A stretch of 64,000 bases of DNA from Bilabrum cf. latius (taxonomy: Eukaryota): NCBI GenBank assembly GCA_965178125.1, contig OZ237755.1, positions 248,001 through 312,000 of the forward strand, written 5' to 3'. This document shows, in pieces, positions 1 to 64,000 of this stretch. The position numbers and the translations under genes are program-made. Positions within the stretch are counted from its first letter, which is position 1, and the number at the start of each line of letters is the position of its first letter. Below the pieces are notes generated by a model that saw only the letters and a list, made by a program, of their open reading frames with translations, was not told the origin of the DNA and did no database searches.

Positions 1-1992
1 GCGCCGACGCTGGCTGCTGCGCGCGCTGCGCAGGCCGCGATGGTTGACCCGTTCGCGAGAAGGTCTGGGCCAGGGAACAAGGGTGGGTCGGGGTGGGGCC
101 TGCTTGGAGCGGGGAACAACGACCGGCAGGAGGAGAGTCTCTCGAGTGGCGCGGAGCTCCGGCAGCTCGCGACTCGGCTCGTCACAAGGCATCATGAGGG
201 CTCAGGGTACCAAGCGGTGGCGACCTCGAGCAGCACATTACCATCGGCGCCGGCACAAAGCCCGTTCCGCGCCCGTCCACAGAGCGGCCGCAGGGTCGGT
301 GCGAGCACGCAAGGCACAGGTAGCAAGAGCACAAACATGAGCATGCAACAGCGGGGGTCACCAGCTGGCCGGGCCGCAGGGCCGCGCTCCGTGGACACCG
401 GCGTGCCTCGTCCCCGATTGCAGCATCAGTACCGTGGATCCGTCAGCCACGGTGGAATGGGGGCCGCAGCTGGAGCACTGAACAGCGAGTCTCCCGGGGA
501 TGCATCGGCAGACATGTGGGGTGACCCCGGGGAGGCCGAGCTGGCAGAGCGGGTGTACGCGCGCGTGAAGGCGACCAAGGACGTGATCTGGGCTGCCAGC
601 GAGGCGGGCATGCAGCTGGATGGATCCACTGCGGCACAGAGCGCCCTGCTGGCAGCGGCCATCGAGGCGTCCTTGCGGACACCGCCGCACCACAGGGGGC
701 AAACGGGTGCGTCATCCGGAACGGGCGGCCGGGCGGGCGGGCCTGCTAGTCGTGGCGGAAGCAGCAGCAGGGCTGAGCGTGTACGGGGGAGGGCCAGCGG
801 GCCGTCCCCGTCTGGGGGTCGCCTGTAGAGGGGGGCTGTTGGGAGGGGGGCAGGGGCTGGGGGTGAAGTTCGTCGCGATCTGGGCGGACGGCATGACTAG
901 GGTGGTGCGTCGTCGCGGGAACGGGGAACCGGTGCAATCGATCGGTCAGGTGGGGGCGGGTTCATGGCCCGTTTGGCTGCTGGCCGGGCCCGTGGGCAGG
1001 CAAAGCTAGGGTCGAGGCCTGGGTCTGCCAAGAGCTAGAGCAAGGGACCAAGTGTCCCGGTTCATGTCCCTGGTTCGCGCAAAAGGGGCACGGGGAGGGA
1101 AAGGCGAGCAGGAGGAAACAGACCGATTTCGCTGGGGATCCAGGGAACAGGGGCCAGCGCAGCTCTGGCAGGTGGCTCACCTAGGGAACACGAGGCGGAT
1201 GAGAGCAGTCCCACTGCGGTGATGGCCCGGCGTGCGGGCGGTGGGGGCACTGGATCGGCGCTTAGACGAACTGGTTCAGGACGAGGATCTAGGCAGAGCC
1301 AGCAGCACCAGCAGGGGGACAGGAGCAGATAGCGGGTTGCAGCACCGGCTTGGCGGGACCGAGCACCTGCAGCTGGTGCCAGTCGGGACTCGCTGGGAAC
1401 TGGCTCTTCTTCACTTACCGGCGCTCGGGGGCCGCGACGCAGCCGACCCCCCAGCGGGGGCAGGACTCCAATTGGGGGCAGGTCGAGACCGCAGACTCCG
1501 CAAGGGGAGGACAGGGCGCTGCAGGCCGCGCTGCTGGCCAGCATCGGTGGTGGGGGTAGGAGCGGGGCTGTTGCACTCAGTCCTCCTACTCCTACTACTA
1601 GTGGCACCGCAACTGTTGCTGGCGTGGCGCGTGAGTACACCTCGTCTGCTGCAGCTGCACCCGGGGCAGATGCGGAAGATGCCATGCTGCAGGCCGCGCT
1701 GCGGGAATCGCTCGCTTCGGGTTAGGCAGGGAGCGACGGTGTGCCCGGGGGCGATGGGGGCGGCTAGAGGACTGCCGGTGGGGCTCAGCAGAATAGGGGC
1801 GCTAGAGAGGGAGGGAGGGGCCCTCCGGTGCGCACTGGCAGGGCTGGGGCGAGAACGGTTCCGTCGCAAAGAGGAGCAGGTGCACTGCATGTAGGCGCAG
1901 GCTCACGGTCGGGGCTGGGGCTGGGGCGAAGCGGCACGCTCGCAAGTCGCAGAGGACTTGGGAGAGGCTCCGGGAAAGAATCTAGCTCGTAA
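1..1992 (+). CDS. 3' part of a low-complexity protein with ubiquitin-interacting-motif (UIM)-like repeats; 5'-partial
   Basis: Frame open from base 1 to TAA 1990-1992 if TAG (826, 898, 1036, 1330, 1723, 1765) is read as Gln. UIM-like helices: SALLAAAIEASLR (~640-678), EDRALQAALLASIG (~1507-1548), EDAMLQAALRESLA (~1675-1716). Confidence 0.7.
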
Positions 1993-2146
1993 GGTTGTAT
2001 TTGCGTTGATTCGCTCTCCGGGATACCGGCTGCTTTGCTCTTCGTGCGCCAGATCTTCACTGTGCAGTGTTTGCGACCACGGCATTGCAGTGCAGCCAAC
2101 GGACACGATGCGACTCATTCTCAGGCGGCCTGAGCGGCCAACTGAC

Positions 2147-5100
2147 ATGCAATCTCTTCTGTCTAGCGCCGTACAGTCTGAACTGTAGAAGCGTGAACAT
2201 GAAAGGGAGCGTGATAGGATAGCGTAGCCAATTTTCCCGGGCCAGCAGCGCCTGTTTCACCGCGGCAACGACGGGGGCAAAGAGAAGACCGCCGACCCCG
2301 CAGAGTCGGTCGGAGCGGAAGCAAGCTCCTTGCTAAATGCCGCTAGATAGTCGTTTGTTGATCTTGTGAGTCCAGCGATACCAAATGCCGGGCGCGTTTC
2401 AGGCGATCCCCACATAGCCCAAATGCAGTCACCCGTACGACTTGCCTGGCCCCACCCCTTCTACATTTTGCTCGCAGATCGTGCATTTGGGAAAACCGGA
2501 GCTCGCTGAAGTGGAAGAGGCTGCTGCTGGTTCTTAGGCCGAAAAGGACGCCGCTGCAGTCGATAGGCGAATCGCGGCTTCCATGGGCTTAAGCACAGCA
2601 TCTGTGACCACAAACCTGGAATCGAAAGAGGCTGTCGCATCCAGCGACAGCAAAGCAGATCATACCGAGGGTAGTGGGTCTACCTTTCTGACGCAGCCCA
2701 GCGGCTCCGAAGCTCCGAAACCTCCGCTGCGGGGCCGTGCTACCGGCGGCGGCACCACGCCTCGCCGGCGCCATATGCACGCGGGCCTGTCAAAACTCCG
2801 GCCCGTCGGCAGCGACGAGGCCAGAGGCCGCCTGTAGCGCGCCGCCAAGTCCGCCGCCAAGGATCACGCAGTTGCAAATCGAACCCCTTGGCCGGAAGGG
2901 CAGCTCCAGCGCCTGGAGGAGTGGTTCGACGGCACGCTCAGTGGGATGGTGCGCCTTCGAGAAGCCATGTTCCACCGGGCCATGACGAGTACTATGCAGG
3001 AGGAGCACAAGCGGGTCACGGAGCAGTACGCGAAGAGGCTGGAGGACGCGCAGCGCAGGCGGGAGGCCTCCGAGAAGTTGGCCGACGCACTGCAGGCACG
3101 GCTGAGCAGGCGGTCGAGGGTGTGGGCGAGCGAGAGAAGCGATCACTACAGGCGGCTGCTGGCCATGCACGAAATACTCCGGCGGTCCGGGATCAAGTAC
3201 GACGAGGAAGCCGTGCAGAGGATCATGGATGGAGCCGCGGCTGCCGCTGCTGCCGCTGCCGAGGCTGAGAATGACGATGACGATGAGGGCTTGCTGAGCA
3301 CGCTGTCATCTGCGGGGGGAGATCGACACGCTGAAGGAGGCAGCGGGGGCGAAGACGGCAGGAGCAGCGGCCGGGACTCTGGGCAGGACGGTGCCTCTCG
3401 TCTGCAGGCCCTGGCCATGCGCCCCGCCGTCTCGCAGGAGGAGGCGGCGAGGAGACAGGCAGCGGGCCGGGAGATCGTGCGTCTCAAGCAGCTGCTGGCT
3501 GACACAAAGGAGAGGTGCTCGAGGCTGCAGGACGACGAGCGACAGCAGCAGCAGCGCGCCTCGGACGCTAGCGAGCGCGCCGAGGCCGCTAAGGTCCGTC
3601 TCAAGCAGCAGGACGTGGAGATTGACCAGCTCAGGACCAGGCTCAGGGAGGCGCAGGGGGCTCTCAAGGAGGCGCAGACTGCGCTGGAGATTCACGCGAT
3701 CAACGAAGAGTCCGAGGAGATGGACAGAAGGGAGAGAGAGAGCAAGATGAGGTCAAGGAGAGGCAGCGCAGCGACAGCGGCGGTTCGTGCGGCTGCTGCA
3801 GCGGCCAAGGCGGACGGCGGCAGCGGCGGCGGGGGCATGCCGCACCTGGACATCGGGGACGCCCGGTCTCCCAAGAGACCGCACCCGCCTCCAACTCCCG
3901 CGGCGGCTCGCGGGGCCCGATTAGCGCAGGGCGGTGCTGGGGGCACTGGCGGCATGGGCTCTGAGGCGATGCAGGCGGCCGGCATGAGCGCATGGATGTT
4001 CGGTGGCGTGGCCTGGGGCCGCATGCAGCGGGCGCAGGTGCAGGCCATGGTGCGTGACGGCTCCATCCAGTGGTAGTCGGCCGCGGAGGCGATCGCCACG
4101 CTGCTGGAAGAGGCCCCTCTGCGTCGGGCTGTCGCCGAGCAGATGCGCATGGACAGCGGGGCACTCCGGGCCAGCTCAGAGAGGAGCTCTGCCTCCGTGG
4201 AAGCGATGGCCGCGGGGAGGTATGGCATCAAGCAGCCCCAGGGCACGCCCAGGATGTCCGAGGCGGCCTCGAGTGCAGTGGCCAAGGGTAAGGGCCTCAA
4301 AGCGACGGGGAGCTTCCTGCTGCAAGGCGAGGAAGACGGGGCCGAGTCTGAGTACCAGGAGCTGCTGCATGCCTCTGAGGTGCTGCGAGGGCGGGTGCAC
4401 GCGCTGGAAAACGACCTGAGCGAGGCCCATGAAGTGCTGGCCAGAGAGAGGGAGGAGAGGCTGCAGGAGAAGAGACGGAGGGAGGCGCAGCTCGTCACCG
4501 AGGGCACGCAAACCACCACGGGAGACTTCGCGCAGGCTGGTATTCCCAAGGACAGCAGTAGGGACGCCCAGTATGAGGGGCCCGAGAGCTTGCAGGCGCA
4601 GCAGCGGGCAATGAAGAAGCGCAAGGCAAGAAAGGCCAAGGCGGCCAAAGACAGGAAGCGAAGGAGCTCGATGCTTGCGGCGCAGTCGTCGGGCGGCGTC
4701 GACTCGCAGGCAGCCGGTGGCATAGGGGACGGGTTGGACGGCGTGCACGACGGCGACTCGGCCGACGGCCGAGGCTCAGCTGCGGGTGGCAAGGCCGGAG
4801 CGACCTCGAAGGACGCGTCGGGCGGGACAACGACAGGGAACAAGAAGAGCGACGGGGACGACAACGACGACGATGCCGCGAGCCTCGCCTCGGAGGCTTC
4901 CCATGCCCTGTTGCACGACTTTCAGCAAGACGCCGAGACGCAAACCCCCGCGGGTTGGAGGGACGATCGAGACCCGCGCAAGACGAGGTCCCTCTTCGAC
5001 CTGGTCAAAGAGGCGCGCCGCAAGTCCAAGCTGCCAGGGGCTCATGGACTGGCCTCGTCCACCTCTCCGGGTGCGGGAGGGGCCGTCTCGCCCCCGGGCG

Positions 5101-8100
5101 GCAAGGGCAGCGGTTCCAAGCGGCGGGGCACTCGCCGGGGCACCTCGGTGGGTAAAGGCGCGGCAGCCATGACTGCAGACGCGATGGCATAGGCAGAGGA
5201 CGATCGGCGCATGCGGGCGGTGATGGAGGCGGAGGTAGGCCGGCTGCTGGCACTCAACAAAGAGCTAAGGGCGCGGACCGTGAAGCTTGCCAAAGCTGTG
5301 CAGCGGCTGGCGCTGCGCCAAGACGAGGGAGAGGAGGAGGGCATGGCGGGCGTGCTCAGTGGCTAGGACAGGCAGGCCGTGGACTTGGCGGGGCAGGTGG
5401 TGGAGGCCAGCGAAGCCAATGATGGCGGGGTGGGAGATGGGGATGGAGAGGGTGAAGGCAAGGAAGGTGAAGGCGGGCCTACTGGGGGCATGAGCGGGGC
5501 GGCGGCAGAGGTGCTGCTGGACGACATCCAGCGGCTACGGAGACGGGTAAACCAGCTCGCCACTACGCTCAAGCACGCGGGGCTGGCAGTTCCCCTGCCA
5601 GTGCGCCGGGGTTCATCCAAGAAGGAGGACGCGTAGGGGGATGGCAGCGACATTGAAGACTCGCAAGGGGCCAGCAAGCAGGCAGACAAGGGTGTATCGC
5701 GGCTGTCAGAGGACTCTCCCCAGGTAAGGATGCTGCGTGGGACAGTCAACCGGTTGCTTCTCCCTGCCCTGGGCCAGCTCCAGTCCATGCGGCACTCGGC
5801 CGACGGCAGTGGCGAAGACAGGGTCTCCACGCGGCCCGGCGGCTGGTTCGGCAGCACGGTGCAGAGAATCGAGGGGGCCCTCGGAAAGGCGCCCAAGCAA
5901 AGCCGGTTGGCCGGGCTGGGCAGCGAAGGGAAGGATTTCGCGATGTCTGCTTCGGCCGCTCTGACGGAGCTTGGGGAGGCACTGGCGGCCTGCGAGAGGG
6001 CGAGTGATGGTGCGAGACAGGCGCGGTGGAAGTGCCTGGTGCTGGCGCGGCTCGCTCTCTCGCAGGATGGTGAGTCTGGCGATGCGATGGACAGCGAGGA
6101 CGCTGAGACGGATGCTCAGCCGCACGCCCCGCCTCCCGCGGCAGCCATGCAAGTGCTCGAGCAGCTCGCCGCTGGGCTCACCAAGGGCAGGCAGAGAAAT
6201 GGCAGCGGTGCGGGCGATTCGGGGGCTGCCGGTGGTCTAATGACGATGAGCAAGCTGCCCGTGTTCGCGGTCGTTGCGGCTTCCATGCGCCGCAGCTTAG
6301 AAGCCAGCTCGGGTGCGGGCGTATCGGGCGGGAGACTGCGGGCGGCACTCGCCCACATGACCCGCATGGTGACCTCACGGGGCCGCAGCCTGGTCTAGAG
6401 GGCGGAAGCTCGTCTCCGCACCGCCGTGGTATCCATCCTTGCCGAGCCCAGCCTGTTCTCAGGGAGGTCCAGTGTGGGGAGGGGCGGGCGCCGCCGCAGC
6501 ACCGAGCTGGCCGGCGTGCCCTCAACGGATAGCCTGCGCGGAAGCGGCTCGGGTGGTCGAGGCGGGGGAACAGCGCGGAGACCCCTTCCCACCACAGCGG
6601 TACACCAATCCCAGCGCCGTCGCAGCACGGAACGACAGGGAGGTACAGTGCCCGGGCTGCCCATAGGGCAGGAGCAAGGGCAGGGTCGACAGGGCCGCAC
6701 CGCGCAGGCAATTGCCACCGCGCGCAGGGGCCCGCACCGGCTGGATGCCGAGTTCCTCGGGCAGCCGGGGGCCTCGGGTACTGCGGGCGGCGGGTGGCAG
6801 GGATCTCCAGGGGTGCAGCCGCCCGTCAGGCATGTACCATCGACCGAACGCAGCGTGTATCGGTCGGATCCTGCGGAGGCCGTGCGCAGGCAGCAGCGCA
6901 GGCAGAGCCTGGACGCAGACGGGAGGCCGAAAGAGCGGCCGACAGCAGTAACATTAGGGGCAGGCGGCGGGGGTTTTGGTGGTGCCGGTGGCAACGACTA
7001 TGGCTACAGCCCTCAGCAGCAGTACTCAGGATCTGGCAGCGCAGGCCGAAGGCACTCGCAAGATGGTAGCTACATCGACGCGTCTGGCCGCCGGCGATCC
7101 GACGCGCTAGGCACTTAGGGCGCACCCAGCGTTCCCGAGATGATGGACAGAGCGAGGCGCGAAGGGCGGAGGCAGAGCATGGGCGGGGGTTTCTCGGCTG
7201 CGGCCGCGAGGCAGAGGAGGCCAGGCTCCGAGAGGCCACGTGGAGGCGTCCCCGGCCGGTCGATGATCGCTGGGATTCCCGCAGGAAGCAGTCCCATGCG
7301 GCACCCTGCCCCCGTTGTGCGTGATGTGGCCACTGTGCAGCCTGGACAGCAGGGCCAGTACGCGGGAGCTCATCACTAGGGCACTCACGGTGAGTACCTT
7401 CCTTCCTAGTACGGCGAGGGCGGCCCACCGCCGGCAGGTGACAAGTACTATCAGCAACAGCATGGCCGTGAGCAGCAGTCCCACCAGCAGCACCAGCAGC
7501 AGCACTCGCGCAGCTCGCAGCACTCCCGCGGCAGCTCGCGATCTGGCAGTCGGGAGCGCTATCACGGGCATGGGCATGTGGCGCATGCGGGGCACGCAGC
7601 CGCCCCCTCTCGCTTGGCCCCTGCCCAAGGATCCAGCGGAGCGCACCACCTGGACGTGGGCCCCGGTGTGGCGGGCGGATCAGCCGTGCTCCCAGGCTCA
7701 GAGAACATCATCTATCAGGCTGCAGACGAGATCGACCTCCAGCGGAAGCAGCTGGCCGATGCAAACGCAAGGCGAGAGAGGGCACTCAGGCAGAGGCAGG
7801 AGGCGAGGAGGGCAAAGCTCAGGAGGACGCAGAGGAGGGTGTATGAGGCAAAGGGGACAGAGGCGCAGGCCAGGCTGCGAGGACGGACCCCGCCGGAGGA
7901 CCAGCGGCAGCACCCGCAGCAGTACGTCGTTGGTGCATCCGAAGCAACGCAGAAGAGACAAGAGTACCGGTCTCCCGGGAGGACGGGCCCAGGGTCAGCC
8001 CAGCACACGCAGAGCTTCTACTAGAGCAGGGACATGGGAGGGCCGCATGCCCCCGCTCGTATGGATCCTAGCCTCAGCTTCCGGTTGGACCCGCGGGAGG

Positions 8101-9218
8101 GGTACCAGGGCCACTCGCAGCTGGAGGCATCCACAGGCGTGGTCTACGACTCTGGACCTCAGGCTGGTAGGGTGCAGCAGCAGCAGCAGCAGCAGCGCAG
8201 GAGCCGCCAGGTGCTGGAGAGGGGCCGCGCCCCCCTTCGGAGCTCGGGTCACCTGCAGCACGCCGGTTCGCAGGCCTTCGTTTCTGGCCAGTCTTCCATG
8301 ACTCATCATTAGCAGCAGCACCAATAGGCTGGCGGCAACTCTCCCATGCATCGCGCCTCCACCTCGGTGCCCCGCGCTGGGATCAGCTCAGCGAGAGGGG
8401 AGCGCGGGCCTGGCGTGCTTCAGGCCGTGCGGGACGCAGACCAGAGGCACGAGCTGCAGGGGACCGTGCCTGGCTCAGGGGAACTGGCCGCGCCATCCTT
8501 CGTGGAGGCGTTTTCCTCTCTGGGCCATGACGTGGCGGGGGCACCCAGCAGGAGGGGCAGGGACGCAATCCCGTCCTCACCGCAGGCCGCTGCCGCGACG
8601 AGATCGAGGGCACGGGCACAGACACATGCACGCACTCGTCACACGGGTAAGGGCGCACTACGGGCCCCCGCAGGCGGCGGGGTGGACGACAGGTTCACCC
8701 CGATGGGGCTGAGCGGCGGCGGTCTCAGGACGGGCCCCGCAGGCGTGGGCCCGCTCCGGTCCCCCCGTCAGTCGGGGTCAGGTGCGGGCCGTGGAGGCAA
8801 GAGCAGCAGCTTGACGGCCAAGGATGCGCTGGGGGTGGGCACGGGCATTCAGAGCGGTGCCACTCCGCAGGGCGGTCGTGGTCGGCGGCTGCGGAGGGGG
8901 TCTCAGGAGACGGCGATGGAGTTCAGGCTCCGGCAGAGCCTAGAGAGGACGGAAGCCGAGGTGGTGCGCGACGGACGCAGGCGCATGTCTGGGCAGGCCA
9001 TGATCTCGGCCCAGTCGGCAGTGCAGGGGCAGGGACAGGGGACGGGCCGATCGGTGCATCGCGCGGGGGTGGCGGCAGTGAGCCGCACGAGCCCACAGGG
9101 GTCTATCTCCAGCCATGGCGGGGAGGTGGCTGGCTGGGGTCAGGAGGGTGCCCAGGGAGGCGGCATGGTGAACGGTGGTCGGTTGGATGGGGCATCGCAC
9201 GCCTCTGTGCCCCGATGA
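2147..9218 (+). CDS. Very large (~2,300 aa) coiled-coil / low-complexity protein of unknown function; join(2147..2365,2478..9218)
   Basis: ORF-track pieces starting at 2583, 2946, 4143, 5379, 5730, 6426, 7140, 7578, 8034 and 8346 share one frame and are separated only by TAG. Ends TGA 9216-9218. GTGAGT...CGCAG phase-0 intron at 2366-2477. 16 in-frame TAG. Start could also be ATG 2108. Confidence 0.75.
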
Positions 9219-9303
9219 ATGTGATTCCGAGTCCAACCAATGGCAAACCTAGGTTCAGCTGTGTTGCTTGCTCTTCATTGTTGTGCCTCATCCTACATCC
9301 GGA

Positions 9304-11892
9304 TCAGTCGTACGCCACAAAGGGCGCGTCGTCCGACGCGTAGCTCACGACCGGTGTCTGGTACGGCAGGGGCACTGGCACCACCAGGCACCCGTCGGCA
9401 GCCACGCCCGCCTTGACGACTGCCTGACACCCCGGATGGAAGGCAGGCAACATCCTCACGTACCTCGTGGCATCTCGCAACGTGGCAGCGTCTGCCACCC
9501 TATCGAGAGCCATCGACATGGAGGGGCTAGCGTCCTGGTCCAAGTCAACTTCAACGAACCCGGGTGGGATGGCTCTGCCCGCGCTGGTGCTGGTGCTGGT
9601 GCTAGACCCTCCGGGTGACGAGGACGATGACGAGGACGAGGACGATAAGGAGGACGATGAGGAGGAAGACGAACTCGAGGGTGCTGACGCATGCCCGCTT
9701 GCTGCTGATGAGTCAGCTTCTGCTGCTGCCCCTGCCCCTGCCTCTGCCCTTGGTGCTGGTGGGCCGTGCCTCTCGATGAGCAGTTTACCCCCTGGCTGCG
9801 GCAGCTGGCACGCGAGTGGTCTCAGCTGGCCCCGCTCCACCGACCCGACCGCTGCCCTTCTCCTCCTCACAAACACCCGAATCGCGTTAGCCATGGACGC
9901 AGGGGTCACCAGTACACTGGCCTCGAAGGACCTCGGCTTGGCGGTGGCAGTACCCCAAGCAGACCTGCTGATGTTGTGCGAGCCCATCGAGCAGTACCGG
10001 ACCTCGAGCAGCGGCGCTTCATCCTCCTCCTCCTCCTGCTTCTGCTTCGAACTACCTGAGGTGGAGCGAGAGCCCGGCAGAGAGGCAGCACTGGATGCGG
10101 CGAGTGCTGCACCCGCGCCCTCCGTGCCGATCTCACGGCCGGCCTCGTCCACTTTGACCACCTCTACGGGAGGCCCAGAGTTGGCGGCAGGCGTGCAGGC
10201 TGCTACGGACACCTGTCGGAAGCTGGCCATGGTCTTGATGTGCCCGGGCAGCCGTCCCAGTCCTGGGGTCGCAGCCCCCCAGCGATGCAGCAGGGGCCGC
10301 ATCTCCTGCACCTACCTCCGTCCTGAGGGCAGGGAGCTCCCGGTCACTTCATAGCCAGCATAGGACGCCGCCATCGTGGATCGGGTGGGCCAGACGATCG
10401 ACAGCGGCATGCCCGACGCTGCGTCCGAGCCATGGCCCCTCTTGGCACCGCCCGCTGACCTGCCCGCCCCCATGAACTTGCCCGCACTGGAGCTTTCCGA
10501 GCCGCTTGCAGATGATTTGTGATGGTCGCCCGCCGGTCCACCCTTCGACCCAATCCCAAACCCATCACCTTTGCGTCTCTCCCCATCCAGGATGCGCCTC
10601 GTTCTTTCGGCATGACCCCGAGGTGCCCCCAGCATGGCCAGCACGCTCTCAGGGGGATGTCCTTTGTTGCCCATGGAGGCGAATGAACTAAACTGCGCCA
10701 CGTACGTCACCGTGGCAGCGACCTCGAGCTCGGAAGGATCCCTACCCGACGGTGCTGGCGTCCCGGCGCTGCTCTTTGGCCTTGTCTCCGACCTTTCTGC
10801 GTTCCCTCGCGCCCGTTTCTACCCTATATGAAGGGCACCCCAAGGGGGGTGAGCGGCAGCAGGAGCAGCAGCAGGCAGCTTCTCAATGGCCGACCCGAGC
10901 GGTGAAGCAAATGGGCCGGGCCGTGGGTGAGCGACGCCCGCACTACCGCCGCTCAGATCCAGTTCGTCTGCTTGCAGGCAGGCGAGCAGCCGGCGGGCGC
11001 CCCACCTGCTCTGGGCGTGGCCGCTCGCCCTCACGTTGTCCACGGACCCCACGAAATGGGCGCTTGCCCCTGAGAAATCAACCCGGTCCAAAAGCGGCAG
11101 CACCCATTCCCCTGCTTTGACGGCCGTGGATGCCCTCCATCCTGCGTCTTGAGCCATGCGGTCTGCGTGCTGCCTGCGCTCCTGCTCGGTCCACCATGGC
11201 TAGGGAGCCCCGCAGGTGGCCCGCAGGTAGTCCCTGAGAGGGCCGCCGAAGATCTTCTCTCCGTAGGAGGTACGGGTCCTGGCGTCTGATTGGGCCCCCG
11301 ATTGAGATGCTGCTCTGCCGCGGGATGCGTGGGACGTGCCCATGCGTGCTCGTTTCTTTGGCGATTCAGTCTAGGCCTCTGCGCCTGCCGGCTCAGGAAA
11401 TATTGGAAAGTCTTGCCAAAACACTCCCTAGCACAAACACGTCAGGTCGCGGACTAGAAGATTTGCAGTTAGCACGATGATGCGAACCGTTCTGTCGTAC
11501 TTCAAGACAAAAAGCTTCGTGTGATGCTTCGCGTACGGTGATGTCAGCCGGATTCCCTCGCAGCTCCATTGGAACGACGCGCCGGGTGCCACACGCTCAA
11601 GAACGTGTGACATCTCTCGCGCGTACTCAGGAGGTAGCACCATGCTGACTTGTTCTAGAGAAGTTGAATGCTGGAAGACAGGGACCATTGCAATCTCAGG
11701 GTCAACCATAAAATTCACGACAAGCAGCGACCTGAGCGACTCGTTGGGTGGACTAGAGCAAAGCAGGTCTGATAATGACGCACTCATGCGTCCCTGTGCC
11801 GCGGGATCCCGGGGCTTATCTTTCAAAATCGCTGGATTCAACATCAGTTTGAAAGCGGAGGGCGCCTCTCGCACTCCTGTTGAATGGTCCAT
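9304..11892 (-). CDS. TDP1: Tyrosyl-DNA phosphodiesterase 1 (PLD superfamily)
   Basis: Motifs in correct order: NFMVD, HHTK, TANL..D....(TAG)GVFWQDFP, DFS, WG..RL, QFSS, IVWPT, HIKT, GSHNISRSAWG, SFEASVL, PLPY. One frame with TAG at 11428, 11371, 11200, 10819, 10312; ends TGA 9304. True start uncertain (possible acceptor near 11898). Confidence 0.92.
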
Positions 11893-12853
11893 CCTATCTG
11901 CAGGCTTGATGCAAAGACACAGATTATTATTTCCTGTTTTTTATCAATTAATGATTTAATTCTGCCTACATCCGCAGTGTGGAGCTGAGAGCGGCACCTG
12001 CTCTTCCTGGTCTGCGATATTTCCGGTTTAAATATTGCGTGCATTTCTCAAGTGCTGTCTCGAAACTCCGAATCCGGATTAAATTAATAATTAAATTGCA
12101 CATTTTAATCCAATTTCGTGCTCGGTTCGAATTAAATTTTCTGGATTAACTTCAACCAGCATACCACGCGGCAAGAAGGCCTTTTTGCTAGTGCTTTTGC
12201 TTGCGTTAATTAATTTGAACAATCAACTTTACGTTGACATAGTCGTAGAGTTCGATCAATTTGCACAAAGAAGCAGGTGCCCAAGCAGACACGTGAGGGA
12301 GGTTCGAACGGAATCCTGGAAGGGCGTAGCAGCTCAATGGTGCCCGTGAGAATGGTACCACACAGCCTCCTGGTGTTTTGGAACACATGAGATTATCTAT
12401 CACGACGGGATTTACGCCAGACTAGTCCAAAGCCCTAACCCAATTTCTCTTGATTAAATGTGGCACGTGTCGAGTCGAAGCGTCCAGGCACTATCAAAAC
12501 ATCATCAAACTTTACCCAGACTACTCTTCAAACTAAATGTAAGCATCAAAGATAATACTCATGGCCTTGAAACTACCTTAGCAGCTCATGTAACCATGTC
12601 AGGCTCAGTTCAAGTTAATCCGTCGGAAATTTGTCTCGAATCGAATCCCCACTCAACTAATCCCAGAACTAATCCCGATTTTCGGTTTCGAGACACGGCT
12701 TCAAACGGCGAGAATCTGGTTTATGGAATGTGCTGACACTCTTGGAAGTTTCCCTGCTACGACAGCCTATTTCAAGAAACGCAGTTCAAGCCAAAGGCTT
12801 GAAGTCGTTCCAAATCATAGATAGAATCAAGCAAAGACCGGATAAGTCTTGCG

Positions 12854-15313
12854 ATGGCTGCCGTTGCAGGAGCGATTGGCATTGCGGTTCAAAGCAGTGC
12901 TGGGTCGGCGAAGTCTTCCAGCGATACGCAGGTGTCCGTGAAAGTCCTCACATCAGGGGGAAAATCTGTGTTCAGCGTGGATATTTCTGCTGAGACATCG
13001 GCAACGGTGGCTGATGTGCTGACGGAGGTTTGCAAGGCACAAAGGCTGCCGAGTGATGCGTTCCGGAGTGAAGCGATTGCCAAGATCACGTCTGGTAGCG
13101 CCACCATAGCAGCTGGCGTTGGCGCTGCCTTGTCTGATCTGGGATGCAAAGGTTCTGGTGATACTCGATCCCTCACGGTGCACTTGACCGAGGCCGGCGA
13201 GGGCCGAGCCAGGGCGACTGTGCAAACAGTCACGGTGGTCGTGTCGCCGGTAGATATCACGACTGACGGGTTCAGCTGGACCAGCTGGATTAGCAGCTCG
13301 TATGCCATTTCATCTGCCAAGGGTGCCATCCAGCTGAAGTGCCCCGTGCACTGGGCCCCCGACGAGAAAGCCACTCTGACCGAGAAGGTGGGCGAGCTGC
13401 TCGCACTTAGGGGGATCGACATCGCGGCGGCGCGCGAGATCAGCGGTGACGGCGAGGCCCCAGCCGATGCCTCCGTGGGAGGCGGCGGCGACAGCAGCGG
13501 GTCCGGCGGAGACAGCGGCGTGCGGTTCGCGTTCCGGTCGACCAGTGCGGTGCGGGACCCGGCCGAGCATGTGACGAGCATGTTCGGCTCCGTGGCCGCT
13601 TCGGGGAACAAGATCGAGGCGCGGGACGTCATGTACGCCATGTCCAACCAGGCCTCTGAGCACTACCGCAACCTGAACAACATGAGCTCGCAGACCTTTG
13701 TCGTATCGGAGGACGGCGAAGTCAGGGTGAAGTCGCATGGCAGCGCGACGAGCCTCAGGGGCACCATGGAGGCGGGCGCATACACGCGGGCCGCACAGAA
13801 CCAGTTCTACAACGCAAGTTCCCTGGCGGTGTATGTGGGCGTGCCCCTGTCCATGATGGACAGCGTGCGACCGGCTCCCGCGGTGGCCGCCGACTGCAAG
13901 GTGTTCCTCGCGGGCGCAGGGGAGGCGGAATCAGCTGCCTCGCCGCGGCCCTCGGGGCTGCCCGCCTCCCTTGTGGTGGACCGCCACGAGGAGAAGAGGG
14001 CCAGGGCACAGCGCCTGCAACGGTCCCTCGCGGAGTCAGCCACGCCCCACAAGGCCTTCGAGGCGAGAGAGGGAGCCTCCGCTGGGGCCGTGGCCATGCT
14101 TCGAGAGTACGACGCGCTGGCTGCCAAGGCAGCCGTGGAGCAGGCCAAGCGGTTCGGCAGGGGGGACCCCAGGATGCCCGAGCCCACCACGATGGATTCC
14201 CTCTGCAAGATCCGCAGCGTGGACGTGCAGCCCAGCGAAGAGGCTCCCAGGATGGATGTCCACACCGAGGTGATCTGCCTGATCGACACCCCAGAGCTGG
14301 GCCAGGGGCACATCGCGGTGCGCATGACCACGGACCGCACCTTCAAGGACCTTCTGCAGAGCATGCGGTACAAGCTGCAGAGCGCCGACGTGGCTCTCTA
14401 CAACGCAGCCTCCCAGCCAGAGCTGCAGCAGGTATCATGGGACGGGAAGGATGTAAGGCAGGTGCTAGACGGAGCAAAGACGCTCGGCGAAGCGGGTTGC
14501 TTCGGAGCTTGCCGGCTGCGTCTGGTGCTGGACCCTTCTGCCGGCGAGGACGGCGTGGAGCGGGTCACTTTCGAGGTGGAGGGGCCTCGCGACTCACGTG
14601 CGACCTTCACCGTGGCCTCCTCTCTCACCATGTACGGCCTGTTTGACATGGTGCGCGACAGCACGGGCCTCTTTAGGCCGGTGATCGAGCTCATGCCCAT
14701 GGAGGCGCCTCTCAGCAGGTCTAAGAAAACGCTGGCAGAGGCCGGACTCAGCGGGACCGTGCAGCTCAAGGCCAGCAACGAGCCGTTTAAGCCATGGACC
14801 GGGGGTCAGGTCTTCGTCAAGACGCTGACCGGCAAGACAGTGACCCTTGTCTGCAGCTCCTCCAACTCTCTGGAGGCAGTCAAGTCGCTCATTCAGGAGG
14901 CCGAGGGCATCCCCCCGGACCAGCAGCGGCTGATCTTCGCCGGGAAGCAGCTGGAGGATGGCCGCACGCTGGCGGACTACCGGATCTGCCAGGAGAGCAC
15001 GCTGCACCTGGTGCTGCGCTTGAGGGGCGGCATGATGGACCCGTCCTCCGGGGCGGAGGGCCTGCGGGCCGACATCAGGGAGATGTTCGGCATCCCTGAC
15101 AGCGAGTTCGCGTGCAGGCAGCTGCCCGTGAGCATCATCGCGGCGGCGTGGCGGGCCCAGCTGGAGGACGAGCCCGTGTTCGCCAACATTTAGCTGCCTG
15201 GCAGGAAGGGCCCGGTGCGGGTGGAGGTGGAGCCCGGCATGACGCTGGAGCAGTTGAGGGATGCGGCCATGGAGGTGGCGGCTGCAGAGGATGAGGAGGA
15301 GGAGGGGCTGTGA
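12854..15313 (+). CDS. Multi-ubiquitin-like-domain protein with one near-canonical internal ubiquitin unit
   Basis: 76-codon unit at 14804-15031 ([12 protein letters not shown]...[25 protein letters not shown]...[10 protein letters not shown]). Weaker beta-grasp-like segments upstream. Reads through TAG 15191 to TGA 15311-15313. Confidence 0.85.
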
Positions 15314-15503
15314 GGTGCGCGCGCACTCAAACGTGCTCCGGGTCTGGGCTCAAGGTCCCGGGATTGTTGCTCTTCGTATTTTGCAGGATACTGTCCAAAG
15401 CTGCAACTACCTGCTAGTGGCGGCCAACAAGCCGAAAGCGAGGCAGCAGATTGTCATTGGCCTGAAATTCTAGTCACATCACCCAAGGAGCACCGCCGGC
15501 TAA

Positions 15504-16448
15504 ATGCGCAGAATCATCGACGACCCGGAGTCTGGGAACGTTTGTTGCCGAATCCGACGAAAGCTGCATTCAATGTCGAACGATGTGAGGTGCCCTACCA
15601 AGCAACACATATCAGTGCACAGCGCGACGTGGAAAGATGTCATGCGACTCTCAGAGACGCTACAGGACAGTCTGCGATGTCTGCAAGAAGGTGACTTAAC
15701 TCAACAACAAATCTAGGCCCTCTCTCGGCGTGTTAAGGAGGCTCAACGGACTGTCATAGGAGTATCAAATGTCATTGATGCTGTGCAGTCCGGTCGCGCG
15801 GACACCATTTTGGCCAAGTAGGCCTCGAAAAGGACGCAGACCAAAACGAGAGCAGCGGCACCTAGCGCAGGGCCTGGCATTCTTGCGGCACCCACGGTCG
15901 TAGCATCACTAGCAGCGCCACGAAGTACAGGAGTAGGTCAAGGACTTTCGGTGCCGGTGGCGCCAACCGGAAAAGCGTTAGCGCCGGCGTTGCCTGACAG
16001 CCAGACTAGCGCATCAATCGCTCCGTCAGCCACGACGAGCGCATCTACGAGTAGGAGCAAGACTATTGCTACATCTAGCTATAGCGGCGAGCAGCCTCGT
16101 CGTCGGGCCTCAGTGCATGGCTCACGGGCTAGCAGGGCGGCCCATAGCCGAAAGGCAGCTGGGAGCAGTTTAGAAGGCGGGGTTGCAGCATCGGGCGGAT
16201 CCCAACTGAATTCGGAGCCGCGTACAGTTGGTGGGGCTAGTAGTTTGAGTAATGACGCCACATCAGGCTCGGGAAGTTTACCGGATGCAGCCACTGGCAG
16301 GAGGCCCCGCAGCGCTGCCGGTGCCGGCCACTAGGATGGCGCCAGCCGAGAGGGGAGCGGGAGAGGTAGCAGTGCCAGTGGGCCATGGTCCCCCCTAAAG
16401 GATGGTCTAACACCCTTGGCAGCGTTCGCCGATGATCCAGAGTGGTGA
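15504..16448 (+). CDS. Hypothetical protein (short helical region plus Ser/Ala-rich tail)
   Basis: Single frame open for 945 nt across TAG 15714, 15819 and 16332 to TGA 16446-16448. No recognisable domain; start uncertain. Confidence 0.45.
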
Positions 16449-16711
16449 AGTACGCCGAGGCATCCGGCCCGCTCTAGGACGCGCTCTGCGCAGCAGTGTG
16501 GCTCCGTGAGCGGAAGCAGAAGCAGGCAAAGGATGTAAAGCAGAACCATACATATAACTGCGAGCCAGCAGGGCGGCAGCTCCGCAGGGGAGGGTACCCC
16601 AGGGGCAGAGGGCCACGGCCAGGGTGTGATGAGTGCAGCAGATGCGGAGCTGATCAGCAATCAATCCAGGATTGCGTGGATTTCGTACAAACTTCATTGA
16701 CCACAACAGGC

Positions 16712-17919
16712 ATGCTTCGTAGATTTAGTGGCATCTCTCGGTCAACCAGACTTGCGCGTGCATGCGTGTCCCACAGCAAATGCTGGATGGAATCTCAAGC
16801 ACGATTGAATTCGACTTGCTTCGCAGTAGGCCAATTCGCGAGCTATGGGACGGCCTTGCGCGTGGAGGGCCATCACGCTGTCACTCGTTGTACTTGTACC
16901 GCAAAGGATGTAGCAAGCGGCGCAATACGGCAGGCTGGACCTGTAGCACGTGGACCCTTCCGACACTCTGTCCCAGTCCTTTAGCAGCAAGGCAAGCCCG
17001 CGCCCGGCGCAAAGATTGCCGTAAGAGAAAAGTATTCATGTGCATTAGATTTCGGCTGACTCGGTGGCATGCCACTCTGCGCTTGTAAGTTCTACAATGC
17101 ATCCCGCAGTAGCCGATTTCATGGCCATCACTAGCTCTTCTCGTTGCTCTTGGAACTGCTGCTATAGGATACTTTAATTATACCAGAGAATAGTAGAAGA
17201 AAAAGGGTGCGTTTTATACTGCCGCCTCGCAATATTCGAGATCCTTTGTGTTTGCAGCAGCCTAGCACCTCACGTCACATTTTTTCATCGCGCTATTCTG
17301 GATCGCAGCACAGCGCCGCGTGACAACTACCGGTGACGCCAAAATTGGCGGGCCTTTCGAGCTGGTAGATAGTGACGGCAAGCCGATGACCGACTTCGAC
17401 CTGCGCGGGCAGTTCTACATCGTCTACTTCGGGTTCACCTACTGCCCAGACATCTGTCCCAACGAGCTCGTCAAGCTGGGCAAGATCGTCGATTTGGTCT
17501 CAAAGCAGAATCCCAGCCTGCCCCCCATCGTGCCAGTATTCATCACGGTGGATCCCCACCGCGACACGGTGGAGCAGATGCGCGCCTACAGGCAAGATTT
17601 CCACCCCACCATGCTCGCCCTGACGGGTACCCCCCAGCAAATCTCCCGGGTCACCAAGGCGTACAGGGTGTATTTCTCGGATACGATGCACAGGGACGAG
17701 GACGACGAGGATTACATCGTGGACCATTCCATCGCGCTGTACCTCATCGGGCCCGACGGCAAGTTCATGGACTTTTACCCGCAGCTGACCGAGCCCGAGG
17801 AAGCGGCGGAGGACATCGGCCTCAAGATGAGAGAGAGGCTCAGCCAGGACGGGATTGAGGTGGATGGGGAGGGCATTCTTAACACGATCAACAAGGCTAT
17901 TGCCAAGATGCTCGGGTGA
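16712..17919 (+). CDS. SCO1: Mitochondrial cytochrome c oxidase copper chaperone SCO1/SCO2; join(16712..17020,17110..17206,17309..17919)
   Basis: Arg/Ser-rich presequence (MLRRFSGISRSTRL), TM segment PISWPSLALLVALG, IGGPF, YFGFTYCPDICP (CxxxC), ITVDP.RD, YIVDHS. Two GT-AG introns with matching phases. TAG at 16982, 17110 (depends on acceptor used), 17191, 17194. Ends TGA. Confidence 0.93.
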
Positions 17920-18117
17920 GGCGCTGCTAGGATGGACTGATTGGAGGGGCAGGGCCCATGCACAGAGAGACCGTGGTTGTTGATTCGTATCTATGTCATT
18001 CACGAAGGGTTGGCCTCGTTGCAAGCAAGCCATGGAAAAAAGATGCGAGGTCGCGCATACGTATCAATTTCAGAATACTGTTCCTTCCATTGTCGCCGAA
18101 AAGATGCATGGATCTGC

Positions 18118-18215
18118 TCACTTGCCTCCCACCCCGCCTCCCTGCACCAAGCTCCTGGCCAGGTCGGCGGCCCCTCCGTCATCGTCTTCCCCTGCACCCC
18201 CCTCCGCTGTCGCTG

Positions 18216-18247
<32 letters not shown>

Positions 18248-19626
18248 GCAGCCCCGCTCCCTGCATCCCCCTTTTCCTTTCCCTCTGCAGCCGCAGCCGC
18301 AGACGAGGAAGACGACCCCGCACCCCCTGCCAGGGCCTTGATGAGCGCCGCGGGCCGACTGGCGCCAGGGTACAGCGTCTCGAAGTCCGATCGAAGAGCC
18401 GCCCTGCCCTTGGCCGCCAAAGCGTCCGCATCCTCAGCCACAGCTACCACCGCCCTGAGCCCCTTCCGCACAGCATCAGCCTGGAGCTCCACGTCCTCGG
18501 CGGCGGCCGCGGCCACGTCCTCCATCTGCTCCGCCAGGGCGTACTTGGCCAGCACCTCCCCGTCCATGCCCTCGTCCCCGGACCCCTCTCCGTCCGCTGC
18601 CGCCTTCTCCTCTTCTGCGGAACCGGCAAGCGCGGCGCCCCTCTCCAGCGCCTCCGCCTCGGCCTCGTACTGCGCCACCAGGCGCCTGAGCACCCTCGCT
18701 CGGCTCTGCAGCTCGTCGTTCCTCGGGTTGCGCAAGCGGCCCTGCGATGAAAATGCAGCGTGATTAAAGAAGATATTGCGTTCGCTTTGGGCGGTGCAGC
18801 AAGACACAGTGCGCAACAGTGCGGTCCAACGTAGTGCAGGGAGGCAAACGTCGCAACAAACTGACGCGTGGCGGCTGCCAGGGTCGTTCTGTTCGAATCC
18901 AGGCGTCCACATTCACTCCCTCACGTTTGCCTGCATGTTTGCTTGTCTCTGCGCGTGTTCGGCCACGGCTTCGCTGGCGGCAGCGACCATGGCACCGAGC
19001 GATCGCTCGACAGTGTCCACCAGCCCAGGGCAATCGGCGTGCAGTTGCCGAGTTGTGGCAGCATGTGCGCTGCACACCCCTGCCACTAGTTTGTGAAAGC
19101 GCAATCCAGCACTATCAGATGCAGCTGGCAAGCATGACGACGTGTCAACCGTGGGATACTCGGGAACTGCGATGCGTCGACCAAATCTTGAATTGCTGGC
19201 ATCATTATTGAATGCCATGAACACAATAATGCAGATGCGGTAACCCAGGTGTGTGCTTACGCTCTTTATCTACTACGAATGCACTGGGAGGTAAAGAAGG
19301 GGCTGCTGACGAGGGTGGGGCAGCCTCCGAAGATTTCGAGCTTGGAATAGCTCCACCGCTGGAGCGTCTTCGCTTGTCGGGCTGCGCTGAAGAGGAGCTT
19401 CCGGCGCTGCTCCGCCCTCGCTTTGATCCAATATTGCTTGCTTGCGTGAGGAATGCAGGTGCCGGGGCTGAACTGGAGGCAGCAGCTGCCGCGCCTCGCT
19501 TGGCTTTGCCGCTCTTGAACTTGAGCCTTGCTCTGCGTTCGCTCAGAATACAGCGGAATCAAATGATATATAATGCACCGAAAAACTATAAACCACAGCG
19601 ACACACTTTGATACTCACTTAGGCAT
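18118..19626 (-). CDS. Coiled-coil protein, possibly kinetochore Dsn1/Mis13-like; complement(join(18118..18741,18925..19166,19261..19532,19619..19626))
   Basis: Three GT-AG introns with consistent phases give MPKARLKFK..., a basic/Ser-rich N-terminus (KRRRSS), LPEYPTVD..LP....RFHKL and NPRNDELQSRARVLRRLVAQYEAE. Ends TGA. Family call is by remembered resemblance only. Confidence 0.6.
18217..18246. repeat. (GCT)n microsatellite encoding a poly-Ser tract on the minus strand
   Basis: About 10 GCT units seen directly. Confidence 0.85.
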
Positions 19627-19666
19627 GCTGAAAATCAGTAGGCAAACCTCACCAACGGCACCTGAA

Positions 19667-22600
19667 ATGGCAGTGGTTCGTGAACGTTCGGAATTACCCA
19701 GTTTCCGTTCGATGATTTCAGTCCCAGATAGGCCCGAGGGCCAGGGCATCATGAGGCAATGGAAAGATCAGCAAGCAGATCTTCGCGATGCAGAGCGAAT
19801 GGCTGAGCTGCGCAATAAGATGACGGCGGCTGAGCGCTGGAGGTCGCAGGCAGAGACGATACATTTTCGCCGGCCCTTTTACGAAATATCCAGCAGGATG
19901 CCCACCTTTGAGCCGTCGATTGACGCGAGCGGCATAGAACTTAATATAAGAGAGAGACAGCTGCTATGGGACATGCTGTAGGAGAATGTAATGGTCAGGG
20001 TGCTTGGCACCGTGCTGCAGGAGCTCGATCTCACGGCCTGCGGTCTCACTCGCAAACACTGCTAGCACCTTGGCCCAAGACTGGGCGAATGCCTCTCATT
20101 GTAGCGTTTATGCCTGCGAAACAATCGAATCGGATCAGAGGGCGGAATAGCAATCATCAAGGGCCTCCAGCGGAGCGCAGCTGCCCAGTACACGCGCAAG
20201 CAAGAGGCGTTGAAGCTCTCCCCTTCAGTGCTTGAAGCGGATGCAAGAGCAGTATTTATGGGTGCATTTTAGCAAGACTAGGCGGACGCGAAACAACTAG
20301 AGCAGAATGCCGATGGCAGCGGCGGCGAAGCGGCCGGAGGAGGCATCGCGAAGAGCACCGGCGGTCCGCCAAAGCCGAGCAAGGGCGGGGCGCTCGCTCG
20401 GCTCCGTGCCAAGCAAGCCGTGACCCAGAAGAAAAAAGAAGAAGCGGCCAAGAAGATGGTCGAGGAGCAGGCGAGGCGCGATGACCCAGTGGACCCCAGG
20501 GTGACCGCGTGGCTGGGAGCGCACGCGAGAGGTGACCCCGACCCCCTCCCCGGGCTCATGCCTATGGCGCGGGCGGCAGAGCAGGCTCGCATGGACAAGG
20601 AACTCAAGAAGAGGCTGCGACCAAAGAAACGAGGCGCGGGGGGCGAGGGTATCGAGGAGATCGAGGAGGAGGCCGAGGCGAGGAGGCAGAGGAAGAGGGC
20701 GGCGGCGGGTCGCAAAGGGAGACGCAGGTCCGCACTCGACGATCTGGGTGCAGATCCCTCCATCGCGAGGAAGGCCGTCCGCAGGGGGTCCGTCGTGGGC
20801 AGAGACGACGGGGACGTGCGCGGGGTGGGTGCCGACCGCGGGATCGTGACGTCGTTCAACCGAGGCTCCCTGCTCTCTCCCTTCGAGGAGCTGGACCTGA
20901 CCAACTGCGACCTCCTGGATGCGGTGGGGAGCGGACCCGGGGGCGCGGTGTTCACGCTCATGCGCGGTGCCGTGGCGCAGCTGGGAAGGTACCTTGAGAT
21001 GCCCGAGTGCGGGCTCCGCACCCTGATCCTATCAAAGAACAAGTTCTCCGAGGTCGCCGCGGAGCCGCTGGTGCGCGCGGTGGCGGTCAACACGACCCTG
21101 CAGACGCTTGAGATGGAGACGTCCCAGTGCGGGACAGCGGTGGGCGTGGCCCTCGTGGACGTGGCCACGCGCCGACCGCAGGCATACAAAGGCAGGGATG
21201 GCGCGGCGGGTGGGAGAGGCCTCGCACCTCTCCCCCCATCGGCTTTGCACCGCGGCGATCCCATGCAGGGTGCCTTGGGGTCTGGCATGTCTGCGAGAGG
21301 ACCCATGCAGCCCCTGCAGCCGCTTGCAAGCAGGCATCCGGCGGGCTCCCGGGAAGGTGGTAGTGGCTCCGGCGGAGAGGCCGCGGGCATGTCGGCCATC
21401 CCCATTGTTCCCTGGAGCCGAGAGGGAGGTAGGGACCATGGGAGGGCTGGTGACAGCACTGGTGCAGCGTACGATGGTGCGGGAGGGTTCTCCTTGAGTC
21501 TCAAAGGGTAGAAAGGGGCGAGCGGTGCGGCTGCCACCCCGAGGCAGCGAGCTGGGGACAGGAGCTTCACGCCAAAACCGCCGCTCGTGCTCGAGGAGTG
21601 GCAAGCAACGGAGCTGCCCGAGCAGGCGGGGCAGCTGCTGGTGCAAGCCGCAGAGGCGTCCCATCGCGCCACCACCCCCTACCTGCGGCAGGTGATCTCG
21701 CAGACTGCGGCGCTGGACGAGCAGCAGGAGCGGAGGCTGCGAGAAGCTCAGCGACCGGACCGCCCGACGGGCATGACGGCGCTGGGGCTCAAGTGCTGCT
21801 ACCTAGGGGACGAGGGCGCTTCTGCCCTGCGTCCGCTGCTCATGCGCGGGGGCAGGCTCCGCATCCTGGACCTCAGGGTGAACCGCATCACGGCCCCCGG
21901 GCTGAGGCACGTGTGCCGGGGCGTGGCGGTGGGCAAGCTGACCACCCTGGACGTGTCGGGGAACAAACTGGGCTCGATGGGGGCGAAGGTCCTGGCCGTG
22001 TGCCTGTCGTCGAGGTTTTGCCCGCTGGAGACGCTCCGATGCAACCGCTGCTGTCTGACCAACGACGGGACCGACCCTACAGGCGCGTCTGACATGGCCA
22101 CCGCGCTGCAGCACAACCGCACCCTCAGTCGCCTGGAGATGGCGGCCAACACGCTCACGCCCCAGAAGTTCAGGTTTATGCCGGAAAAACGCTCTCAGAC
22201 GGTGGTGTACGCCCTTGCCCGAGCTCTTCAGGACAACCAGACGCTGCAGCACCTGGACCTGACCAACAACTGGATCCAGGTGACGGGGCAGTACCGCATC
22301 GTGGACTCCATGAAGAAGCACCCGTACGCCACGCCGTATGCGGGAGAGATCGCCGACACGCTCCGCAGGTGGGTGCAGGGTATGCTGTTCCTACGGGCCA
22401 CAGGGAGCGCCATCCCAACCACCGAAACGCTAGAGCACCCCGCGCACCCCTTGCTGGCCAAGAGCATGCGAAGGCCCGTGATCGCCGGGCAGCTGCTGGA
22501 CGTGGGTCTGCACCCGACCGTGGCGCAGTCCCTGCAGTTGCAGGTCAGGGAAGCTGCGAAGCCCTCTGTGTCCAGGGCGCAGGGAACAGACCTCGCCCTG

Positions 22601-24664
22601 ACCCCCGGCCAGAAGGCCCGCAGGCAGGCGATGCAGGAGGTCGGTCACACCGCCGTCTACCTTTCCGGCACAGCTGAAATGAGGCCCGCGCCTGGGATGC
22701 CTCCCGGGTCCGGATCAGCAAGACACGGATCAGGGGCTGGCACGCCCCAGGGAGGAGGTTCCCAGGGCAAACGCGTGCTGCTGTCCCCCATGGGATCAGC
22801 AAGATCCCGCGTCTCCCGCGCAAGCGGCAGCCGCTCGGGCGCCCCCACGGTGGTGACTGTGGACGAGGACCCTGGCTCGTTCTTCGACGGAGACCAGGTG
22901 AGCCACAAGGGGTTCAGGGTGAAGGCCTCGAGGGGGTCGAGGGGCGGCCGCGGGAGCACCGCCAGGACGAGAAGGACGGGACGCTCCAGCCGCAGTGCGG
23001 TGCACCACACTGCGGTGCGAGAGGCCGAGACGGACGATCCGTTCGGTCGCAAGCCGGCCTTTTCGCTCGCCGACGCGATCAAGCTGGCAAGCGCCGCGCC
23101 TCACTACGAGGACCAGCCGGTGGGCCTGTCTGCCAAGGGCCACGGGCTGGGCGGCGGCAGCGGAGAACAAGGCGGGGAGCAAGGCGGATCTGGCGCTGGG
23201 ACTGGTCCCGAGGGCGGACCCGTTGTTCCCTAGCTGGACATGAAGAAGGTGAGGCACCAGATTCCCAGGATCGCGCCGAGGGGAAAGGCACCGCCCAACC
23301 GGCCGCTGCCGCAGCCGGGTCGCAAGCCGCCGGGCGGGGGTACGGGCGCTCCGGGGCTGGAGGAGCCTTCCGCCTCAGGGAACAGCGGTGCGACGGATGA
23401 GGAAGGACCTGCTCGGGCAAGTGGGGATGTCAGCTCCAACGTGGGCGATGGCGATGGCGCAGCGGGTCACAGCCAGGACCAGAGCCAGGGTCTGGAGGGC
23501 GGGGAACAACGGGGGCCTAGCAGCGGCGGTGCGCAGGGCACGCCTCCCTCCAAGCAGCTGCCCAAGCTGCAGACCGGACCGTCGCACGGCGGTGGCCCCA
23601 CCCACACCCCTCAGGGAACAACCCCCCGGACGGATCGCAGCGACCGCAGCATGTGGTCCACCGGGGGAGACCTCGCGGCAATGGCCGAAGATGCGCATCC
23701 GTGGACCAGAGAGGCGCAGGAGCAGGCGCAAGTGAAGCAGAGGGCGAGGAAGGAGGCATTGCGGAAGAAGGGGGAGGCGCACAGGAGAGAGCTGGCGGGT
23801 ATGTTGCGGGAGGCGGTGGGGGAGCGGGTCACGATCGGGCCCGGGGGCGCGCGGGGCACGGGCGATCCCGACGAGGACGTGCGGCTGGCGCTGAGGGACG
23901 TGGCCGCTGGGGTGGCGCCAGGCCCGGGGGCGCCGGTGAGGGGCGGATCTGCCGCCGATGGGGGAGACTCGAGGCCGGGGAACAGGGACAGGGCCGGGGC
24001 CGGGGGCCGGGATGGTGGGCGGCGGCTGGCGCTGCAGGATGGACACAGAGGTGAAGGTGGTAATTACGAGGACGCGGGCTCTAGCGGGGCTGGGACGCCG
24101 CGGGGGCCTGGGGAAGGGGCTACCTCCTCCTCCTAGTCGGCCCTTGTGACCCTATCGAGGCACAGGAGGGGCGTGGGGTCGGCCGGGTCCGACCGAATGG
24201 GTGACGACGAGCAAGGGGGCCCCGGCGGCGCCGCGCATGGGGAGCTGGTTCCGCTGTCCCGCGTGCCCGTGGACGAATCGTCCGGCCTCCCCCTGGCCCC
24301 TGTGGATCCCCACGACTGGCTGAGGACCAGCGTGGTGCGGTCCCGCTGGGCCACCGTGGCCCCTGGACACAGCCTGAGCTCCCAGGCCCGGCTGGTCCCC
24401 GCCATCGTCAGGGGTGTCCTGGGGTTCTTGGGGGAGCCTAGGGTGGTGCTGCTGGAGGAGAAGAGGTACGAGATCGGGCGGCTGGGGTATGCTGACGGGC
24501 TGCCGGAGGGTGTCAGCACGGACGTGGCGGTGAGGGGGTCTCGCCCCGCCAAGAAGAGCGTGGCGGCAGCCAGGCAGGGGGGTCGCAAGGCAGACCTCGG
24601 GCTGGAGTCGGGGGGACCCTCGGGGCTGGGGGCACTCTCTGCGGCGATAGGAGGCAGGTACTGA
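19667..24664 (+). CDS. Large RNI/NLRC3-type leucine-rich-repeat protein (~1,660 aa)
   Basis: LRRs: LQELDLTACGL, SL(TAG)RLCLRNNRIG, LRTLILSKNKF, LRILDLRVNRI, LTTLDVSGNKLG, LQHLDLTNNWI. One frame across TAG 19979, 20063, 20102, 20270, 20279, 21509, 23231, 24134; ends TGA. Alternative start ATG 19625. Confidence 0.85.
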
Positions 24665-24842
24665 GTTTTCATCTGCCCGAGGGGCAACACTATTCGTGTC
24701 ATCCCACACGGCAGTCTCCCACGTCTAAAGGACTAGCTCCACGCTGCGTTGCCCCGGGCCAGGAAACCGGAAGAACTGCAAGCTGGACACGTAGGTAGGC
24801 TAAGCGCCCCCATTCATAGGATTTAGGCCACTCAGAACGTAA

Positions 24843-25445
24843 ATGGGAGGTCAGACTATCTCTGCACCGTATGTATTTCCGACTGCAAGTGAGCTTGCGC
24901 CAGTGGCGGCCGCAACTGTAGCGCTGATTGGCGTGGGTGTAGTTGATACCCTCGCCGCAGCAAAGATGAGGGACATTACCGGCGTGCGATCTCCTCGCAT
25001 GGATGGCCCGCCTTTTTTTATGCGGGGCCAAAGGGCATAGATGAACACCATTGAGCAGGCAGTATGGTTTGTTCCCTCTCTTTGGATGCACGCAACTCTG
25101 TGCAGTCCGACTGCTGCCGCATACGTTGGTGGCTCGTATGCCCTCACCAGACTGCTGTACGGCGTCGCTGTGCGAGCGAACCGATACGATTTGGTCCACA
25201 TGCTGACTCTGCCCGGCTATTTCATGACTGGTTACCTTGCGCTGGGGCCAATTCACAGTCACATTCTCACACGGCGCCTCGGGATGGGCGAACGCACTTC
25301 AGCAGCAATTCTTGCAGGGGCATACTGCGCAGTACTAGCAGCAGCTGACATCTACGCCAACTCTCTGCGCTCTGTCGCCAAGGAAGAGGGAGCTGAAGGC
25401 AAGCCAGATCCCAGCAAGGATGGGAGGATTGTGAAGGCGGAGTGA
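24843..25445 (+). CDS. MAPEG family membrane protein (microsomal GST / LTC4 synthase-like)
   Basis: Four hydrophobic segments. GVRSPRMDG..F.R.QRA(TAG)MNTIEQ..WF.P.LW and TRLLY match the MAPEG signature RAQxNxxE. TAG 25038 joins two adjacent ORFs; ends TGA. Confidence 0.85.
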
Positions 25446-25678
25446 GGGCATTGGGGCTGCCGCCGTTAGTAGCATGTGTTATGATTCACCAGCGGCCCGC
25501 CGGTTTACTGAGTCATGCGCGTGCAGCGTGCCGATTTTGGCTTCATGTTGGTGATTGATTCGAGAGCTTCCGGCTTGGCCACTGGCACTGCTCCGCGCCT
25601 ACAAAGTTACAATACAAGCTTCTCATGAGCGCCGTCATCCAAGTGAATATGCAAGTTAAGATTCATTGATCTATTCAT

Positions 25679-28600
25679 ATGGATACGACTCCTTTCGACA
25701 CCCCTAGCCGCAATCACTTTCCAAGCAAACGGGACCTAAATGACGAACTGGCATGCGACACGAAATCAGAGTCGTCGGATGACACAGATTCGAACACAAA
25801 GGACAATAAACGCCGACTCAGTATTGAACTGGTTGGTTTGCTTCGAGAAGGCCACAGGTTCGAGGAGGAGGACGTGAGAGGTTGAAATCAAACGCAAACG
25901 GCGACGAGCATGATTCGATCATTGTTCCACACTCAACTCCCTTGGCCATCAAGTATCGCAGCATGATGATTCTGACTCAACATTCGACCTCTCTGGCTCC
26001 GGAGAGGACGGGCTGGAAGGGGCTGCCGCAGATCACGCTGGTGTGCCTGCGAGCAGGGCTGGTGGGCATCAGCATGGGCTTGGTCCACATGCGATCCCGT
26101 ACCTGATGACACCTCCAAGGAAGCCAAAAGTTGACGGGGAGAGGAGGGTTGTCGATGCATCGGCCGCAAAGCCCGGGGTGGTCACTCGAGTGCCGGCACG
26201 CCCGTTCGATGTTGTGACTGCCATGGAGTCCAGTGAGCGCATTAGAAATCAAAAACGACAGAGCTTGGGTAGGATTAATGCACTTGCCAGTGGCCATGAT
26301 TGCGATGGCACGAACGACAGCGGCGATCCGGACGCCGATTTGAGTGCGAGCGTCACCCCGGAGCAACTGCTCGAGTAGAGCGCAGATGCTGCTGAGCTAC
26401 CATCATGGGCAGCGGGCTCTTCTGCTTGGGGACTCGATGCACACAGCACGGGATCATTTGCTTAGATGCAAATTGGTGCTCGTATGCAAGAGCGTGGGAC
26501 AGGGGTCACTTCCAGCGAGCACGCTAGCCCATCGGCGGATGCTGCTGGCATGCCAACCAACGAGCCGCTCAGCCCGATCCAAGCTACCGACGATGACAGC
26601 GGAAACCACCCCGCATATTTTGCTGATCCTAACAACTCATTGCCGGCCTGGGACATCGGCATGCAGCTCATCCCTCCCGCCGGGGCACCAGACAAGGAAA
26701 GCGAACACAAGCAATCCGCGAGCGAGCATCGGCAAGCCGCTCAGCGTGTGGAGGGCTCGAGCGCAGAAGAGCTGGAGTGGTCCCCACCCAGGCACCCATT
26801 GGATCATCATCTAGGGCATGGGGAGGGGCTCGATGCGGCCCTGGATGCTGCCGCTCAGGATGGGCTCATGGTGCAGGGCATGCACGTGCAGGGCATGCAC
26901 GGGGCAGACCAGTGGGACGGTCGGAGCGGGGGAAGGCGCGCAGTGCCTGGAGATGTCATGTCGCGGAGCGAGCGGCTTCCGAGCCGTGCAAATGCGCCAC
27001 TCGCTGGCATACTAGGTCACAGCGGATCCGACAAGCCACTTAGCAACGGCGCACATGATTTGAGCCGACCTGACGCCGCTGATGCCGATGCTACCTCTGG
27101 CGATCTGGTCCGGCACGGTGGGGACTCCTCTCTCCCGCAGGAATCGGCTCAAGGCGGCGATGATTCAAGCTGGGACGGGCCAGAGGCCGACAGCACCATG
27201 CTAGCAGATGACCTGGGTGGGCATTCTCCGACCGAATACGACGATGACAATGCAAGACCAGCAGCGGCTCACGCAGGCAATGCCACTAGTTCACGCGAGG
27301 ATCATCAACTTCCGGTGGTGAACGGCACTGGTGGCAGTCCCAGACGCCACAAGGTTACTCCACTGCGATAGAGAGGTGCATTTGTAGGCAGTGCTGACGG
27401 GTTTGCGATCGCCATCGGGCCTAAGTCTGCCGTTACACCTGAGAGGCGAGACACGCAGCCAGCCAGCTCACACGCCTAGGGTAACCGCCGGCTTGTTGGG
27501 GAGGAATCTGCGCCATCCCTGCCTGCACTCAGCCCTGTTCTTCTTGGAGCAGACCATAGGGCGCTGTCGCCCGTACTAGAGCGCGCCGACAGCAACGATG
27601 GCAGCAGCGGTGATCACCAGCAGCAAGAGCCGGCCGTGCGAGGCAAACCTCCGCTGACTCCCGCGCCGACCTCTCCGAGGCCGTCCCAGGCCGGGTCTGC
27701 GCGCTCGCTGGGCCGCCCGCCCCTTCACGACGGGTCCAGACACACGCCGGAGCAGCTGCGTGTCTCGGTGACCGCGTCCCTCCGCCGCCTTGCGATAGAC
27801 GAGGAGGAGGAGGACGCCGAGGAGGACGGCGAGGTGTCGGCGATCGGGCTCTGCGATGTCCGGGCGATGGATCATGACGCAGACGTGCAGCACGCTGCCG
27901 GGGCTCAGCTGCAGCATGTCGGCAGCCCGGAATCGAAAGTCCACTCGACGGTCCCCAGCCCTGCAGACCGATCCCTCCCGCACACCCTTTCCCCGGCCCG
28001 TCGGCAATCCACTGGATCTGCTGGTGCGCTCAACCTCACGGGCATGAGTCCCGAGGTGCAGCGCATGGTGCGCGAGCGACACGCGAAGGAGCGATTCCAT
28101 GAGCCGCTCTTCGGGCCATCTGGTGATGCAGCGGCCCAGCAAGAATCACTGAGAGAGGGTCCAGGGGCAGGCCCGGCACGGGACAGGCAGGGTCCCAGCG
28201 AGAGCTCCGATGAGCAGGCGGGTCAGTCGACCCGTTGCCCACCCAATGGGGGTGGTCCATTGCAAGACGGACTCTCGAAGTCGCGCAGTCGGACACCTCA
28301 GTCAGATCGTGTCAGCGGAGCTGATGGGCCGCTCACAGACGAACACGGGGGTGCCAATAGTCCTGGCGCTCCTCAGGACTCTGGATTCGGATCCGATGAG
28401 TCTGTTGTGAAATCGCTCCGCTTTGACGACACGCCAGTGACGCCCCCTCGCCACCACTCGCTCAGCACCCTTGGCGGGCGGGCAGCCTCAGGAGGTCGAG
28501 CGAGGGAGCTCTCAGGCGACGCGATCGGCCGCAACAGGCTATAGGGTTCGCACTCCGAGCTGCAGTCATCTCCAGGAATGGACACGCTGCAGCACGTGAC

Positions 28601-30437
28601 CCTCGCCTCCGTCCCAAGCGCCAGGAGGGGTGCTGCAGCCGGAGTTGCCTAGCATGCCTCTACCAGCGGTACTGCAGCGGAGCAGCATCTCACAGACGAC
28701 CGCTCTAGCGGAAGCATTGGGGTGTCTGTGACGCAAAGCGATGGTAAAAGGCAGCCTAGCAGCGTGGAGGAGACCGGCACCAGGCCGATGGATGACAGGG
28801 CTGCGCCGTGGGACTCGCTCTACTGGGCCGAACCCCGCCGCTACTCCATCGCTGACCTCTCAGCGGGTCCTGCCGCCGGTATGGGCGCCTTTGCGCGAGA
28901 GAGGGAAAGAGCGGCCCGCTCCACGCCCGGCCACCTGGTGTTCTCTCCAGCTATCGTAGCTCATTCGGATGCCCGCCGCAGCACTGGCCCGGCCTGGGAG
29001 GTCACCCCACTGCCCGACTCTGGGAATAGTGCGGGCATACGAGGATACAGGAGCTCGCGCGGCATCTCTGAGGCATGGGAGCTTGCTTCTCCGAGCAGGA
29101 CCAGCACGGCATCTGGCGGACGGAGCAGCGGGCTGGGTGTCAGCGGGCTGCAGAATGCATCCGCGCTCGGTGTCTCGCTGGCGAGGGCCCGATCAGACGG
29201 ACCCGGCGCGGTGCTGTCTGATGAAGACGACGAGGACGGTATTGCCGAAGACATCGCAACCACATCCCGGGTTCGGTTCGGTGCGCGCACCAGCAGTTAG
29301 AAAGCGGTTGGCAGTGCGGCAGCCCCGAGGTCACCACAGCAGCTGATGCGCTCCTCCTGGCGAAAGTCTTTATCCGCTAGAAGCCGGGCCTCCATGCGCC
29401 GGTTGCGGCAAGACAGGCAGGGCCACAGAGGCGGTACGGCTATCGGCACAGTCTCGGCGTCCACCGGGCAGCGCGGTGCAGTGGTTGCAGCGGCAGCAGA
29501 GGACTTGGGGGGTCCTCGATACCGGCACCAGATGGACGCCAGCCAGAGCTCCGAGGCTGCGTTTCTCGAGGCTTTCCACTCCCTCGGGGGCACCAGCAGG
29601 GCCAGGGGAGGGAGCGCTTCTGTGGAGCTGTCCCTTTCTGCCTCGTCTGCGTCCTTGCTGCGGAGCACGAGAGGTGGAGGCAGGCGGTCCATGGGGGCAA
29701 GCCGTGCCCTGGACAGCACCAGGGCATCCACGGCCGGGCTGGTGGGGAACAGGCAGCGGGCTGCCCTCATGACCGCCTCTTACCTGGCGCATGCCGGCCG
29801 CCCCTTGACTGCAAGCAGGACCGGGGGACGCCCTGCTCCGAGGTTTGGATCGCCCGACCCCCACCCAGCAGCTGCTCGGACCCCTGCCGGATTTCGGCCT
29901 GCGTCCTTCACGGGCGAATCTGCAGCCTCCAGCTAGCACAGGCTCGCCGGTCGTTCATCATTTGCTGGCAGGGGGGACAGTAGGAGAAGGAGAAGCGGCG
30001 TGCAGGGTACCGCCCCCGATCGATTCGCACGGTGGGAGGCGTCATCTAGCGCGGGTGCATCGCACGGTGGTGCCATGCATCGGGCGGGCCACGCCGCCAC
30101 TGCAGACCTCACTGACGGTGGTCAAAGGCCTGCGAACGAGAGTGGGGGCGGGCTGGCCAGGTTTGGGAGCTGGGCTGCGTTAAGTGCATCCGTCGGCGGT
30201 GGCATTGGTTCTCAAGCGGCTGCTGCTCGGGCTGAGGCGGGTGGGAGGGAGCACCGGCTTGCGCACAGCCATCGTGACCCTGCAGCGTCGACAAAGGCAG
30301 GTCTGCCTCGAAGCCAGGTAGCAGGGGCGTCCTAGGCGGCTGAGCTGCTCGGTGCCGGGCAGCTAAGGGACAGCGGGATTTGGGGGCCCGAGGTGGAGCG
30401 GCGGCGCGCAGCTCTCTCTGTTGCTGACTTGAGCTGA
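25679..30437 (+). CDS. Large, probably disordered Ser/Gly/Ala/Arg-rich hypothetical protein; join(25679..25873,25962..30437)
   Basis: GTGAGA...CGCAG phase-0 intron. One frame open for ~4.5 kb across 9 TAG to TGA 30435-30437. Confidence 0.7.
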
Positions 30438-30631
30438 CCTCGACTTAGCATGCTATGCAACCGACACGATCCCTATCAGTCATCAGGCTGCCTCGATGGC
30501 TACTCGACTGAGTTGAGGTGGGTCCGAACTGCAACTGCACTGCACTGTTTTGAATCGACTTGGGGGGAACGTGCAGTCATTATCCCACCCGAGCCGAACA
30601 AGCCACCTGCCACCCTAGAGCGTTCTAAATA

Positions 30632-31953
30632 ATGGCTGCTTTCTAGTGGGCAGATCGCCAAGAGGACATTCGTGATAACATCAGCAGCTTCGAACGTGCT
30701 GCAAACCAAGGGTGGATTGAGGAGATGGAACGGATTCTCCGCTCACGAACAGATCCAGAAGGATGTATTTTAACTTCTTCGTACGTGAGCAATGGGCGCA
30801 ACAATTGTGGCGGTGCTTAGCCTTGATTGTGGCTCAGCGCATACCATTCCCTTCGAGTGGCTCCCGGCGCAGAGGAGGTGGCTACCAATTCATCGCGCTG
30901 CTGACACTGGCAAGCACCAAGTTATCAAATTTCTGTTAGATAATGGCTGTGACCCCGATGCAATCGGACCGGAATCTGTGAGATTGCTCCGAGAAGGGTC
31001 ATTCGACTTTTCTAGCATGGTAAACTTTAGGCCACCCTAAAGAAATCAGCTGCACGTAGCAGTGCATCCCACTCATGAGATATGTCCTAACTCATAATGC
31101 TACTGCAGCGCGGCATACAACTCTCCCCGCTGCACCTTGCGGCTCGAGCCGGGCACGCGAGGTGCTGCCTGGCGCTTCTCCAAGGTGGAGCAGACGTCAA
31201 CATGAAGGTCAAAACAGTCATTGAGAGCTAGTACGCCTTGAAATACTTGTATGGGTGCGAAAACGGGTCCACATCTCTACACTGCGCTGTCTACAGAGGC
31301 CGGGTTGTGGCCGCGGCTATCCTACTTGCGCACGGTGCTGATCTGAACGCAGAATCGGACGTAAGTTGAACAAGTTGAACCCCTGGCGAGCTCCTCCAAA
31401 ACCCTGCCCATTGCCAGATTGCTGAGAAAGAATGCCGATGCGTCTAATGCCAAGCGCGCAGGCTGGTCACACGCCGCTCTACTGCGCGGCCGTCCAAAAG
31501 AACAGATATGAGTCCCACTGGCGCCGCAGCGAGCCGCGCGCCTTTCTGCTGGCGGCCATGATCCAGGCTGAGGGGGACTCCATGGCGTGTCTGCGGTACC
31601 TGCTGCGCAACTGTGGCCAAGATGACAGAACGGCGATGTGCAGTATGCTGCGGTGGCCGAGCAAGTTCGGCGCTCTGGCCCGGTGGAGGCACGCAGCTGA
31701 CGCCAAAAGGGATGCTGCGCTCGTGTTCCAGGCGGCCAGTGAGGGCAGGCCCATGGAGCTGGCCAAGCGTCTAAGGCTAGGTAGATTGGCGGGTGGCATG
31801 CAGATGAAGGGAGTTGTGGCGGGAACGGGTGGTGATGGTGATGGTGATGACTTGCGCTGCCAGTGCACCCCTTTGGAGGCAGCTAGGCTGGGGGGCCACG
31901 AGGAGTGCGTGAGGGTGCTGCTGGAGTGCTTCAAGGGTGAAGAACGGGCGTAA
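30632..31953 (+). CDS. Ankyrin-repeat protein, tandem copy 1; join(30632..30784,30873..30977,31109..31360,31462..31953)
   Basis: PIHRAADTG, SPLHLAARAGH, TSLHCAVYRG, GHTPLYCAA, TPLEAARLGGHEECVRVLL. Three phase-0 introns, two with CTAAC/CTAAT branch-like motifs. Ends TAA. Confidence 0.85.
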
Positions 31954-33597
31954 CCACGAACTAGTTAAGCCGAACAAGAGAAGGGGCTGGTGTTCTCGAT
32001 CGGTGGCAGTGATTCCGGTTTTAATATCCCAGTTTTGTTCGTTCGTTCGCAGCGAGCGGATGCACTGACAGAGCACGATTGTGTCTCAGCTGTATACTTT
32101 TATCTCGGAAGGGGCTGCAAGGTGCAACAAGTGCCGGATAGAGAAGCGCAGAGACCTGCAAAAAGCACTTCGCGGCCGGGGCTTGTGACCCGAACATTGC
32201 AAAGGCCTGCATTGCTGCATTTATTTAGTCGCGTTGATGGTATTACATGTACGCCGCAAGATATGAGCATCAGCATCGGCGGTGAGAAAAAAAGCACGCA
32301 ATGGCCCTGGTGCAGCAAGGAAGCCGATGCGTTCTCAAACCATTAGTATTCGACACGACTGTATTCTCCATGTGCGTAGCAAAGACCATGGTAATGTTAT
32401 CGTTGAATTCCAGCGGGCTTGCTTGGCCGGTCAAGATGAAACGGCCAAACAAATATATAAACAGGCACCGCGCAGATCTAGAGCCGTGCTGCTGGAACGC
32501 GAATCGTACGTGAGGTTCGACACAGGAAAAGTGCATGTTGGCTCGCGATGTGCTTAGCATGTCACGCTAAAATAACTCGGGGAAGTCACCGTGCTTGTTG
32601 TTCGCAGACCAACTGGCACCCTCTGCATCACGCCGCGGATACAGGACTGGCAGGTGTTTGTTAGTTCCTGCTGCGCGCCGGGACTGATCCCAACGTGCTG
32701 GGTACTGTAAGTTTTGCTTGTAAAAAGGTACACATAGCCTGTTTTCATTGTATGATCCGCGCAACAAGCATAAAATTGACCCAAATCTGCGCAGCGCACT
32801 GCCCCTTGGACGCCTCTCCATCTCGCGGCACGCTCGGGCCATGGTGAAGTGTGCAGGCTCCTGATCAGAAGCGGTGCAAACATGGATTTTAAGGCTGGAA
32901 CAATGTCATGTGGTCCGACATATTTCGAGAAGAGCACGCAGAAGGGGTGGACGCCCCTACACTGGGCGGCATTCCGTGGGCGGGTCGCCACTGCCGCGGT
33001 CCTGCTCGCTGCTGGGGCGAGCATGGAGATCCGATCCAGCGTGAGGCATCACCTGTGCGATCCATGTCAGAGTTTGTCATTTCACTTGCATTATCATGGG
33101 CATTGACGGCGTCACTAGCTAGCCCTCACGGCACGCAGGACAAAGGCCACACTGCGCTAGACGTGGCCCGCACTGTCGATAACCTCATATACCAAAAGAG
33201 GTATGACGCCGACCGCGCCTTCCTCGCGGACATGATGCACCGGTCCAAAGGAGATGGTCAGGAGTGCGTGCGGCTGCTTCTTGCACACGGCAGGCCAGCG
33301 CTGAGGCTGCAGATCATGCGACAAGTGGTTTGGCCGAGGCGATCCAGGCGGCTGGCCCGGTGGAGGCACGCAGCTGATGCCAAAAGGGATGCTGCGCTCG
33401 TGTTCCAGGCGGCCAGTGAGGGCAGGCCCATGGAGCTGACCAAGCGTCTAAGGCTAGGTAGATTGGCGGGTGGCCTGCAGATGAAGGGAGTTGTGGCGGG
33501 AACGGGAGGTGATGGTGATGGTGATGGCTTGCGCTGCCAGTGCACCCCTTTGGAGGCAGCTAGGCTCGGGGGCCACGAGGAGTGCGTGAGAGTGCTG
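31675..33597 (+). repeat. 246-bp direct repeat: 31675-31920 and 33352-33597
   Basis: By eye about 7 substitutions and no indels; lies in the last exon of both ankyrin genes. Confidence 0.92.
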
Positions 33598-33777
33598 GAG
33601 GAGGAGGCTTTCGTCGAGGAAAAGAGACGCCGCGCTGCTCCCCCATAGCCAAGCCCGGAGAGAGCTGCAGCCGCTGCTGCTGGCAGGGGCAGGGGGGAAT
33701 CCAAGGGCACACCAGCAGCGCCTGACGGGAGCGCAGGCCAAAGAGGGGGATCTGTCCTATAGTGTGTTTGTTTCTAA
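32327..33777 (+). CDS. Ankyrin-repeat protein, tandem copy 2 (4 exons; start uncertain)
   Basis: HPLHHAADTG, TPLHLAARSGH, GWTPLHWAAFRG, GHTALDVA, TPLEAARLGGH. Intron positions equivalent to copy 1. TAG at 32662, 33646, 33760; first non-TAG stop is TAA 33775-33777. Confidence 0.8.
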
Positions 33778-33943
33778 GACGCTAATTTGTGAGTGGCTTT
33801 GATCGTGGGTGCCCCACACCACTTGTGCCCACCAACTGCAACTGCACTGTCTTGGGCTGCTCTCCCCGGTCTTCATCTTGACCGACACACGACTTCCGAC
33901 CATAAATCATCGAATTAAGCCCATATCTTCCTCTATTTTGCAA

Positions 33944-36900
33944 ATGAGTATGAATCAAAGATCTACACCGCTAGCTGGGGCGCGGATACGCATCGGAGTC
34001 TGCGCCATGGACAAGAAAGTGAGTGCCTACTGCTTAGCTTTGCAACAGCCAATGACTGCTGCCAGCCATGCACACGTAGAGCTCTCACGGACCTCGCGCC
34101 CCGTATTTGCAGGCACGAGGTCGACCAATGACTGAAATTCTCAGCAGGCTTCCGCGGGATATTTTCGATGTGGTGATCTTTGGAGACGACACGATTACCA
34201 ACGAACCGATTGAATCTTGGCCAGTCGTCGATTGTCTCATCGCTTTTTTTTCGGCCGGCTTCCCTCTCGCGAAGGGAATTAGGTATGTTATGCACAGGCG
34301 GCCGTACTGCGTCAATGACCTCACCTATGAGGTCATGATGAGGGATAGGCGAATGTTCTACAGCTAGCTGAGCCTCTGCGGCGTCCCCGTACCGAACCAC
34401 GTCGTGGTTTCGCGAGATGGACTCGGCGAGATGTGTTCGTAGCCCATGGAATGCGTGTCGGCCGCACTGAGTCGCATCGAGGCAGGCGACAAGGAGCTCA
34501 TCGGCATGTCGTGGCTCCGCGACCAGATTGATGCCATGGCGCGCGATGAAGCCGGCCCCCCCAGATCACCCAGCCCGACGGGTCACGGTAACAGGCTGTC
34601 GAGCTCACCGAGCGACCACCGCGCCATCTCTCCGAGCGGAGAGCCCGAGCTCCCTGCCGTCACGGGCACGGAGGTGGGCGGGCCTGGAGATGCGGGGTTG
34701 CCGATGCTGCCCACCAGCGGCAGCGGCAGCGGTTCGGCGGGGGCGGGTCCCGCGCCATCCTCTGCGGCCACGACCGCCAGTCAGACTTCCTCGCAGAGCG
34801 TCCCGCCGAGCCGCGCTCCCGATGGCGAGCTGCAGGTGTGGGAGACCGAGGACTGGCTGCAGGTGGGCACCCAGCGCATCTACAAGCCTTTTGTGGAGAA
34901 ACCCGTGGACGCGGAGGACCACAACGTGAGGATCTATTACCCCAGGAGGATGGGAGGAGGGTGCAAGCACCTCTTCCGCAAGCGCAAAGACCGCTCCTCG
35001 GAGTTCCGGGAGCACCAGTGGCGAGTCCGCACCAGGGGGTCCTTCATCTACGAGGAGTTCCTGTTGACCCAGGGGACGGACATCAAGGTGTACGCGGTGG
35101 GGCCGGAGTATGCGCACGCAGAAGCTCGCAAGAGTCCAGCGGTGGACGGGATCGTGTAGCGGGACAGAGACGGCAAGGAGCTTCGCTTCCCTATCATGCT
35201 GACGAGGGAGGAGAAAGAGCTGGCCAGGAGGGTGGTGCTCGGCTTCCGGCAGAACGTGTGCGGGTTTGACCTGCTGAGAACACCCCTCGGTAGCTATGTC
35301 TGCGACGTGAATGGGTGGAGTTTCGTGAAGAAGAGCGCAAAGTACTACGATGACGCCGCCTCGGTGGTGGCTCTCCTGTGCGCGAGGGCAGCCCGGGGCG
35401 CGTCCGCGCGAGCCGCGCCCGGTGCTGGTGCCTGGATTCTCTCCTCCCCCAGAGCCGGTCCCTCGCTGGCCATGAACCACGTGAGCCCCTTAGACGAGGA
35501 GCACCCGGGGCAGCTCCCGCCCGCCCTGCATGGGGAGGCGCAGCCCCGGTCAGGGGAGGGCGCGTCGGTGCGGCAGGCAGCCACCGCCGCTCTCGGAGGA
35601 GCCGCCGGCGTGGATGCCCCGGGCGCTGGTGCTCTCCCCGGGGCACCCACCAGCATCGTCGACATGCTGGAGGAGGCGGTGCAGCGGCGCGGCCGCTCCG
35701 CCAGTATCAGCGAGACGTCCAACGGCGACGAGGAGCTAAGGTGCGTGATCGCAGTGGTGAGGCACGGAGACAGGACACCAAAGCAGAAGCTCAAGATGAG
35801 CGTCAAGTCCCCGGCGTTTTTACAGCTCCACCGGCGCTTCGCGTACGGTCCCCGTAACGAGGCAGTGCTGAAGACGGCTAGGCAGCTACAGATGGTGCTG
35901 GATGCCGCCAGGCTGCTGATCGCCAAGACGGAGCACGCGGGAGACAGCGACTCTGACGGAGAGTACGAGAGCATCCGGAGATTGAGGTCGCTGAGGGCCG
36001 TTCTGGAGATGGGCGGCGAGTTCTCCGGTATCAATCGCAAGGTCCAAATCAAGCCCGTCAAGTGGGAGAAAGTCCCGAGGATGTCTGACGAGGACCGCAG
36101 ATCGTCTCTGCAGTCCCTTGTGGAACACTCCCCGAGAGGACCACCAGTGGCGGGGACTGGAGCCGCTGCAACGGCCGCGGTACCTATTCCAGACGGAAGA
36201 ACCACCCCGAACAGCGCCACTGGCAGCAGCGCTGGCAGTAGCAGCGGCGGTGGCGGTGGCCCAGGTACTGTGCCTGGCACGGTGAGCTTCGGGATCGGCG
36301 GGGGCGTGCCCTCTGCGCGGCGCATGCCGTCCGATGGATACATAGGGCTGTCAGGGATGGGGTCGTCTCCCGGCTCTTCCTCTGGGTCCAGACCCCCAGT
36401 GGGTGGAGGCGGGATGCCGGCACCGTCGACGGTGGGTATGGAGAGGGAGAGAGGAATCCTGGACGCGTCTGCCTCCCCTCGCCGGATCCACTCGGAGCTT
36501 TTGCGACCCGGCACCACCTCCCACCTGGAGGGGGGCCACGGGGACGAGGACGGGACGGCTGTCCCGGTGCGTAGGTCCAGCATGTCTTCGCTGGGCGGAC
36601 TCAGTCGCGGGGGGGTAGAGCACGACGAGGACATCATCGCGCACCATGGGAAAAGCGGGGTGCCTGTGGCACCGTCTGCCGTGCCTTGGCCTGACATGAC
36701 CATCGGCACCGACTAGAGTCAGGTGGGGGAGCGCACTGGCAGCAGGAGCAGGCGCAAGGGATCCAACTCCACACCACGACGGAAGCCAGGGGAGAGGCGG
36801 GTGAGCGCCGCGTCAGAGGCCACAAAGGACATACCCGACGCTGTAGTTGACCTGGGGGCTGGGAAGGAGATCCGGCGATGGGACCAGTCGACAGAGATCG

Positions 36901-39900
36901 TCACGGAGGCGGTGCTTGTGCTCAAGTGGGGCGGCGTGCTGACAGAAGCAGGCCGGCGGCAGGCCGAGGCCCTCGGTAAGCGGTTCCGTGACACGCTGTA
37001 CCAAGGTGAGTCTCTTCTTCGGCTGCACTCGACCTACCGCCACGACTGCAAGATATATGCGGCGAGCGAGGGTAGGGTGCAGATGACGGCGGCCGCGTTC
37101 GCCAAGGGCTTGCTCGCGCTGGAGGGGTCGCTTACCCCGATCCTCGCCTCGCTGGTGCGCAACTACAACACCAAGCAGCTGCTGGACGACGCGTCGCCTG
37201 CCAAGGATCTCATCAAGCAAGCCAAGGCACGACTGAGGACGGGCCTCGTACGCTCCTGGATGGGCGAGCCGACGTACGATCATGCAGGCCTGCTGTTGGG
37301 GCTACCCACTGGACTCGTGGAATCCATCGCGCCCACGCGATCTGCGTCTATGCTTGAGGCAATCCAACGGCTAGCTCCCAACCCGTTGTAGCGCCTACAA
37401 GACCTGCACGTCATGATTTAGAAGCTCGTGGTGGAAGCAAAGGAAGCTGTGCACCGCGCGCTGAAGGACGAGGTGAAGGGAGGAGACGATAGGGCCCTCA
37501 GGCTGCTGGAGGACTTCGAGATTGCATCGGAGGCGATGGGGCTGGGCATGCAGGACACCCACGGTGCTGGTGCTGCAGGGAGCAAAGAGCGCAAGGGGGA
37601 GTCAGGAGGCACAATCCCTGGCACTTACGCCGATCCGGCTGGAGCCGCTGGCGCTGTAATTGAGCACGCCAAGTCTCACGGAGGTGTGCAGATCGTCGCA
37701 ATTGCCGAGGGCACTGACGAGAGCGATGCCACAGAGCCGCCGCACCCAGAGAAATCCTAGTCCCCCAATGCGCGAGATTTAGGCGGGGCCGACAGCACCG
37801 AGGCGGCCGGGCCGAGAATCAGCCATAGCAGCCTCCCTGCGAGCGAGGGGGGCGGCAGCGCAGACCATAGCATGAGCTCGCCCGAGACCGGCCCAATGCA
37901 CGCCAGAGACTTATCCGGAAAGAAGGCTGGGGTTACCATGGGCCGCGTTGATTCGTTTGGTTCCAAGCCAGATCACCAGGCGGCCCATGTGTCTTCCAAT
38001 AGCGGGATGACGGGCTCGGTGGACTCGTTCCCGCACTCGAGCGTGCACAAGGTCATCGGGGCTGGGCTGCGAGGAGGCGTCCTGGGAAGGATCGAGGCCG
38101 AGGTGGGCACGAAGAGAACGGGAGACGGCTCCCGGAGCGCAAGCCGCGCTGACCGCAGCCCCAAGTCAACGGGCCGGGCCAGCACCTCCGCCACAGACAC
38201 GGCCCTGCTCTGGCACGACGACGAGAGTGAACACGCCAGGATTGTGGACGGCGGCCGCGAGGCCGGGGGCATGAGCATGTCCGTCTTGTCTCGCCTCCTG
38301 TTCCTCATGGGCCGCTGGTGGCGGCTCAGCCGAGACCTGCACGATCGCAAGAAGAAAAAATGGAACCTATCCAAGCTCGCAGACGTGTACGATAACTGCA
38401 AGTTCGACTGTCAGCACAACCGAGACCTCGGTCTGAAGCGGGTGGAGGACGTGTTCCAGCTGGCCGTGGCGTTCGCAGACTGCATCATCCCGCAAGAGTA
38501 TGGCGTGACCACGCTGGAGAAGAGCATGGTGGGCTGCCGCATCGTTCATCACCTCCTCCGGAAGATCTTCTTTGATCTGACTGTGCACAAGCAGTCCTGG
38601 GAGGTACGCGAGGGAGGCAAGAAGGGCGCGATGATGCCCGACCACGAGCATGCGACCGCGTCCCGCAGCTCGCCTCCCTCGGCACACGGCATCGGGGATG
38701 AGGAGAGGGCTTGGACGGCATTCCGGTCCAGCTTGGCGCAGGCGAAGCATCGAGTCAAGCAATCTGCGCTGATGACTACGGCTACTGTCGACCTAGCCGC
38801 ACCTGCAGGCACATCCCTGCCAGCAGCGCCCTCTCCGATCGTGCACGGCGATGCATCAGGAGACGGTGAACACCCAGTGGACTAGACAAGCTTGGACGGT
38901 CGGCTCAGGGCGACAGAATCGGCCGAATCGGACCCCGGTGGAAACGGCATGTGGCCCGAAGATTTTGAAGCGGACGAGGCAGCGCACCAGCTGGACTCTG
39001 CCTCGATGGCCAAGACAGGGTACGATGACGTGAACTTGATCCAGCACAGGGTGCGCACTCGGGTGTACTTCACCAGCGAGGCCCACCTCCACTCGCTCGT
39101 GAACGTGGTTGCGCACGGCGACGGGGGCCTGCGATCCACACACATCACAACCGTGCCTGGCTACGTCCGGTCGCCCACGTCCTCCCCGCGAGGCATTCGA
39201 GGCGCCAAGGGGCCCAAGAGCTTGCCCAGTGGCACTCCTCTGAGCATTTCAATGTCCAAGCCGAGGAAGAGGAACCGCAGACCGGGCGGAAGCTAGCCAC
39301 AGGATGCGGCGAACCCTGGGTCTTTGGCTGCAGCCACTGGTCCGTCTGCTTCCAAGCGATCGCCAGGCAGTGCTTTTTCATCTGTGAAGCGTGGCATTGG
39401 AGCTAGCTCTGGAGCTGGCATAGCGCAGGACACGGAGCGCGAATCGTCCGGTTCCAGGGGTCTGCTGACAGAGCGAGGGCGGCAGTACCTCGAGAGGGTC
39501 CCAGAGCTGGATTACTGCTCTCACGTGGTGTTCTTGCTCTATGAGAGGACCAATGAGCCAGTGGGATCGCCTCGCAGGCACCGTTGCGAAATCCGGCTGT
39601 CACCGGGAGCATCGTACTCCCCATTGGACGGCAAAGTGCGGGCACCTCCCACTAGCTTGACCAAGCCTATCAGGATGCAGTCCAGCAAGTCGTCTGCGAA
39701 AAGGCTGCAGCGAAGGTTCGCCACGGATTCGCCCTCCTTTGCAGGCACGACTTCGTCGTCCAATATCTTCGAATCAGCCGATGGCAGCCTGAGCGGAGCC
39801 ACATCTCCGCTTGCCCTGCCAGGTGCGGCCGCTCCCGCGAGGCTTAGCGAAGCAGAATCCCCTGTGGACCCGACTGCAGACAAAGAATAGCCGGCGGGAG

Positions 39901-40505
39901 GCACCAGCCCAAGCCTTGCGCCCAAACGCGCTCGCTCCCAGTCTGCCCGAAACCTCGAGACGCTGGGCGGCCTGGAGAACAGGGAAGACGATCGTCCAGA
40001 GACGGGCGTGTTAGCCCACTCCAGCGCTGAAACAAGGCCAGTCACTGGCGATGGGACGTCCTCGACGAGCGTGCACGACCAAGGCGCGGCGCAACCCCTG
40101 ACTGATGGCACCGGTGGGTCCTCACGAAGAATGGCACCTCGGCAGGCGGCTGGCGCGTGGAGCCAGGATCGCGTCACGTACCCCGTCACAGAGGCAGAGT
40201 AGACCGGCAACCAAAACGGCGTTGTACTTGCTCCGACTCCGCGCGCGTCGGCTGCAGAGCTGAAAAGCGGCTGCCTTCCTGTGTGTGGCATGGTGGTGCT
40301 ATCCGACGACTGCCCGCTCGGGGTGGTAGAGGATGCGCTGGCCGCAGCTATTATGGCACCGGGGGCCCCTGATCCGCGAGAGATGCGACACACTCCCGCT
40401 GGGGAGCGATTGCGCAAAGCCAACCTGAGGACGCCGAGCCTCAACATGGCTGCGGTCGCTGCCTCCTCATCAGATGGGGCCGGTGGGTCGACCAGCAAAG
40501 GCTAA
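33944..40505 (+). CDS. VIP1: Diphosphoinositol-pentakisphosphate kinase / histidine acid phosphatase (PPIP5K/Vip1); join(33944..34018,34113..40505)
   Basis: [128 protein letters not shown]. 11 in-frame TAG; ends TAA. Confidence 0.96.
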
Positions 40506-40954
40506 GTGCATGCTATGATTTAGCACGAGCTTGCCGCTTTGAACCCTTGCACATCTTGTATTGTCATTAAACAGACGGGATTGTGAATATACACAGGCTA
40601 TCCGTCTTGTGATATATGTTGAAGGCTGTTTGTGTCACGTAGATTGGTGCCCAATGTAAATGTGAAATTCACACTGTGATCCATTGAGTGCCATTTCTGT
40701 GCAAGTCAAGGTCGTGCAATTCAATTTGGGTTCCGTGACCCAATCGCAGCATCCGGAGACTCATTGTCTCACTTTTGCGAAGAGTCCTCCACCCACCCAG
40801 GTAGACGCAGCCGGCGACTCTTCATATGTGGAACACTATGCTAGATCGCGTGCAGCTTGTTGCTGATGGAAGACCGACCTTTCGGGGTTGGCCCAGCCAT
40901 AGCAGCCTGCACGCGACCTGAGCATGATCGCATCACTCGGTCGCCAGTTGCTCT

Positions 40955-43900
40955 TCACTTCTCAATCTTGTCCATCCCGTCCGCACCCGGCGACCGCTGC
41001 TCGCTTCCGGACCCCCGCGTTGCTTTCGGGGTGGTCGAGACTCTGCGCTTCTGTTGCAGCGCCAGAGATACCAGGTTGGGCGTCCTCGCCCCACTACCAG
41101 GCCTCCGCGAGTGCGTCCGCCGCGGCCGAGCGAGGCGCGAGGCGCGCCTTCGGGCGAGAGGCTGGCCGAAGGTCATCGTCAGCTTGCGACGAGGCCTGGT
41201 CGTACCAGGCCCGAGCGGTGGGGGTCTTCCTGCCTGCGCGCTGTCATGCTGCTGATGCGACGGCGCGCCGGCCCTCGTCCCGTTCGTTTGTTGGCCAGAC
41301 GCGCCGGCAGATTGACGACCTCCAAGGCCTTGCCGTAACGCCTCCATCCGGCCGGCTGGTAGAGTCTCAGACCTTTCCACGAGTGAGCTGTGTGACTGCT
41401 AGCCGCGCCTCGTGCGACTGCCATCCTGTGCCTCCTTGAGTGCATGCGTGCCTGTCCCGCTCGCGTTCCTGCCGACCCCAGGGCCATTGCCGGCCACATC
41501 GCTGCCCCCGTCCTCAAGGCTTGATGCACCAGTGTGCGCGGCTCGTGAGGCTCCTGGATGGGCAGGGGACTGGCTGGGCGTCCCGGCCCACCCCACCCTG
41601 GGCGTGCGACTGAGAGCCGCGATCTACTCCAAGTCAATGTTGGCTTCGTGGGCCTTGCCTGTGGTCCACATGTGCTCCTTGATGTCCTGTACTGTGGCTC
41701 GCTTGGAGGGATCAGGATGCAGCGCCTTGAGAATCAGATCCACGAGTGCAGGCGAGAAGTGGCCGGGGAAGTAGAACCGCCCGTCAATGATCCCTCCGCC
41801 GTGACCATCTCCGTCAGCGACGTCGATGTCCTGCTAGCTCTCAGGCGTGCCAGGCAGTCCGTCAATTACCTAGTCCTTTCTGGCACTGGGTGTGCTACCG
41901 TCAGCAGTAACACCACCAACTGCATCTGCCTTGACTGCGCGCACCCCATTGGCCGGCTTTCCGCCGCGTACTACATCTGCACCGTTGGTCCCAGTGGTTC
42001 CTGTGCCTGTTTCTGCTGCACTAGAAGCAGCTGCAGATCCAAGCTATACGCTCCCTCTAGAGTTGCGGTTGCCCGAGTAAGACTGCTGCAGATCAGAGCC
42101 CACCGACCGGGGAGTATGCAAGTCATTTTCTGTGGCTTGGACGCGATGGCCGGCTGGCCCGCGACTGCTGGTCCCAGCAATTCTGGGAGGCACCGAAAGG
42201 ATGCGGGTAGGCTTGTCGCCGGGAATGCTGCACTCCGAGTCGGCCCGACCCTTCCCTGTGTCCTTGTTGCCAGCACTAGTAGCTGCCGGAGCAGAGGTAT
42301 CTCGTGGGAGCCCGCTGGTTGGCCCCGACGAAATGCCCTCAGAGCTTGCCTTGACGGCTCCCAATGAAGCCGGCCCAACTGGCGGGCCCATGCTGCCTTG
42401 TCCTGCCATATCAAGGGCCGCTGCCTCTGCTCGGGCCGCGTCCTGATCGAATTGAGCCTCTTCATGCTCCGTCTCCAGGATGGCACGGCCTCCGAGCTCC
42501 TCTGCCTACATCGGACCATCGTCCCGGTCTTGAGTCATGGACCTGCTTTCGTGGCTCGCCACACTAGATGCATCGCCGGTCTGGCTATCCCCGTCCACGC
42601 CTGCGACCGGACTTCGATCCTCCCCCACATTGACGTCGGGGTGGCCGCTCATTCCACCATGAACTGGGTCCAACTCGTCTGCGTCGGCGCTAGCACTGGC
42701 AAGGTTCGCAACATCCGGATCATCTGCATCTTCATCCCCTTCGAATCGCATGCTGGACGTTTCGCTGTCCCCGTCACCCGCAAGCGTAGATGCGCGAATG
42801 GAAGACATCTGAGGCATGACATCGACTCCAGCGGCCCGCTCTAGCTGCTTGCGGTCCAAGGGTGTCACCACCAGCGCAGGACCTCCGTCACCACCAGACT
42901 CGCCGGCATGCGGGCTCGGGCCAGATTCGTCGTCCTTGTGCGCTGTGCTATCCCACATCTCTAGCACATCAGGAGCCAGGTACCCCGCGCCTCTGGAGCT
43001 GCTGCCGCGATCTTCCAGCCGAGCAAATGCCTGCTCGTCCTCGCCATCATCCTCGCCCTCGCCATGCACTAATGTGGGATCGTCAGGGCCATCAGCCGCA
43101 GTCCCTGAGCTCTTGCTCCTCCTACGGCTGCCTTCCCTGCGTCTTGCAGACTGTTCCCGCGCTGGCATCCTGGGCAAACTCCCGCGCTGACCTGACCGCC
43201 GCACAGGCCTGCTCCCCAGCGCAGTTCTGGCCTTCTTGCTGGGGGGCTCACCATATCGCGCTCCTGCCGTGCCGCTGTCTTTGACTGCAGGGTCGATTGC
43301 GCCAGCAACCATTTCCACTCGCTCGGGTGCGCCTTGAGGTCGAGGCCTTGGCCTCTTCTTGCCGGCAACTGGCAAGAAGTCCTCCGGCTGGTAGCCCCTG
43401 TCCTTGATCGCATTCAGACCGTGCCTCTGGATGTGCAGAATGAGGCCCTTGTGCCAGCCTCTCCTGCGAAGCCTCACTTCCAGCTATCGCGGCGTGCTCT
43501 GACGGCTGCGGGCACTGCCTGGCGTATCCACCTTACCAGGCTTGGGTGTGTAGCTGGACGCAGTGCGACTCCCGTGCGACTACGAGCTGCCACCAACCTC
43601 CACCGGATTACTGGCCGCCCGTCCCCCAAAGGCTTTGCTGGCAGCTGCAGATACAAGGCCGAGACTAGGTCCTGCACTCGATGCTTGCCAACCAAAACCT
43701 ACCCGTGACGCGGATGAAATCGCCTCTGCCAACAGCTGGTCCTTGCGCCTGCCCTAACGCTGCGGATTTCCCATGGCACGGCTGGCTGACACAAGCCCAG
43801 AGCGCCCCCCCGTGGTTCTGTTGAATCGAGTGCCACCTGAGTGCGTCGACGAACGCACGAGCTGCGGCGGCTTCGCGCTCATAGCGGCGTCGTTGTGCAA

Positions 43901-46900
43901 GTCAGGCACCTCACCACCATCAACCCTGCCCTGTCCTGCATCTCGCTGCGGGGTCTACCTCCCCTTGATTCGGAGCTGGGCAACTCCCTGCGTACCTTCG
44001 GTGTTGCGGGTGCTGGATGCGCTTGCTGGTCCCTCGCTGGCTTGAGATTTGGACGCAGACGAGCCTGGGGCCCGGATGGTCAACGAGGGAGGACCTGGCT
44101 ACGGCTAGTTGACATCTCCACCAGGGCCAGATGCCGCCGCTGAAGAAGAGGACGATGATGACGACGCTGCAGACGCATCCGACGGCCTACCAGGTACAGA
44201 AATCCGCAGCTGCAGTCCGAGCGGAGGCCCGGAGAACCCCGAGATGTCAGCAGCACTGCCACTCGAATCGTCTAGCTAGGCCCCAACTACTGACGGGCTC
44301 CTGGCCTGCACGTCAACAGGAGGTACTCCCGCCATGCCCGATCCGTCGAACAGGCTCGGACCGGGGGACGTGTCCTTGCTGCGAGACGTGCCTGGCTTGG
44401 CAATGGAAAGGCCCATAGAACGGCGCGGCGTGCTGGCTCCACCTCTAGACCGACCCAGGCTCAGCGGGGTCGGTCGCTCGTTGGCCTGCGCGCCTGTTAC
44501 TCCAAGCGGTGACAAGTCGCTGCCGAAGCCAAGCCCGGCGGGGCGTCGCGCCGGGCTCTGCGGTGGGACAGCCTCTACAACCGGTGGCTCATCCTGCTCA
44601 ACCCTCACTGCCGCCATGTCCTGTGCTCGGCTCGCACTGCGGGATGACGTTTGCGCGCCTCCAGTTGCCGAAACAGCTCGGCCATCATCGTGTTGATGAG
44701 GCCACGCCGAGCCCGAAGCACTAGACATCCGCCCTGTCTCGCTGGACGGTGATAAGTAACCAGACTGCCCGCGCATGGGAGGCGACTCGTGTACGTTCTC
44801 CCCGTCCTGCATCATACTGTCTTTGCGACGGCTGAACCGCGTCGATGGCGTCGTGGACTGGGCACCTCCACGGGAATGAGGCCTCCCGGAGTCACCGCCA
44901 TCTTCCCTGTAATCGTCTACGCTGTGCTGCTCGAGGTGCATTTGCTGCTCCCTGCGCTGTTGCTCAGCAAGGACGCCGGGCTTTGCATGCGTCAACATCG
45001 GAGTCTCGCCGCCGCCATCGTCTTCAAACTAAGCCATCATGCCATATCCGCGCTGCAATGCATCCGTCTCAGCATCGCGGCTGGAAGCACGGGCGCGTGG
45101 TTGGCGACTCTGCGGATCTAGCCACTCCGGATAGTATGTCTGAATGAAAGCAGCGTACTTGGGGTCTGTCATTTCCGCAGTGTCCCATGGCACGCAGTTG
45201 CTGGCTACCACGTACAGCAGCACACCGCACGACCATGCATCAGCACGGAATCCATCGAATTCCAGCGAGGGCCTGTGCTCCGCTTTGCAGACCTCCGGGG
45301 CACTATAGGGAGGGGTGCCGCCGGTATAGGTGGTAGTCGCCTTGACTGAGCCCTTGTTGACGAGAGCACAGCTGCCGAAGTCGGCCAGCTTGGCTCGGGC
45401 TCGCAACGTGTCCACCTGCGAGCCGGAGCTCTCGTTCAGCTCGCTCCTGTCCACTGTTTCGTCATCATCTCCTTGTCCATCCAATTGGTCGCTGTCCTCG
45501 CGGTGATTCGAATTGGCGCGCGGGACTGACTCTCGCTTGACTACCGGGCTCTCGCCCAATCCCATCGCTACAGGCGTCAGGTGCGAAGCCGATCGAGCAG
45601 TGGAGCCTGGAGTGGATCCGCTGGCGCTACCATCCCGGTCCACGGACCCGCCTGCTCCACCTCCGCCGTGGTAGTCGCCGCTCGCAATCAGCAGGATGTT
45701 CTCCGGCTTGATGTCCAGGTGAGCGATGCCAAGCGCGTGGCAGTCGCACAAGCAATCGATGATCTGCCTAAACACGTGGCACATGCCAGCCTCAGTCTGC
45801 GCACCCTGGGCGTGGATGACCTGGAACAGGTCAACATCGCACAGCTCCATCAGCAGCAGAGTGAACTGGTCCACCTGAACGGGAGGAAATGTCTGCAAGA
45901 CGTGACGCCTAGACTGGATGCCCTCGAGTCGCAACCTCTCGTATGCGCGCAGCTCTTGCTCCGCGGATCGGCGCTCGTAGTCGGTCTGTTCCAACGGCAT
46001 GGCCGCCATCGGGTAGCCATCAAGTGCCGCGTCTTCGCGGTCATGATCCGCTGCATCCATCGCCGCCTCAACATTGGCCCTCTGCGCGACGTAGACCTTC
46101 ACCGCAACCTCTTCATCCCCATTCATGGCTTTGTAAACGTGCCCCTGCCCTCCTCTGTTGAGCAGGCGCAGCAGCGTGATCCTCTGCCTGTACTGCTTTA
46201 GGACATTCTGCATCGTTTCCATCTCCTCCTGGACGACCTCGGGGTCTTCTTCCTCGCGGTCGGGGTCCTGATCTGCGGCCACTGCTCCCATGTCTAGCTG
46301 CAGAGACATGCCGGCAACACCTTCGAATTGCCCTGTTGGTCGGCTATTCTCCGTGTACACAATAGGCTCAGCTTGCCCTCTATCTCGTTCGTTCTCCCCT
46401 ATGGCTCCACCAGTCGGCAGGACAGAAAGGTGGGCATCTGGAGTGCTACCATCAAGAGGGAACCGCCCATCTGGGTCACCGCGAAGCTCTCCAGCGCGAG
46501 TAAAATTGCCATCATCATGCGCAGACGCCCGGCCCCGTCGCATGGGAGACCATCGCGAGGTCGGGGTGCTGGCCATCACGCTCGCACTGCCGCCGCTCTC
46601 CTGCCTCCCAGTCTCTGCAACCATGGGTGGGGACGGGCCTGCAGCCCTGTCAAGTCCAGCGTCCCCGCTTCGTTCGCCTTGGCTCGATTCCAACAGAGGA
46701 GGCCGTCCATACGCGTCCTCGAAGCCGTCCTCTCGTTCGCTATCCGAGCCAGACATGTCCTCCTGCTGCTGCCCCAATGCTGCACCCGCTCTGCGCTATG
46801 CCGGCTGCCCCTGCCCGAAGGAAGGCGGAATCACGAGAGCGCTTCTGCTGCGGGAGGCCCGGGGCGGGCCCGACTGGTCCACCGCCGTGTCCTCGTCCTC

Positions 46901-47878
46901 GATGAGACCGCCTAGTCCTGGCCCTTGCCTCTGCCCTGCCAACCTCAACCTCGCTGCTCTGGGGCGGATTCTGGGCCCAGATCCGGGATACGATCCGATC
47001 ACAGCCGGTAGAAGTGCCTGCGACTCTGTGCCCAAGCTCAGCTTGCTATCATGCATCTACACGCTATCCTGCGGATCCGTTCCAGGTGCAACCTAGGCAT
47101 GGCTGGAGGAGGATGCCGAGGAGGAGGAAGACGAAGAGGAGGATGCGCCCATTGTGCCGGGTATGTACCTGCCCAATGGAGCCTGCAGTCCTGCTTCGGC
47201 AGCATGCTGGATGCTGGGTGAGGCGCTCCTGTACGGGATGGAGGCGTGTCCCATAGGCGAGTCGCCCAGTCTCGCATATAGAGAGGGCGGTTGGCCTCGG
47301 CTTCGCATGCCACCGCCGCTCGAATGAGAAGGCATGATGCCGCCGATCTCCTGCATGGGCACCTACCGGCTTTGATTGCTCGCTGCGTATGCCCTCCTGT
47401 TCTCTCGTGCAGTTTCCCCTCCTGCCCGAGCAGAGTGCCAGGGCGAGAGGAGGCCTAGGGTGCCCTCCTCGGAGCCGCCAGGGCGACTACCTTGGGGAAC
47501 AGAGCCGGGGGATTCATCGGCGACTCCAGTCAAAACCTAAATTCCCGAGCTGCTTGGGGTATCTTGCCGGCGCATGTAGCTTCCTGTTGAAGCAGAGCTT
47601 GAGCTGCCGGCGGGACGGCTGGCCTACCCCACTGGAAGATCGGAGTCAAAGTCGTCGGCCCCTTGGTCTGGAGATAAGATGCGAACGCTCGGGCGCATAC
47701 CAGATCGTTTTCTGTTACGATCCGCCGCTGAACCACGGACTAGGACCCCCCTAGGCATGCTGCCGTCGGATCCAGCTGGAACCGAGTACTTTCGGGCTGA
47801 AGAGGCGGAACTTGAATCTCCCGAGGCAGCGCCAGGGAGGGGGTTTCCTCTAGCATGGCGATCCTATCGATCTTGCAT
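40955..47878 (-). CDS. Giant (~2,300 aa) Ser/Thr protein kinase (CAMK-like) with huge insertions in the catalytic domain
   Basis: RGGQGHVY, VAVK, HLDIKPEN, LADFGS, GTPPYSAPE and DAWSCGV at ~45200-46170; FSPALVDLILKALHPDPSKRATV...HMW at ~41666-41780. One frame from ATG 47878 to TGA 40955 with about 20 TAG and no TAA/TGA. Confidence 0.85.
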
Positions 47879-48599
47879 TTGTATTGTATACTTCGGCGAA
47901 GTGCCCTAGCTCCTGTGGGAGGGCGGCCTGCTATCCTAGCTTTGCTATTCGGGAGTCCCGTCAACTGGGCTGCCGCTCGAAGATTCGGCCATTTCCTCCT
48001 ACATGCCTGCAGAAATTATGATGCAATCTATTTTAGATATACCGGGTGCATATTGCTCGAACTGTATGTGTTGCGGAGTGGGTGGACACCAGGTACCAAA
48101 TCCGATCTGGTCCAAACGCGAATCCAATGCCAGAATCGTGAATTCAAGTACAGAAGCACTGCGTAGCACCAGACCAAATTGATATTGGCAGCACTCTGAA
48201 GCAAGATTGCCGTTCTTACCTTATATAGTAGTCGGAGGGACTTGGGTCATTCGACTGGCTACAACACAACCATCCTGTGCGGCAAACAAATCAGCACTGA
48301 ACAGGCACCGACAATTATGCTTGAGAAGTATGTGTTCAATACACTCTAGTGAGCAAAATAACAACAGAAGCCTCACAGCACTGATCCAGCGTGACTGAGC
48401 AATCGGATCGCGGGGGCACCGTCGCATTTTGGTTCCGCAGCAAGCCGGCAGTTTTAACCGGCGCCGCGCAATCCAAACGATTTCGTGGTTGTTGTATTGA
48501 GGCAGATCACGATTGATTGGTAGCTCTACTAAGTACACTACATCGGGGCATGCCTCATGACTATCCGAATGATGGCTACCACCCATGCCAACCGCGTCC

Positions 48600-48930
48600 T
48601 CAGTGATGCACTTGCTGGACACCAACTCTGGGCTTTGTGCCAGTCTGAAGCAATCCCACTGCCTCCCTGTCAAAGCTGTTGCTAGACCCCTGCATCCTGA
48701 ACCGGCAGGAGAGGCGTCGCAAGCCACCTGCTCCAACCAGACCGGACGGGGAGCGAGGCTCCCGTCCGGGCGACAGTCCCCGCAGTGCTCGCCCTGCCAT
48801 CGCAATCCATGCACCCCACGGCGCGAAATATTCTGCTGTGTTCGCTTCGTTCGCTCGAGCTAGCGCTTTGCCTACCAGGCCGAGCGCGTGCGCGGGATGC
48901 CAGTGCACAGGCCTGAACTTGGCCCACAGG
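48600..48930 (-). pseudogene. Frameshifted duplicate of the 3' end of the adjacent glycosyltransferase gene
   Basis: VHWHPAHALGLVGKALARAN / WQGEHCGDCRPDGSLAPRP / LQTGTKPR mirror VHWPVAHALALVSEALARAS / WKGEHCGAFRPDGSFDPRP / LQTGRKPR (49072-49400) but switch frame twice. Confidence 0.75.
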
Positions 48931-49071
48931 CATGCTCCATCGACGGATCGGATCCAGGCACAAGCACGCGATCACCCGCGGGTCTGATCTTCCAGTCCTG
49001 TGAATGTCCTCGCCGTTGACTTTGCCCAGGTTGAAGCCCTGAGGCGAGCACGAGCACGAGCACGCACTTGT

Positions 49072-51885
49072 TCAGCCCAGCACGCGCCAGATCGCGCGCG
49101 GTTTCCTGCCAGTCTGCAGCACGCTCGCGTCCCAGCGACCTTCTCCTCCAGTCGTCACGGTGCGATTGGTGCTTGGCCCCGCCGCGACAGCGTCGCAGCC
49201 AGATGCTTCGGACCCCTCGGGCCTCGGGTCGAAGCTCCCGTCCGGCCGGAAGGCACCGCAGTGCTCGCCTTTCCACGCCCGCTCGGCCATCGCAATCAAC
49301 GCGTCCTCCTGCGCTACCTGCTCTTCCACGCTTGCTGCGCTCGCACGTGCAAGCGCTTCGCTTACCAGAGCGAGGGCATGTGCCACTGGCCAGTGAACAG
49401 ACCTCTGCTTGGCCTCCTCGACGGCCTCGGGCACCAGCAGCTGCGGGTCTGGCCTATTTGCTCGGCTAAATCTGTTGCCTTTGGTTTTCCCTGTATTAAA
49501 TTCTTCTCCCAGCCAAGTCCCCTTACCCTGCGGTCGGTACACCTGGTACGAGAGGCCTTCTGCTGCCGCGCCTATATCGCTAAAGTACCCGTTAGGCAAC
49601 TGGTAGGTTTGGATCTCGATCGCAGCGGAACCGGCGCCGCGCATCCACAGCATGTTGGACAGCTCGTTCCCGTGCACGGTCACCAGCACGTCGGCCGCCC
49701 TCACGAGCCGCACCTGTTCGTGGAAATCGAATCGGCCCAGGGTGCTGAGCCTTACGTCGAGCACCACGGGCTGCAGCCGAGTGCGCGGACCCTCTCCTTG
49801 GGCCCTTCCTGCCTTGAGGATCGCCTCTGCTCGATTCCTGGCAGCCACCAGCTGTGACTACGTCGCTTGATCGTCTCCCTGTGTCTCGTTTGCAAGGGAC
49901 CAGGGCACGCGGGTGGGCAGGACGAGATCCTCGGGGGCAATGCCCAGCACTGCACCGACAGTCTGGTGTAGATTGCTCTGGCTCCTGTGGAGGCTTGGGC
50001 GGTACAGCCACAGCACACGGATTACTCGAGGAGGCGGCAGTCCACCTGGCAACCCATCAGCTGCAGGTACATTCACTCCAGCAGTATTGTCCCCAGCTTG
50101 CTCTCCCCACTGCTGCAGCCCATCCGGCCCCGTCCATGCGGGCACCGCAACATTCAACGCATCCGTGTTCCCCACCGGCCCGGTGCTGCCCCCCCTAGGC
50201 ACGGCCCACACCCTAGACCGGAACAAGGATTCCAGCTCCGGGTCCATCCCGGGCACGAACCCGCCAGCCGCCAGCGCCCTCCAGCCCCCCCGCCTCGTGT
50301 CCTCCAGCACGCACACTGGTGCTGCCGCAGCTTTGCGCCACGCAGCCAGACGGGCCACGGCCATCGTGCGCCTCCTGATTTGAATCGGAGTGTACGGAAT
50401 GGGAACTGCCGGCGGCATCCCGAAGTGCGTCCGGCCCAGGCACAGCACGCCCCTGTCAGCCTCGTCGGGGTCGCCCTGGTATGCTCCCCCGTCACCGCAA
50501 ACATCGCCGTGCCCACTGTCAGTCCACAGTGGGGTGCCAGGCATCACGATCGCAAAGCGTCGGGCAACGAATAGGTCATTCACGAGCTTCTCTGGTGGCT
50601 TGCCCCAGCGCTTCTCGGCTGTGGACAGCTAGGACAGTCTAGCGAGGGGATCCACAGCTAGCTCCACCTCCTTGCCTTCAGCAGGAGCGACGGTGGCCAG
50701 AATGTCCGGCCAAGAGTCCCATTCCGAGATCAGCATCGTATGTTCCCCGAAACCGTCCGCAGGCCAGAGCGTCCTTGCTCCAGCACCGGCATTCGGCGAG
50801 AGAGGGATATCAAAAAACATGGGGGCGAGGACCAGCGGCCTGGGTGCACCAAGATTGAGCCAGTGGTCGAGAGTGGGCAGGTATCCGTTGGGCAACCAGT
50901 GGGCGAGGTGATGTCCCGCGTACCAGTATGTCCTGAGAACGGTAGCGGCGGACAGGTCTGGTGTCGGTCCAGCTTGCCTGCCATCCCTTGAACTAGCTTC
51001 ACCAGCTGCACCTTCGCCGTCCCCGTCCTCAATGGCCCCAGGACGAAGCGCAGCGATCGCAGGCCGCCGCAAGCGCTCCTCCATCAAGTGGTCCCGATAG
51101 AGTGCCGCAGTGTGCACATCAAGCCGCAGTCCCTCCCTCTTCGCCTCAGCCCACCACGGAGTGTGCGGGAGTGGACCTCGCAACCGTGCGTCTGCGTGGG
51201 CTGCTGAGGCCGGCGGGTCCAGCTGTCTCCTTGCTCCGATTGCCACGGAGGAGTGAAAGGTGCACAGCATGTTCGGCAGCTCTCCGGGTGTGATCCTGTC
51301 CGCCTAGCGCTGGTCGCCGTCTGCCACGTTCGCAAGTGCCGCGCACAGCGGCATCGGTGCGGTGGTGGGACCGTTCATCTCGCGCAAGGCTGTTGCAGAT
51401 ATGTCTTCAATCATTGACGCCGCGGCGAGGTGATGCATTGAAGCTTTCCATAGAGTGGCCGGGCTCGCAGCCACAGATTCAGAGCCTCGAGGCTTGAAAT
51501 GAGACGGCACAAGCAGCGAGACTGGCTCACCAAATTGCTTACTAGAGTACTGCCCTCTTACAACAGGCCTGCTTTCTGCATTGCGCGTGTCAAGTTCTGG
51601 AATGCGAACTGTGAGTACGTTCAGGTTCACGCCTGCAAATGGTCGCGCAACAAGCCTAGAGTCTATGATGGAACCTGCTTGCCAACCACGAAGTGTTGAT
51701 ACTAACTGCACCACAACTTGAAGTGACCACGGAACGAATAGAAGCATGTGGTACACGCAGAGAAGAAATATCATCACGCCAAGCATGCTCGTCCAAGGAT
51801 TCACGGCAAAACGTGTGGGGTTCCAGCCGACGTTCAAAAACACATTGCGTCTGCGATGAGATCTTTTCTTGAAAGACCTCGCCAT
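49072..51885 (-). CDS. Type II membrane glycosyltransferase, family GT61 (DUF563)-like
   Basis: Basic N-terminus followed by a TM helix; HHLAHWL, VLWLYR...R...N, FHEQVRLVRAADVLVTVHGNELSNMLWM...AIEI. TAG at 51304, 50629, 49858; ends TGA. Confidence 0.8.
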
Positions 51886-52233
51886 GATGATGCGCTGTCA
51901 GTTCGTTAAGCGAAAACCGAGATTGGGTCAGTTGGCATCACTAGTCGGGGTTCCTAATTGTACTTCTCTTCATTCCCGCTTGCACAGCAAGAAATATGAG
52001 AAGTGATGGAACCGGCGGCGTCGGCGGTCGCAACCCGAACCATTTCAATTGTACATGGCGAAGAGCTAGTTTGCCCTACCTCTGATACAATTCAGACGAC
52101 AAGTCGAATAAACTACACACCTTTGATCACCGGTTGTCCGTGCTATAATTTGAGGGCATAGGCAAGAGTGACGACTCGGTCAACACCGTGCGGAACCAAC
52201 GGCTCGCAATTGTGAGGCCTTGTATACTCTCTA

Positions 52234-53688
52234 ATGCAGGCCGTCTCATCTCTCTCGGCGGCATTGCAAGAAAAATATGGAGATAATACGAGCACAGAAC
52301 CAGGCGATGGGGTGGTGTTTTGCCTGCCGGTCGCGCCAATCCACAAGATTAAGGTGGCGGTAGTATCAGCTAAAAGAATCACCAAGCTGGCAGATGAGCT
52401 GCTCAATGCAACCTCGTTGCAAAGTCTAGATGTTTCAAGGAATGATGTATCGGAATGGGATGATATCAGCTAGCTTCTCTCGCGCCTGTCGCGTCTCCGA
52501 GTCCTGAACTTAGCCGACAACCCGAGACTTGCGGACTCAAAGCCTTCCTGCAAGTTTGCGCCAGCTGAAAGGTTATAGGAGCTCATACTAGACGGAATTA
52601 AGTTGTAGTGGCAGGTGCTGTTCTGCAGCATAGGGCAGATCGGGCCCAACCTGCGTGTTCTGTCCCTGCGACGGTGCTGCATGGGAGACACGCCGGCGGG
52701 CGAATTGACGCCCTAGGAATGGCACTCCAAAGTTCATGCAATTGCACGCCTTCAGGCTTTGCTTCTAGACGACAACGCCATCAGCGAGTGGGGAACTGTG
52801 CGACTGGTGTGTCGTTTGATCCCGTCCATTCGAGAGCTGTCGTTGGCAAGCAACCAAGGGCTCTGCCCGCCAGCCTTGTCAAGTGAATCTGTCTCACCAC
52901 TAGATATAGAGCGCGCCGATGATTTATTGAAGGCGGCGACGGGCGCCTCCAGCGGTGCGGGACACGCCCGGTCACGCGACGAAAGGGGAGGCCCACTTGC
53001 GATGACCGCAGCAGCCGGCACCTGCTCATCCCAACCTACAGGGACAGAGACAGAACCTGCCAGGACGGAGGCGAAAAGTACCGAACCACAGAAACTGGCT
53101 GCCTTGGAATCCTCTATTCCTGTGGAGAAACTCAACTTGTCTGGCACGGGCCTCCGCGACTGGGAGTAGCTCCGTTCCCTGCAGTGCATTGCACCCAATC
53201 TCAGGGACCTCCGCCTCCGTGACGTGCCCCTAACGAAGGAACTCTCCACCGACATCGCCCGCATGCTGGTCATCGCGTCCCTGCCCTCTGTGTTCGAGGG
53301 CGGCAGCGGCATGCAGACGGTGGGCTCCGAGACGTGCGGGCGGCTCAATGGAGGGGCCGTGTCGCGGTCGGAGCGGAGTGATGCCGAGGTGTTTGCGGAG
53401 AAATTCTGGTCCGGAGAGTGGGCGGCTCTTAAGAAGAGCATCGACGCGGAGAGGAGGAAGCTGCTCGGTTCCAAGCTGGACGGAGCAGGTGCTCCGGGGA
53501 GCAGCGAGCAATCCAGTGGGGCCAGTGACCCTCCCGCTGCCAGCGGTGGTGCTGCAGCCGGAGGAGCACAAGCTAGTTCGTCTAGAGCAGTAAAAGGGGA
53601 CGGTGGGGACGTGATTGCATCGTCAATGATGCCTGCCTCCAGCGTTTTTGGCACCAAGCACGTCCAGGATCTTGGCCGGCTGGGGTGA
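52234..53688 (+). CDS. Tubulin-folding cofactor E / TBCE-like LRR protein (no CAP-Gly or C-terminal Ubl seen; ends uncertain)
   Basis: LQSLDVSRN.VSEW, LRVLNLADN, L(TAG)ELIL, LLLDDNAISEW, LNLSGTGLRDW, ARMLVIASLP...LNG..V...ERSDAE. TAG at 52471, 52576, 52606, 52714, 53167; ends TGA. Confidence 0.72.
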
Positions 53689-54090
53689 AGCAGACACACA
53701 AGTAGGGTTACGGCAGTTGCCGCGGCGTGCTAGGGTCGGTGTTTAGCACACGTGTCCTTGCCTGCATTGCTTTTTTGCTGAACACATTCACGTTGTACTG
53801 CACGATATTGCCTACTGCAAGTGCAATGCACGCTTGTGCTTGGAGTGCGTTGTATCCTGCCAGTAAACCAGTTCATCTAAATCATGAGGAAGCTGTATCG
53901 CGTGCATGTTGCATCATTAGAGCAATTTTATCACTGCTCAGCGCGGAGGACGGCTAAGATCTTTTCGAAACCTATGCGGACCGTAGGTGGAACCCCGCGC
54001 TTGCGTTTTGCGATTGTAGATCGCGCAGACAAACGAGCTTGTTCCAATGCGTCAGTGTCTCCAAACAAATTCATTTCTAATGATTTTATT

Positions 54091-56295
54091 ATGGGGAAGT
54101 CTCGCCCTTGGTGGGTCTCGGAATCTGGAGAGACTGACGATGACACCAAGATTCGAGCAGAGTACAATTACCAGCTGCGCCGTCTGTACTCCAAGAACTT
54201 GTTCTTGCGTGTTAAACTAGGGCTTCGTAATATAAGAGCAATGGACCGAGTGCTAGGCATGCCCCATCGAAGTTACGATGTCGTGCACGTCGCTGGTACG
54301 AACGGCAAGGGCTCGGTTGCACTCAAGGTGGCACAAGCTTGCCGAGTTGGATCAAACAAGACCAACTCACGACCATTAGTAACAGGACTCTTTACATCGC
54401 CCCATGTTGCGAGTTTTAGAGAGAGGGTGCGGGTCTAGGGCAAGCCATGGACTATGCAAGAGGCTACTGCATGCCTGCAAGCCGCCGAGGCAGCTGCAGA
54501 GCGTGCCGACGTGCCAGCGACATTCTTTGAATTGGTCACAATGGCTGCTCTTTTGGCCTTCAGGCGAGCCGGGTGTGATGTCGTGGTGCTAGAGTGCGGC
54601 CTTGGGGGCAGGCTGGACGCAACATCGGTGGTTCGCAACACGGCTGTTGCGAGCGTGGTCTCGGTTGGTCTTGACCACGTCGCGGTCCTGGGACCTACAC
54701 TCAGTGATGTGGCCAGAGAAAAAGCAGGCATATTCAGAAAGAACGCGCCCGATGCGGTTCATGTGCTAGGGGCCAAAGACGGTGATGCTGTTGATGCTAC
54801 CGCTGCCTAGCCAGCACGAGGCGGCAGCAGCGCGGCTCGTGAGCCAAAAGAAAATACAGTCTTGCCAGACTCCGATGGCGGAGTGCGTGCAGCAGTCATT
54901 GGGCCCGGTTCGTGCTCTGGCCTCCTACAGCAGCTAGCGAGGGATGCAGGCGTGGAGAGGATCCGGGTGGTGGGAGGAGGAGTTGGTGGACGTAGCAGCG
55001 ATATGCTGGAGGCTGCATCATCAGTGCATGGAGGCGCGAGCGGGGCAGACCACGCATCGGAAGAGGTAGAGGTTGAGTACGCCCCCGAAGATTACGACTA
55101 GATCAACTCCGAGGTTGCGCGGGCAATCGTTGAGGAACTTGGGGAGGTTACCAGCCTCAAGCTGCCGGCCGGCAAGGAGCTCGATCGAGCTCTCGAGGCT
55201 AGGCCGGCCGGCCGCTTCGAGGTGTTGAACCTACACGTAGATCAAGTCGAGCTGCTTGCATCCAACGCTGATGATACCGCCCCCGGACGCGGGCTACATG
55301 GCGGCTCGGCCTCCAAACCAACCAGCGTGCAGGTGATCATGGACTCGGCGCACAATCCCGTGGCTAGCCGCAGTCTAGTTAAGCTGCTCATGGCTCGATT
55401 CCCTGACACATTCCCGAGGCCACCTCAGCCTGCGCATGGTGATAATACCGTTGAAGTATCCGCGCGAACCCCTGCAACTCCTCGCCGACTGGTGCTTGGC
55501 TTGTCGAGCGACCGATCGCCTGAGGACATGCTGCGCGCGTGGAAGGGAGTTGTTCACCAGGACGAGCTCGTGTGCTGTGAAGCGGACTCCACTCGGGCAG
55601 CCAGTGCGGCGTCAATCGCAGCCAGCGCTCGGGAAGTACTCGGACGTCGATAGTCCAGTCCGGCTGGGGCCGGTCCAGTGGCTATACCGAGGCAAACCAG
55701 CTCTGTGAGCACGAGCCAAGGGGATAAAGAGTAGGTTGACAGGTAGATGCAGGCCCGAGAGGAGCATCTAAAGAGACTGCGAGAGGCGAGAGAGGCAGCT
55801 GGCCCTGGTCGAGCCCGGGGCAGGCATGAGTGGGAAGGTGCAGAGCCACTGCCAGCCAGTGACCCCAAGAGGGTCGCAGCGGGATTGTCGACCGACGGGA
55901 TCGGAGCGAGGTATAGAGAAGGACCAGGATCAGGAGCTTGGACTGGTAGCCATCAGGGAGGTGATACGGTGCAGGAATGGGAGGAAGCTGGTCGCAGAAT
56001 CGGAGGCTCCCGCGGTGCTAGCGGTCTCGTTCGGGCAGCAGGTAGCTCCGTGGCATCTGCAGTGGACAATGCAATCCGTGATGCCGTGGCGGAATCGACA
56101 TTAGAGGCCGAGAAACACGGTGTGCCGCAGCGTCCGCCCGTTGTGGTCATTGCAGGCAGCGTGTATCTGCTGGCAGAAGCACGCGGGGCCCTCCTCCGGC
56201 GAGCCCTAGATGCCAGGCCGTGGGAATCGCAGTATTAGACAGACGTGGCAGAGGCGCTCCTGGGGGAGGTGGAGCCTGATGACGTCGTCAAGTGA
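54091..56295 (+). CDS. folC: Dihydrofolate synthase / folylpolyglutamate synthase
   Basis: VHVAGTNGKGS, FTSPH...RERVRV(TAG)G, TFFE, LECGLGGRLDAT, GLDH..LG.T...AREKAGI, PAGRFE, DSAHNP, AGSVYL. 7 in-frame TAG; TGA 56293-56295. Frame is also open upstream to ATG 53884. Confidence 0.93.
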
Positions 56296-56410
56296 GCTAA
56301 ACCAGCAAAGTGGAATGAAACAGAACAGCAATGAATATAGACAGTGTTGCCAAGGTGGTATCACCCCATGGTTGCAGCAATGCAGACACACACGTGGCCA
56401 GGTCATTCAT

Positions 56411-59400
56411 TCACTGCCTGGGCTTCAATCGAGGCGCCTTAAATCCGCCCTTGCCGAATCCAACGATGGGCCCCGCCATAGCCTTTGCGCGCATCCTGAT
56501 GTCCTGCTTGCCAGGCGCGAGCTTGATCCCTTGCGCCGACGTGCCAGCAGCGGACGAAGTGCCTTGGGCACTCGCGTCTGTCAGCACTCCCCCGCCGGCC
56601 TTGCGCAACCTCCGACGCTTTGCCGCGGGCTTGCCGTCCACGCCATCAGCCTTCGTACCGGCTGTGCCGGTGGCATCCACAGGGGGTGAGTTCTCAGAGC
56701 TGGCAGCAGACTAGGCAGACCCGGCTCCGGACGGAGCATCTCTTGCTGCTGCTGCCTCCGCCTCTGCCCTCTTGCGCTTGGAGCCAGGCGAAGGTTCAGT
56801 TGCACCACTGGAGGATGCAGCCAGCGCGCCACTCGCGAGGTCAGCCAGCTCGTCGGCGGTGAAGAGCACGGCAGGCTCGCTGCTCGATGAAGCTGAAGTG
56901 GCCGACTTTGCGGTCTTTTGGGAGGCTTTCTTATTGCCTTCTTGGACCGGCTTGGAGGTGGCTTTCTTGGCAGTTAGCTTGGCCGTTTTCTTGGATCCAG
57001 CCTGCGCCCGTCCTTCCTACTGCTGTTTTGCTCGCTTTCGCCTGGATACCTTGCCCTTGGCAGCTGATGGCGCGACTGCATCACTCTTGCCCGCGCTCCC
57101 AGATGCCGTTGAGCTGGCAGGCGTGGGGAGCTCATCGATGGCCCTCTCAACAGCGGATTTGGCAGACTTGGCGGTCGCAGACTTGGTCCCGCTCGATGCA
57201 GAAGATACCGTGCTGCTGCTGCTGGTGGCACGTTGCTGCTTTGCTTTTCCTTTAGCCTTCTTTCCCCGCGCTGCCTTGCGCTCCTGCCGCTTGAGCTCAG
57301 CACGGTACTGAAGCTCCGCCTCCCTCTCCCCCTCCTTCTCTTTCTTCGCCAGCTCGGCCTCTTCACTCACCTCCTCCACGGGCGCTGCATCACTGCCGGT
57401 GCTGGCGCCCGATGCCTCTGGGTGCCACGATGCATCGGACGATGCGCTTCCGCGCCGGCCGTGCGCGTCCACCGCCCGTCGCGGAAGGGACGGACCAGAG
57501 CTCGCTTTCGACTCGCTGTCGTGCGAATCTGCCCTCGCCGGCCGTCCCCTCGACGGCTTGCTTGCCTTTGGTGCTGCTGCTTTCTGATCGGCTGAGCGAC
57601 CAGTCCGTCCACGCTTGCCTCCCGCTCCCGTCACCTTGCCCCGTCCTCGTCCTTTCGCCCCACGGTCCTCATCCTCACCCCTTTGGCCCATGGCCACCGC
57701 GTCGTTCACGCCCGCAGCCCTGTAGACCTGCTTGATCCCTCCAAAGGCGCGCTCCATCCCTTGCACCTCGCCCGCGTGCCTCGCTCTGGCCTCTGCCAGC
57801 GCCACCGCGAGGTCAGCCCGCTCCTTTTCCTCCCGTCGCACTGCCTCCTCGCGGTCCCGCGCGTACTTTTCCAGCTCGGCCACGGCCTCCTTGGCCTCGG
57901 TGTTGATCTGCTCCCGCTCGGTGCGCTCCCGGCCTGCCTGGTCCAGAGCTGCGATGGCCATGCGCCGCACCGCTCGCAGCTGCGCCGACACTAGCCGCAG
58001 CGCGTGCTTGGCCGCGGAGTGCTCCGAGGCCATCATGCGCTGCTCGGCCGCCCGCAGCAGCCGCGAGGACCTCTCCCTCATCCATCTAGCTCCGATGAGG
58101 GCAGCGTCCGTCCGGTCCCTTGAGGCATAGTACGCATCGATGGCCCGTTTCCTTTCTGCTGCTACCTTTTCCTGCTCGTGGGCCTCGTGCAGCTGCTGCA
58201 TGTCCTGGCGCAGCGCCTCCTGCGCCTCCCTCGCCCTCTTCTGCTCCAGGTCATGCGTCCTGACGGCCTCGTCCATCTGTTCGACCGCTTCTGCGTGCTT
58301 CTGCCGCGCGAACTTGGCGTCATCAAGGGCGCGCTGCAGGCGACCTAGGAGCTCCGGCTCGGCTTGCTCCTTGGTTGTCTCCAGCTCGGCCCGCAGATCT
58401 TCCATGATTTGCTCCTGCTGGGCCTCTGCGGCTGCCCGCCCTCTTGCCTCGCCCGCTGCTGCCGCCTTCTCGGCGTTCACGGAGGCCTACCTGATCTCGA
58501 GAAGCAACTTGTCGATGCGAGCCTGCGCCTGCTCCTGCTCGGCCTTGAGCGCCTCCTGCGCCTGAGTCCTGGCTTGTGCCGCCGCGGACTCCCTGGCCTA
58601 GTCCAGCTCCATGGCGCTCGGGCCGGCGAGGGCCGGCGAGGTAAGGATACCCGCATCAGCCACGGTGCTGGCAGGCTTGATAGCCGGCGAGGAGGACCCA
58701 GCCGATGATGATGCAGCGACTGCAGCGGGTGACTTGCGCGCAGCCGCCACGCCCACGTCCTGCGCGAGCGCCACTTGTCTCTGCTTGGACTTCCCAGGTG
58801 GTGTCGCGGCGACGATGCCGGCCCTGGCCGCGTCGATGGCTGCGATCAGCTCTTGTTCCTTGCCGGCGCTCTAGTGGATCAAATCGTCAATACGGGCCTA
58901 AAGCCGAGCATTCTCGGCCGTGGCAGCCTCCTTGGCCTGCGGGGAGCGGCAGCAAGGGCAAGAGGATGCGAATGTAGGCGTGCATCTCGAATCAGAAGCA
59001 ATTGAAGCAGCAGGCTGGAAGCATAACGGCACATTGAGAGCTGCCTATCATTTGACATGTACACCGCCTAATCTCACGGCTCTGGCAGCCTGCAGCTCCA
59101 TCGTCTTGCTGTCCACCGCGCACCTGAGCTCTTCGAGTTCTCGAGCACGGCGCGCCTCCTCGCCAGCGTCCGGCACGCCCTCCAGGTGAGAGGTTACTGA
59201 GTTTCGGATGGCGCGAGCCCTCTCGGCGTACATGAGGGATGTGAGAGTCTGCCTGTAGTGCGCTTGCGTGCACCGGGCGTGCACGAGCATCACGGTGCGG
59301 GCCGATCCACCGAGCGAATCCCTGCGAGAAAGTGTGCGTAGGAATGGAATGGATTGCACCGAGCCATAGCGGTGTCTACTGCGGTCTGCCGGGCAACGAG

Positions 59401-61159
59401 GGCCAACTGCACTGATGTAACAGGACGCAGCGTCTAGCTCAATATGCACACGAGATAGCTCACCGAAGCAGGTGCGTCAGCTTCGAGTTGCGGTAGGGCA
59501 CCACCCACGCATCCCTGCTCTTGGTGGCGAGCGCGGAGAGAACGTCAGCTGCGAGAGAGAGCGATCAGAAAACGGGACTGGACGGGGCTGGACACGAAAC
59601 ATGCAACCCGCAACGATCAACGGCAAGCGGATAAGACATGAGGCACATGCAAGGAAGTGAGCTCCCGCTCATGCCTGCCTCTACAGTCTCACCCAGCACG
59701 GTGAGGCTCAGGTTGATGGCCTGGGCCTCGCCCATCAGACGGTCGTCTTCCAGGGCACCGCTCATGGACAGTCGCTCGGAGCCCGCGAGATCCACCACGA
59801 ACAGTCTCCCATGCCGGCGGGGGTTGCGCTTCCGGGCCGAGGCCGGGCCGGAGGAGGATGCGGAGCTCGGTGCCGCGCCGGCGTCGCTGCCGTCCACGCG
59901 CTCCCCAACGACGTCCAGCGCGATGATTGCGTGCGACCTCGATGAATGTTCGTTGAGGTTCGTGCACCCTGTGGCCCTGTTCTTGTTCCCTCTGGCGATA
60001 AGCGCCAGCGCCTCCTCGGCTGTCTCGACCGCCTGCCTCAGCGTGGCGCTGCCCTCGAGATACACGCCCTGGGAGCGAGACTCGCGGATCGAGATCTTCG
60101 GGCCTTTCGAGGCCTAGCCAAGGTCCATGGACACGCCAGCAGCGGCAGCAGAGGCAGCCACAAACGCGGGCGAGTCGGCCAGCAGGTCCTTGAAGCTGTT
60201 CTTGTACAGCTCCACGTACGAGAGCTCCACGCTGTAGCGCATGTCAGGGCGCTCGGAAGCGCGCGCGAACACTGTCTGGAGGGTGCGCTGCAGGACGCCG
60301 GATCCTGCTCCTGGGAGTGCGGCCGACATTCCAGCGGACTGATGGCCAGCGGCTGCCTGCGCCTGCAGGACCCTGGGGTCGTCAGGCGACAGAGCCGGGT
60401 CGGTGCCTGAACAACCCATGATCGTGTGCGTCTTGCCGGACCCAGTGGACCCATACGCGAGCACGGTGGCGTTGTATCCTGCCAGCACGGACTCAACGAG
60501 CGGACGCACTTGCGAAAATACATCCAGCTGCGTCGCTTTTGGACCAAACACTCGATCGAACTGGAACGAGCGCGGCCTCATGCGCGACTGCAACAACTAG
60601 ATAAGACAAAATGAGGCGAGCCACGAAAGGAAGTACGAGGTGGCACAAAGACCGGCCCTTTCGCGTGAATGCCGAAGCAGTTCAAAGTGGATGGTGGCTT
60701 CTCACTGGAGTCTACATGGGAGCGGGAGTTCCGGCAGCCCTTGATCGCGCTGATCGTGGCGTGGCAGCTTGAGATCGAGATCTGCGGAGATTGCACGAGC
60801 AGCTGTCACAATGTATTTTTTAAAAATTCAGGGCGGGGCGTACGGACAGCGTTGTCCGTAAATCGTGACGAATCTCACGAAAATGTCAATCTCCTGCTGC
60901 CGGGGGTGCCGGGAGTCCGTGCCCCTCCAAGGCGCTGGCGACGACTGGGAGTAGCTGCGGCGGTCTTTCGCCTAGCACTCCCTGGAGCAAGCAGCCTGGA
61001 ATCTGCAGATAGGTCATCCACCGAGGGCGGGTTCAGTTGCACAGTGCAGCCATCATTGGCAGGCTCAAGCAGACTTGATTCTCTCAGCTCTACCTCCGTC
61101 TCGGAGAGTGGTCGAAGTCTAAGTAAAACTTGTATGTTCTGGGCCGATGTTGTGCTCAT
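56411..61159 (-). CDS. N-terminal-motor kinesin with coiled-coil stalk and basic tail; complement(join(56411..58936,59078..59321,59464..59548,59693..60587,60706..60781,60879..61159))
   Basis: VLLRLRP, FQFDRVF, GYNATVLAYGSTGSGKT, SYVELY, NEHSSRSH, VDLAGSER, INLSL, PYRNSKLTHLL, DSLGG. Five GTGAG...GCAG introns with consistent phases. 8 in-frame TAG; ends TGA. Confidence 0.93.
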
Positions 61160-61317
61160 TTTACGAGCAGGACTCGGCTAGTATACCCTCAAGTCTCGAG
61201 GCCACCAACGGTTCCGAATTTTTAAATCGTTTTTATCACCTTATAATTTATTTTCGCTCCGAATCTTGAGACCCAGCGTCAAGCAAAGCGTGGAATAGCC
61301 CTGATTTCGTTGGAAAT

Positions 61318-62655
61318 ATGATTGCCTTGAAGATGGTTATCCCGCATACACTATTATCAATAGCGTATGCTGCGATTGCAATTTGTGTTCCGACATTTTC
61401 TGTCGGACCATCGCCGTGGTACGCGTTATTAGCTGTCTGGCCCTCACTTTCTCATTTGTCGTTCTCTGCGCTGTATTTGGCGCCATAGGCCACTGTTGGG
61501 TGGATCGGGAAAGATATAGATTCTGGTTCCATGGCAATATTGCCAACGTTGTGGTTCTTTCCACCTCATTTGGTGCAGTGGCTTACTTGGGCAATTCGAC
61601 ACACAACATGCATACCGTTGAAAGGAGAGCATCCATACGACAGAGTTGGACCAAGTGGGCGAATATATGTAGGGCGATATCCAATGAGGTACCCTTCAGA
61701 GTTTCCAGTTGATGACTGCAGCTCTGTGGTAGACTTGACGGCTGAGTTCCCGGCGCGAGATGCGGTCATCAACGGCAGGACGTACCTGTGCCTGCCTTCG
61801 CTGGATTGCGAAATGCCCCCTCGGGACGAGCTACTGAAACTGGCCAGGCGCGTCGCTGACATGCGTGGGAAAACGTACGTCCACTGCGCCAATGGCCACG
61901 GGAGGAGCGCATGCCTGGCCGCGCTGGTGCTCATGATTCGAGGAGAAGCGACCGGTTGGAGGGACGCCTTCGTAATCATGAGAAAAACCAGGCCGCAGGT
62001 GAACATTTAGTCTCCCCAGGAGAACATGCTGCAGAGCATAGAGGACGAGCTGGCCAGGAAGAGGCTCCTGCCCGCCAGGGAGGCCGCGATGACGAGGGCT
62101 GTGCGCGGCGCCGACGCAGTTCCGCATGGCGAAGACGCCATCGAGCTTTCTTCGCATGTCGCGGCCGGAGCCGCTGCCCCGAGGGATGGAAGCACAGCAG
62201 AGAGGGGGGGGTCGGCGAAGCAGGGACAAGGCCCCCAGACGCCACCCCAGGTGCCCCCGCTGAGGGGTCGCTCCAAGGGATCCAACGCAGACTCGGAATC
62301 AGATGCGGGAGGCGCTGCGAGTCCCGGGTTGCGCACACTCCTGCCGCACAGTATGCCGGGGGTCGATCGGGGCCCGGCGGCTGCGGCATCGGGTGGCTTG
62401 CCTGTCGCTACTAGCGGTGCGGGTCGGTCGCGCGGAGGCTCACTCACAGTGGTTCCGGCAGTGCGCCTGGACAAAGCGGGCCAACGTGGTGCCGGTGGTA
62501 GGGTTACTCACCACGGCGATGTTACGGTGCAGGTGTCTGCGAGGAGGGGAGACACCAGCAACGGAGGCGGAGGGGGAGCGGGGAGCAAAGGGGGCGAGGC
62601 GGGCATCGTGCGGCGGCTATCGCCCAGGTCCCACGCCTCCCCGAGAGAAAATTGA
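61318..62655 (+). CDS. Membrane-anchored dual-specificity protein phosphatase (YnbD C-terminal-like)
   Basis: Hydrophobic N-terminus, IYVGRYP, VVDLTAEF, YVHCANGHGRS (CX5R), RPQV. TAG at 61486 and 62008; ends TGA. Confidence 0.85.
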
Positions 62656-62837
62656 GAAAAAATGAATTCGCAACTTCGCTGTAGACCCTATCAGAACCAC
62701 GGGGGGATTATTTGCGCGTTGAACAGCTAAAGCCGAAGTGCATATAAGCAAGCAACAAGCAGCAATCCTCCTGAGCCAAATCCAGTGGCAGCCAGACTCT
62801 CCCGCCTTAGGAGGTCCAGACGGGGTGGAGCGGCAAA

Positions 62838-64000
62838 TCACGCCAGCTGCACCTGCAAGACTGATCCTGTTGGCACGGAGGCCGGAGCAGCCAGCCCAAC
62901 GAGCAGCATGCCGCTGGCCTGCTTCGTGGTTGCGACAGCGACCGACTTGCCGTCGAGGGTCACCATCGCGCTCGCGCTGCTCGTCTCGATAACGAGGTTC
63001 TGGACGGTGACTGAACCGTACGATACCTTCCAGCTCACAGTACCACCCGCCCCTCTTCCACTGACCGCGGGGCCCTGGGTACTCGCTCCACACCCGCACG
63101 AGGGAGGGCGACCAGCTGCATCCGCGGCGGGCGGTTGCATGCTCGCCTGTCCCCAGCCGCTGTCCGTGGTGAACCAGCCGCAGAAGCTTCCGTCAGCAGC
63201 AAGCACCCGCGGAGCGATGGTCATCTGCAGCGCCGGCTTGTTCCAGCGGATGCCGGCCGCCAGTTCGAGCAGTGCAAAGCCGCTCATGGGTCTGGAGTAG
63301 TACTGCCCGCACTCGATCTCGTTCACCACGCTGCGGCGGGTGCCATCCTGCCTCGCACGCGTGTCAAGCAGCATCTGCTTCCACACCGCGTCGGTCCCCG
63401 GGGTGCCACAGGCGAGAGCAAGGCCGGCCATCGGGTACTCGATGCCGCTCCAGGCGGCCTCTGAAGTGTACAGCAGCGGCTTCGGCGGGGGCTTAGAGTC
63501 GGGCCAGGTGGCAATGTACAGCCCGCTGTCGCGCTCGTCGTAGAACTTGCGAGGGTGTTGGTCACTAGGATTGAATCCATCGCGATGATTTGCCCCGAAC
63601 ACGCCTGCCACCGCCGTGGCCACATGATCGGCTGGCAGCAAGTCACCCAGATCCAGGATGTACGCCCACCACTGGCCCAGCAGCTGGTCCGTGAACGCAC
63701 CATCCGTGAGCTCGTTCACGTGGTGCTCCGGGTCCGTGACCTGGGTGTACCACTTGCCGTTGGTAAAGCAGAGAGTGTCTAGAGTTTTGGAGCCTAGCTG
63801 GAAGCGCGCACCGTACTTTGAGGCAGAGGCCGAGTCCCCAGCCAGCTTGGCCATTTCCTCGCAGGCTCGCAGGCCGCACAGATACAGTGCGCTCATGAGC
63901 GTGTTCACGCCGTACAGGGGGCAGTCATACGTAGAGGGTTGCGGCCCTCGAACCACGCCGTCTCCCTTCAGGTCAAGCTCGGTCATCCACCTCTCGATGA
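62838..64000 (-). CDS. GBA2: GH116 non-lysosomal glucosylceramidase-like glycosidase, C-terminal part (5'-partial)
   Basis: DG......TYD, LYL.GLRA..EMA, NGKWY, DQLLGQW, YTSE.WSGIEY, NEIECGQYYSRPMS, WG. Frame runs off the window end; ends TGA. Confidence 0.85.
   Translation of the reverse strand, partial: IERWMTELDLKGDGVVRGPQPSTYDCPLYGVNTLMSALYLCGLRACEEMAKLAGDSASASKYGARFQLGSKTLDTLCFTNGKWYTQVTDPEHHVNELTDGAFTDQLLGQWWAYILDLGDLLPADHVATAVAGVFGANHRDGFNPSDQHPRKFYDERDSGLYIATWPDSKPPPKPLLYTSEAAWSGIEYPMAGLALACGTPGTDAVWKQMLLDTRARQDGTRRSVVNEIECGQYYSRPMSGFALLELAAGIRWNKPALQMTIAPRVLAADGSFCGWFTTDSGWGQASMQPPAADAAGRPPSCGCGASTQGPAVSGRGAGGTVSWKVSYGSVTVQNLVIETSSASAMVTLDGKSVAVATTKQASGMLLVGLAAPASVPTGSVLQVQLA

Follow-up and report, generated by a model that had tools for sequence, protein, structure and literature searches.

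Few eukaryotic lineages are known to have altered their nuclear genetic code, and most of the known cases are AT-rich. Cases in which UAG was altered while UAA is still a stop are rarer; two reports name Iotanema, Scotinosphaera, one rhizarian and a small number of ciliates (PMC5304391, PMC11687900). In Iotanema spirale (Fornicata) nuclear UAG is given as Gln with UAA and UGA as stops (PMC5304391). A change of UAG alone to Gln is also described for the ciliate Protocruzia tuzeti and two phyllopharyngean lineages (PMC11687900). Elsewhere, UAG alone is given as Leu in the rhizarian exLh (PMC5304391) and as Ser in Scotinosphaera (PMC11687900). Both UAR codons are Gln (NCBI table 6) in some ulvophyte green algae, Hexamita, Streblomastix and Amoeboaphelidium protococcarum (PMC11687900, PMC5304391 and PMC6299283); the groups concerned are some ulvophytes, hexamitid diplomonads, oxymonads and Amoeboaphelidium, some of them algae or algal parasites. 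Outside the eukaryotes, crAss-like and other phages use table 15 (PMC9523058).

The window analyzed here is a stretch of 64,000 nucleotides with a composition of 62% GC. We consider it very probable (roughly 0.92) that it is nuclear DNA of an aerobic, GC-rich eukaryote in which UAG encodes glutamine and translation ends at UGA (mostly) or UAA, as in NCBI table 15. With Iotanema it shares that only UAG is reassigned, to Gln, and that UAA is still a stop, so that UAG has changed its meaning independently of UAA. Iotanema is, however, an anaerobic flagellate, whereas the genome of the window encodes SCO1, a cytochrome-oxidase assembly factor; fornicates are not known to have this pathway. The primary stop of Iotanema is UAA (PMC5304391), whereas TGA closes 14 and TAA two of the 16 frames examined in the window. 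The likeness to Protocruzia and the phyllopharyngeans lies in the same codon, the same amino acid and a UAA without new meaning. In contrast to ciliates, the window is GC-rich and contiguous over 64 kb; it has genes on both strands, 16 or more in number, with single exons that exceed 2000 codons and with introns (94 and 213 nt). Ciliate macronuclear DNA is not known to have this character. On general biological grounds SCO1, the GC content and the long multi-gene arrangement argue against Iotanema as well as typical ciliate macronuclei; no ciliate occurred among the named best matches of the FolC and PPIP5K searches, which is weak evidence. The rhizarian exLh and Scotinosphaera resemble the window as non-ciliate eukaryotes with UAG reassigned alone, but their amino acids differ. 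In table-6 lineages TAA is Gln as well, whereas in the window TAA is a stop codon. Phages using table 15 also read TAG as Gln, but theirs are genomes of bacterial phages, and the window is eukaryotic nuclear DNA with spliceosomal-type introns.

To characterize the code we counted stop triplets in 16 frames of at least 276 codons each, taken from stop to stop with TAG read as sense (Table 1). Over these 17,040 codons on both strands TAG occurs 111 times, and TAA and TGA do not occur. This absence is built in, because each frame by definition runs from one TAA or TGA to the next, and the off-frame count is the meaningful control. Read in the remaining two frames, these stretches contain 565 TGA, 223 TAG and 81 TAA (offset 1: 272, 105 and 31; offset 2: 293, 118 and 50). 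The lack of in-frame TGA, compared to 272 and 293 off frame, supports that UGA remains a termination codon. In-frame TAG is found in 15 of the 16 frames, the exception being a GH116 fragment of 386 codons, and 102 of the 111 lie downstream of the first in-frame ATG. At least two are intronic: one at residue 8 of the PPIP5K frame, the other at residue 59 of the SCO1 frame in a putative intron (17207 to 17308, 102 nt, GT..AG) called from sequence only. The SCO1 exons also contain two adjacent TAG (RE-TAG-TAG-KKK).

Table 1. Frames and introns in the window, with in-frame TAG counted as sense.
Feature	Position	Strand	TAG	End	Remarks
Low-complexity protein frame, open at 5' end	1..1992	+	6	TAA	663 codons; no Pfam match
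P0001	2370..9218	+	14	TGA	2282 codons; syntenic homologue in L001; no Pfam match
Tyrosyl-DNA phosphodiesterase (Tdp1)	9304..11940	-	5	TGA	PF06087, E=1.7e-36
Ubiquitin-domain protein	12803..15313	+	2 (1 after first ATG)	TGA	PF00240, E=1.1e-24
SCO1/SenC exons	17089..17919	+	4		PF02630, E=3.8e-45; PDB SCO1, E=1.7e-49
Leucine-rich-repeat protein	19592..24664	+	8	TGA	1690 codons; PF13516, E=6.8e-13
Frame without family match	25914..30437	+	9	TGA	1507 codons
PPIP5K intron	34019..34112	+			94 nt, GTGAGT..TTGCAG; exon 1 ends ...GVCAMDKK; from sequence
PPIP5K/VIP1 main exon	34056..40505	+	12 (1 intronic)	TAA	PF18086 and PF00328; human PPIP5K2, E=1e-91
Protein kinase, very long low-complexity inserts	40955..48220	-	25 after first ATG	TGA	PF00069, E=1.3e-27
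Kinase-gene intron	48007..48219	-			213 nt, GTAAGA..TGCAG; joint 48005 to 48219 in one X5 contig only, retained in X1
Glycosyltransferase-61-like frame	49072..51897	-	3	TGA	941 codons; PF04577, E=1.8e-5, below curated cut-off
Tubulin-chaperone-E-like (TBCE-like) LRR protein	52216..53688	+	5	TGA	PF12799; PDB TBCE, E=2.2e-5
FolC-type dihydrofolate/folylpolyglutamate synthase	53881..56295	+	7	TGA	PDB FolC, E=2.9e-32
Coiled-coil, Lys/Ala-rich frame	56411..59047	-	7 (4 after first ATG)	TGA	
Kinesin motor exon	59565..60701	-	2	TGA	PF00225, E=6.3e-60
Dual-specificity-phosphatase-like frame	61270..62655	+	2	TGA	PF00782, E=2.1e-7, below cut-off
GH116 (GBA2-like) fragment, runs off window	62838..63998	-	0		PF04685, E=3e-19

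The longest frame has 790 codons under the standard code, 790 if TAA is taken as sense, 834 if TGA is, and 2421 if TAG is, followed in the last case by frames of 2282, 2149, 1690 and 1507 codons. Pfam matches at E<=0.001 were obtained for 12 of the 16 frames, for nine of them above the curated cut-off, and the families are those of eukaryotic proteins; PPIP5K/VIP1, for example, shows inositol pyrophosphate kinase and histidine phosphatase domains in its profile matches. Conserved sequence continues through TAG in a 23-residue block of PPIP5K aligned to human PPIP5K2, and in Tdp1 (LTCLC-TAG-GVFWQDF). This agrees with the sequence-only reading of the DNA, which had described TAG as a sense codon throughout the window with motifs running on uninterrupted, and had counted more than 100 such TAG by hand. 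It had further reported TAG in 18 of 20 genes; the near-general occurrence is found again, but not that exact figure, our units being frames and not full gene models.

A further argument arises from a relative, the environmental metagenome contig L001 (8858 nt, 58% GC), which is syntenic with the window and contains the same convergent gene pair. With TAG as sense its frames reach 1647 and 890 codons, whereas the standard code allows no more than 327, and 29 TAG but no TAA occur in frame. Public protein fragments of the L001 relative (P0247) break off exactly at TAG sites. The two fast-evolving proteins are only about 46-54% identical between L001 and the window, and at two homologous sites TAG is kept in both. 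As the trait is common to the window and a relative of this distance, the UAG reassignment is probably older than the species and marks a clade.

The ends of genes indicate which codons terminate translation. Homologous C-termini ("...ASVPR") are followed by TGA in the window and by TAA in L001, and a contig from another study (X5) over PPIP5K stops at 40546, that is 41 nt past the TAA and short of the next in-frame TGA. Three C-termini can be checked in this way, two of them (Tdp1 and P0001) against their L001 homologues and that of PPIP5K by the contig end, and all three are closed by TGA or TAA, none by TAG. This bears on the idea that TAG has a dual meaning, being Gln within genes and a context-dependent stop at some gene ends. 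Such context-dependent codons are known from Condylostoma and Blastocrithidia, where other codons are concerned. We regard this as improbable: nothing direct speaks for it, although FolC has a TAG 18 codons upstream of its TGA, and since the frames were built with TAG as sense, a terminal TAG with a short tail would escape notice. The three checkable ends speak against it, as does the availability of UGA and UAA as dedicated stops.

Even less probable is that UAA and UAG both encode Gln, as in table 6, and that TAA is merely scarce owing to the high GC content. The prevalence of TGA at frame ends would fit, and reading TAA as sense would extend frames from 2149 to 2176, 1690 to 1730 and 663 to 710 codons, and the longest from 2421 to 3033; this last join, however, crosses the intron and 5' leader of the kinase gene. 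The ratio of CAA to CAG is 156:541 in the window frames and 48:87 in L001. If TAA behaved like TAG, these ratios would predict approximately 32 and 16 TAA in frame, but none was observed in either, against 111 and 29 TAG. Both the "...ASVPR" termini and the end of the PPIP5K contig also argue against this reading. The earlier proposal that UAA and UGA stay stops is therefore upheld by the in-frame zeros, by the "...ASVPR" ends and by the TGA terminators.

To assign an amino acid to UAG we compared TAG sites with their homologues. At residue 171 of the Tdp1 frame the alignment column contains Q in 128, N in 12, D in three and G in one of the 144 non-gap rows (150 homologues), and L001 has CAG. 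Between the window and L001, in columns without gap and with at least nine of 16 flanking residues identical, TAG is opposite Q 11 times and has one partner each of S, R and E; two further sites pair TAG with TAG. TAG and the Gln codons CAG and CAA thus replace each other between the two genomes. For orientation, Q is opposite Q in 63% of ordinary Q columns of this comparison. In log-likelihood Gln is the best residue, followed by R at -25.3 natural-log units, S at -30.3 and E at -36.1, and Leu lies below the eight best and is never a partner. With a looser and a stricter filter the distance between Gln and the next residue is 21.5 and 22.7. Comparison alone thus supports the decoding of UAG as glutamine, as the sequence-only reading had claimed, with Gln at least 21.5 units ahead at all three filters.

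Besides Tdp1 residue 171, the alignable TAGs sit in variable or non-Q columns. In PPIP5K the TAG within "DGIV-x-RD" corresponds to Q in two top-scoring homologues, P0127 and P0128, the latter being the most identical overall (55%). The whole column reads M 104, Q 2 and S 2, with E in human. The FolC column contains N 71, D 26 and G 15 (120 rows), the one at Tdp1 residue 543 N 71 and T 18 with AAC in L001, and the TBCE-like sites face H, K, T and F in human.

It is very doubtful that TAG is a sense codon for another residue, be it Ser, Leu, Asn or, as in a ciliate, Glu. In favor of this one may cite the dominance of Asn in two alignable columns (FolC and Tdp1 residue 543), the single S, R and E partners, and the neighbors of TAG, which are Ser-rich (0.146) and Q-poor (0.037) and resemble those of Ser, not of Gln. 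A classifier based on neighboring residues places L, A, R and H on top, while S (-8.5) and Q (-13.8) follow lower down; it was discounted because in cross-validation the true residue came out on top in only about 60% of cases (36 of 60 for Q). Against another residue stand the log-likelihood deficits of R, S and E, the lack of any Leu partner, and the absence of Ser, Leu and Glu from all 144 rows of the Tdp1 column. Ser and Leu, the meanings known from Scotinosphaera and exLh, were rejected on the same grounds.

Contigs from other studies allow a check of the bases themselves. Two X5 contigs cover 34113-40546 and 40714-48005 with no differing letter and no gap, including 36 in-frame TAG, and the bases at TAG sites are identical in contigs from three studies (X1, X5/X6 and X7). 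The first X5 contig aligns to PPIP5K from the base after the intron and carries 115 further letters upstream. The second X5 contig skips the 213 nt of the kinase-gene intron with its GT..AG ends; the first ATG of the kinase lies at 48004-48002 and is directly followed by a TAG. Being gene-sized, and one of them lacking an intron, the X5 contigs may well be transcripts; they are assembled, and the run is typed "RNA? (probably DNA)". The contig that skips the intron still contains its TAGs. A negligible chance is left for untranslated TAGs (assembly errors, pseudogene stops, RNA editing or splicing out), for which no supporting evidence was found and against which stand the exclusive use of TAG, never TAA or TGA, as interruption, the same bases in three studies, the long L001 frames (890 and 1647 codons) with TAG at two homologous sites, and the TAGs kept where a true intron is skipped. 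The green-algal poly(A) signal TGTAA was not seen near two contig ends.

By analogy with other lineages in which UAG is Gln, a tRNA-Gln with the anticodon CUA would decode UAG, and eRF1 would have lost recognition of UAG while keeping that of UAA and UGA. In tRNA scans no tRNA genes appeared in the window or in L001, and the window has no Rfam matches and contains no gene for eRF1.

Regarding the lineage, FolC (6888 homologues at E<=1e-10) has named matches in oomycetes, diatoms, Ectocarpus and myxobacteria at 47-50% identity, the match list of PPIP5K is dominated by land plants, and the single match of the TBCE-like protein is a Mesostigma record. In a FastTree of 68 FolC rows (61 top matches and six named bacterial ones, of 120 listed) the query sits on a branch of 2.12 in an open polytomy. 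A protein-cluster search with a standard-code piece of SCO1 led to generic SCO1 clusters without lineage signal. The lineage appears to be poorly sampled, as even in the conserved PPIP5K the best match has only 55% identity. In the open-access papers and preprints searched, we found no report of UAG as Gln in a GC-rich eukaryote that is neither ciliate nor fornicate. The suggestion of the sequence-only reading that the reassignment is independent and undescribed is plausible. We see an even chance that the change of UAG alone to Gln arose independently in a poorly sampled, non-ciliate, non-fornicate lineage without described code change, and that it is old enough to include a relative of about 46-54% identity.

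Every further independent case probes whether UAA and UAG are tied together by a mechanistic constraint of eRF1 and tRNA wobble. A GC-rich genome that terminates mainly at TGA is also informative on the influence of base composition on codon capture. Should the origin be independent, a GC-rich organism would be at hand in which separable recognition of UAG and UAA by eRF1 can be studied. As gene prediction with the standard code shatters the genes, annotation and phylogenomics of the assembly need table 15. The organism occurs in several public run sets, and might therefore be in culture.

We regard the reading of TAG as Gln, and hence the NCBI table 15 code, as supported in the window with high confidence (about 0.92). 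Stop-to-stop frames reach at most 790 codons when the standard code is applied. If TAG is counted as a sense codon, frames of 2421, 2282, 2149, 1690 and 1507 codons appear; with TAA as sense the maximum stays at 790 codons, and with TGA it is 834. The 16 long frames analyzed here comprise 17,040 codons and lack TAA and TGA by construction; as control for the in-frame counts we used the remaining two reading frames of these stretches. TAG occurs in-frame 111 times on both strands, in 15 of the 16 frames, while the off-frame counts were 105 and 118 for TAG, 272 and 293 for TGA, and 31 and 50 for TAA. All three triplets are thus frequent in the DNA itself, yet only TAG is permitted in the coding frame, at approximately background frequency. 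With 102 of the 111 TAGs downstream of the first in-frame ATG and at least two intronic, approximately 100 are truly coding. The sequence-only reading had claimed in-frame TAG in 18 of 20 genes on both strands; the substance of this holds, while the exact count depends on the gene models.

The same trait was found in a relative. The Tdp1 hits include short fragments from public protein records that resemble pieces of a relative's gene broken at TAG, and the terminus of one homologous record, P0247, coincides exactly with a TAG site of the window. Searching JGI metagenome contigs with aligned Tdp1 C-terminal sequences yielded one contig, L001 (8858 nt, 58% GC). Its longest frame has 327 codons under the standard code versus 1647 and 890 with TAG as sense, and nothing comparable arises there with TAA or TGA as sense. 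These frames are homologues of P0001, the 2282-codon frame of the window, and of Tdp1, with 25 and 4 in-frame TAGs. Gene order and orientation are common to L001 1068-8858 and window 2370-11940, Tdp1 being convergent with the P0001-like gene, and in the alignments of the two gene pairs the identical residues number 380 of 820 and 858 of 1583 (approximately 46-54% protein identity).

For the identity of the codon we retained gap-free alignment columns in which 9 or more of the 16 flanking residues were identical. The partners of TAG in either genome were Gln eleven times (CAG or CAA) and Ser, Arg and Glu once each; at two sites both genomes carry TAG. Scored with an empirical substitution table from 775 ordinary columns passed through the same filter, Gln is the best assignment by 25.3 natural-log units over Arg, the next, with Ser at -30.3 and Glu at -36.1; a looser filter leaves a lead of 21.5, a stricter one 22.7. 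Ordinary Gln columns have a Gln partner in 63% of cases compared to 11 of 14 for TAG, which is therefore used like a codon for Gln.

The clearest single site for this identity is the Tdp1 TAG in 'LTCLC-TAG-GVFWQDF'. Among the 150 best hits of an exhaustive representative search this column holds Gln in 128 of 144 non-gap rows (Asn 12, Asp 3, Gly 1), and human Tdp1 has Gln there as well. The remaining alignable TAGs fall in variable columns without discriminating power: the FolC column (Asn 71, Asp 26, Gly 15 of 120 rows), Tdp1 residue 543 (Asn 71, Thr 18), the PPIP5K column (Met 104, Gln 2, Ser 2; human Glu) and the TBCE-like TAGs, which align to His, Lys, Thr and Phe of human TBCE. The homologous records P0127 and P0128, among the top-scoring PPIP5K hits, have Gln at the TAG column, and P0128 shows the highest overall identity. 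A crude test on neighbour composition gave a Ser-like result and was discounted, being unreliable by its own cross-validation. Residues adjoining TAG are 14.6% Ser and 3.7% Gln window-wide, closer to the neighbours of Ser codons (14.8% and 3.2%) than to those of CAG/CAA (7.9% and 7.4%). Gln residues specified by TAG may stay out of poly-Q runs and sit mostly in Ser/Ala/Gly-rich disordered regions.

The 16 frames end in TGA (14) or TAA (2). CAA:CAG is 156:541 in the window frames and 48:87 in L001; if TAA had the same meaning as TAG, approximately 32 and 16 in-frame TAAs would be expected, and none is observed. The P0001 homologues stop at the same aligned residue, '...ASVPR', followed by TGA in the window and by TAA in L001, and a contig of the public run X5 ends 41 nt past the TAA of the PPIP5K gene, ahead of the next in-frame TGA. 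Taken together, TAA and TGA are both stops, as had been proposed. The code is accordingly that of table 15 and not table 6, in which TAA would also encode Gln.

A further alternative is that the TAGs are edited or spliced out. We compared window 34000-53999 with contigs of four public runs. One X1 contig covers 34000-49119 with introns and spacers retained and 0 differences. X5, from another study, contains contigs of 6549 nt (34113-40546) and 7348 nt (40714-48005), neither of them showing a differing letter or a gap. The latter resumes at 48219, and the omitted 213 nt have GT..AG ends on the gene's strand. The former has 115 extra letters upstream of 34113, just where a GTGAGT..TTGCAG intron (34019-34112) links a conserved exon ending 'GVCAMDKK' to '[10 protein letters not shown]'. 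Contigs of gene size that lack introns in this way resemble transcripts, and their 36 in-frame TAGs are unchanged, which would argue against editing or splicing-out, with the caveats that the type of run X5 is a guess ('RNA? (probably DNA)'), that assembled contigs lose rare variants and that none of the runs listed as carrying the sequence is recorded as RNA.

Passages of PMC11687900 and PMC5304391 list UAG-only reassignments in a rhizarian (Leu), Iotanema (Gln), Scotinosphaera (Ser), Protocruzia tuzeti and phyllopharyngean ciliates (Gln or Leu) and an oligohymenophorean ciliate (Glu, with UAA=Lys). With its aerobic SCO1, 62% GC, a long multi-gene stretch containing single exons above 2000 codons, and TGA as main stop, the window matches neither Iotanema nor typical ciliate macronuclei. 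The best PPIP5K identity among retrieved sequences, 55%, suggests a poorly sampled lineage, and no report matching such a UAG=Gln organism was found in open-access papers and preprints. The kind of code is already known, and its origin here is probably independent, at close to even odds. Beyond the observed codon use, Gln identity, stops and presence in a relative, analogy with other UAG=Gln lineages (PMC5304391) suggests that a tRNA-Gln(CUA) would read UAG, and that eRF1 would lack UAG recognition and keep that of UAA and UGA. Code changes of this known type are rare, and the present one is clean and of practical importance.

The window (58-68% GC along its length, 62% overall) carries on both strands genes of the kind usual in a eukaryotic nucleus. 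Pfam matches at E<=0.001 were obtained for 12 of the 16 long frames, nine exceeding the curated cut-off, and four had none; five additional frames gave no match at this threshold, nor did tRNA and Rfam scans of the whole 64 kb.

Features of the window and basis of their assignment
Feature	Position	Strand	Basis
P0001	2370-9218	+	
Tdp1	9304-11940	-	Pfam/homologue match
PPIP5K/VIP1, main exon	34056-40505	+	family/homologue match
Protein kinase	40955-48220	-	Pfam match
GAG/GAC-rich stretch	47105-47143		
424-codon frame	48224-49495	-	
Region with second copy	49000-51450		
GT61-like protein	49072-51897	-	Pfam match
FolC-type folylpolyglutamate synthase	53881-56295	+	homologue match
Protein with ubiquitin domain			Pfam match
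SCO1			Pfam and homologue match
LRR proteins (2), one resembling tubulin chaperone E (TBCE)			family/homologue match
Kinesin			Pfam match
Dual-specificity phosphatase			Pfam match
GH116 fragment			Pfam match

The FolC-type enzyme has approximately 800 codons with several insertions, compared to 400-600 in most homologues, and among named sequences its best relatives come from stramenopiles and myxobacteria. The kinase domain appears to be interrupted by a very long insert of low complexity: of the two stretches matched by Pfam, the better one lies at residues 750-845, and by eye a motif around residues 2150-2185 resembles the last kinase subdomain. In its main exon the first ATG is followed at once by TAG (48004-47999, minus strand; ATG TAG GAG GAA ATG...), so either Gln is residue 2 or initiation occurs at the next ATG. 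The GAG/GAC-rich stretch of approximately 40 nt is matched by many unrelated contigs of all four runs, only here and then diverging, with loose ends and a depth of up to 107. Many genes thus have this short, acidic repeat of low complexity in common.

Directly upstream of the kinase frame, in-frame and separated by one TAA, lies the 424-codon frame without TAA or TGA and with four TAGs. Pfam gave no match for it, and in a different frame it overlaps the GT61-like frame at the latter's 3' part; chance origin is unlikely given its length. Public contigs contain a second, diverged copy of the GT61-like region (e.g. 34 differences in 366 nt at 49300-49665), and joined forms omitting 92 nt (49776->49869) and 316 nt (50917->51234) occur in the DNA-like X1 and in X5, which points to paralogues or alleles rather than introns.

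Follow-up and report, generated by a model that had tools for sequence, protein, structure and literature searches.

Codes in which UAA and UAG are both read as glutamine (NCBI table 6 type) occur in many ciliates, in Hexamita, Streblomastix, and Amoeboaphelidium, and in some Ulvophyceae. NCBI table 15 covers Blepharisma nuclei, and some phages likewise read TAG as glutamine; in phages, the reassignment proceeds via the bacterial release factors RF1 versus RF2, which is a different mechanism. UAG as glutamine with UAA kept as a stop is a rare arrangement that has been described before in a small number of other protists. In the portions of the three papers drawn on here, the uncoupling of UAG from UAA is reported in 2017 (PMC5304391), again in 2021 (PMC8271138), and in 2024 (PMC11687900). 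The nuclear code of Iotanema spirale (Fornicata) is described therein with UAG as glutamine and with UAA and UGA as stops (Panek et al. 2017, PMC5304391). Ciliates with UAG alone as glutamine include Hartmannula sinica, Trochilia petrani, and Protocruzia tuzeti, and a CUA anticodon is argued to let UAG change without UAA (McGowan et al. 2024, PMC11687900). Other UAG-only changes concern the rhizarian exLh and the TARA phyllopharyngeans, with leucine, and Scotinosphaera, with serine (Li et al. 2021, PMC8271138).

The window, meaning the whole stretch of 64,000 nucleotides analyzed here, is with high probability nuclear DNA, and its source an aerobic eukaryote with a GC-rich genome and introns, in whose cytoplasmic code UAG stands for glutamine and termination is left to UAA and UGA alone. 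In form, this code is NCBI table 15 (TAG as glutamine, TAA and TGA as stops), of the kind found in Iotanema spirale; the identity with the Blepharisma and phage entry is one of formal description only.

Codon counts and gene ends

When TAG alone is freed as a sense codon, the longest stop-to-stop frame of 791 aa gives way to frames of 2422, 2283, 2150, 1691, and 1508 aa; no frame length in the window changes when only TAA is freed. The 19 gene models (Table 1), three of them corrected from spliced RNA contigs, comprise 17,600 codons. They contain 107 in-frame TAG codons and, as a sequence-only reading of this DNA had claimed, no TAA and no TGA—zeros that are partly circular, since frames free of TAA and TGA are the definition used, and that come from coding samples on the 20-kb scale, with which a very rare sense TAA would be compatible. 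Read in their two off-frames, these genes show TAA 32 and 52 times, TAG 108 and 122 times, and TGA 290 and 322 times. In-frame TAG is thus about as frequent as off-frame TAG, and its occurrences are evenly spread. Support from outside this count comes from a contiguous RNA contig, from halves of Pfam domains that flank TAG codons, and from the orthologous genes of L001, a contig that comes from a related species and is syntenic to the window. CAA was correctly said to be in free use for glutamine (160 CAA versus 543 CAG), and UAG makes up ~13% of the glutamine codons of the window.

TGA closes 15 of the models and TAA the remaining four. The sequence-only reading had counted 16 and four, and its four TAA ends (1990, 31951, 33775, and 40503) are all found at exactly these coordinates. 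Its TGA count falls to 15, one of which, at 59565 in the kinesin exon, is probably intronic; GC rises past this TGA, which is probably not the true end of the kinesin gene. UGA is a stop, as it closes 15 of the 19 genes and is absent in frame versus several hundred off-frame occurrences. It is the main stop (about four in five genes), with UAA as a minor one.

Table 1 Gene models and other features of the window, with in-frame TAG codons and gene ends
Feature	Coordinates	Strand	TAG	End	Remarks
G1, low-complexity protein	1..1992	+	6	TAA (1990-1992)	5' end off window
G2, 2277 aa	2385..9218	+	14	TGA	L001 orthologue known
Tyrosyl-DNA phosphodiesterase (TDP1)	9304..11892	-	5	TGA	PF06087 1.2e-34; human TDP1 alignment
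Ubiquitin-domain protein	12854..15313	+	1	TGA	PF00240 1.1e-24
SCO1/SenC (mitochondrial copper chaperone family), last exon	17320..17919	+		TGA	PF02630 4e-45
Leucine-rich-repeat protein, 1679 aa	19625..24664	+	8	TGA	
MAPEG-family protein	24843..25445	+	1	TGA	PF01124 4.7e-9
G7, 2 exons	25679..30437	+	9	TGA	Intron 25874-25961; GT..AG joint in runs X5 and X6
Ankyrin gene A (AnkA), 4 exons	30632..31953	+	2	TAA (31951)	Spliced RNA contigs
AnkA exons	30632-30784, 30873-30977, 31109-31360, 31462-31953	+			Spliced RNA contigs
Ankyrin gene B (AnkB), 5 exons	32247..33777	+	3	TAA (33775)	Tandem AnkA paralogue; spliced RNA
PPIP5K/VIP1-type inositol pyrophosphate kinase-phosphatase, 2 exons	33944..40505	+	11	TAA (40503)	Intron 34019-34112; PF18086 and PF00328; PDB 3t7a match 1.3e-90
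Protein kinase, 2349 aa	40955..48004	-	25	TGA	Long low-complexity regions; PF00069 1.2e-27
Non-coding-like frame, in frame with kinase ORF	48221..49071	-			TAA at 48221; decayed GT61 3'-end copy
GT61-like glycosyltransferase	49072..51885	-	3	TGA	PF04577 1.8e-5, under Pfam cut-off
LRR protein, putatively TBCE-like	52234..53688	+	5	TGA	PF12799
Folylpolyglutamate synthase (FPGS)	53884..56295	+	7	TGA	
Coiled-coil protein	56411..58612	-	4	TGA	
Kinesin motor exon	59565..60581	-	1		PF00225 7.7e-60, to profile position 268/327 only
Dual-specificity phosphatase-like protein	61318..62655	+	2	TGA	PF00782 2.8e-7, under Pfam cut-off
GH116 glycosyl hydrolase, C-terminal part	62838..63998	-	0	TGA	5' end off window; PF04685 3e-19

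At the protein kinase locus, an RNA contig starts at 40714 and, from its length, would end near 48061. The TAA at 48221 was considered as an internal kinase TAA and rejected: its frame scores -0.084 in codon usage over 282 codons, versus 0.129 for coding sequence.

The amino acid at UAG

TAG is kept as UAG in the spliced RNA contigs. A contig from run X5 covers 34113-40546 with 0 differing letters relative to the window, and none of six listed differences lies at a TAG; RNA editing is thus absent. TAG codons are placed between two motif regions of TDP1 and within the PPIP5K kinase domain, and some lie inside or between the domains that Pfam and PDB matches mark out in TDP1, PPIP5K, and FPGS. 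With 132 homologues aligned, the TDP1 column at aa 155 holds glutamine in 113, asparagine in 13, aspartate in three, glutamate and threonine in one each, and a gap in one; leucine and serine are absent from it. At aa 349 of PPIP5K, the three closest homologues all have glutamine; among 120 homologues, glutamine and glutamate are found in 32 each, followed by methionine (18), asparagine (17), and leucine (13). FPGS aa 183 is aligned with Q, Q, N, D, and D in five solved FolC/FPGS structures (PDB alignments). The TAG of AnkB in exon 32608-32706 stands opposite a lysine of its tandem paralogue AnkA, and window-level composition and neighbor-context tests do not single out glutamine.

Between the window and L001, 24 TAG sites were kept with at least three of six flanking residues identical. 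Their partner codons are CAG at 11, CAA at two, TAG at two, and others at nine sites, meaning glutamine at 13 of the 22 informative ones. Over these 22 sites, lnL is -37.9 for Q, -56.7 for H, -67.9 for R, -68.4 for S, -72.9 for E, and -100.9 for L, placing glutamine 18.8 lnL units ahead of the next residue. As read from the homologue and orthologue columns, TAG is glutamine, and UAG is a fully integrated codon for it. The database proteins P0243 and P0244 end exactly at TAG positions of the window, and the L001 DNA has a TAG directly after ..CGAP; hence, the relatives share the code.

Termination at UAA and rival readings

Each of the four TAA codons closes a long reading frame. GC drops past them by 0.08-0.23 (mean 0.137, n=4; mean 0.106 past the TGA ends, n=15), and the codon-usage score decreases across the TAA in four of four cases, the downstream sequence scoring as non-coding. 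This agrees with the AT-richer, non-coding-like sequence noticed earlier behind these codons. For G1, GC changes from 0.66 to 0.55 and the codon score from -0.006 to -0.145. The C terminus ..ASVPR of G2 is shared with its L001 orthologue; the stop behind it is TGA in the window but TAA in L001, where another TAA lies two codons past the terminal one. The end of the PPIP5K contig from X5, 41 nt past the TAA and short of the next in-frame TGA (40584), is a weak hint of termination from one study. RNA contigs cannot prove transcript ends, and X5 is labeled "RNA? (probably DNA)", yet its contigs carry GT..AG joints. By the counts and the orthologous gene end, TAA is a true stop. The proposal that UAG is sense while UAA and UGA terminate is thus upheld by the counts, the glutamine columns, and the two G2 ends.

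An ordinary table 6 code, with UAA and UAG both as glutamine, TAA rare from high GC, and the four "TAA-ending" genes running to the next TGA, is extremely unlikely. The composition would suit it, with GC of 62% and NNG favored over NNA in each of the two-fold pairs, and read-through would be tolerable at AnkB, where TGA lies five codons past the TAA, and at G1, where it lies 47 codons on. At AnkA, a second in-frame TAA follows five codons on and in-frame TGA is absent for 151 codons, so that read-through would extend into the next gene. Under the CAA:CAG ratio of the 19 models, 31.5 internal TAA codons are expected and none is observed (P(0) ~2e-14); over all NNA/NNG codon pairs, the expectation for the first 17 models only is 15 to 77. 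The 2,769 codons of L001, with CAA:CAG of 53:93 (CAA 36%), contain 33 TAG and no internal TAA, versus ~19 expected. The sequence-only reading had likewise held that TAA is not merely avoided. TAA is also present in the off-frames of the modeled genes, takes the place of TGA at the conserved G2 C terminus in L001, and is followed by non-coding-like sequence in each case. In-frame UAA is defining for table 6 codes, whereas UAA closes genes here, and an internal TAA at a conserved glutamine, named beforehand as the sign of such a code, is found nowhere in the 17,600 + 2,769 codons.

A context-dependent code, in which UAG would be both sense and stop in the manner of the Condylostoma stop codons or of Blastocrithidia UAA, is very unlikely. 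For genes truly ending at TAG, the models would have been extended to whichever TAA or TGA came next, and TAG does lie within 20 codons of the end in two genes (AnkB at 5, FPGS at 18). However, two late TAGs in 19 genes are about what chance gives for a codon of 0.6% frequency (about 2.3 expected), in-frame TAG is as common as off-frame and evenly spread, and in 19 of 19 genes the composition breaks at the terminal TAA or TGA. The published UAG-only codes, as treated in the relevant portion of PMC11687900, show no such dual use. An ambiguous all-stop code of the Condylostoma/Blastocrithidia type would show UGA (as tryptophan) and UAA in frame, whereas the 17,600 codons contain neither. Lowest of all is the credence given to another residue at UAG, either leucine, as in the rhizarian exLh, or serine, as in Scotinosphaera. 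For leucine, PPIP5K aa 85 is a Leu-type column (L 66, Q 1 among 120 homologues), although the residues in the three nearest homologues are V, V, and K; for serine, many TAGs adjoin serine in low-complexity runs. Against both stand the L001 partners (leucine at 0/22 and serine at 1/22 sites), their lower likelihoods, the TDP1 column without either residue, and the Q/E/N/D-type columns at FPGS aa 183 and PPIP5K aa 349.

Mechanism, host, and described codes

With UAG as glutamine and UAA as a stop, the codon would be read by a tRNA-Gln(CUA) unable to pair with UAA, probably originating from a copy of tRNA-Gln(CUG), and the hold of eRF1 on the third-position G of UAG would be weakened; these steps are modeled on the codes as described in portions of PMC5304391 and PMC11687900. 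No tRNA or Rfam match is found in the window or L001 and no eRF1 among the named ORFs of the window, consistent with the earlier statement that both genes lie outside it.

The host is neither Iotanema spirale nor a ciliate and is probably a further independent lineage, being set apart by its 62% GC, spliced introns of ~90-130 nt, an SCO1 gene, and a PPIP5K nearest to that of Cafeteria. We tentatively suggest, at just short of an even balance, that the window and L001 belong to a clade not described before and comprising two species or more—aerobic, GC-rich, possibly bicosoecid-like stramenopiles—in which UAG as glutamine evolved independently with UAA and UGA kept. If true, this would be the first UAG-as-glutamine-only case outside ciliates and fornicates and the first such GC-rich genome with UGA, not UAA, as the main stop. 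The GC-rich setting would then be opposite to the AT-pressure scenario of "codon capture" and would therefore favor an ambiguous-intermediate or eRF1-first route.

Compared with the described systems, Iotanema has in common with the window that UAG alone became glutamine and that UAA was kept as a stop, with the same predicted mechanism of a tRNA-Gln(CUA) and an altered eRF1, as far as the cited portion of PMC5304391 goes. It is an anaerobic metamonad with UAA as the primary stop (PMC5304391), whereas the window carries SCO1, ends 15 of 19 genes in UGA and four in UAA, and differs further by its GC content and spliceosomal introns. In exLh, the TARA phyllopharyngeans, and Scotinosphaera, UAG is uncoupled and UAA is a stop as in the window, whereas the amino acid differs. 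Hartmannula, Trochilia, and Protocruzia share the codon table of the window, with UAG widely used as sense; according to the same portion of PMC11687900, UAA ends 86.9-98.3% of their genes at a GC of 27-54%, whereas in the window, which shows no ciliate-like sign, UGA dominates at 62% GC.

Gene content, introns and in-frame codons

The window has a G+C content of 62%, and Pfam and PDB matches assign it genes typical of eukaryotes, namely a PPIP5K/VIP1 kinase-phosphatase, TDP1, FPGS, a kinesin, a protein kinase, SCO1, MAPEG, GH116, and ankyrin and LRR proteins. Between 25001 and 45000, nine short segments (88-131 nt, GT..AG) are missing from the contigs of three public runs, while a DNA run is unbroken across the same nine. 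The segments are hence spliceosomal introns, and the genes are expressed as spliced RNA. For X5, a sequencing run with contigs matched to the window and labelled 'RNA? (probably DNA)', the splice reading rests on these GT..AG joints and not on the label. Three gene models were corrected by the joints. In PPIP5K, the ATG at 34068 is intronic and the true first exon begins at 33944, which gives a product that agrees with the N termini of homologues; the two ankyrin genes consist of 4 and 5 exons. In PPIP5K and in the window gene G7, introns lie near the 5' end, and the subsequent exons of 1,500-2,100 codons are free of them.

No stop-to-stop frame exceeds 791 aa under the standard code. When TAG alone is freed, the longest frames become 2422, 2283, 2150, 1691, and 1508 aa, and freeing TAA alone leaves them unchanged from the standard-code lengths. 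The 19 gene models (17,600 codons) contain 107 in-frame TAG, no TAA, and no TGA. In their two off-frames, these genes show TAA 32 and 52 times, TAG 108 and 122 times, and TGA 290 and 322 times; TAG is thus equally common in and out of frame, and TAA and TGA are kept out of the reading frame. The sequence-only reading had stated that the coding sequences lack internal TAA and TGA and use CAA freely for Gln, and both observations hold, with 160 CAA versus 543 CAG codons. It had also counted 16 genes ending in TGA and four in TAA; the four TAA ends lie exactly where it placed them (1990, 31951, 33775, and 40503), and the TGA ends number 15, so that this tally is essentially reproduced. The kinesin TGA at 59565 is probably intronic, since the motor domain is cut off early there and GC is higher beyond it.

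The count of zero TAA, against 31.5 expected from the 107 TAG at the CAA:CAG bias (P(0) ~2e-14) and 15-77 from any other NNA/NNG pair (first 17 models), is partly circular, since the frames are defined by TAA and TGA; hence, frames split by TAA were searched for. Only one turned up as a candidate, at TAA 48221, a codon that shares the frame of the kinase ORF. The 282 codons upstream of this TAA, however, score -0.084 per codon in codon-usage log-odds, a scale on which coding 40-codon chunks reach 0.129 +/- 0.094 and off-frames -0.204 +/- 0.163, and the kinase RNA contig, judged from its length, would end at ~48061, short of the TAA. An internal TAA was rejected because the frame scores non-coding and probably lies outside the kinase RNA contig.

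Genes and further features of the window
Feature	Position	Strand	Observation
G2	2385-9218	+	
TDP1	9304-11892	-	
Frame 5' of SCO1 domain	17089-17319		'..REXXKKKG..' with two adjacent TAG, then a hydrophobic intron-like stretch
G7	25679-30437	+	
RNA-supported introns	25874-34112		9 of 9 are 88-131 nt, GT..AG
Loose ends	27795-27831, 30050-30073		In DNA and RNA runs alike
Contig jump	27824-30050		One DNA contig links the two positions, omitting 2225 bases; possible causes are structural variation, a second haplotype, or a G7-internal repeat
AnkA	30632-31953	+	
AnkB	32247-33777	+	
Tandem ankyrin-repeat paralogues	30632-33777		3' parts almost identical (~31.7-31.95 kb versus 33.5-33.7 kb), with doubled DNA-run contig depth; C termini differ immediately upstream of the TAA stops
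PPIP5K	33944-40505	+	
Kinase	40955-48004	-	
Frame at TAA 48221	48221-49495	-	425 codons with neither TAA nor TGA, lying downstream of GT61 and scoring non-coding; holds a decayed duplicate of the GT61 C-terminal coding region ('W.GEHCG..RPDGS')
GT61-like	49072-51885	-	
LRR protein	52234-53688		One match in homologue search
FPGS	53884-56295	+	
Kinesin	59565-60581	-	

The amino acid read at UAG

As Leu and Ser are published alternatives, the identity of TAG was tested and not assumed. The strongest evidence comes from L001, a metagenome contig of 8858 bp from a related species, which was found via the TDP1 N terminus and is syntenic with positions 2385-15313 of the window. Its orthologues are G2 (54% identity, 25 in-frame TAG), TDP1 (48%, 4 TAG), and a ubiquitin-domain gene (30%, 4 TAG). 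In the codon-level alignment of window and L001, 41 sites have TAG in either species. Among them are 24 sites where three or more of the six flanking residues are identical, and there the partner codon is CAG at 11, CAA at two, TAG at two, and another codon at nine (Arg 2, Glu 2, Gly 2, and one each of His, Pro, and Ser); Leu is the partner at none of these 24. Scored with substitution frequencies from the same alignments, the partner residues give lnL values of -37.9 for Gln, -56.7 for His, -67.9 for Arg, -68.4 for Ser, -72.9 for Glu, and -100.9 for Leu. The readings of UAG as Ser, which occurs once among the partners, and as Leu are rejected, since both fall far below Gln. Editing of UAG to CAG in the RNA is rejected too, because the X5 contig covering 34113-40546 shows zero differences from the DNA. 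None of the six between-run differences listed falls on a TAG codon, so strain variation is silent on synonymy. Within the window alone, per-segment counts of TAG versus amino acids and neighbour-residue likelihoods were uninformative on the amino acid.

Conserved positions point to the same residue. TAG at TDP1 aa 155 lies within a motif that aligns with human '..TQGIW', and among 132 aligned representatives 113 have Q at this position, 13 have N, 3 have D, and one each has E, T, and a gap. In the five solved structures shown, the residues opposite FPGS aa 183 are Q, Q, N, D, and D. At PPIP5K aa 349, Q and E each occur in 32 of 120 homologues, M in 18, N in 17, and L in 13, and Q is found in all three of the closest. 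PPIP5K aa 85 is the exception, with L in 66 and Q in one of 120 homologues, the three closest having V, V, and K; in the phosphatase region of this protein, the alignments end short of both TAG sites. Taken with the partner codons in L001, UAG is assigned to Gln with high confidence.

The related species of L001 has the same TAG-sense code, which makes the code common to a clade and not a property of one strain. P0243 and P0244, database proteins of relatives, terminate exactly at the position of a window TAG, and the TAG after ..CGAP is visible in the L001 DNA; these two proteins are truncated through standard-code gene calling. Together with P0245, P0293, and P0242, they are fragments, each broken off at an in-frame TAG, that belong to a single TDP1 orthologue or to close relatives.

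UAA as a stop codon

G2 ends in ..ASVPR and TGA in the window, and its orthologue in L001 ends in ..ASVPR followed by TAA, one codon, and TAA. L001 is less GC-biased (58% GC, CAA:CAG 53:93), and its 2,769 codons contain 33 in-frame TAG and no TAA versus ~19 expected. In the ankyrin gene AnkA, a second TAA follows five codons past the first, and no TGA occurs for 151 codons, so that read-through would enter the next gene. Past the TAAs, the sequence becomes AT-richer and non-coding-like, as had been proposed: the mean GC fall is 0.137 after the four TAA ends versus 0.106 after the 15 TGA ends, and the codon-usage score is lower at all four, changing from -0.006, 0.110, -0.037, and 0.101 before to -0.145, -0.001, -0.230, and -0.079 after. 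The PPIP5K RNA contig ends at 40546, 41 nt past the TAA and ahead of position 40584, where the next in-frame TGA stands; the DNA run carries on beyond, and the next RNA contig begins at 40714. This contig end, from one study and of a kind that cannot prove a transcript end, hints weakly at termination at the TAA. Hence, UAG is read as Gln, and translation terminates at UAA and UGA, which bears out the sequence-only reading.

Mechanism, placement, and known codes

Such a code would call for a tRNA-Gln with the anticodon CUA, which pairs with UAG and not with UAA, and for an eRF1 that would recognise UAG inefficiently. Panek et al. argue for a tRNA-Gln(CUA) and an eRF1 change in Iotanema, with T32G in the GTS motif of eRF1 (PMC5304391), and McGowan et al. 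make the same argument (PMC11687900). ARAGORN and Rfam detected no tRNA in either sequence, window or L001, and no eRF1 is among the named window ORFs, in agreement with the earlier statement that neither gene lies in the window. As DNA and spliced RNA data contain the sequence and a second species has the same code, the tRNA-Gln(CUA) and eRF1 changes should be findable.

In a quick single-gene tree, PPIP5K groups with Cafeteria roenbergensis at an SH-aLRT of 91, within a clade of seven rows (98*), and a second Cafeteria sequence falls elsewhere; as a placement, this is no more than a weak hint. A scan of a prokaryote genome collection contained no misbinned relative, its sole match being a PPIP5K-like protein on L018, the chromosome of an actinobacterial MAG (Lapillicoccus sp.). 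This protein (10001-11206) shares 43% identity with the kinase domain of PPIP5K across query residues 47-399, and an actinobacterial MAG is an unexpected place for a eukaryote-typical ATP-grasp kinase.

A UAG-only reassignment means that a eukaryotic eRF1 and tRNA pool are able to split two codons that usually change jointly, and each independent lineage of this kind is a natural experiment on how the separation works. With 62% GC and with UGA ending most genes and UAA a minority, the present case broadens the range of known conditions, and its significance would be greater if the lineage proves undescribed. For annotation, it means that standard-code gene callers cut the proteins at TAG, an artefact across the whole clade.

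The code formally equals NCBI table 15. Uncoupling of UAG and UAA was first described in 2017, with UAG read as Leu in the rhizarian exLh and as Gln in Iotanema (PMC5304391); later reports describe UAG as Ser in Scotinosphaera (PMC8271138) and as Leu or Gln in phyllopharyngean ciliates and Protocruzia (PMC11687900). The uncoupling is therefore not new, and the premise of a conflict between such codes and the constraints of wobble and eRF1 had already been dealt with in print. Full-text literature searches outside subscription journals and supplements retrieved no report of a UAG=Gln code with UAA and UGA stops in a GC-rich or stramenopile-like eukaryote, and the code may nonetheless have been published for such an organism. 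In the published cases UAA dominates and the genomes are mostly AT-richer; this UAA dominance holds for Iotanema and for the ciliates with such codes, the ciliates having UAA at 86.9-98.3% of gene ends (PMC11687900). In contrast, the organism described here terminates about four-fifths of its genes with UGA and one-fifth with UAA, and it differs from the published cases in its SCO1 gene, its 62% GC, its introns of ~90-130 nt, and, as a weak point, the grouping of its PPIP5K with Cafeteria roenbergensis.

Follow-up and report, generated by a model that had tools for sequence, protein, structure and literature searches.

The nuclear genome studied here very probably uses a variant genetic code in which UAG is translated as glutamine (Gln), and UAA and UGA are kept as stops. 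We draw on a 64-kb stretch of DNA (64,000 nucleotides; hereafter the window) and on the assembly that contains it (48.6 Mb, 111 contigs). Judged from conserved protein positions, these sequences show TAG to be a third, GC-poorer Gln codon in the gene for tyrosyl-DNA phosphodiesterase 1 (TDP1), in dynein heavy chains and in other genes.

TDP1 occupies positions 9304..11892 of the minus strand. With TAG taken as sense, it forms one open frame of 862 codons that contains five TAGs but neither TAA nor TGA and is terminated by a TGA at 9304..9306. Its ATG start is putative, with similarity to the copy on L075, a metagenome contig discussed below, setting in at codon 6. The original prediction read the minus strand as HHTK...TANLLVRDLTCLC-TAG-GVFWQDFP with the TAG at 11428..11430, which we could reproduce from the sequence. 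It also assigned this TAG to the conserved Gln of TDP1 and, indeed, a gapless alignment places it opposite the Q of human KTQGIW. A check set beforehand asked for a Gln-dominated column. Here, we find Q in 119 of 134 TDP1 homologs, the rest being N (9), E (2), D (2), P (1) and a gap (1). These 134 are the sequences with a first HxK-type motif among the best 150 of 256 matches (16 without the motif were dropped), and since the search query carried Q at the TAG site, the set is slightly biased towards Q. The 256 matches stem from a full-library search; a word-index search with TDP1 gave no match. Residues just 5' of the TAG are conserved among the homologs as well (Asn in 133/134, Asp in 128/134).

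As the alignment with human TDP1 is gapless from His263 to the TAG, the latter corresponds to Gln294. This numbering was counted from His263 and cross-checked on Asn283 and Asp288, both named in PMC5509001; according to the same source, Gln294 of the human enzyme hydrogen-bonds the second catalytic histidine, His493. Both HxK motifs of TDP1 are present and align to the human protein (HHTK...TAN and HIKT...SHN; all on the minus strand): the first catalytic motif HHTK (His263/Lys265 equivalent by human alignment) at 11515..11526, the TANL motif with the Asn283 equivalent (from homolog columns and human alignment) at 11458..11469, the second catalytic motif HIKT (His493/Lys495 equivalent) at 10231..10242 and SHNIS, aligned with the human TSANLS stretch, at 9967..9981. 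The second catalytic motif lies 3' of all five TAGs, i.e., a stop at 11428..11430 would cut it off, as had been foreseen. The remaining in-frame TAGs are found in a poorly conserved stretch (11371..11373), at a position where L075 likewise has TAG (11200..11202), inside an insertion (10819..10821) and directly 5' of the second catalytic region (10312..10314).

With TAG read as Q, the frame scores 126.7 bits against the Pfam family Tyr-DNA_phospho (PF06087; curated cut-off 22), spread over three stretches. The respective values are 120.4 bits for X and 119.3 bits for Y, and the piece 5' of the TAG alone reaches 46.2 bits. If UAG is Gln, TDP1 would then be a normal enzyme of full length whose position 294 is occupied by Gln, and the genome-wide decoding presented below concurs with this residue. 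A single-sequence structure model of the protein was unusable (pLDDT 34.9). Contigs from runs X2 and X3 are identical to the window over 9679-12077; they possibly derive from the source sample and are thus not independent. Upstream of TDP1, positions 12050-12500 of the window hold a repeated element with about 10x the contig depth of its flanks and a divergent second copy.

The other genes of the window show the same pattern. Its 11 long genes (14,492 codons) contain 90 TAG, 469 CAG and 127 CAA codons in frame, and neither TAA nor TGA. The convergent neighbour of TDP1 (2385..9218, plus strand; 2,277 codons, 14 TAG, no Pfam match) is syntenic in L075, and between the two copies TAG is swapped with CAG or CAA. 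A PPIP5K-like gene (34068..40505, plus strand; 2,145 codons, 12 TAG) ends on TAA, i.e., TAA is still a stop, and a protein kinase gene (40955..48004, minus strand; 2,349 codons, 25 TAG) ends on TGA. The gene of a ubiquitin-domain protein (12854-15313, plus strand; GC3 0.81) uses TAG for one of its 31 Gln codons, in line with an avoidance of TAG in biased genes. Further genes are located at 17089-17919, 19625-24664, 49072-51885, 52234-53688, 53884-56295, 59565-60581, 61318-62655 and 62838-63998; they comprise SCO1, two LRR genes, a glycosyltransferase 61-like, a Mur ligase/FolC-like and a kinesin gene, a dual-specificity phosphatase-like gene and a GH116 glycosidase. Most of them carry in-frame TAGs; the GH116 stretch has none. 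No tRNA genes were found in the window.

With regard to the whole genome, we studied dynein heavy chains based on 10 kb from each of 19 genomic places. All but one of these stretches (18/19) consist of one frame each, none shorter than 3,259 codons; the remaining one (L042) breaks into two frames and was omitted. The 18 frames together contain 263 TAG, 2,164 CAG and 374 CAA codons, again without any TAA or TGA. For decoding, each codon was scored from the columns of the other dynein paralogs, which provided 182 TAG sites. The respective log-likelihood (lnL) for TAG is positive for Gln (+57.3) and negative for both Glu (-46.1) and Tyr (-313.9). As a control, all 61 sense codons were assigned correctly (61/61), and Glu is the runner-up for CAG and CAA too. 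Among paralog-conserved columns, the consensus is Gln for 11/25 TAG, 13/28 CAA and 125/203 CAG codons; here, TAG is similar to CAA and lower than CAG.

We also compared one dynein (L045) with 120 outside homologs, counting columns that are at least 70% conserved. Nine of its 22 TAGs are within such columns, of which seven are Gln and two are Glu columns. Six of the seven Gln columns are near-invariant (e.g., 111/111 and 119/120), and the two Glu columns show Glu in 107/111 and 90/120 of the outside homologs. When six other dynein paralogs were compared with the same references, which are non-orthologous to them, a weaker signal was observed (Gln at 9/21 conserved TAG columns). TAG use also follows codon bias: its share drops with rising GC3 (rho -0.82, 18 genes) and goes up with the use of CAA, as expected of a minor synonymous codon. 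The dyneins with the lowest GC3 (L050, L051, L053 and L054; 0.54-0.69) hold the most TAGs (28-48 per 3,300 codons). UAG is present in frame at conserved Gln columns of both TDP1 and the dyneins, as in a code of the NCBI table 15 type.

Next to its sense reading, TAG does not appear to be used as a stop. Of the dyneins, 12 were covered to their 3' end; all of them terminate at the conserved C-terminal motif, nine on TGA, three on TAA and none on TAG, so that TAA remains a stop. A code in which both UAA and UAG are Gln (UAR=Gln; NCBI table 6) was considered and rejected, since in-frame TAA is absent from the 18 dynein frames as well as from the 11 long genes of the window, and TAA ends genes. 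Also the context-dependent stop/sense type of Condylostoma and Blastocrithidia does not agree with the 0/12 dynein ends on TAG. Instead, UAA and UGA are absent in frame and are used as gene ends, again as in table 15. In a set of 59 frames from 325 kb, the coding score is 0.067 after the last TAG (n=40), 0.078 after the last CAA (n=51) and -0.158 after the terminal stop (n=59); DNA beyond the last TAG thus still looks coding, unlike that beyond the stop. These frames cannot end in TAG by construction, i.e., rare TAG stops would be missed. No TAG depletion towards the 3' ends was found within the last 200 codons of this small sample of 59 frames.

A candidate decoder is available. A tRNA gene with CUA anticodon (69.8 bits) is found at G000:C23:907607-907679 (L002); its sequence folds into an ordinary cloverleaf with a run of T after it, and genes on the same contig contain TAG. 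The label 'Pyl' given by ARAGORN was dismissed, as it is merely the default name of that anticodon. Further searches of the genome found no second copy, and none of 6 pattern matches in the genome is a UUA tRNA. One CUA tRNA gene without a UUA counterpart is what a table 15 type code calls for, in a survey that is incomplete, with scores for 63 of the 780 candidates of the Rfam tRNA search. An exact search with the arm pattern of the CUA tRNA gave no match in viral or prokaryote contigs, so that, at this strictness, nothing points to a donor among viruses or bacteria.

Within this genome, the nearest tRNA to the CUA tRNA is not a tRNA-Gln. Over the whole length, it is nearer to tRNA-Tyr(GUA) (50/73 identical positions) than to either of two tRNA-Gln (43/73 and 44/73). 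With tRNA-Tyr(GUA) it shares 12/14 acceptor and 8/10 anticodon-stem bases as well as C1-G72; with tRNA-Gln(UUG) it has all 8/8 D-stem bases and G73 in common. The stems were compared against 25 nuclear tRNAs. Restricted to the 5' strands of acceptor and anticodon stem, the match to tRNA-Tyr is 10/12 and to all others at most 6, and among 289 unrelated tRNA pairs the highest value is 9, seen in two pairs. Given 25 comparisons, we consider the likeness of these stems to tRNA-Tyr suggestive, and we put forward the hypothesis that the CUA tRNA originated from tRNA-Tyr. Eukaryotic tRNA-Tyr is recognized via C1-G72 and A73, and in E. coli a drift to Gln is reported for amber suppressors that carry U35 or G73 (both PMC9976931); the Gln elements of E. 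coli include G2-C71, G10, U35 and G73 (PMC1483225). All four listed E. coli elements are present in the CUA tRNA (U35, G10-C25, G2-C71, G73). Gln charging is not evident from its sequence as such, which is nearer to Tyr overall and carries C1-G72; we infer Gln charging by glutaminyl-tRNA synthetase (GlnRS).

From this, a mechanism can be proposed. A duplicate of tRNA-Tyr(GUA) would have become an amber suppressor through one anticodon change and then acquired Gln identity via A73G and a Gln-type D-stem, with Tyr-like acceptor and anticodon stems retained. Glutaminyl-tRNA synthetase would charge this tRNA, which would decode UAG and spare UAA, as C34 of its anticodon pairs with G and not with A. 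If a suppressor was recruited to Gln identity in this way, what the codon means would have been decided by the capturing synthetase rather than by the tRNA of origin. In addition, the release factor eRF1 is expected to have lost most of its response to UAG. The respective gene (L031:1376-1902, G000:C35), with putative exon borders placed at GT-AG, retains GTS, E55, NIKS, S70 and YxCxxxF, and it differs from human by N30D and S60V. It holds two in-frame TAGs itself, one opposite human Gln44 and one opposite Leu69 (Gln in PDB entry 8ip8). Both are within the stop-recognition domain and one closes a putative exon. A feedback loop through these TAGs is conceivable; two TAGs are about what is expected from codon use.

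The host can be assigned to the bicosoecid stramenopiles based on a dynein. The closest named match is Cafeteria roenbergensis (67%), with other named organisms at 60% or less among the 120 matches listed. In a FastTree phylogeny, the organism's dynein is sister to the Cafeteria clade (support 1.0). This tree represents one gene and 36 sequences (the query, the top 20 and 15 further named ones of the 120) with 1,230 columns from pairwise alignments, i.e., the membership in Bicosoecida is a one-gene placement beside Cafeteria. A Cox1 search gave one named match (Saprolegnia, 78%) and no placement.

The code is apparently not restricted to this species. The metagenome contig L075 (8,858 bp) stems from a different one, given that it encodes the same gene pair with 41-47% identity. 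Its two genes contain 4 and 25 in-frame TAGs and end on TGA and TAA; at the equivalent of 11428..11430 it has CAG within a continuous frame. For 38 aligned sites with TAG in either species, the partner is CAG or CAA in 13 cases, TAG in 2, a Glu codon in 5 and never a Tyr codon. By these comparisons, the L075 species is read with the same code. In the databases, its TDP1 frame is found as pieces (proteins P0122, P0123 and P0186) that are cut at TAG. Another protein, P0125 (36%), terminates exactly before the conserved Gln; known from its protein only, it is a hint at a third species with the same code. L075 is one of 15 metagenome TDP1 loci, the other 14 of which have no in-frame TAG in the stretch read.

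Alternative explanations of the in-frame TAGs are all improbable to varying degree. UAG could have a dual role, i.e., be mostly Gln but end translation in particular contexts or genes, as in an ambiguous intermediate. The classic recognition motifs retained in eRF1, the single CUA tRNA gene found and the scarcity of TAG in high-GC3, probably highly expressed genes would agree with this. We nevertheless consider it highly improbable, since TAG is found at none of the 12 dynein ends and, within the limits of the frame set given above, the coding score holds after the last TAG without any 3' depletion. Even less probable is a reading of UAG as another residue. Tyr is proposed by the tRNA, with its Tyr-like acceptor stem (C1-G72 included) and anticodon stem, and Glu by the two conserved Glu columns that hold TAG in L045. 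Both are rejected by the profile decoding, Tyr by far the most clearly. Furthermore, no Tyr codon is opposite any of the 38 sites aligned with L075 and the CUA tRNA carries G73 where the Tyr determinant is A73. Glu, on the other hand, is also the runner-up for the true Gln codons CAG and CAA.

A standard code with TAGs removed at the RNA level, either by U-to-C editing to CAG or within small introns ending in TAG, is on indirect evidence a very remote option. It is true that the site at 11428..11430 (TAG|G with a CTGAC 5-mer upstream) resembles an acceptor. But the residues just 5' of it are conserved and the L075 frame is continuous there with CAG, which makes splicing across the site unlikely. 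Editing is unlikely given that TAG use tracks codon bias and that the genome has a CUA tRNA. In general, RNA-level removal would have to deal with hundreds of TAGs and not a single TAA or TGA in frames of more than 3,000 codons, without a fixed flanking base. Finally, nothing more than the stop itself speaks for a TDP1 pseudogene or an assembly error. Every catalytic motif of TDP1 is intact, the X2 and X3 contigs (possibly from the source sample) show the same letters, and dyneins, eRF1 and DNA polymerases as well as a second species show the same pattern. We reject this explanation, which has a negligible probability, based on the genome-wide pattern.

The resulting codon table is identical to NCBI translation table 15 (TAG=Q), which renders the TDP1 site as Gln; the label of that table refers to Blepharisma nuclei and some phages and not to stramenopiles. 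The UAR=Gln code, known from Tetrahymena, diplomonads and ulvophytes (PMC5304391, PMC11687900), shares UAG=Gln but also has UAA=Gln, which is a stop here. Close in kind is the nuclear code of Iotanema spirale, a fornicate with likewise UAG=Gln, UAA as stop and a CUA tRNA as predicted decoder; there, the tRNA was not identified and is predicted to derive from tRNA-Gln(CUG), and eRF1 carries T32G (PMC5304391). In contrast, we deal with a bicosoecid stramenopile in which a CUA tRNA gene was found that is Tyr-like in two stems, and in which the GTS of eRF1 is intact. Only UAG was reassigned to Gln also in the nuclei of the ciliates Hartmannula sinica, Trochilia petrani and Protocruzia tuzeti, with the suppressor tRNA undetected in H. 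sinica and T. petrani (PMC11687900). Leu-type CUA tRNAs described in the same paper differ from the CUA tRNA here in that their nearest counterparts are tRNAs for the amino acid they carry themselves. In E. coli, engineered amber suppressors, i.e., CUA tRNAs of other families, can be captured by GlnRS and insert Gln (PMC9976931, PMC1483225). These are laboratory constructs facing a bacterial enzyme, whose rules may differ from eukaryotic ones, whereas we propose a natural and fixed change.

Within the sources consulted (PMC11687900, PMC5304391, PMC10553269), UAG-only Gln codes are reported for Iotanema, Protocruzia, Hartmannula and Trochilia, and other UAG/UAA splits for a rhizarian, Scotinosphaera and further ciliates. 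This amounts to about 8 nuclear splits, four of which are UAG=Gln and none of which is from stramenopiles. Similarly, the available text of PMC12153298, PMC11412368, PMC13466520 and bioRxiv 10.64898/2026.06.25.734631 contains no stramenopile nuclear case. Our literature searches, which covered few subscription journals, turned up no bicosoecid or other stramenopile with a changed nuclear code, so an earlier report is possible. A rare code that was known already has apparently arisen independently here, in a major group new to it.

The closest named relative, Cafeteria roenbergensis/burkhardae, is GC-rich and intron-poor with mitochondrial UGA=Trp; in the available text, a non-standard code is mentioned for its mitochondrion only (PMC6972860), and the annotation gives its dynein as a complete protein of 4,210 residues. 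Since the Cafeteria code is apparently standard and its dynein annotated full-length, the code change probably took place after the split from Cafeteria. Low GC was not the driver, given a GC-rich genome (mostly 55-69% in the window).

The nuclear separation of UAG from UAA is rare. Here, it can be studied with a contiguous genome, an eRF1 with few differences from human, a near relative with apparently standard code and a candidate tRNA gene to hand, the latter being reported for none of Iotanema, Hartmannula and Trochilia in the text available (PMC5304391, PMC11687900). Together, these make it testable how eRF1 ignores UAG yet reads UAA and UGA, and from where the tRNA came. On the practical side, annotation with the standard code fragments this genome as well as related metagenome contigs, as exemplified by the L075 TDP1 pieces.

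Cafeteria relatives are model hosts of giant viruses and virophages, such that the effect of recoding on host range can be asked. If this scenario holds, the host code would act at translation as a barrier against giant viruses and virophages that use the standard code. Among 11 matches to protein-primed DNA polymerases (PF03175) above the cut-off, TAG occurs in 8, up to 11 times, and TAA and TGA are absent; examples, known from the search output only, are found at G000 C12:912949-914379 and C22:753827-754438. This suggests that Polinton- or virophage-like elements follow the host code. Taken jointly, a first stramenopile nuclear recoding, a tRNA-Tyr suppressor captured by GlnRS and Polinton/virophage-like elements on the host code as part of a virus barrier form a tentative scenario, to which we give a little less than an even chance of being right in all its parts.

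The mitochondrial contig (G000:C111; L070-L073) spans 38,401 bp with 24% GC, has a UCA tRNA and follows table 4, i.e., UGA=Trp, as likewise observed for Cafeteria and Cafileria (Cafeteria: PMC6972860). Its plus-strand frames of at least 80 codons end on TAA in 30/31 cases, and the single TAG end looks spurious. Should the CUA tRNA be imported, it may be important that mitochondrial genes avoid TAG as a stop.

Two 18S genes with 77-83% identity are present in the assembly, namely a 1,700-nt gene in an array on G000:C12 (L035) and a single 1,802-nt gene at G000:C95:6099-7900 (L034). The latter, on a contig of 17.9 kb, likely belongs to another eukaryote, i.e., a contaminant, which we take to resemble dinoflagellates. 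Several near-identical tRNA genes with CAT anticodon are found on G000:C3, C5, C7, C9 and C25 (L022, L056, L060, L067-L069); their acceptor and D arms are like those of the Pro(TGG) tRNA, and they possibly represent a tRNA-derived repeat.
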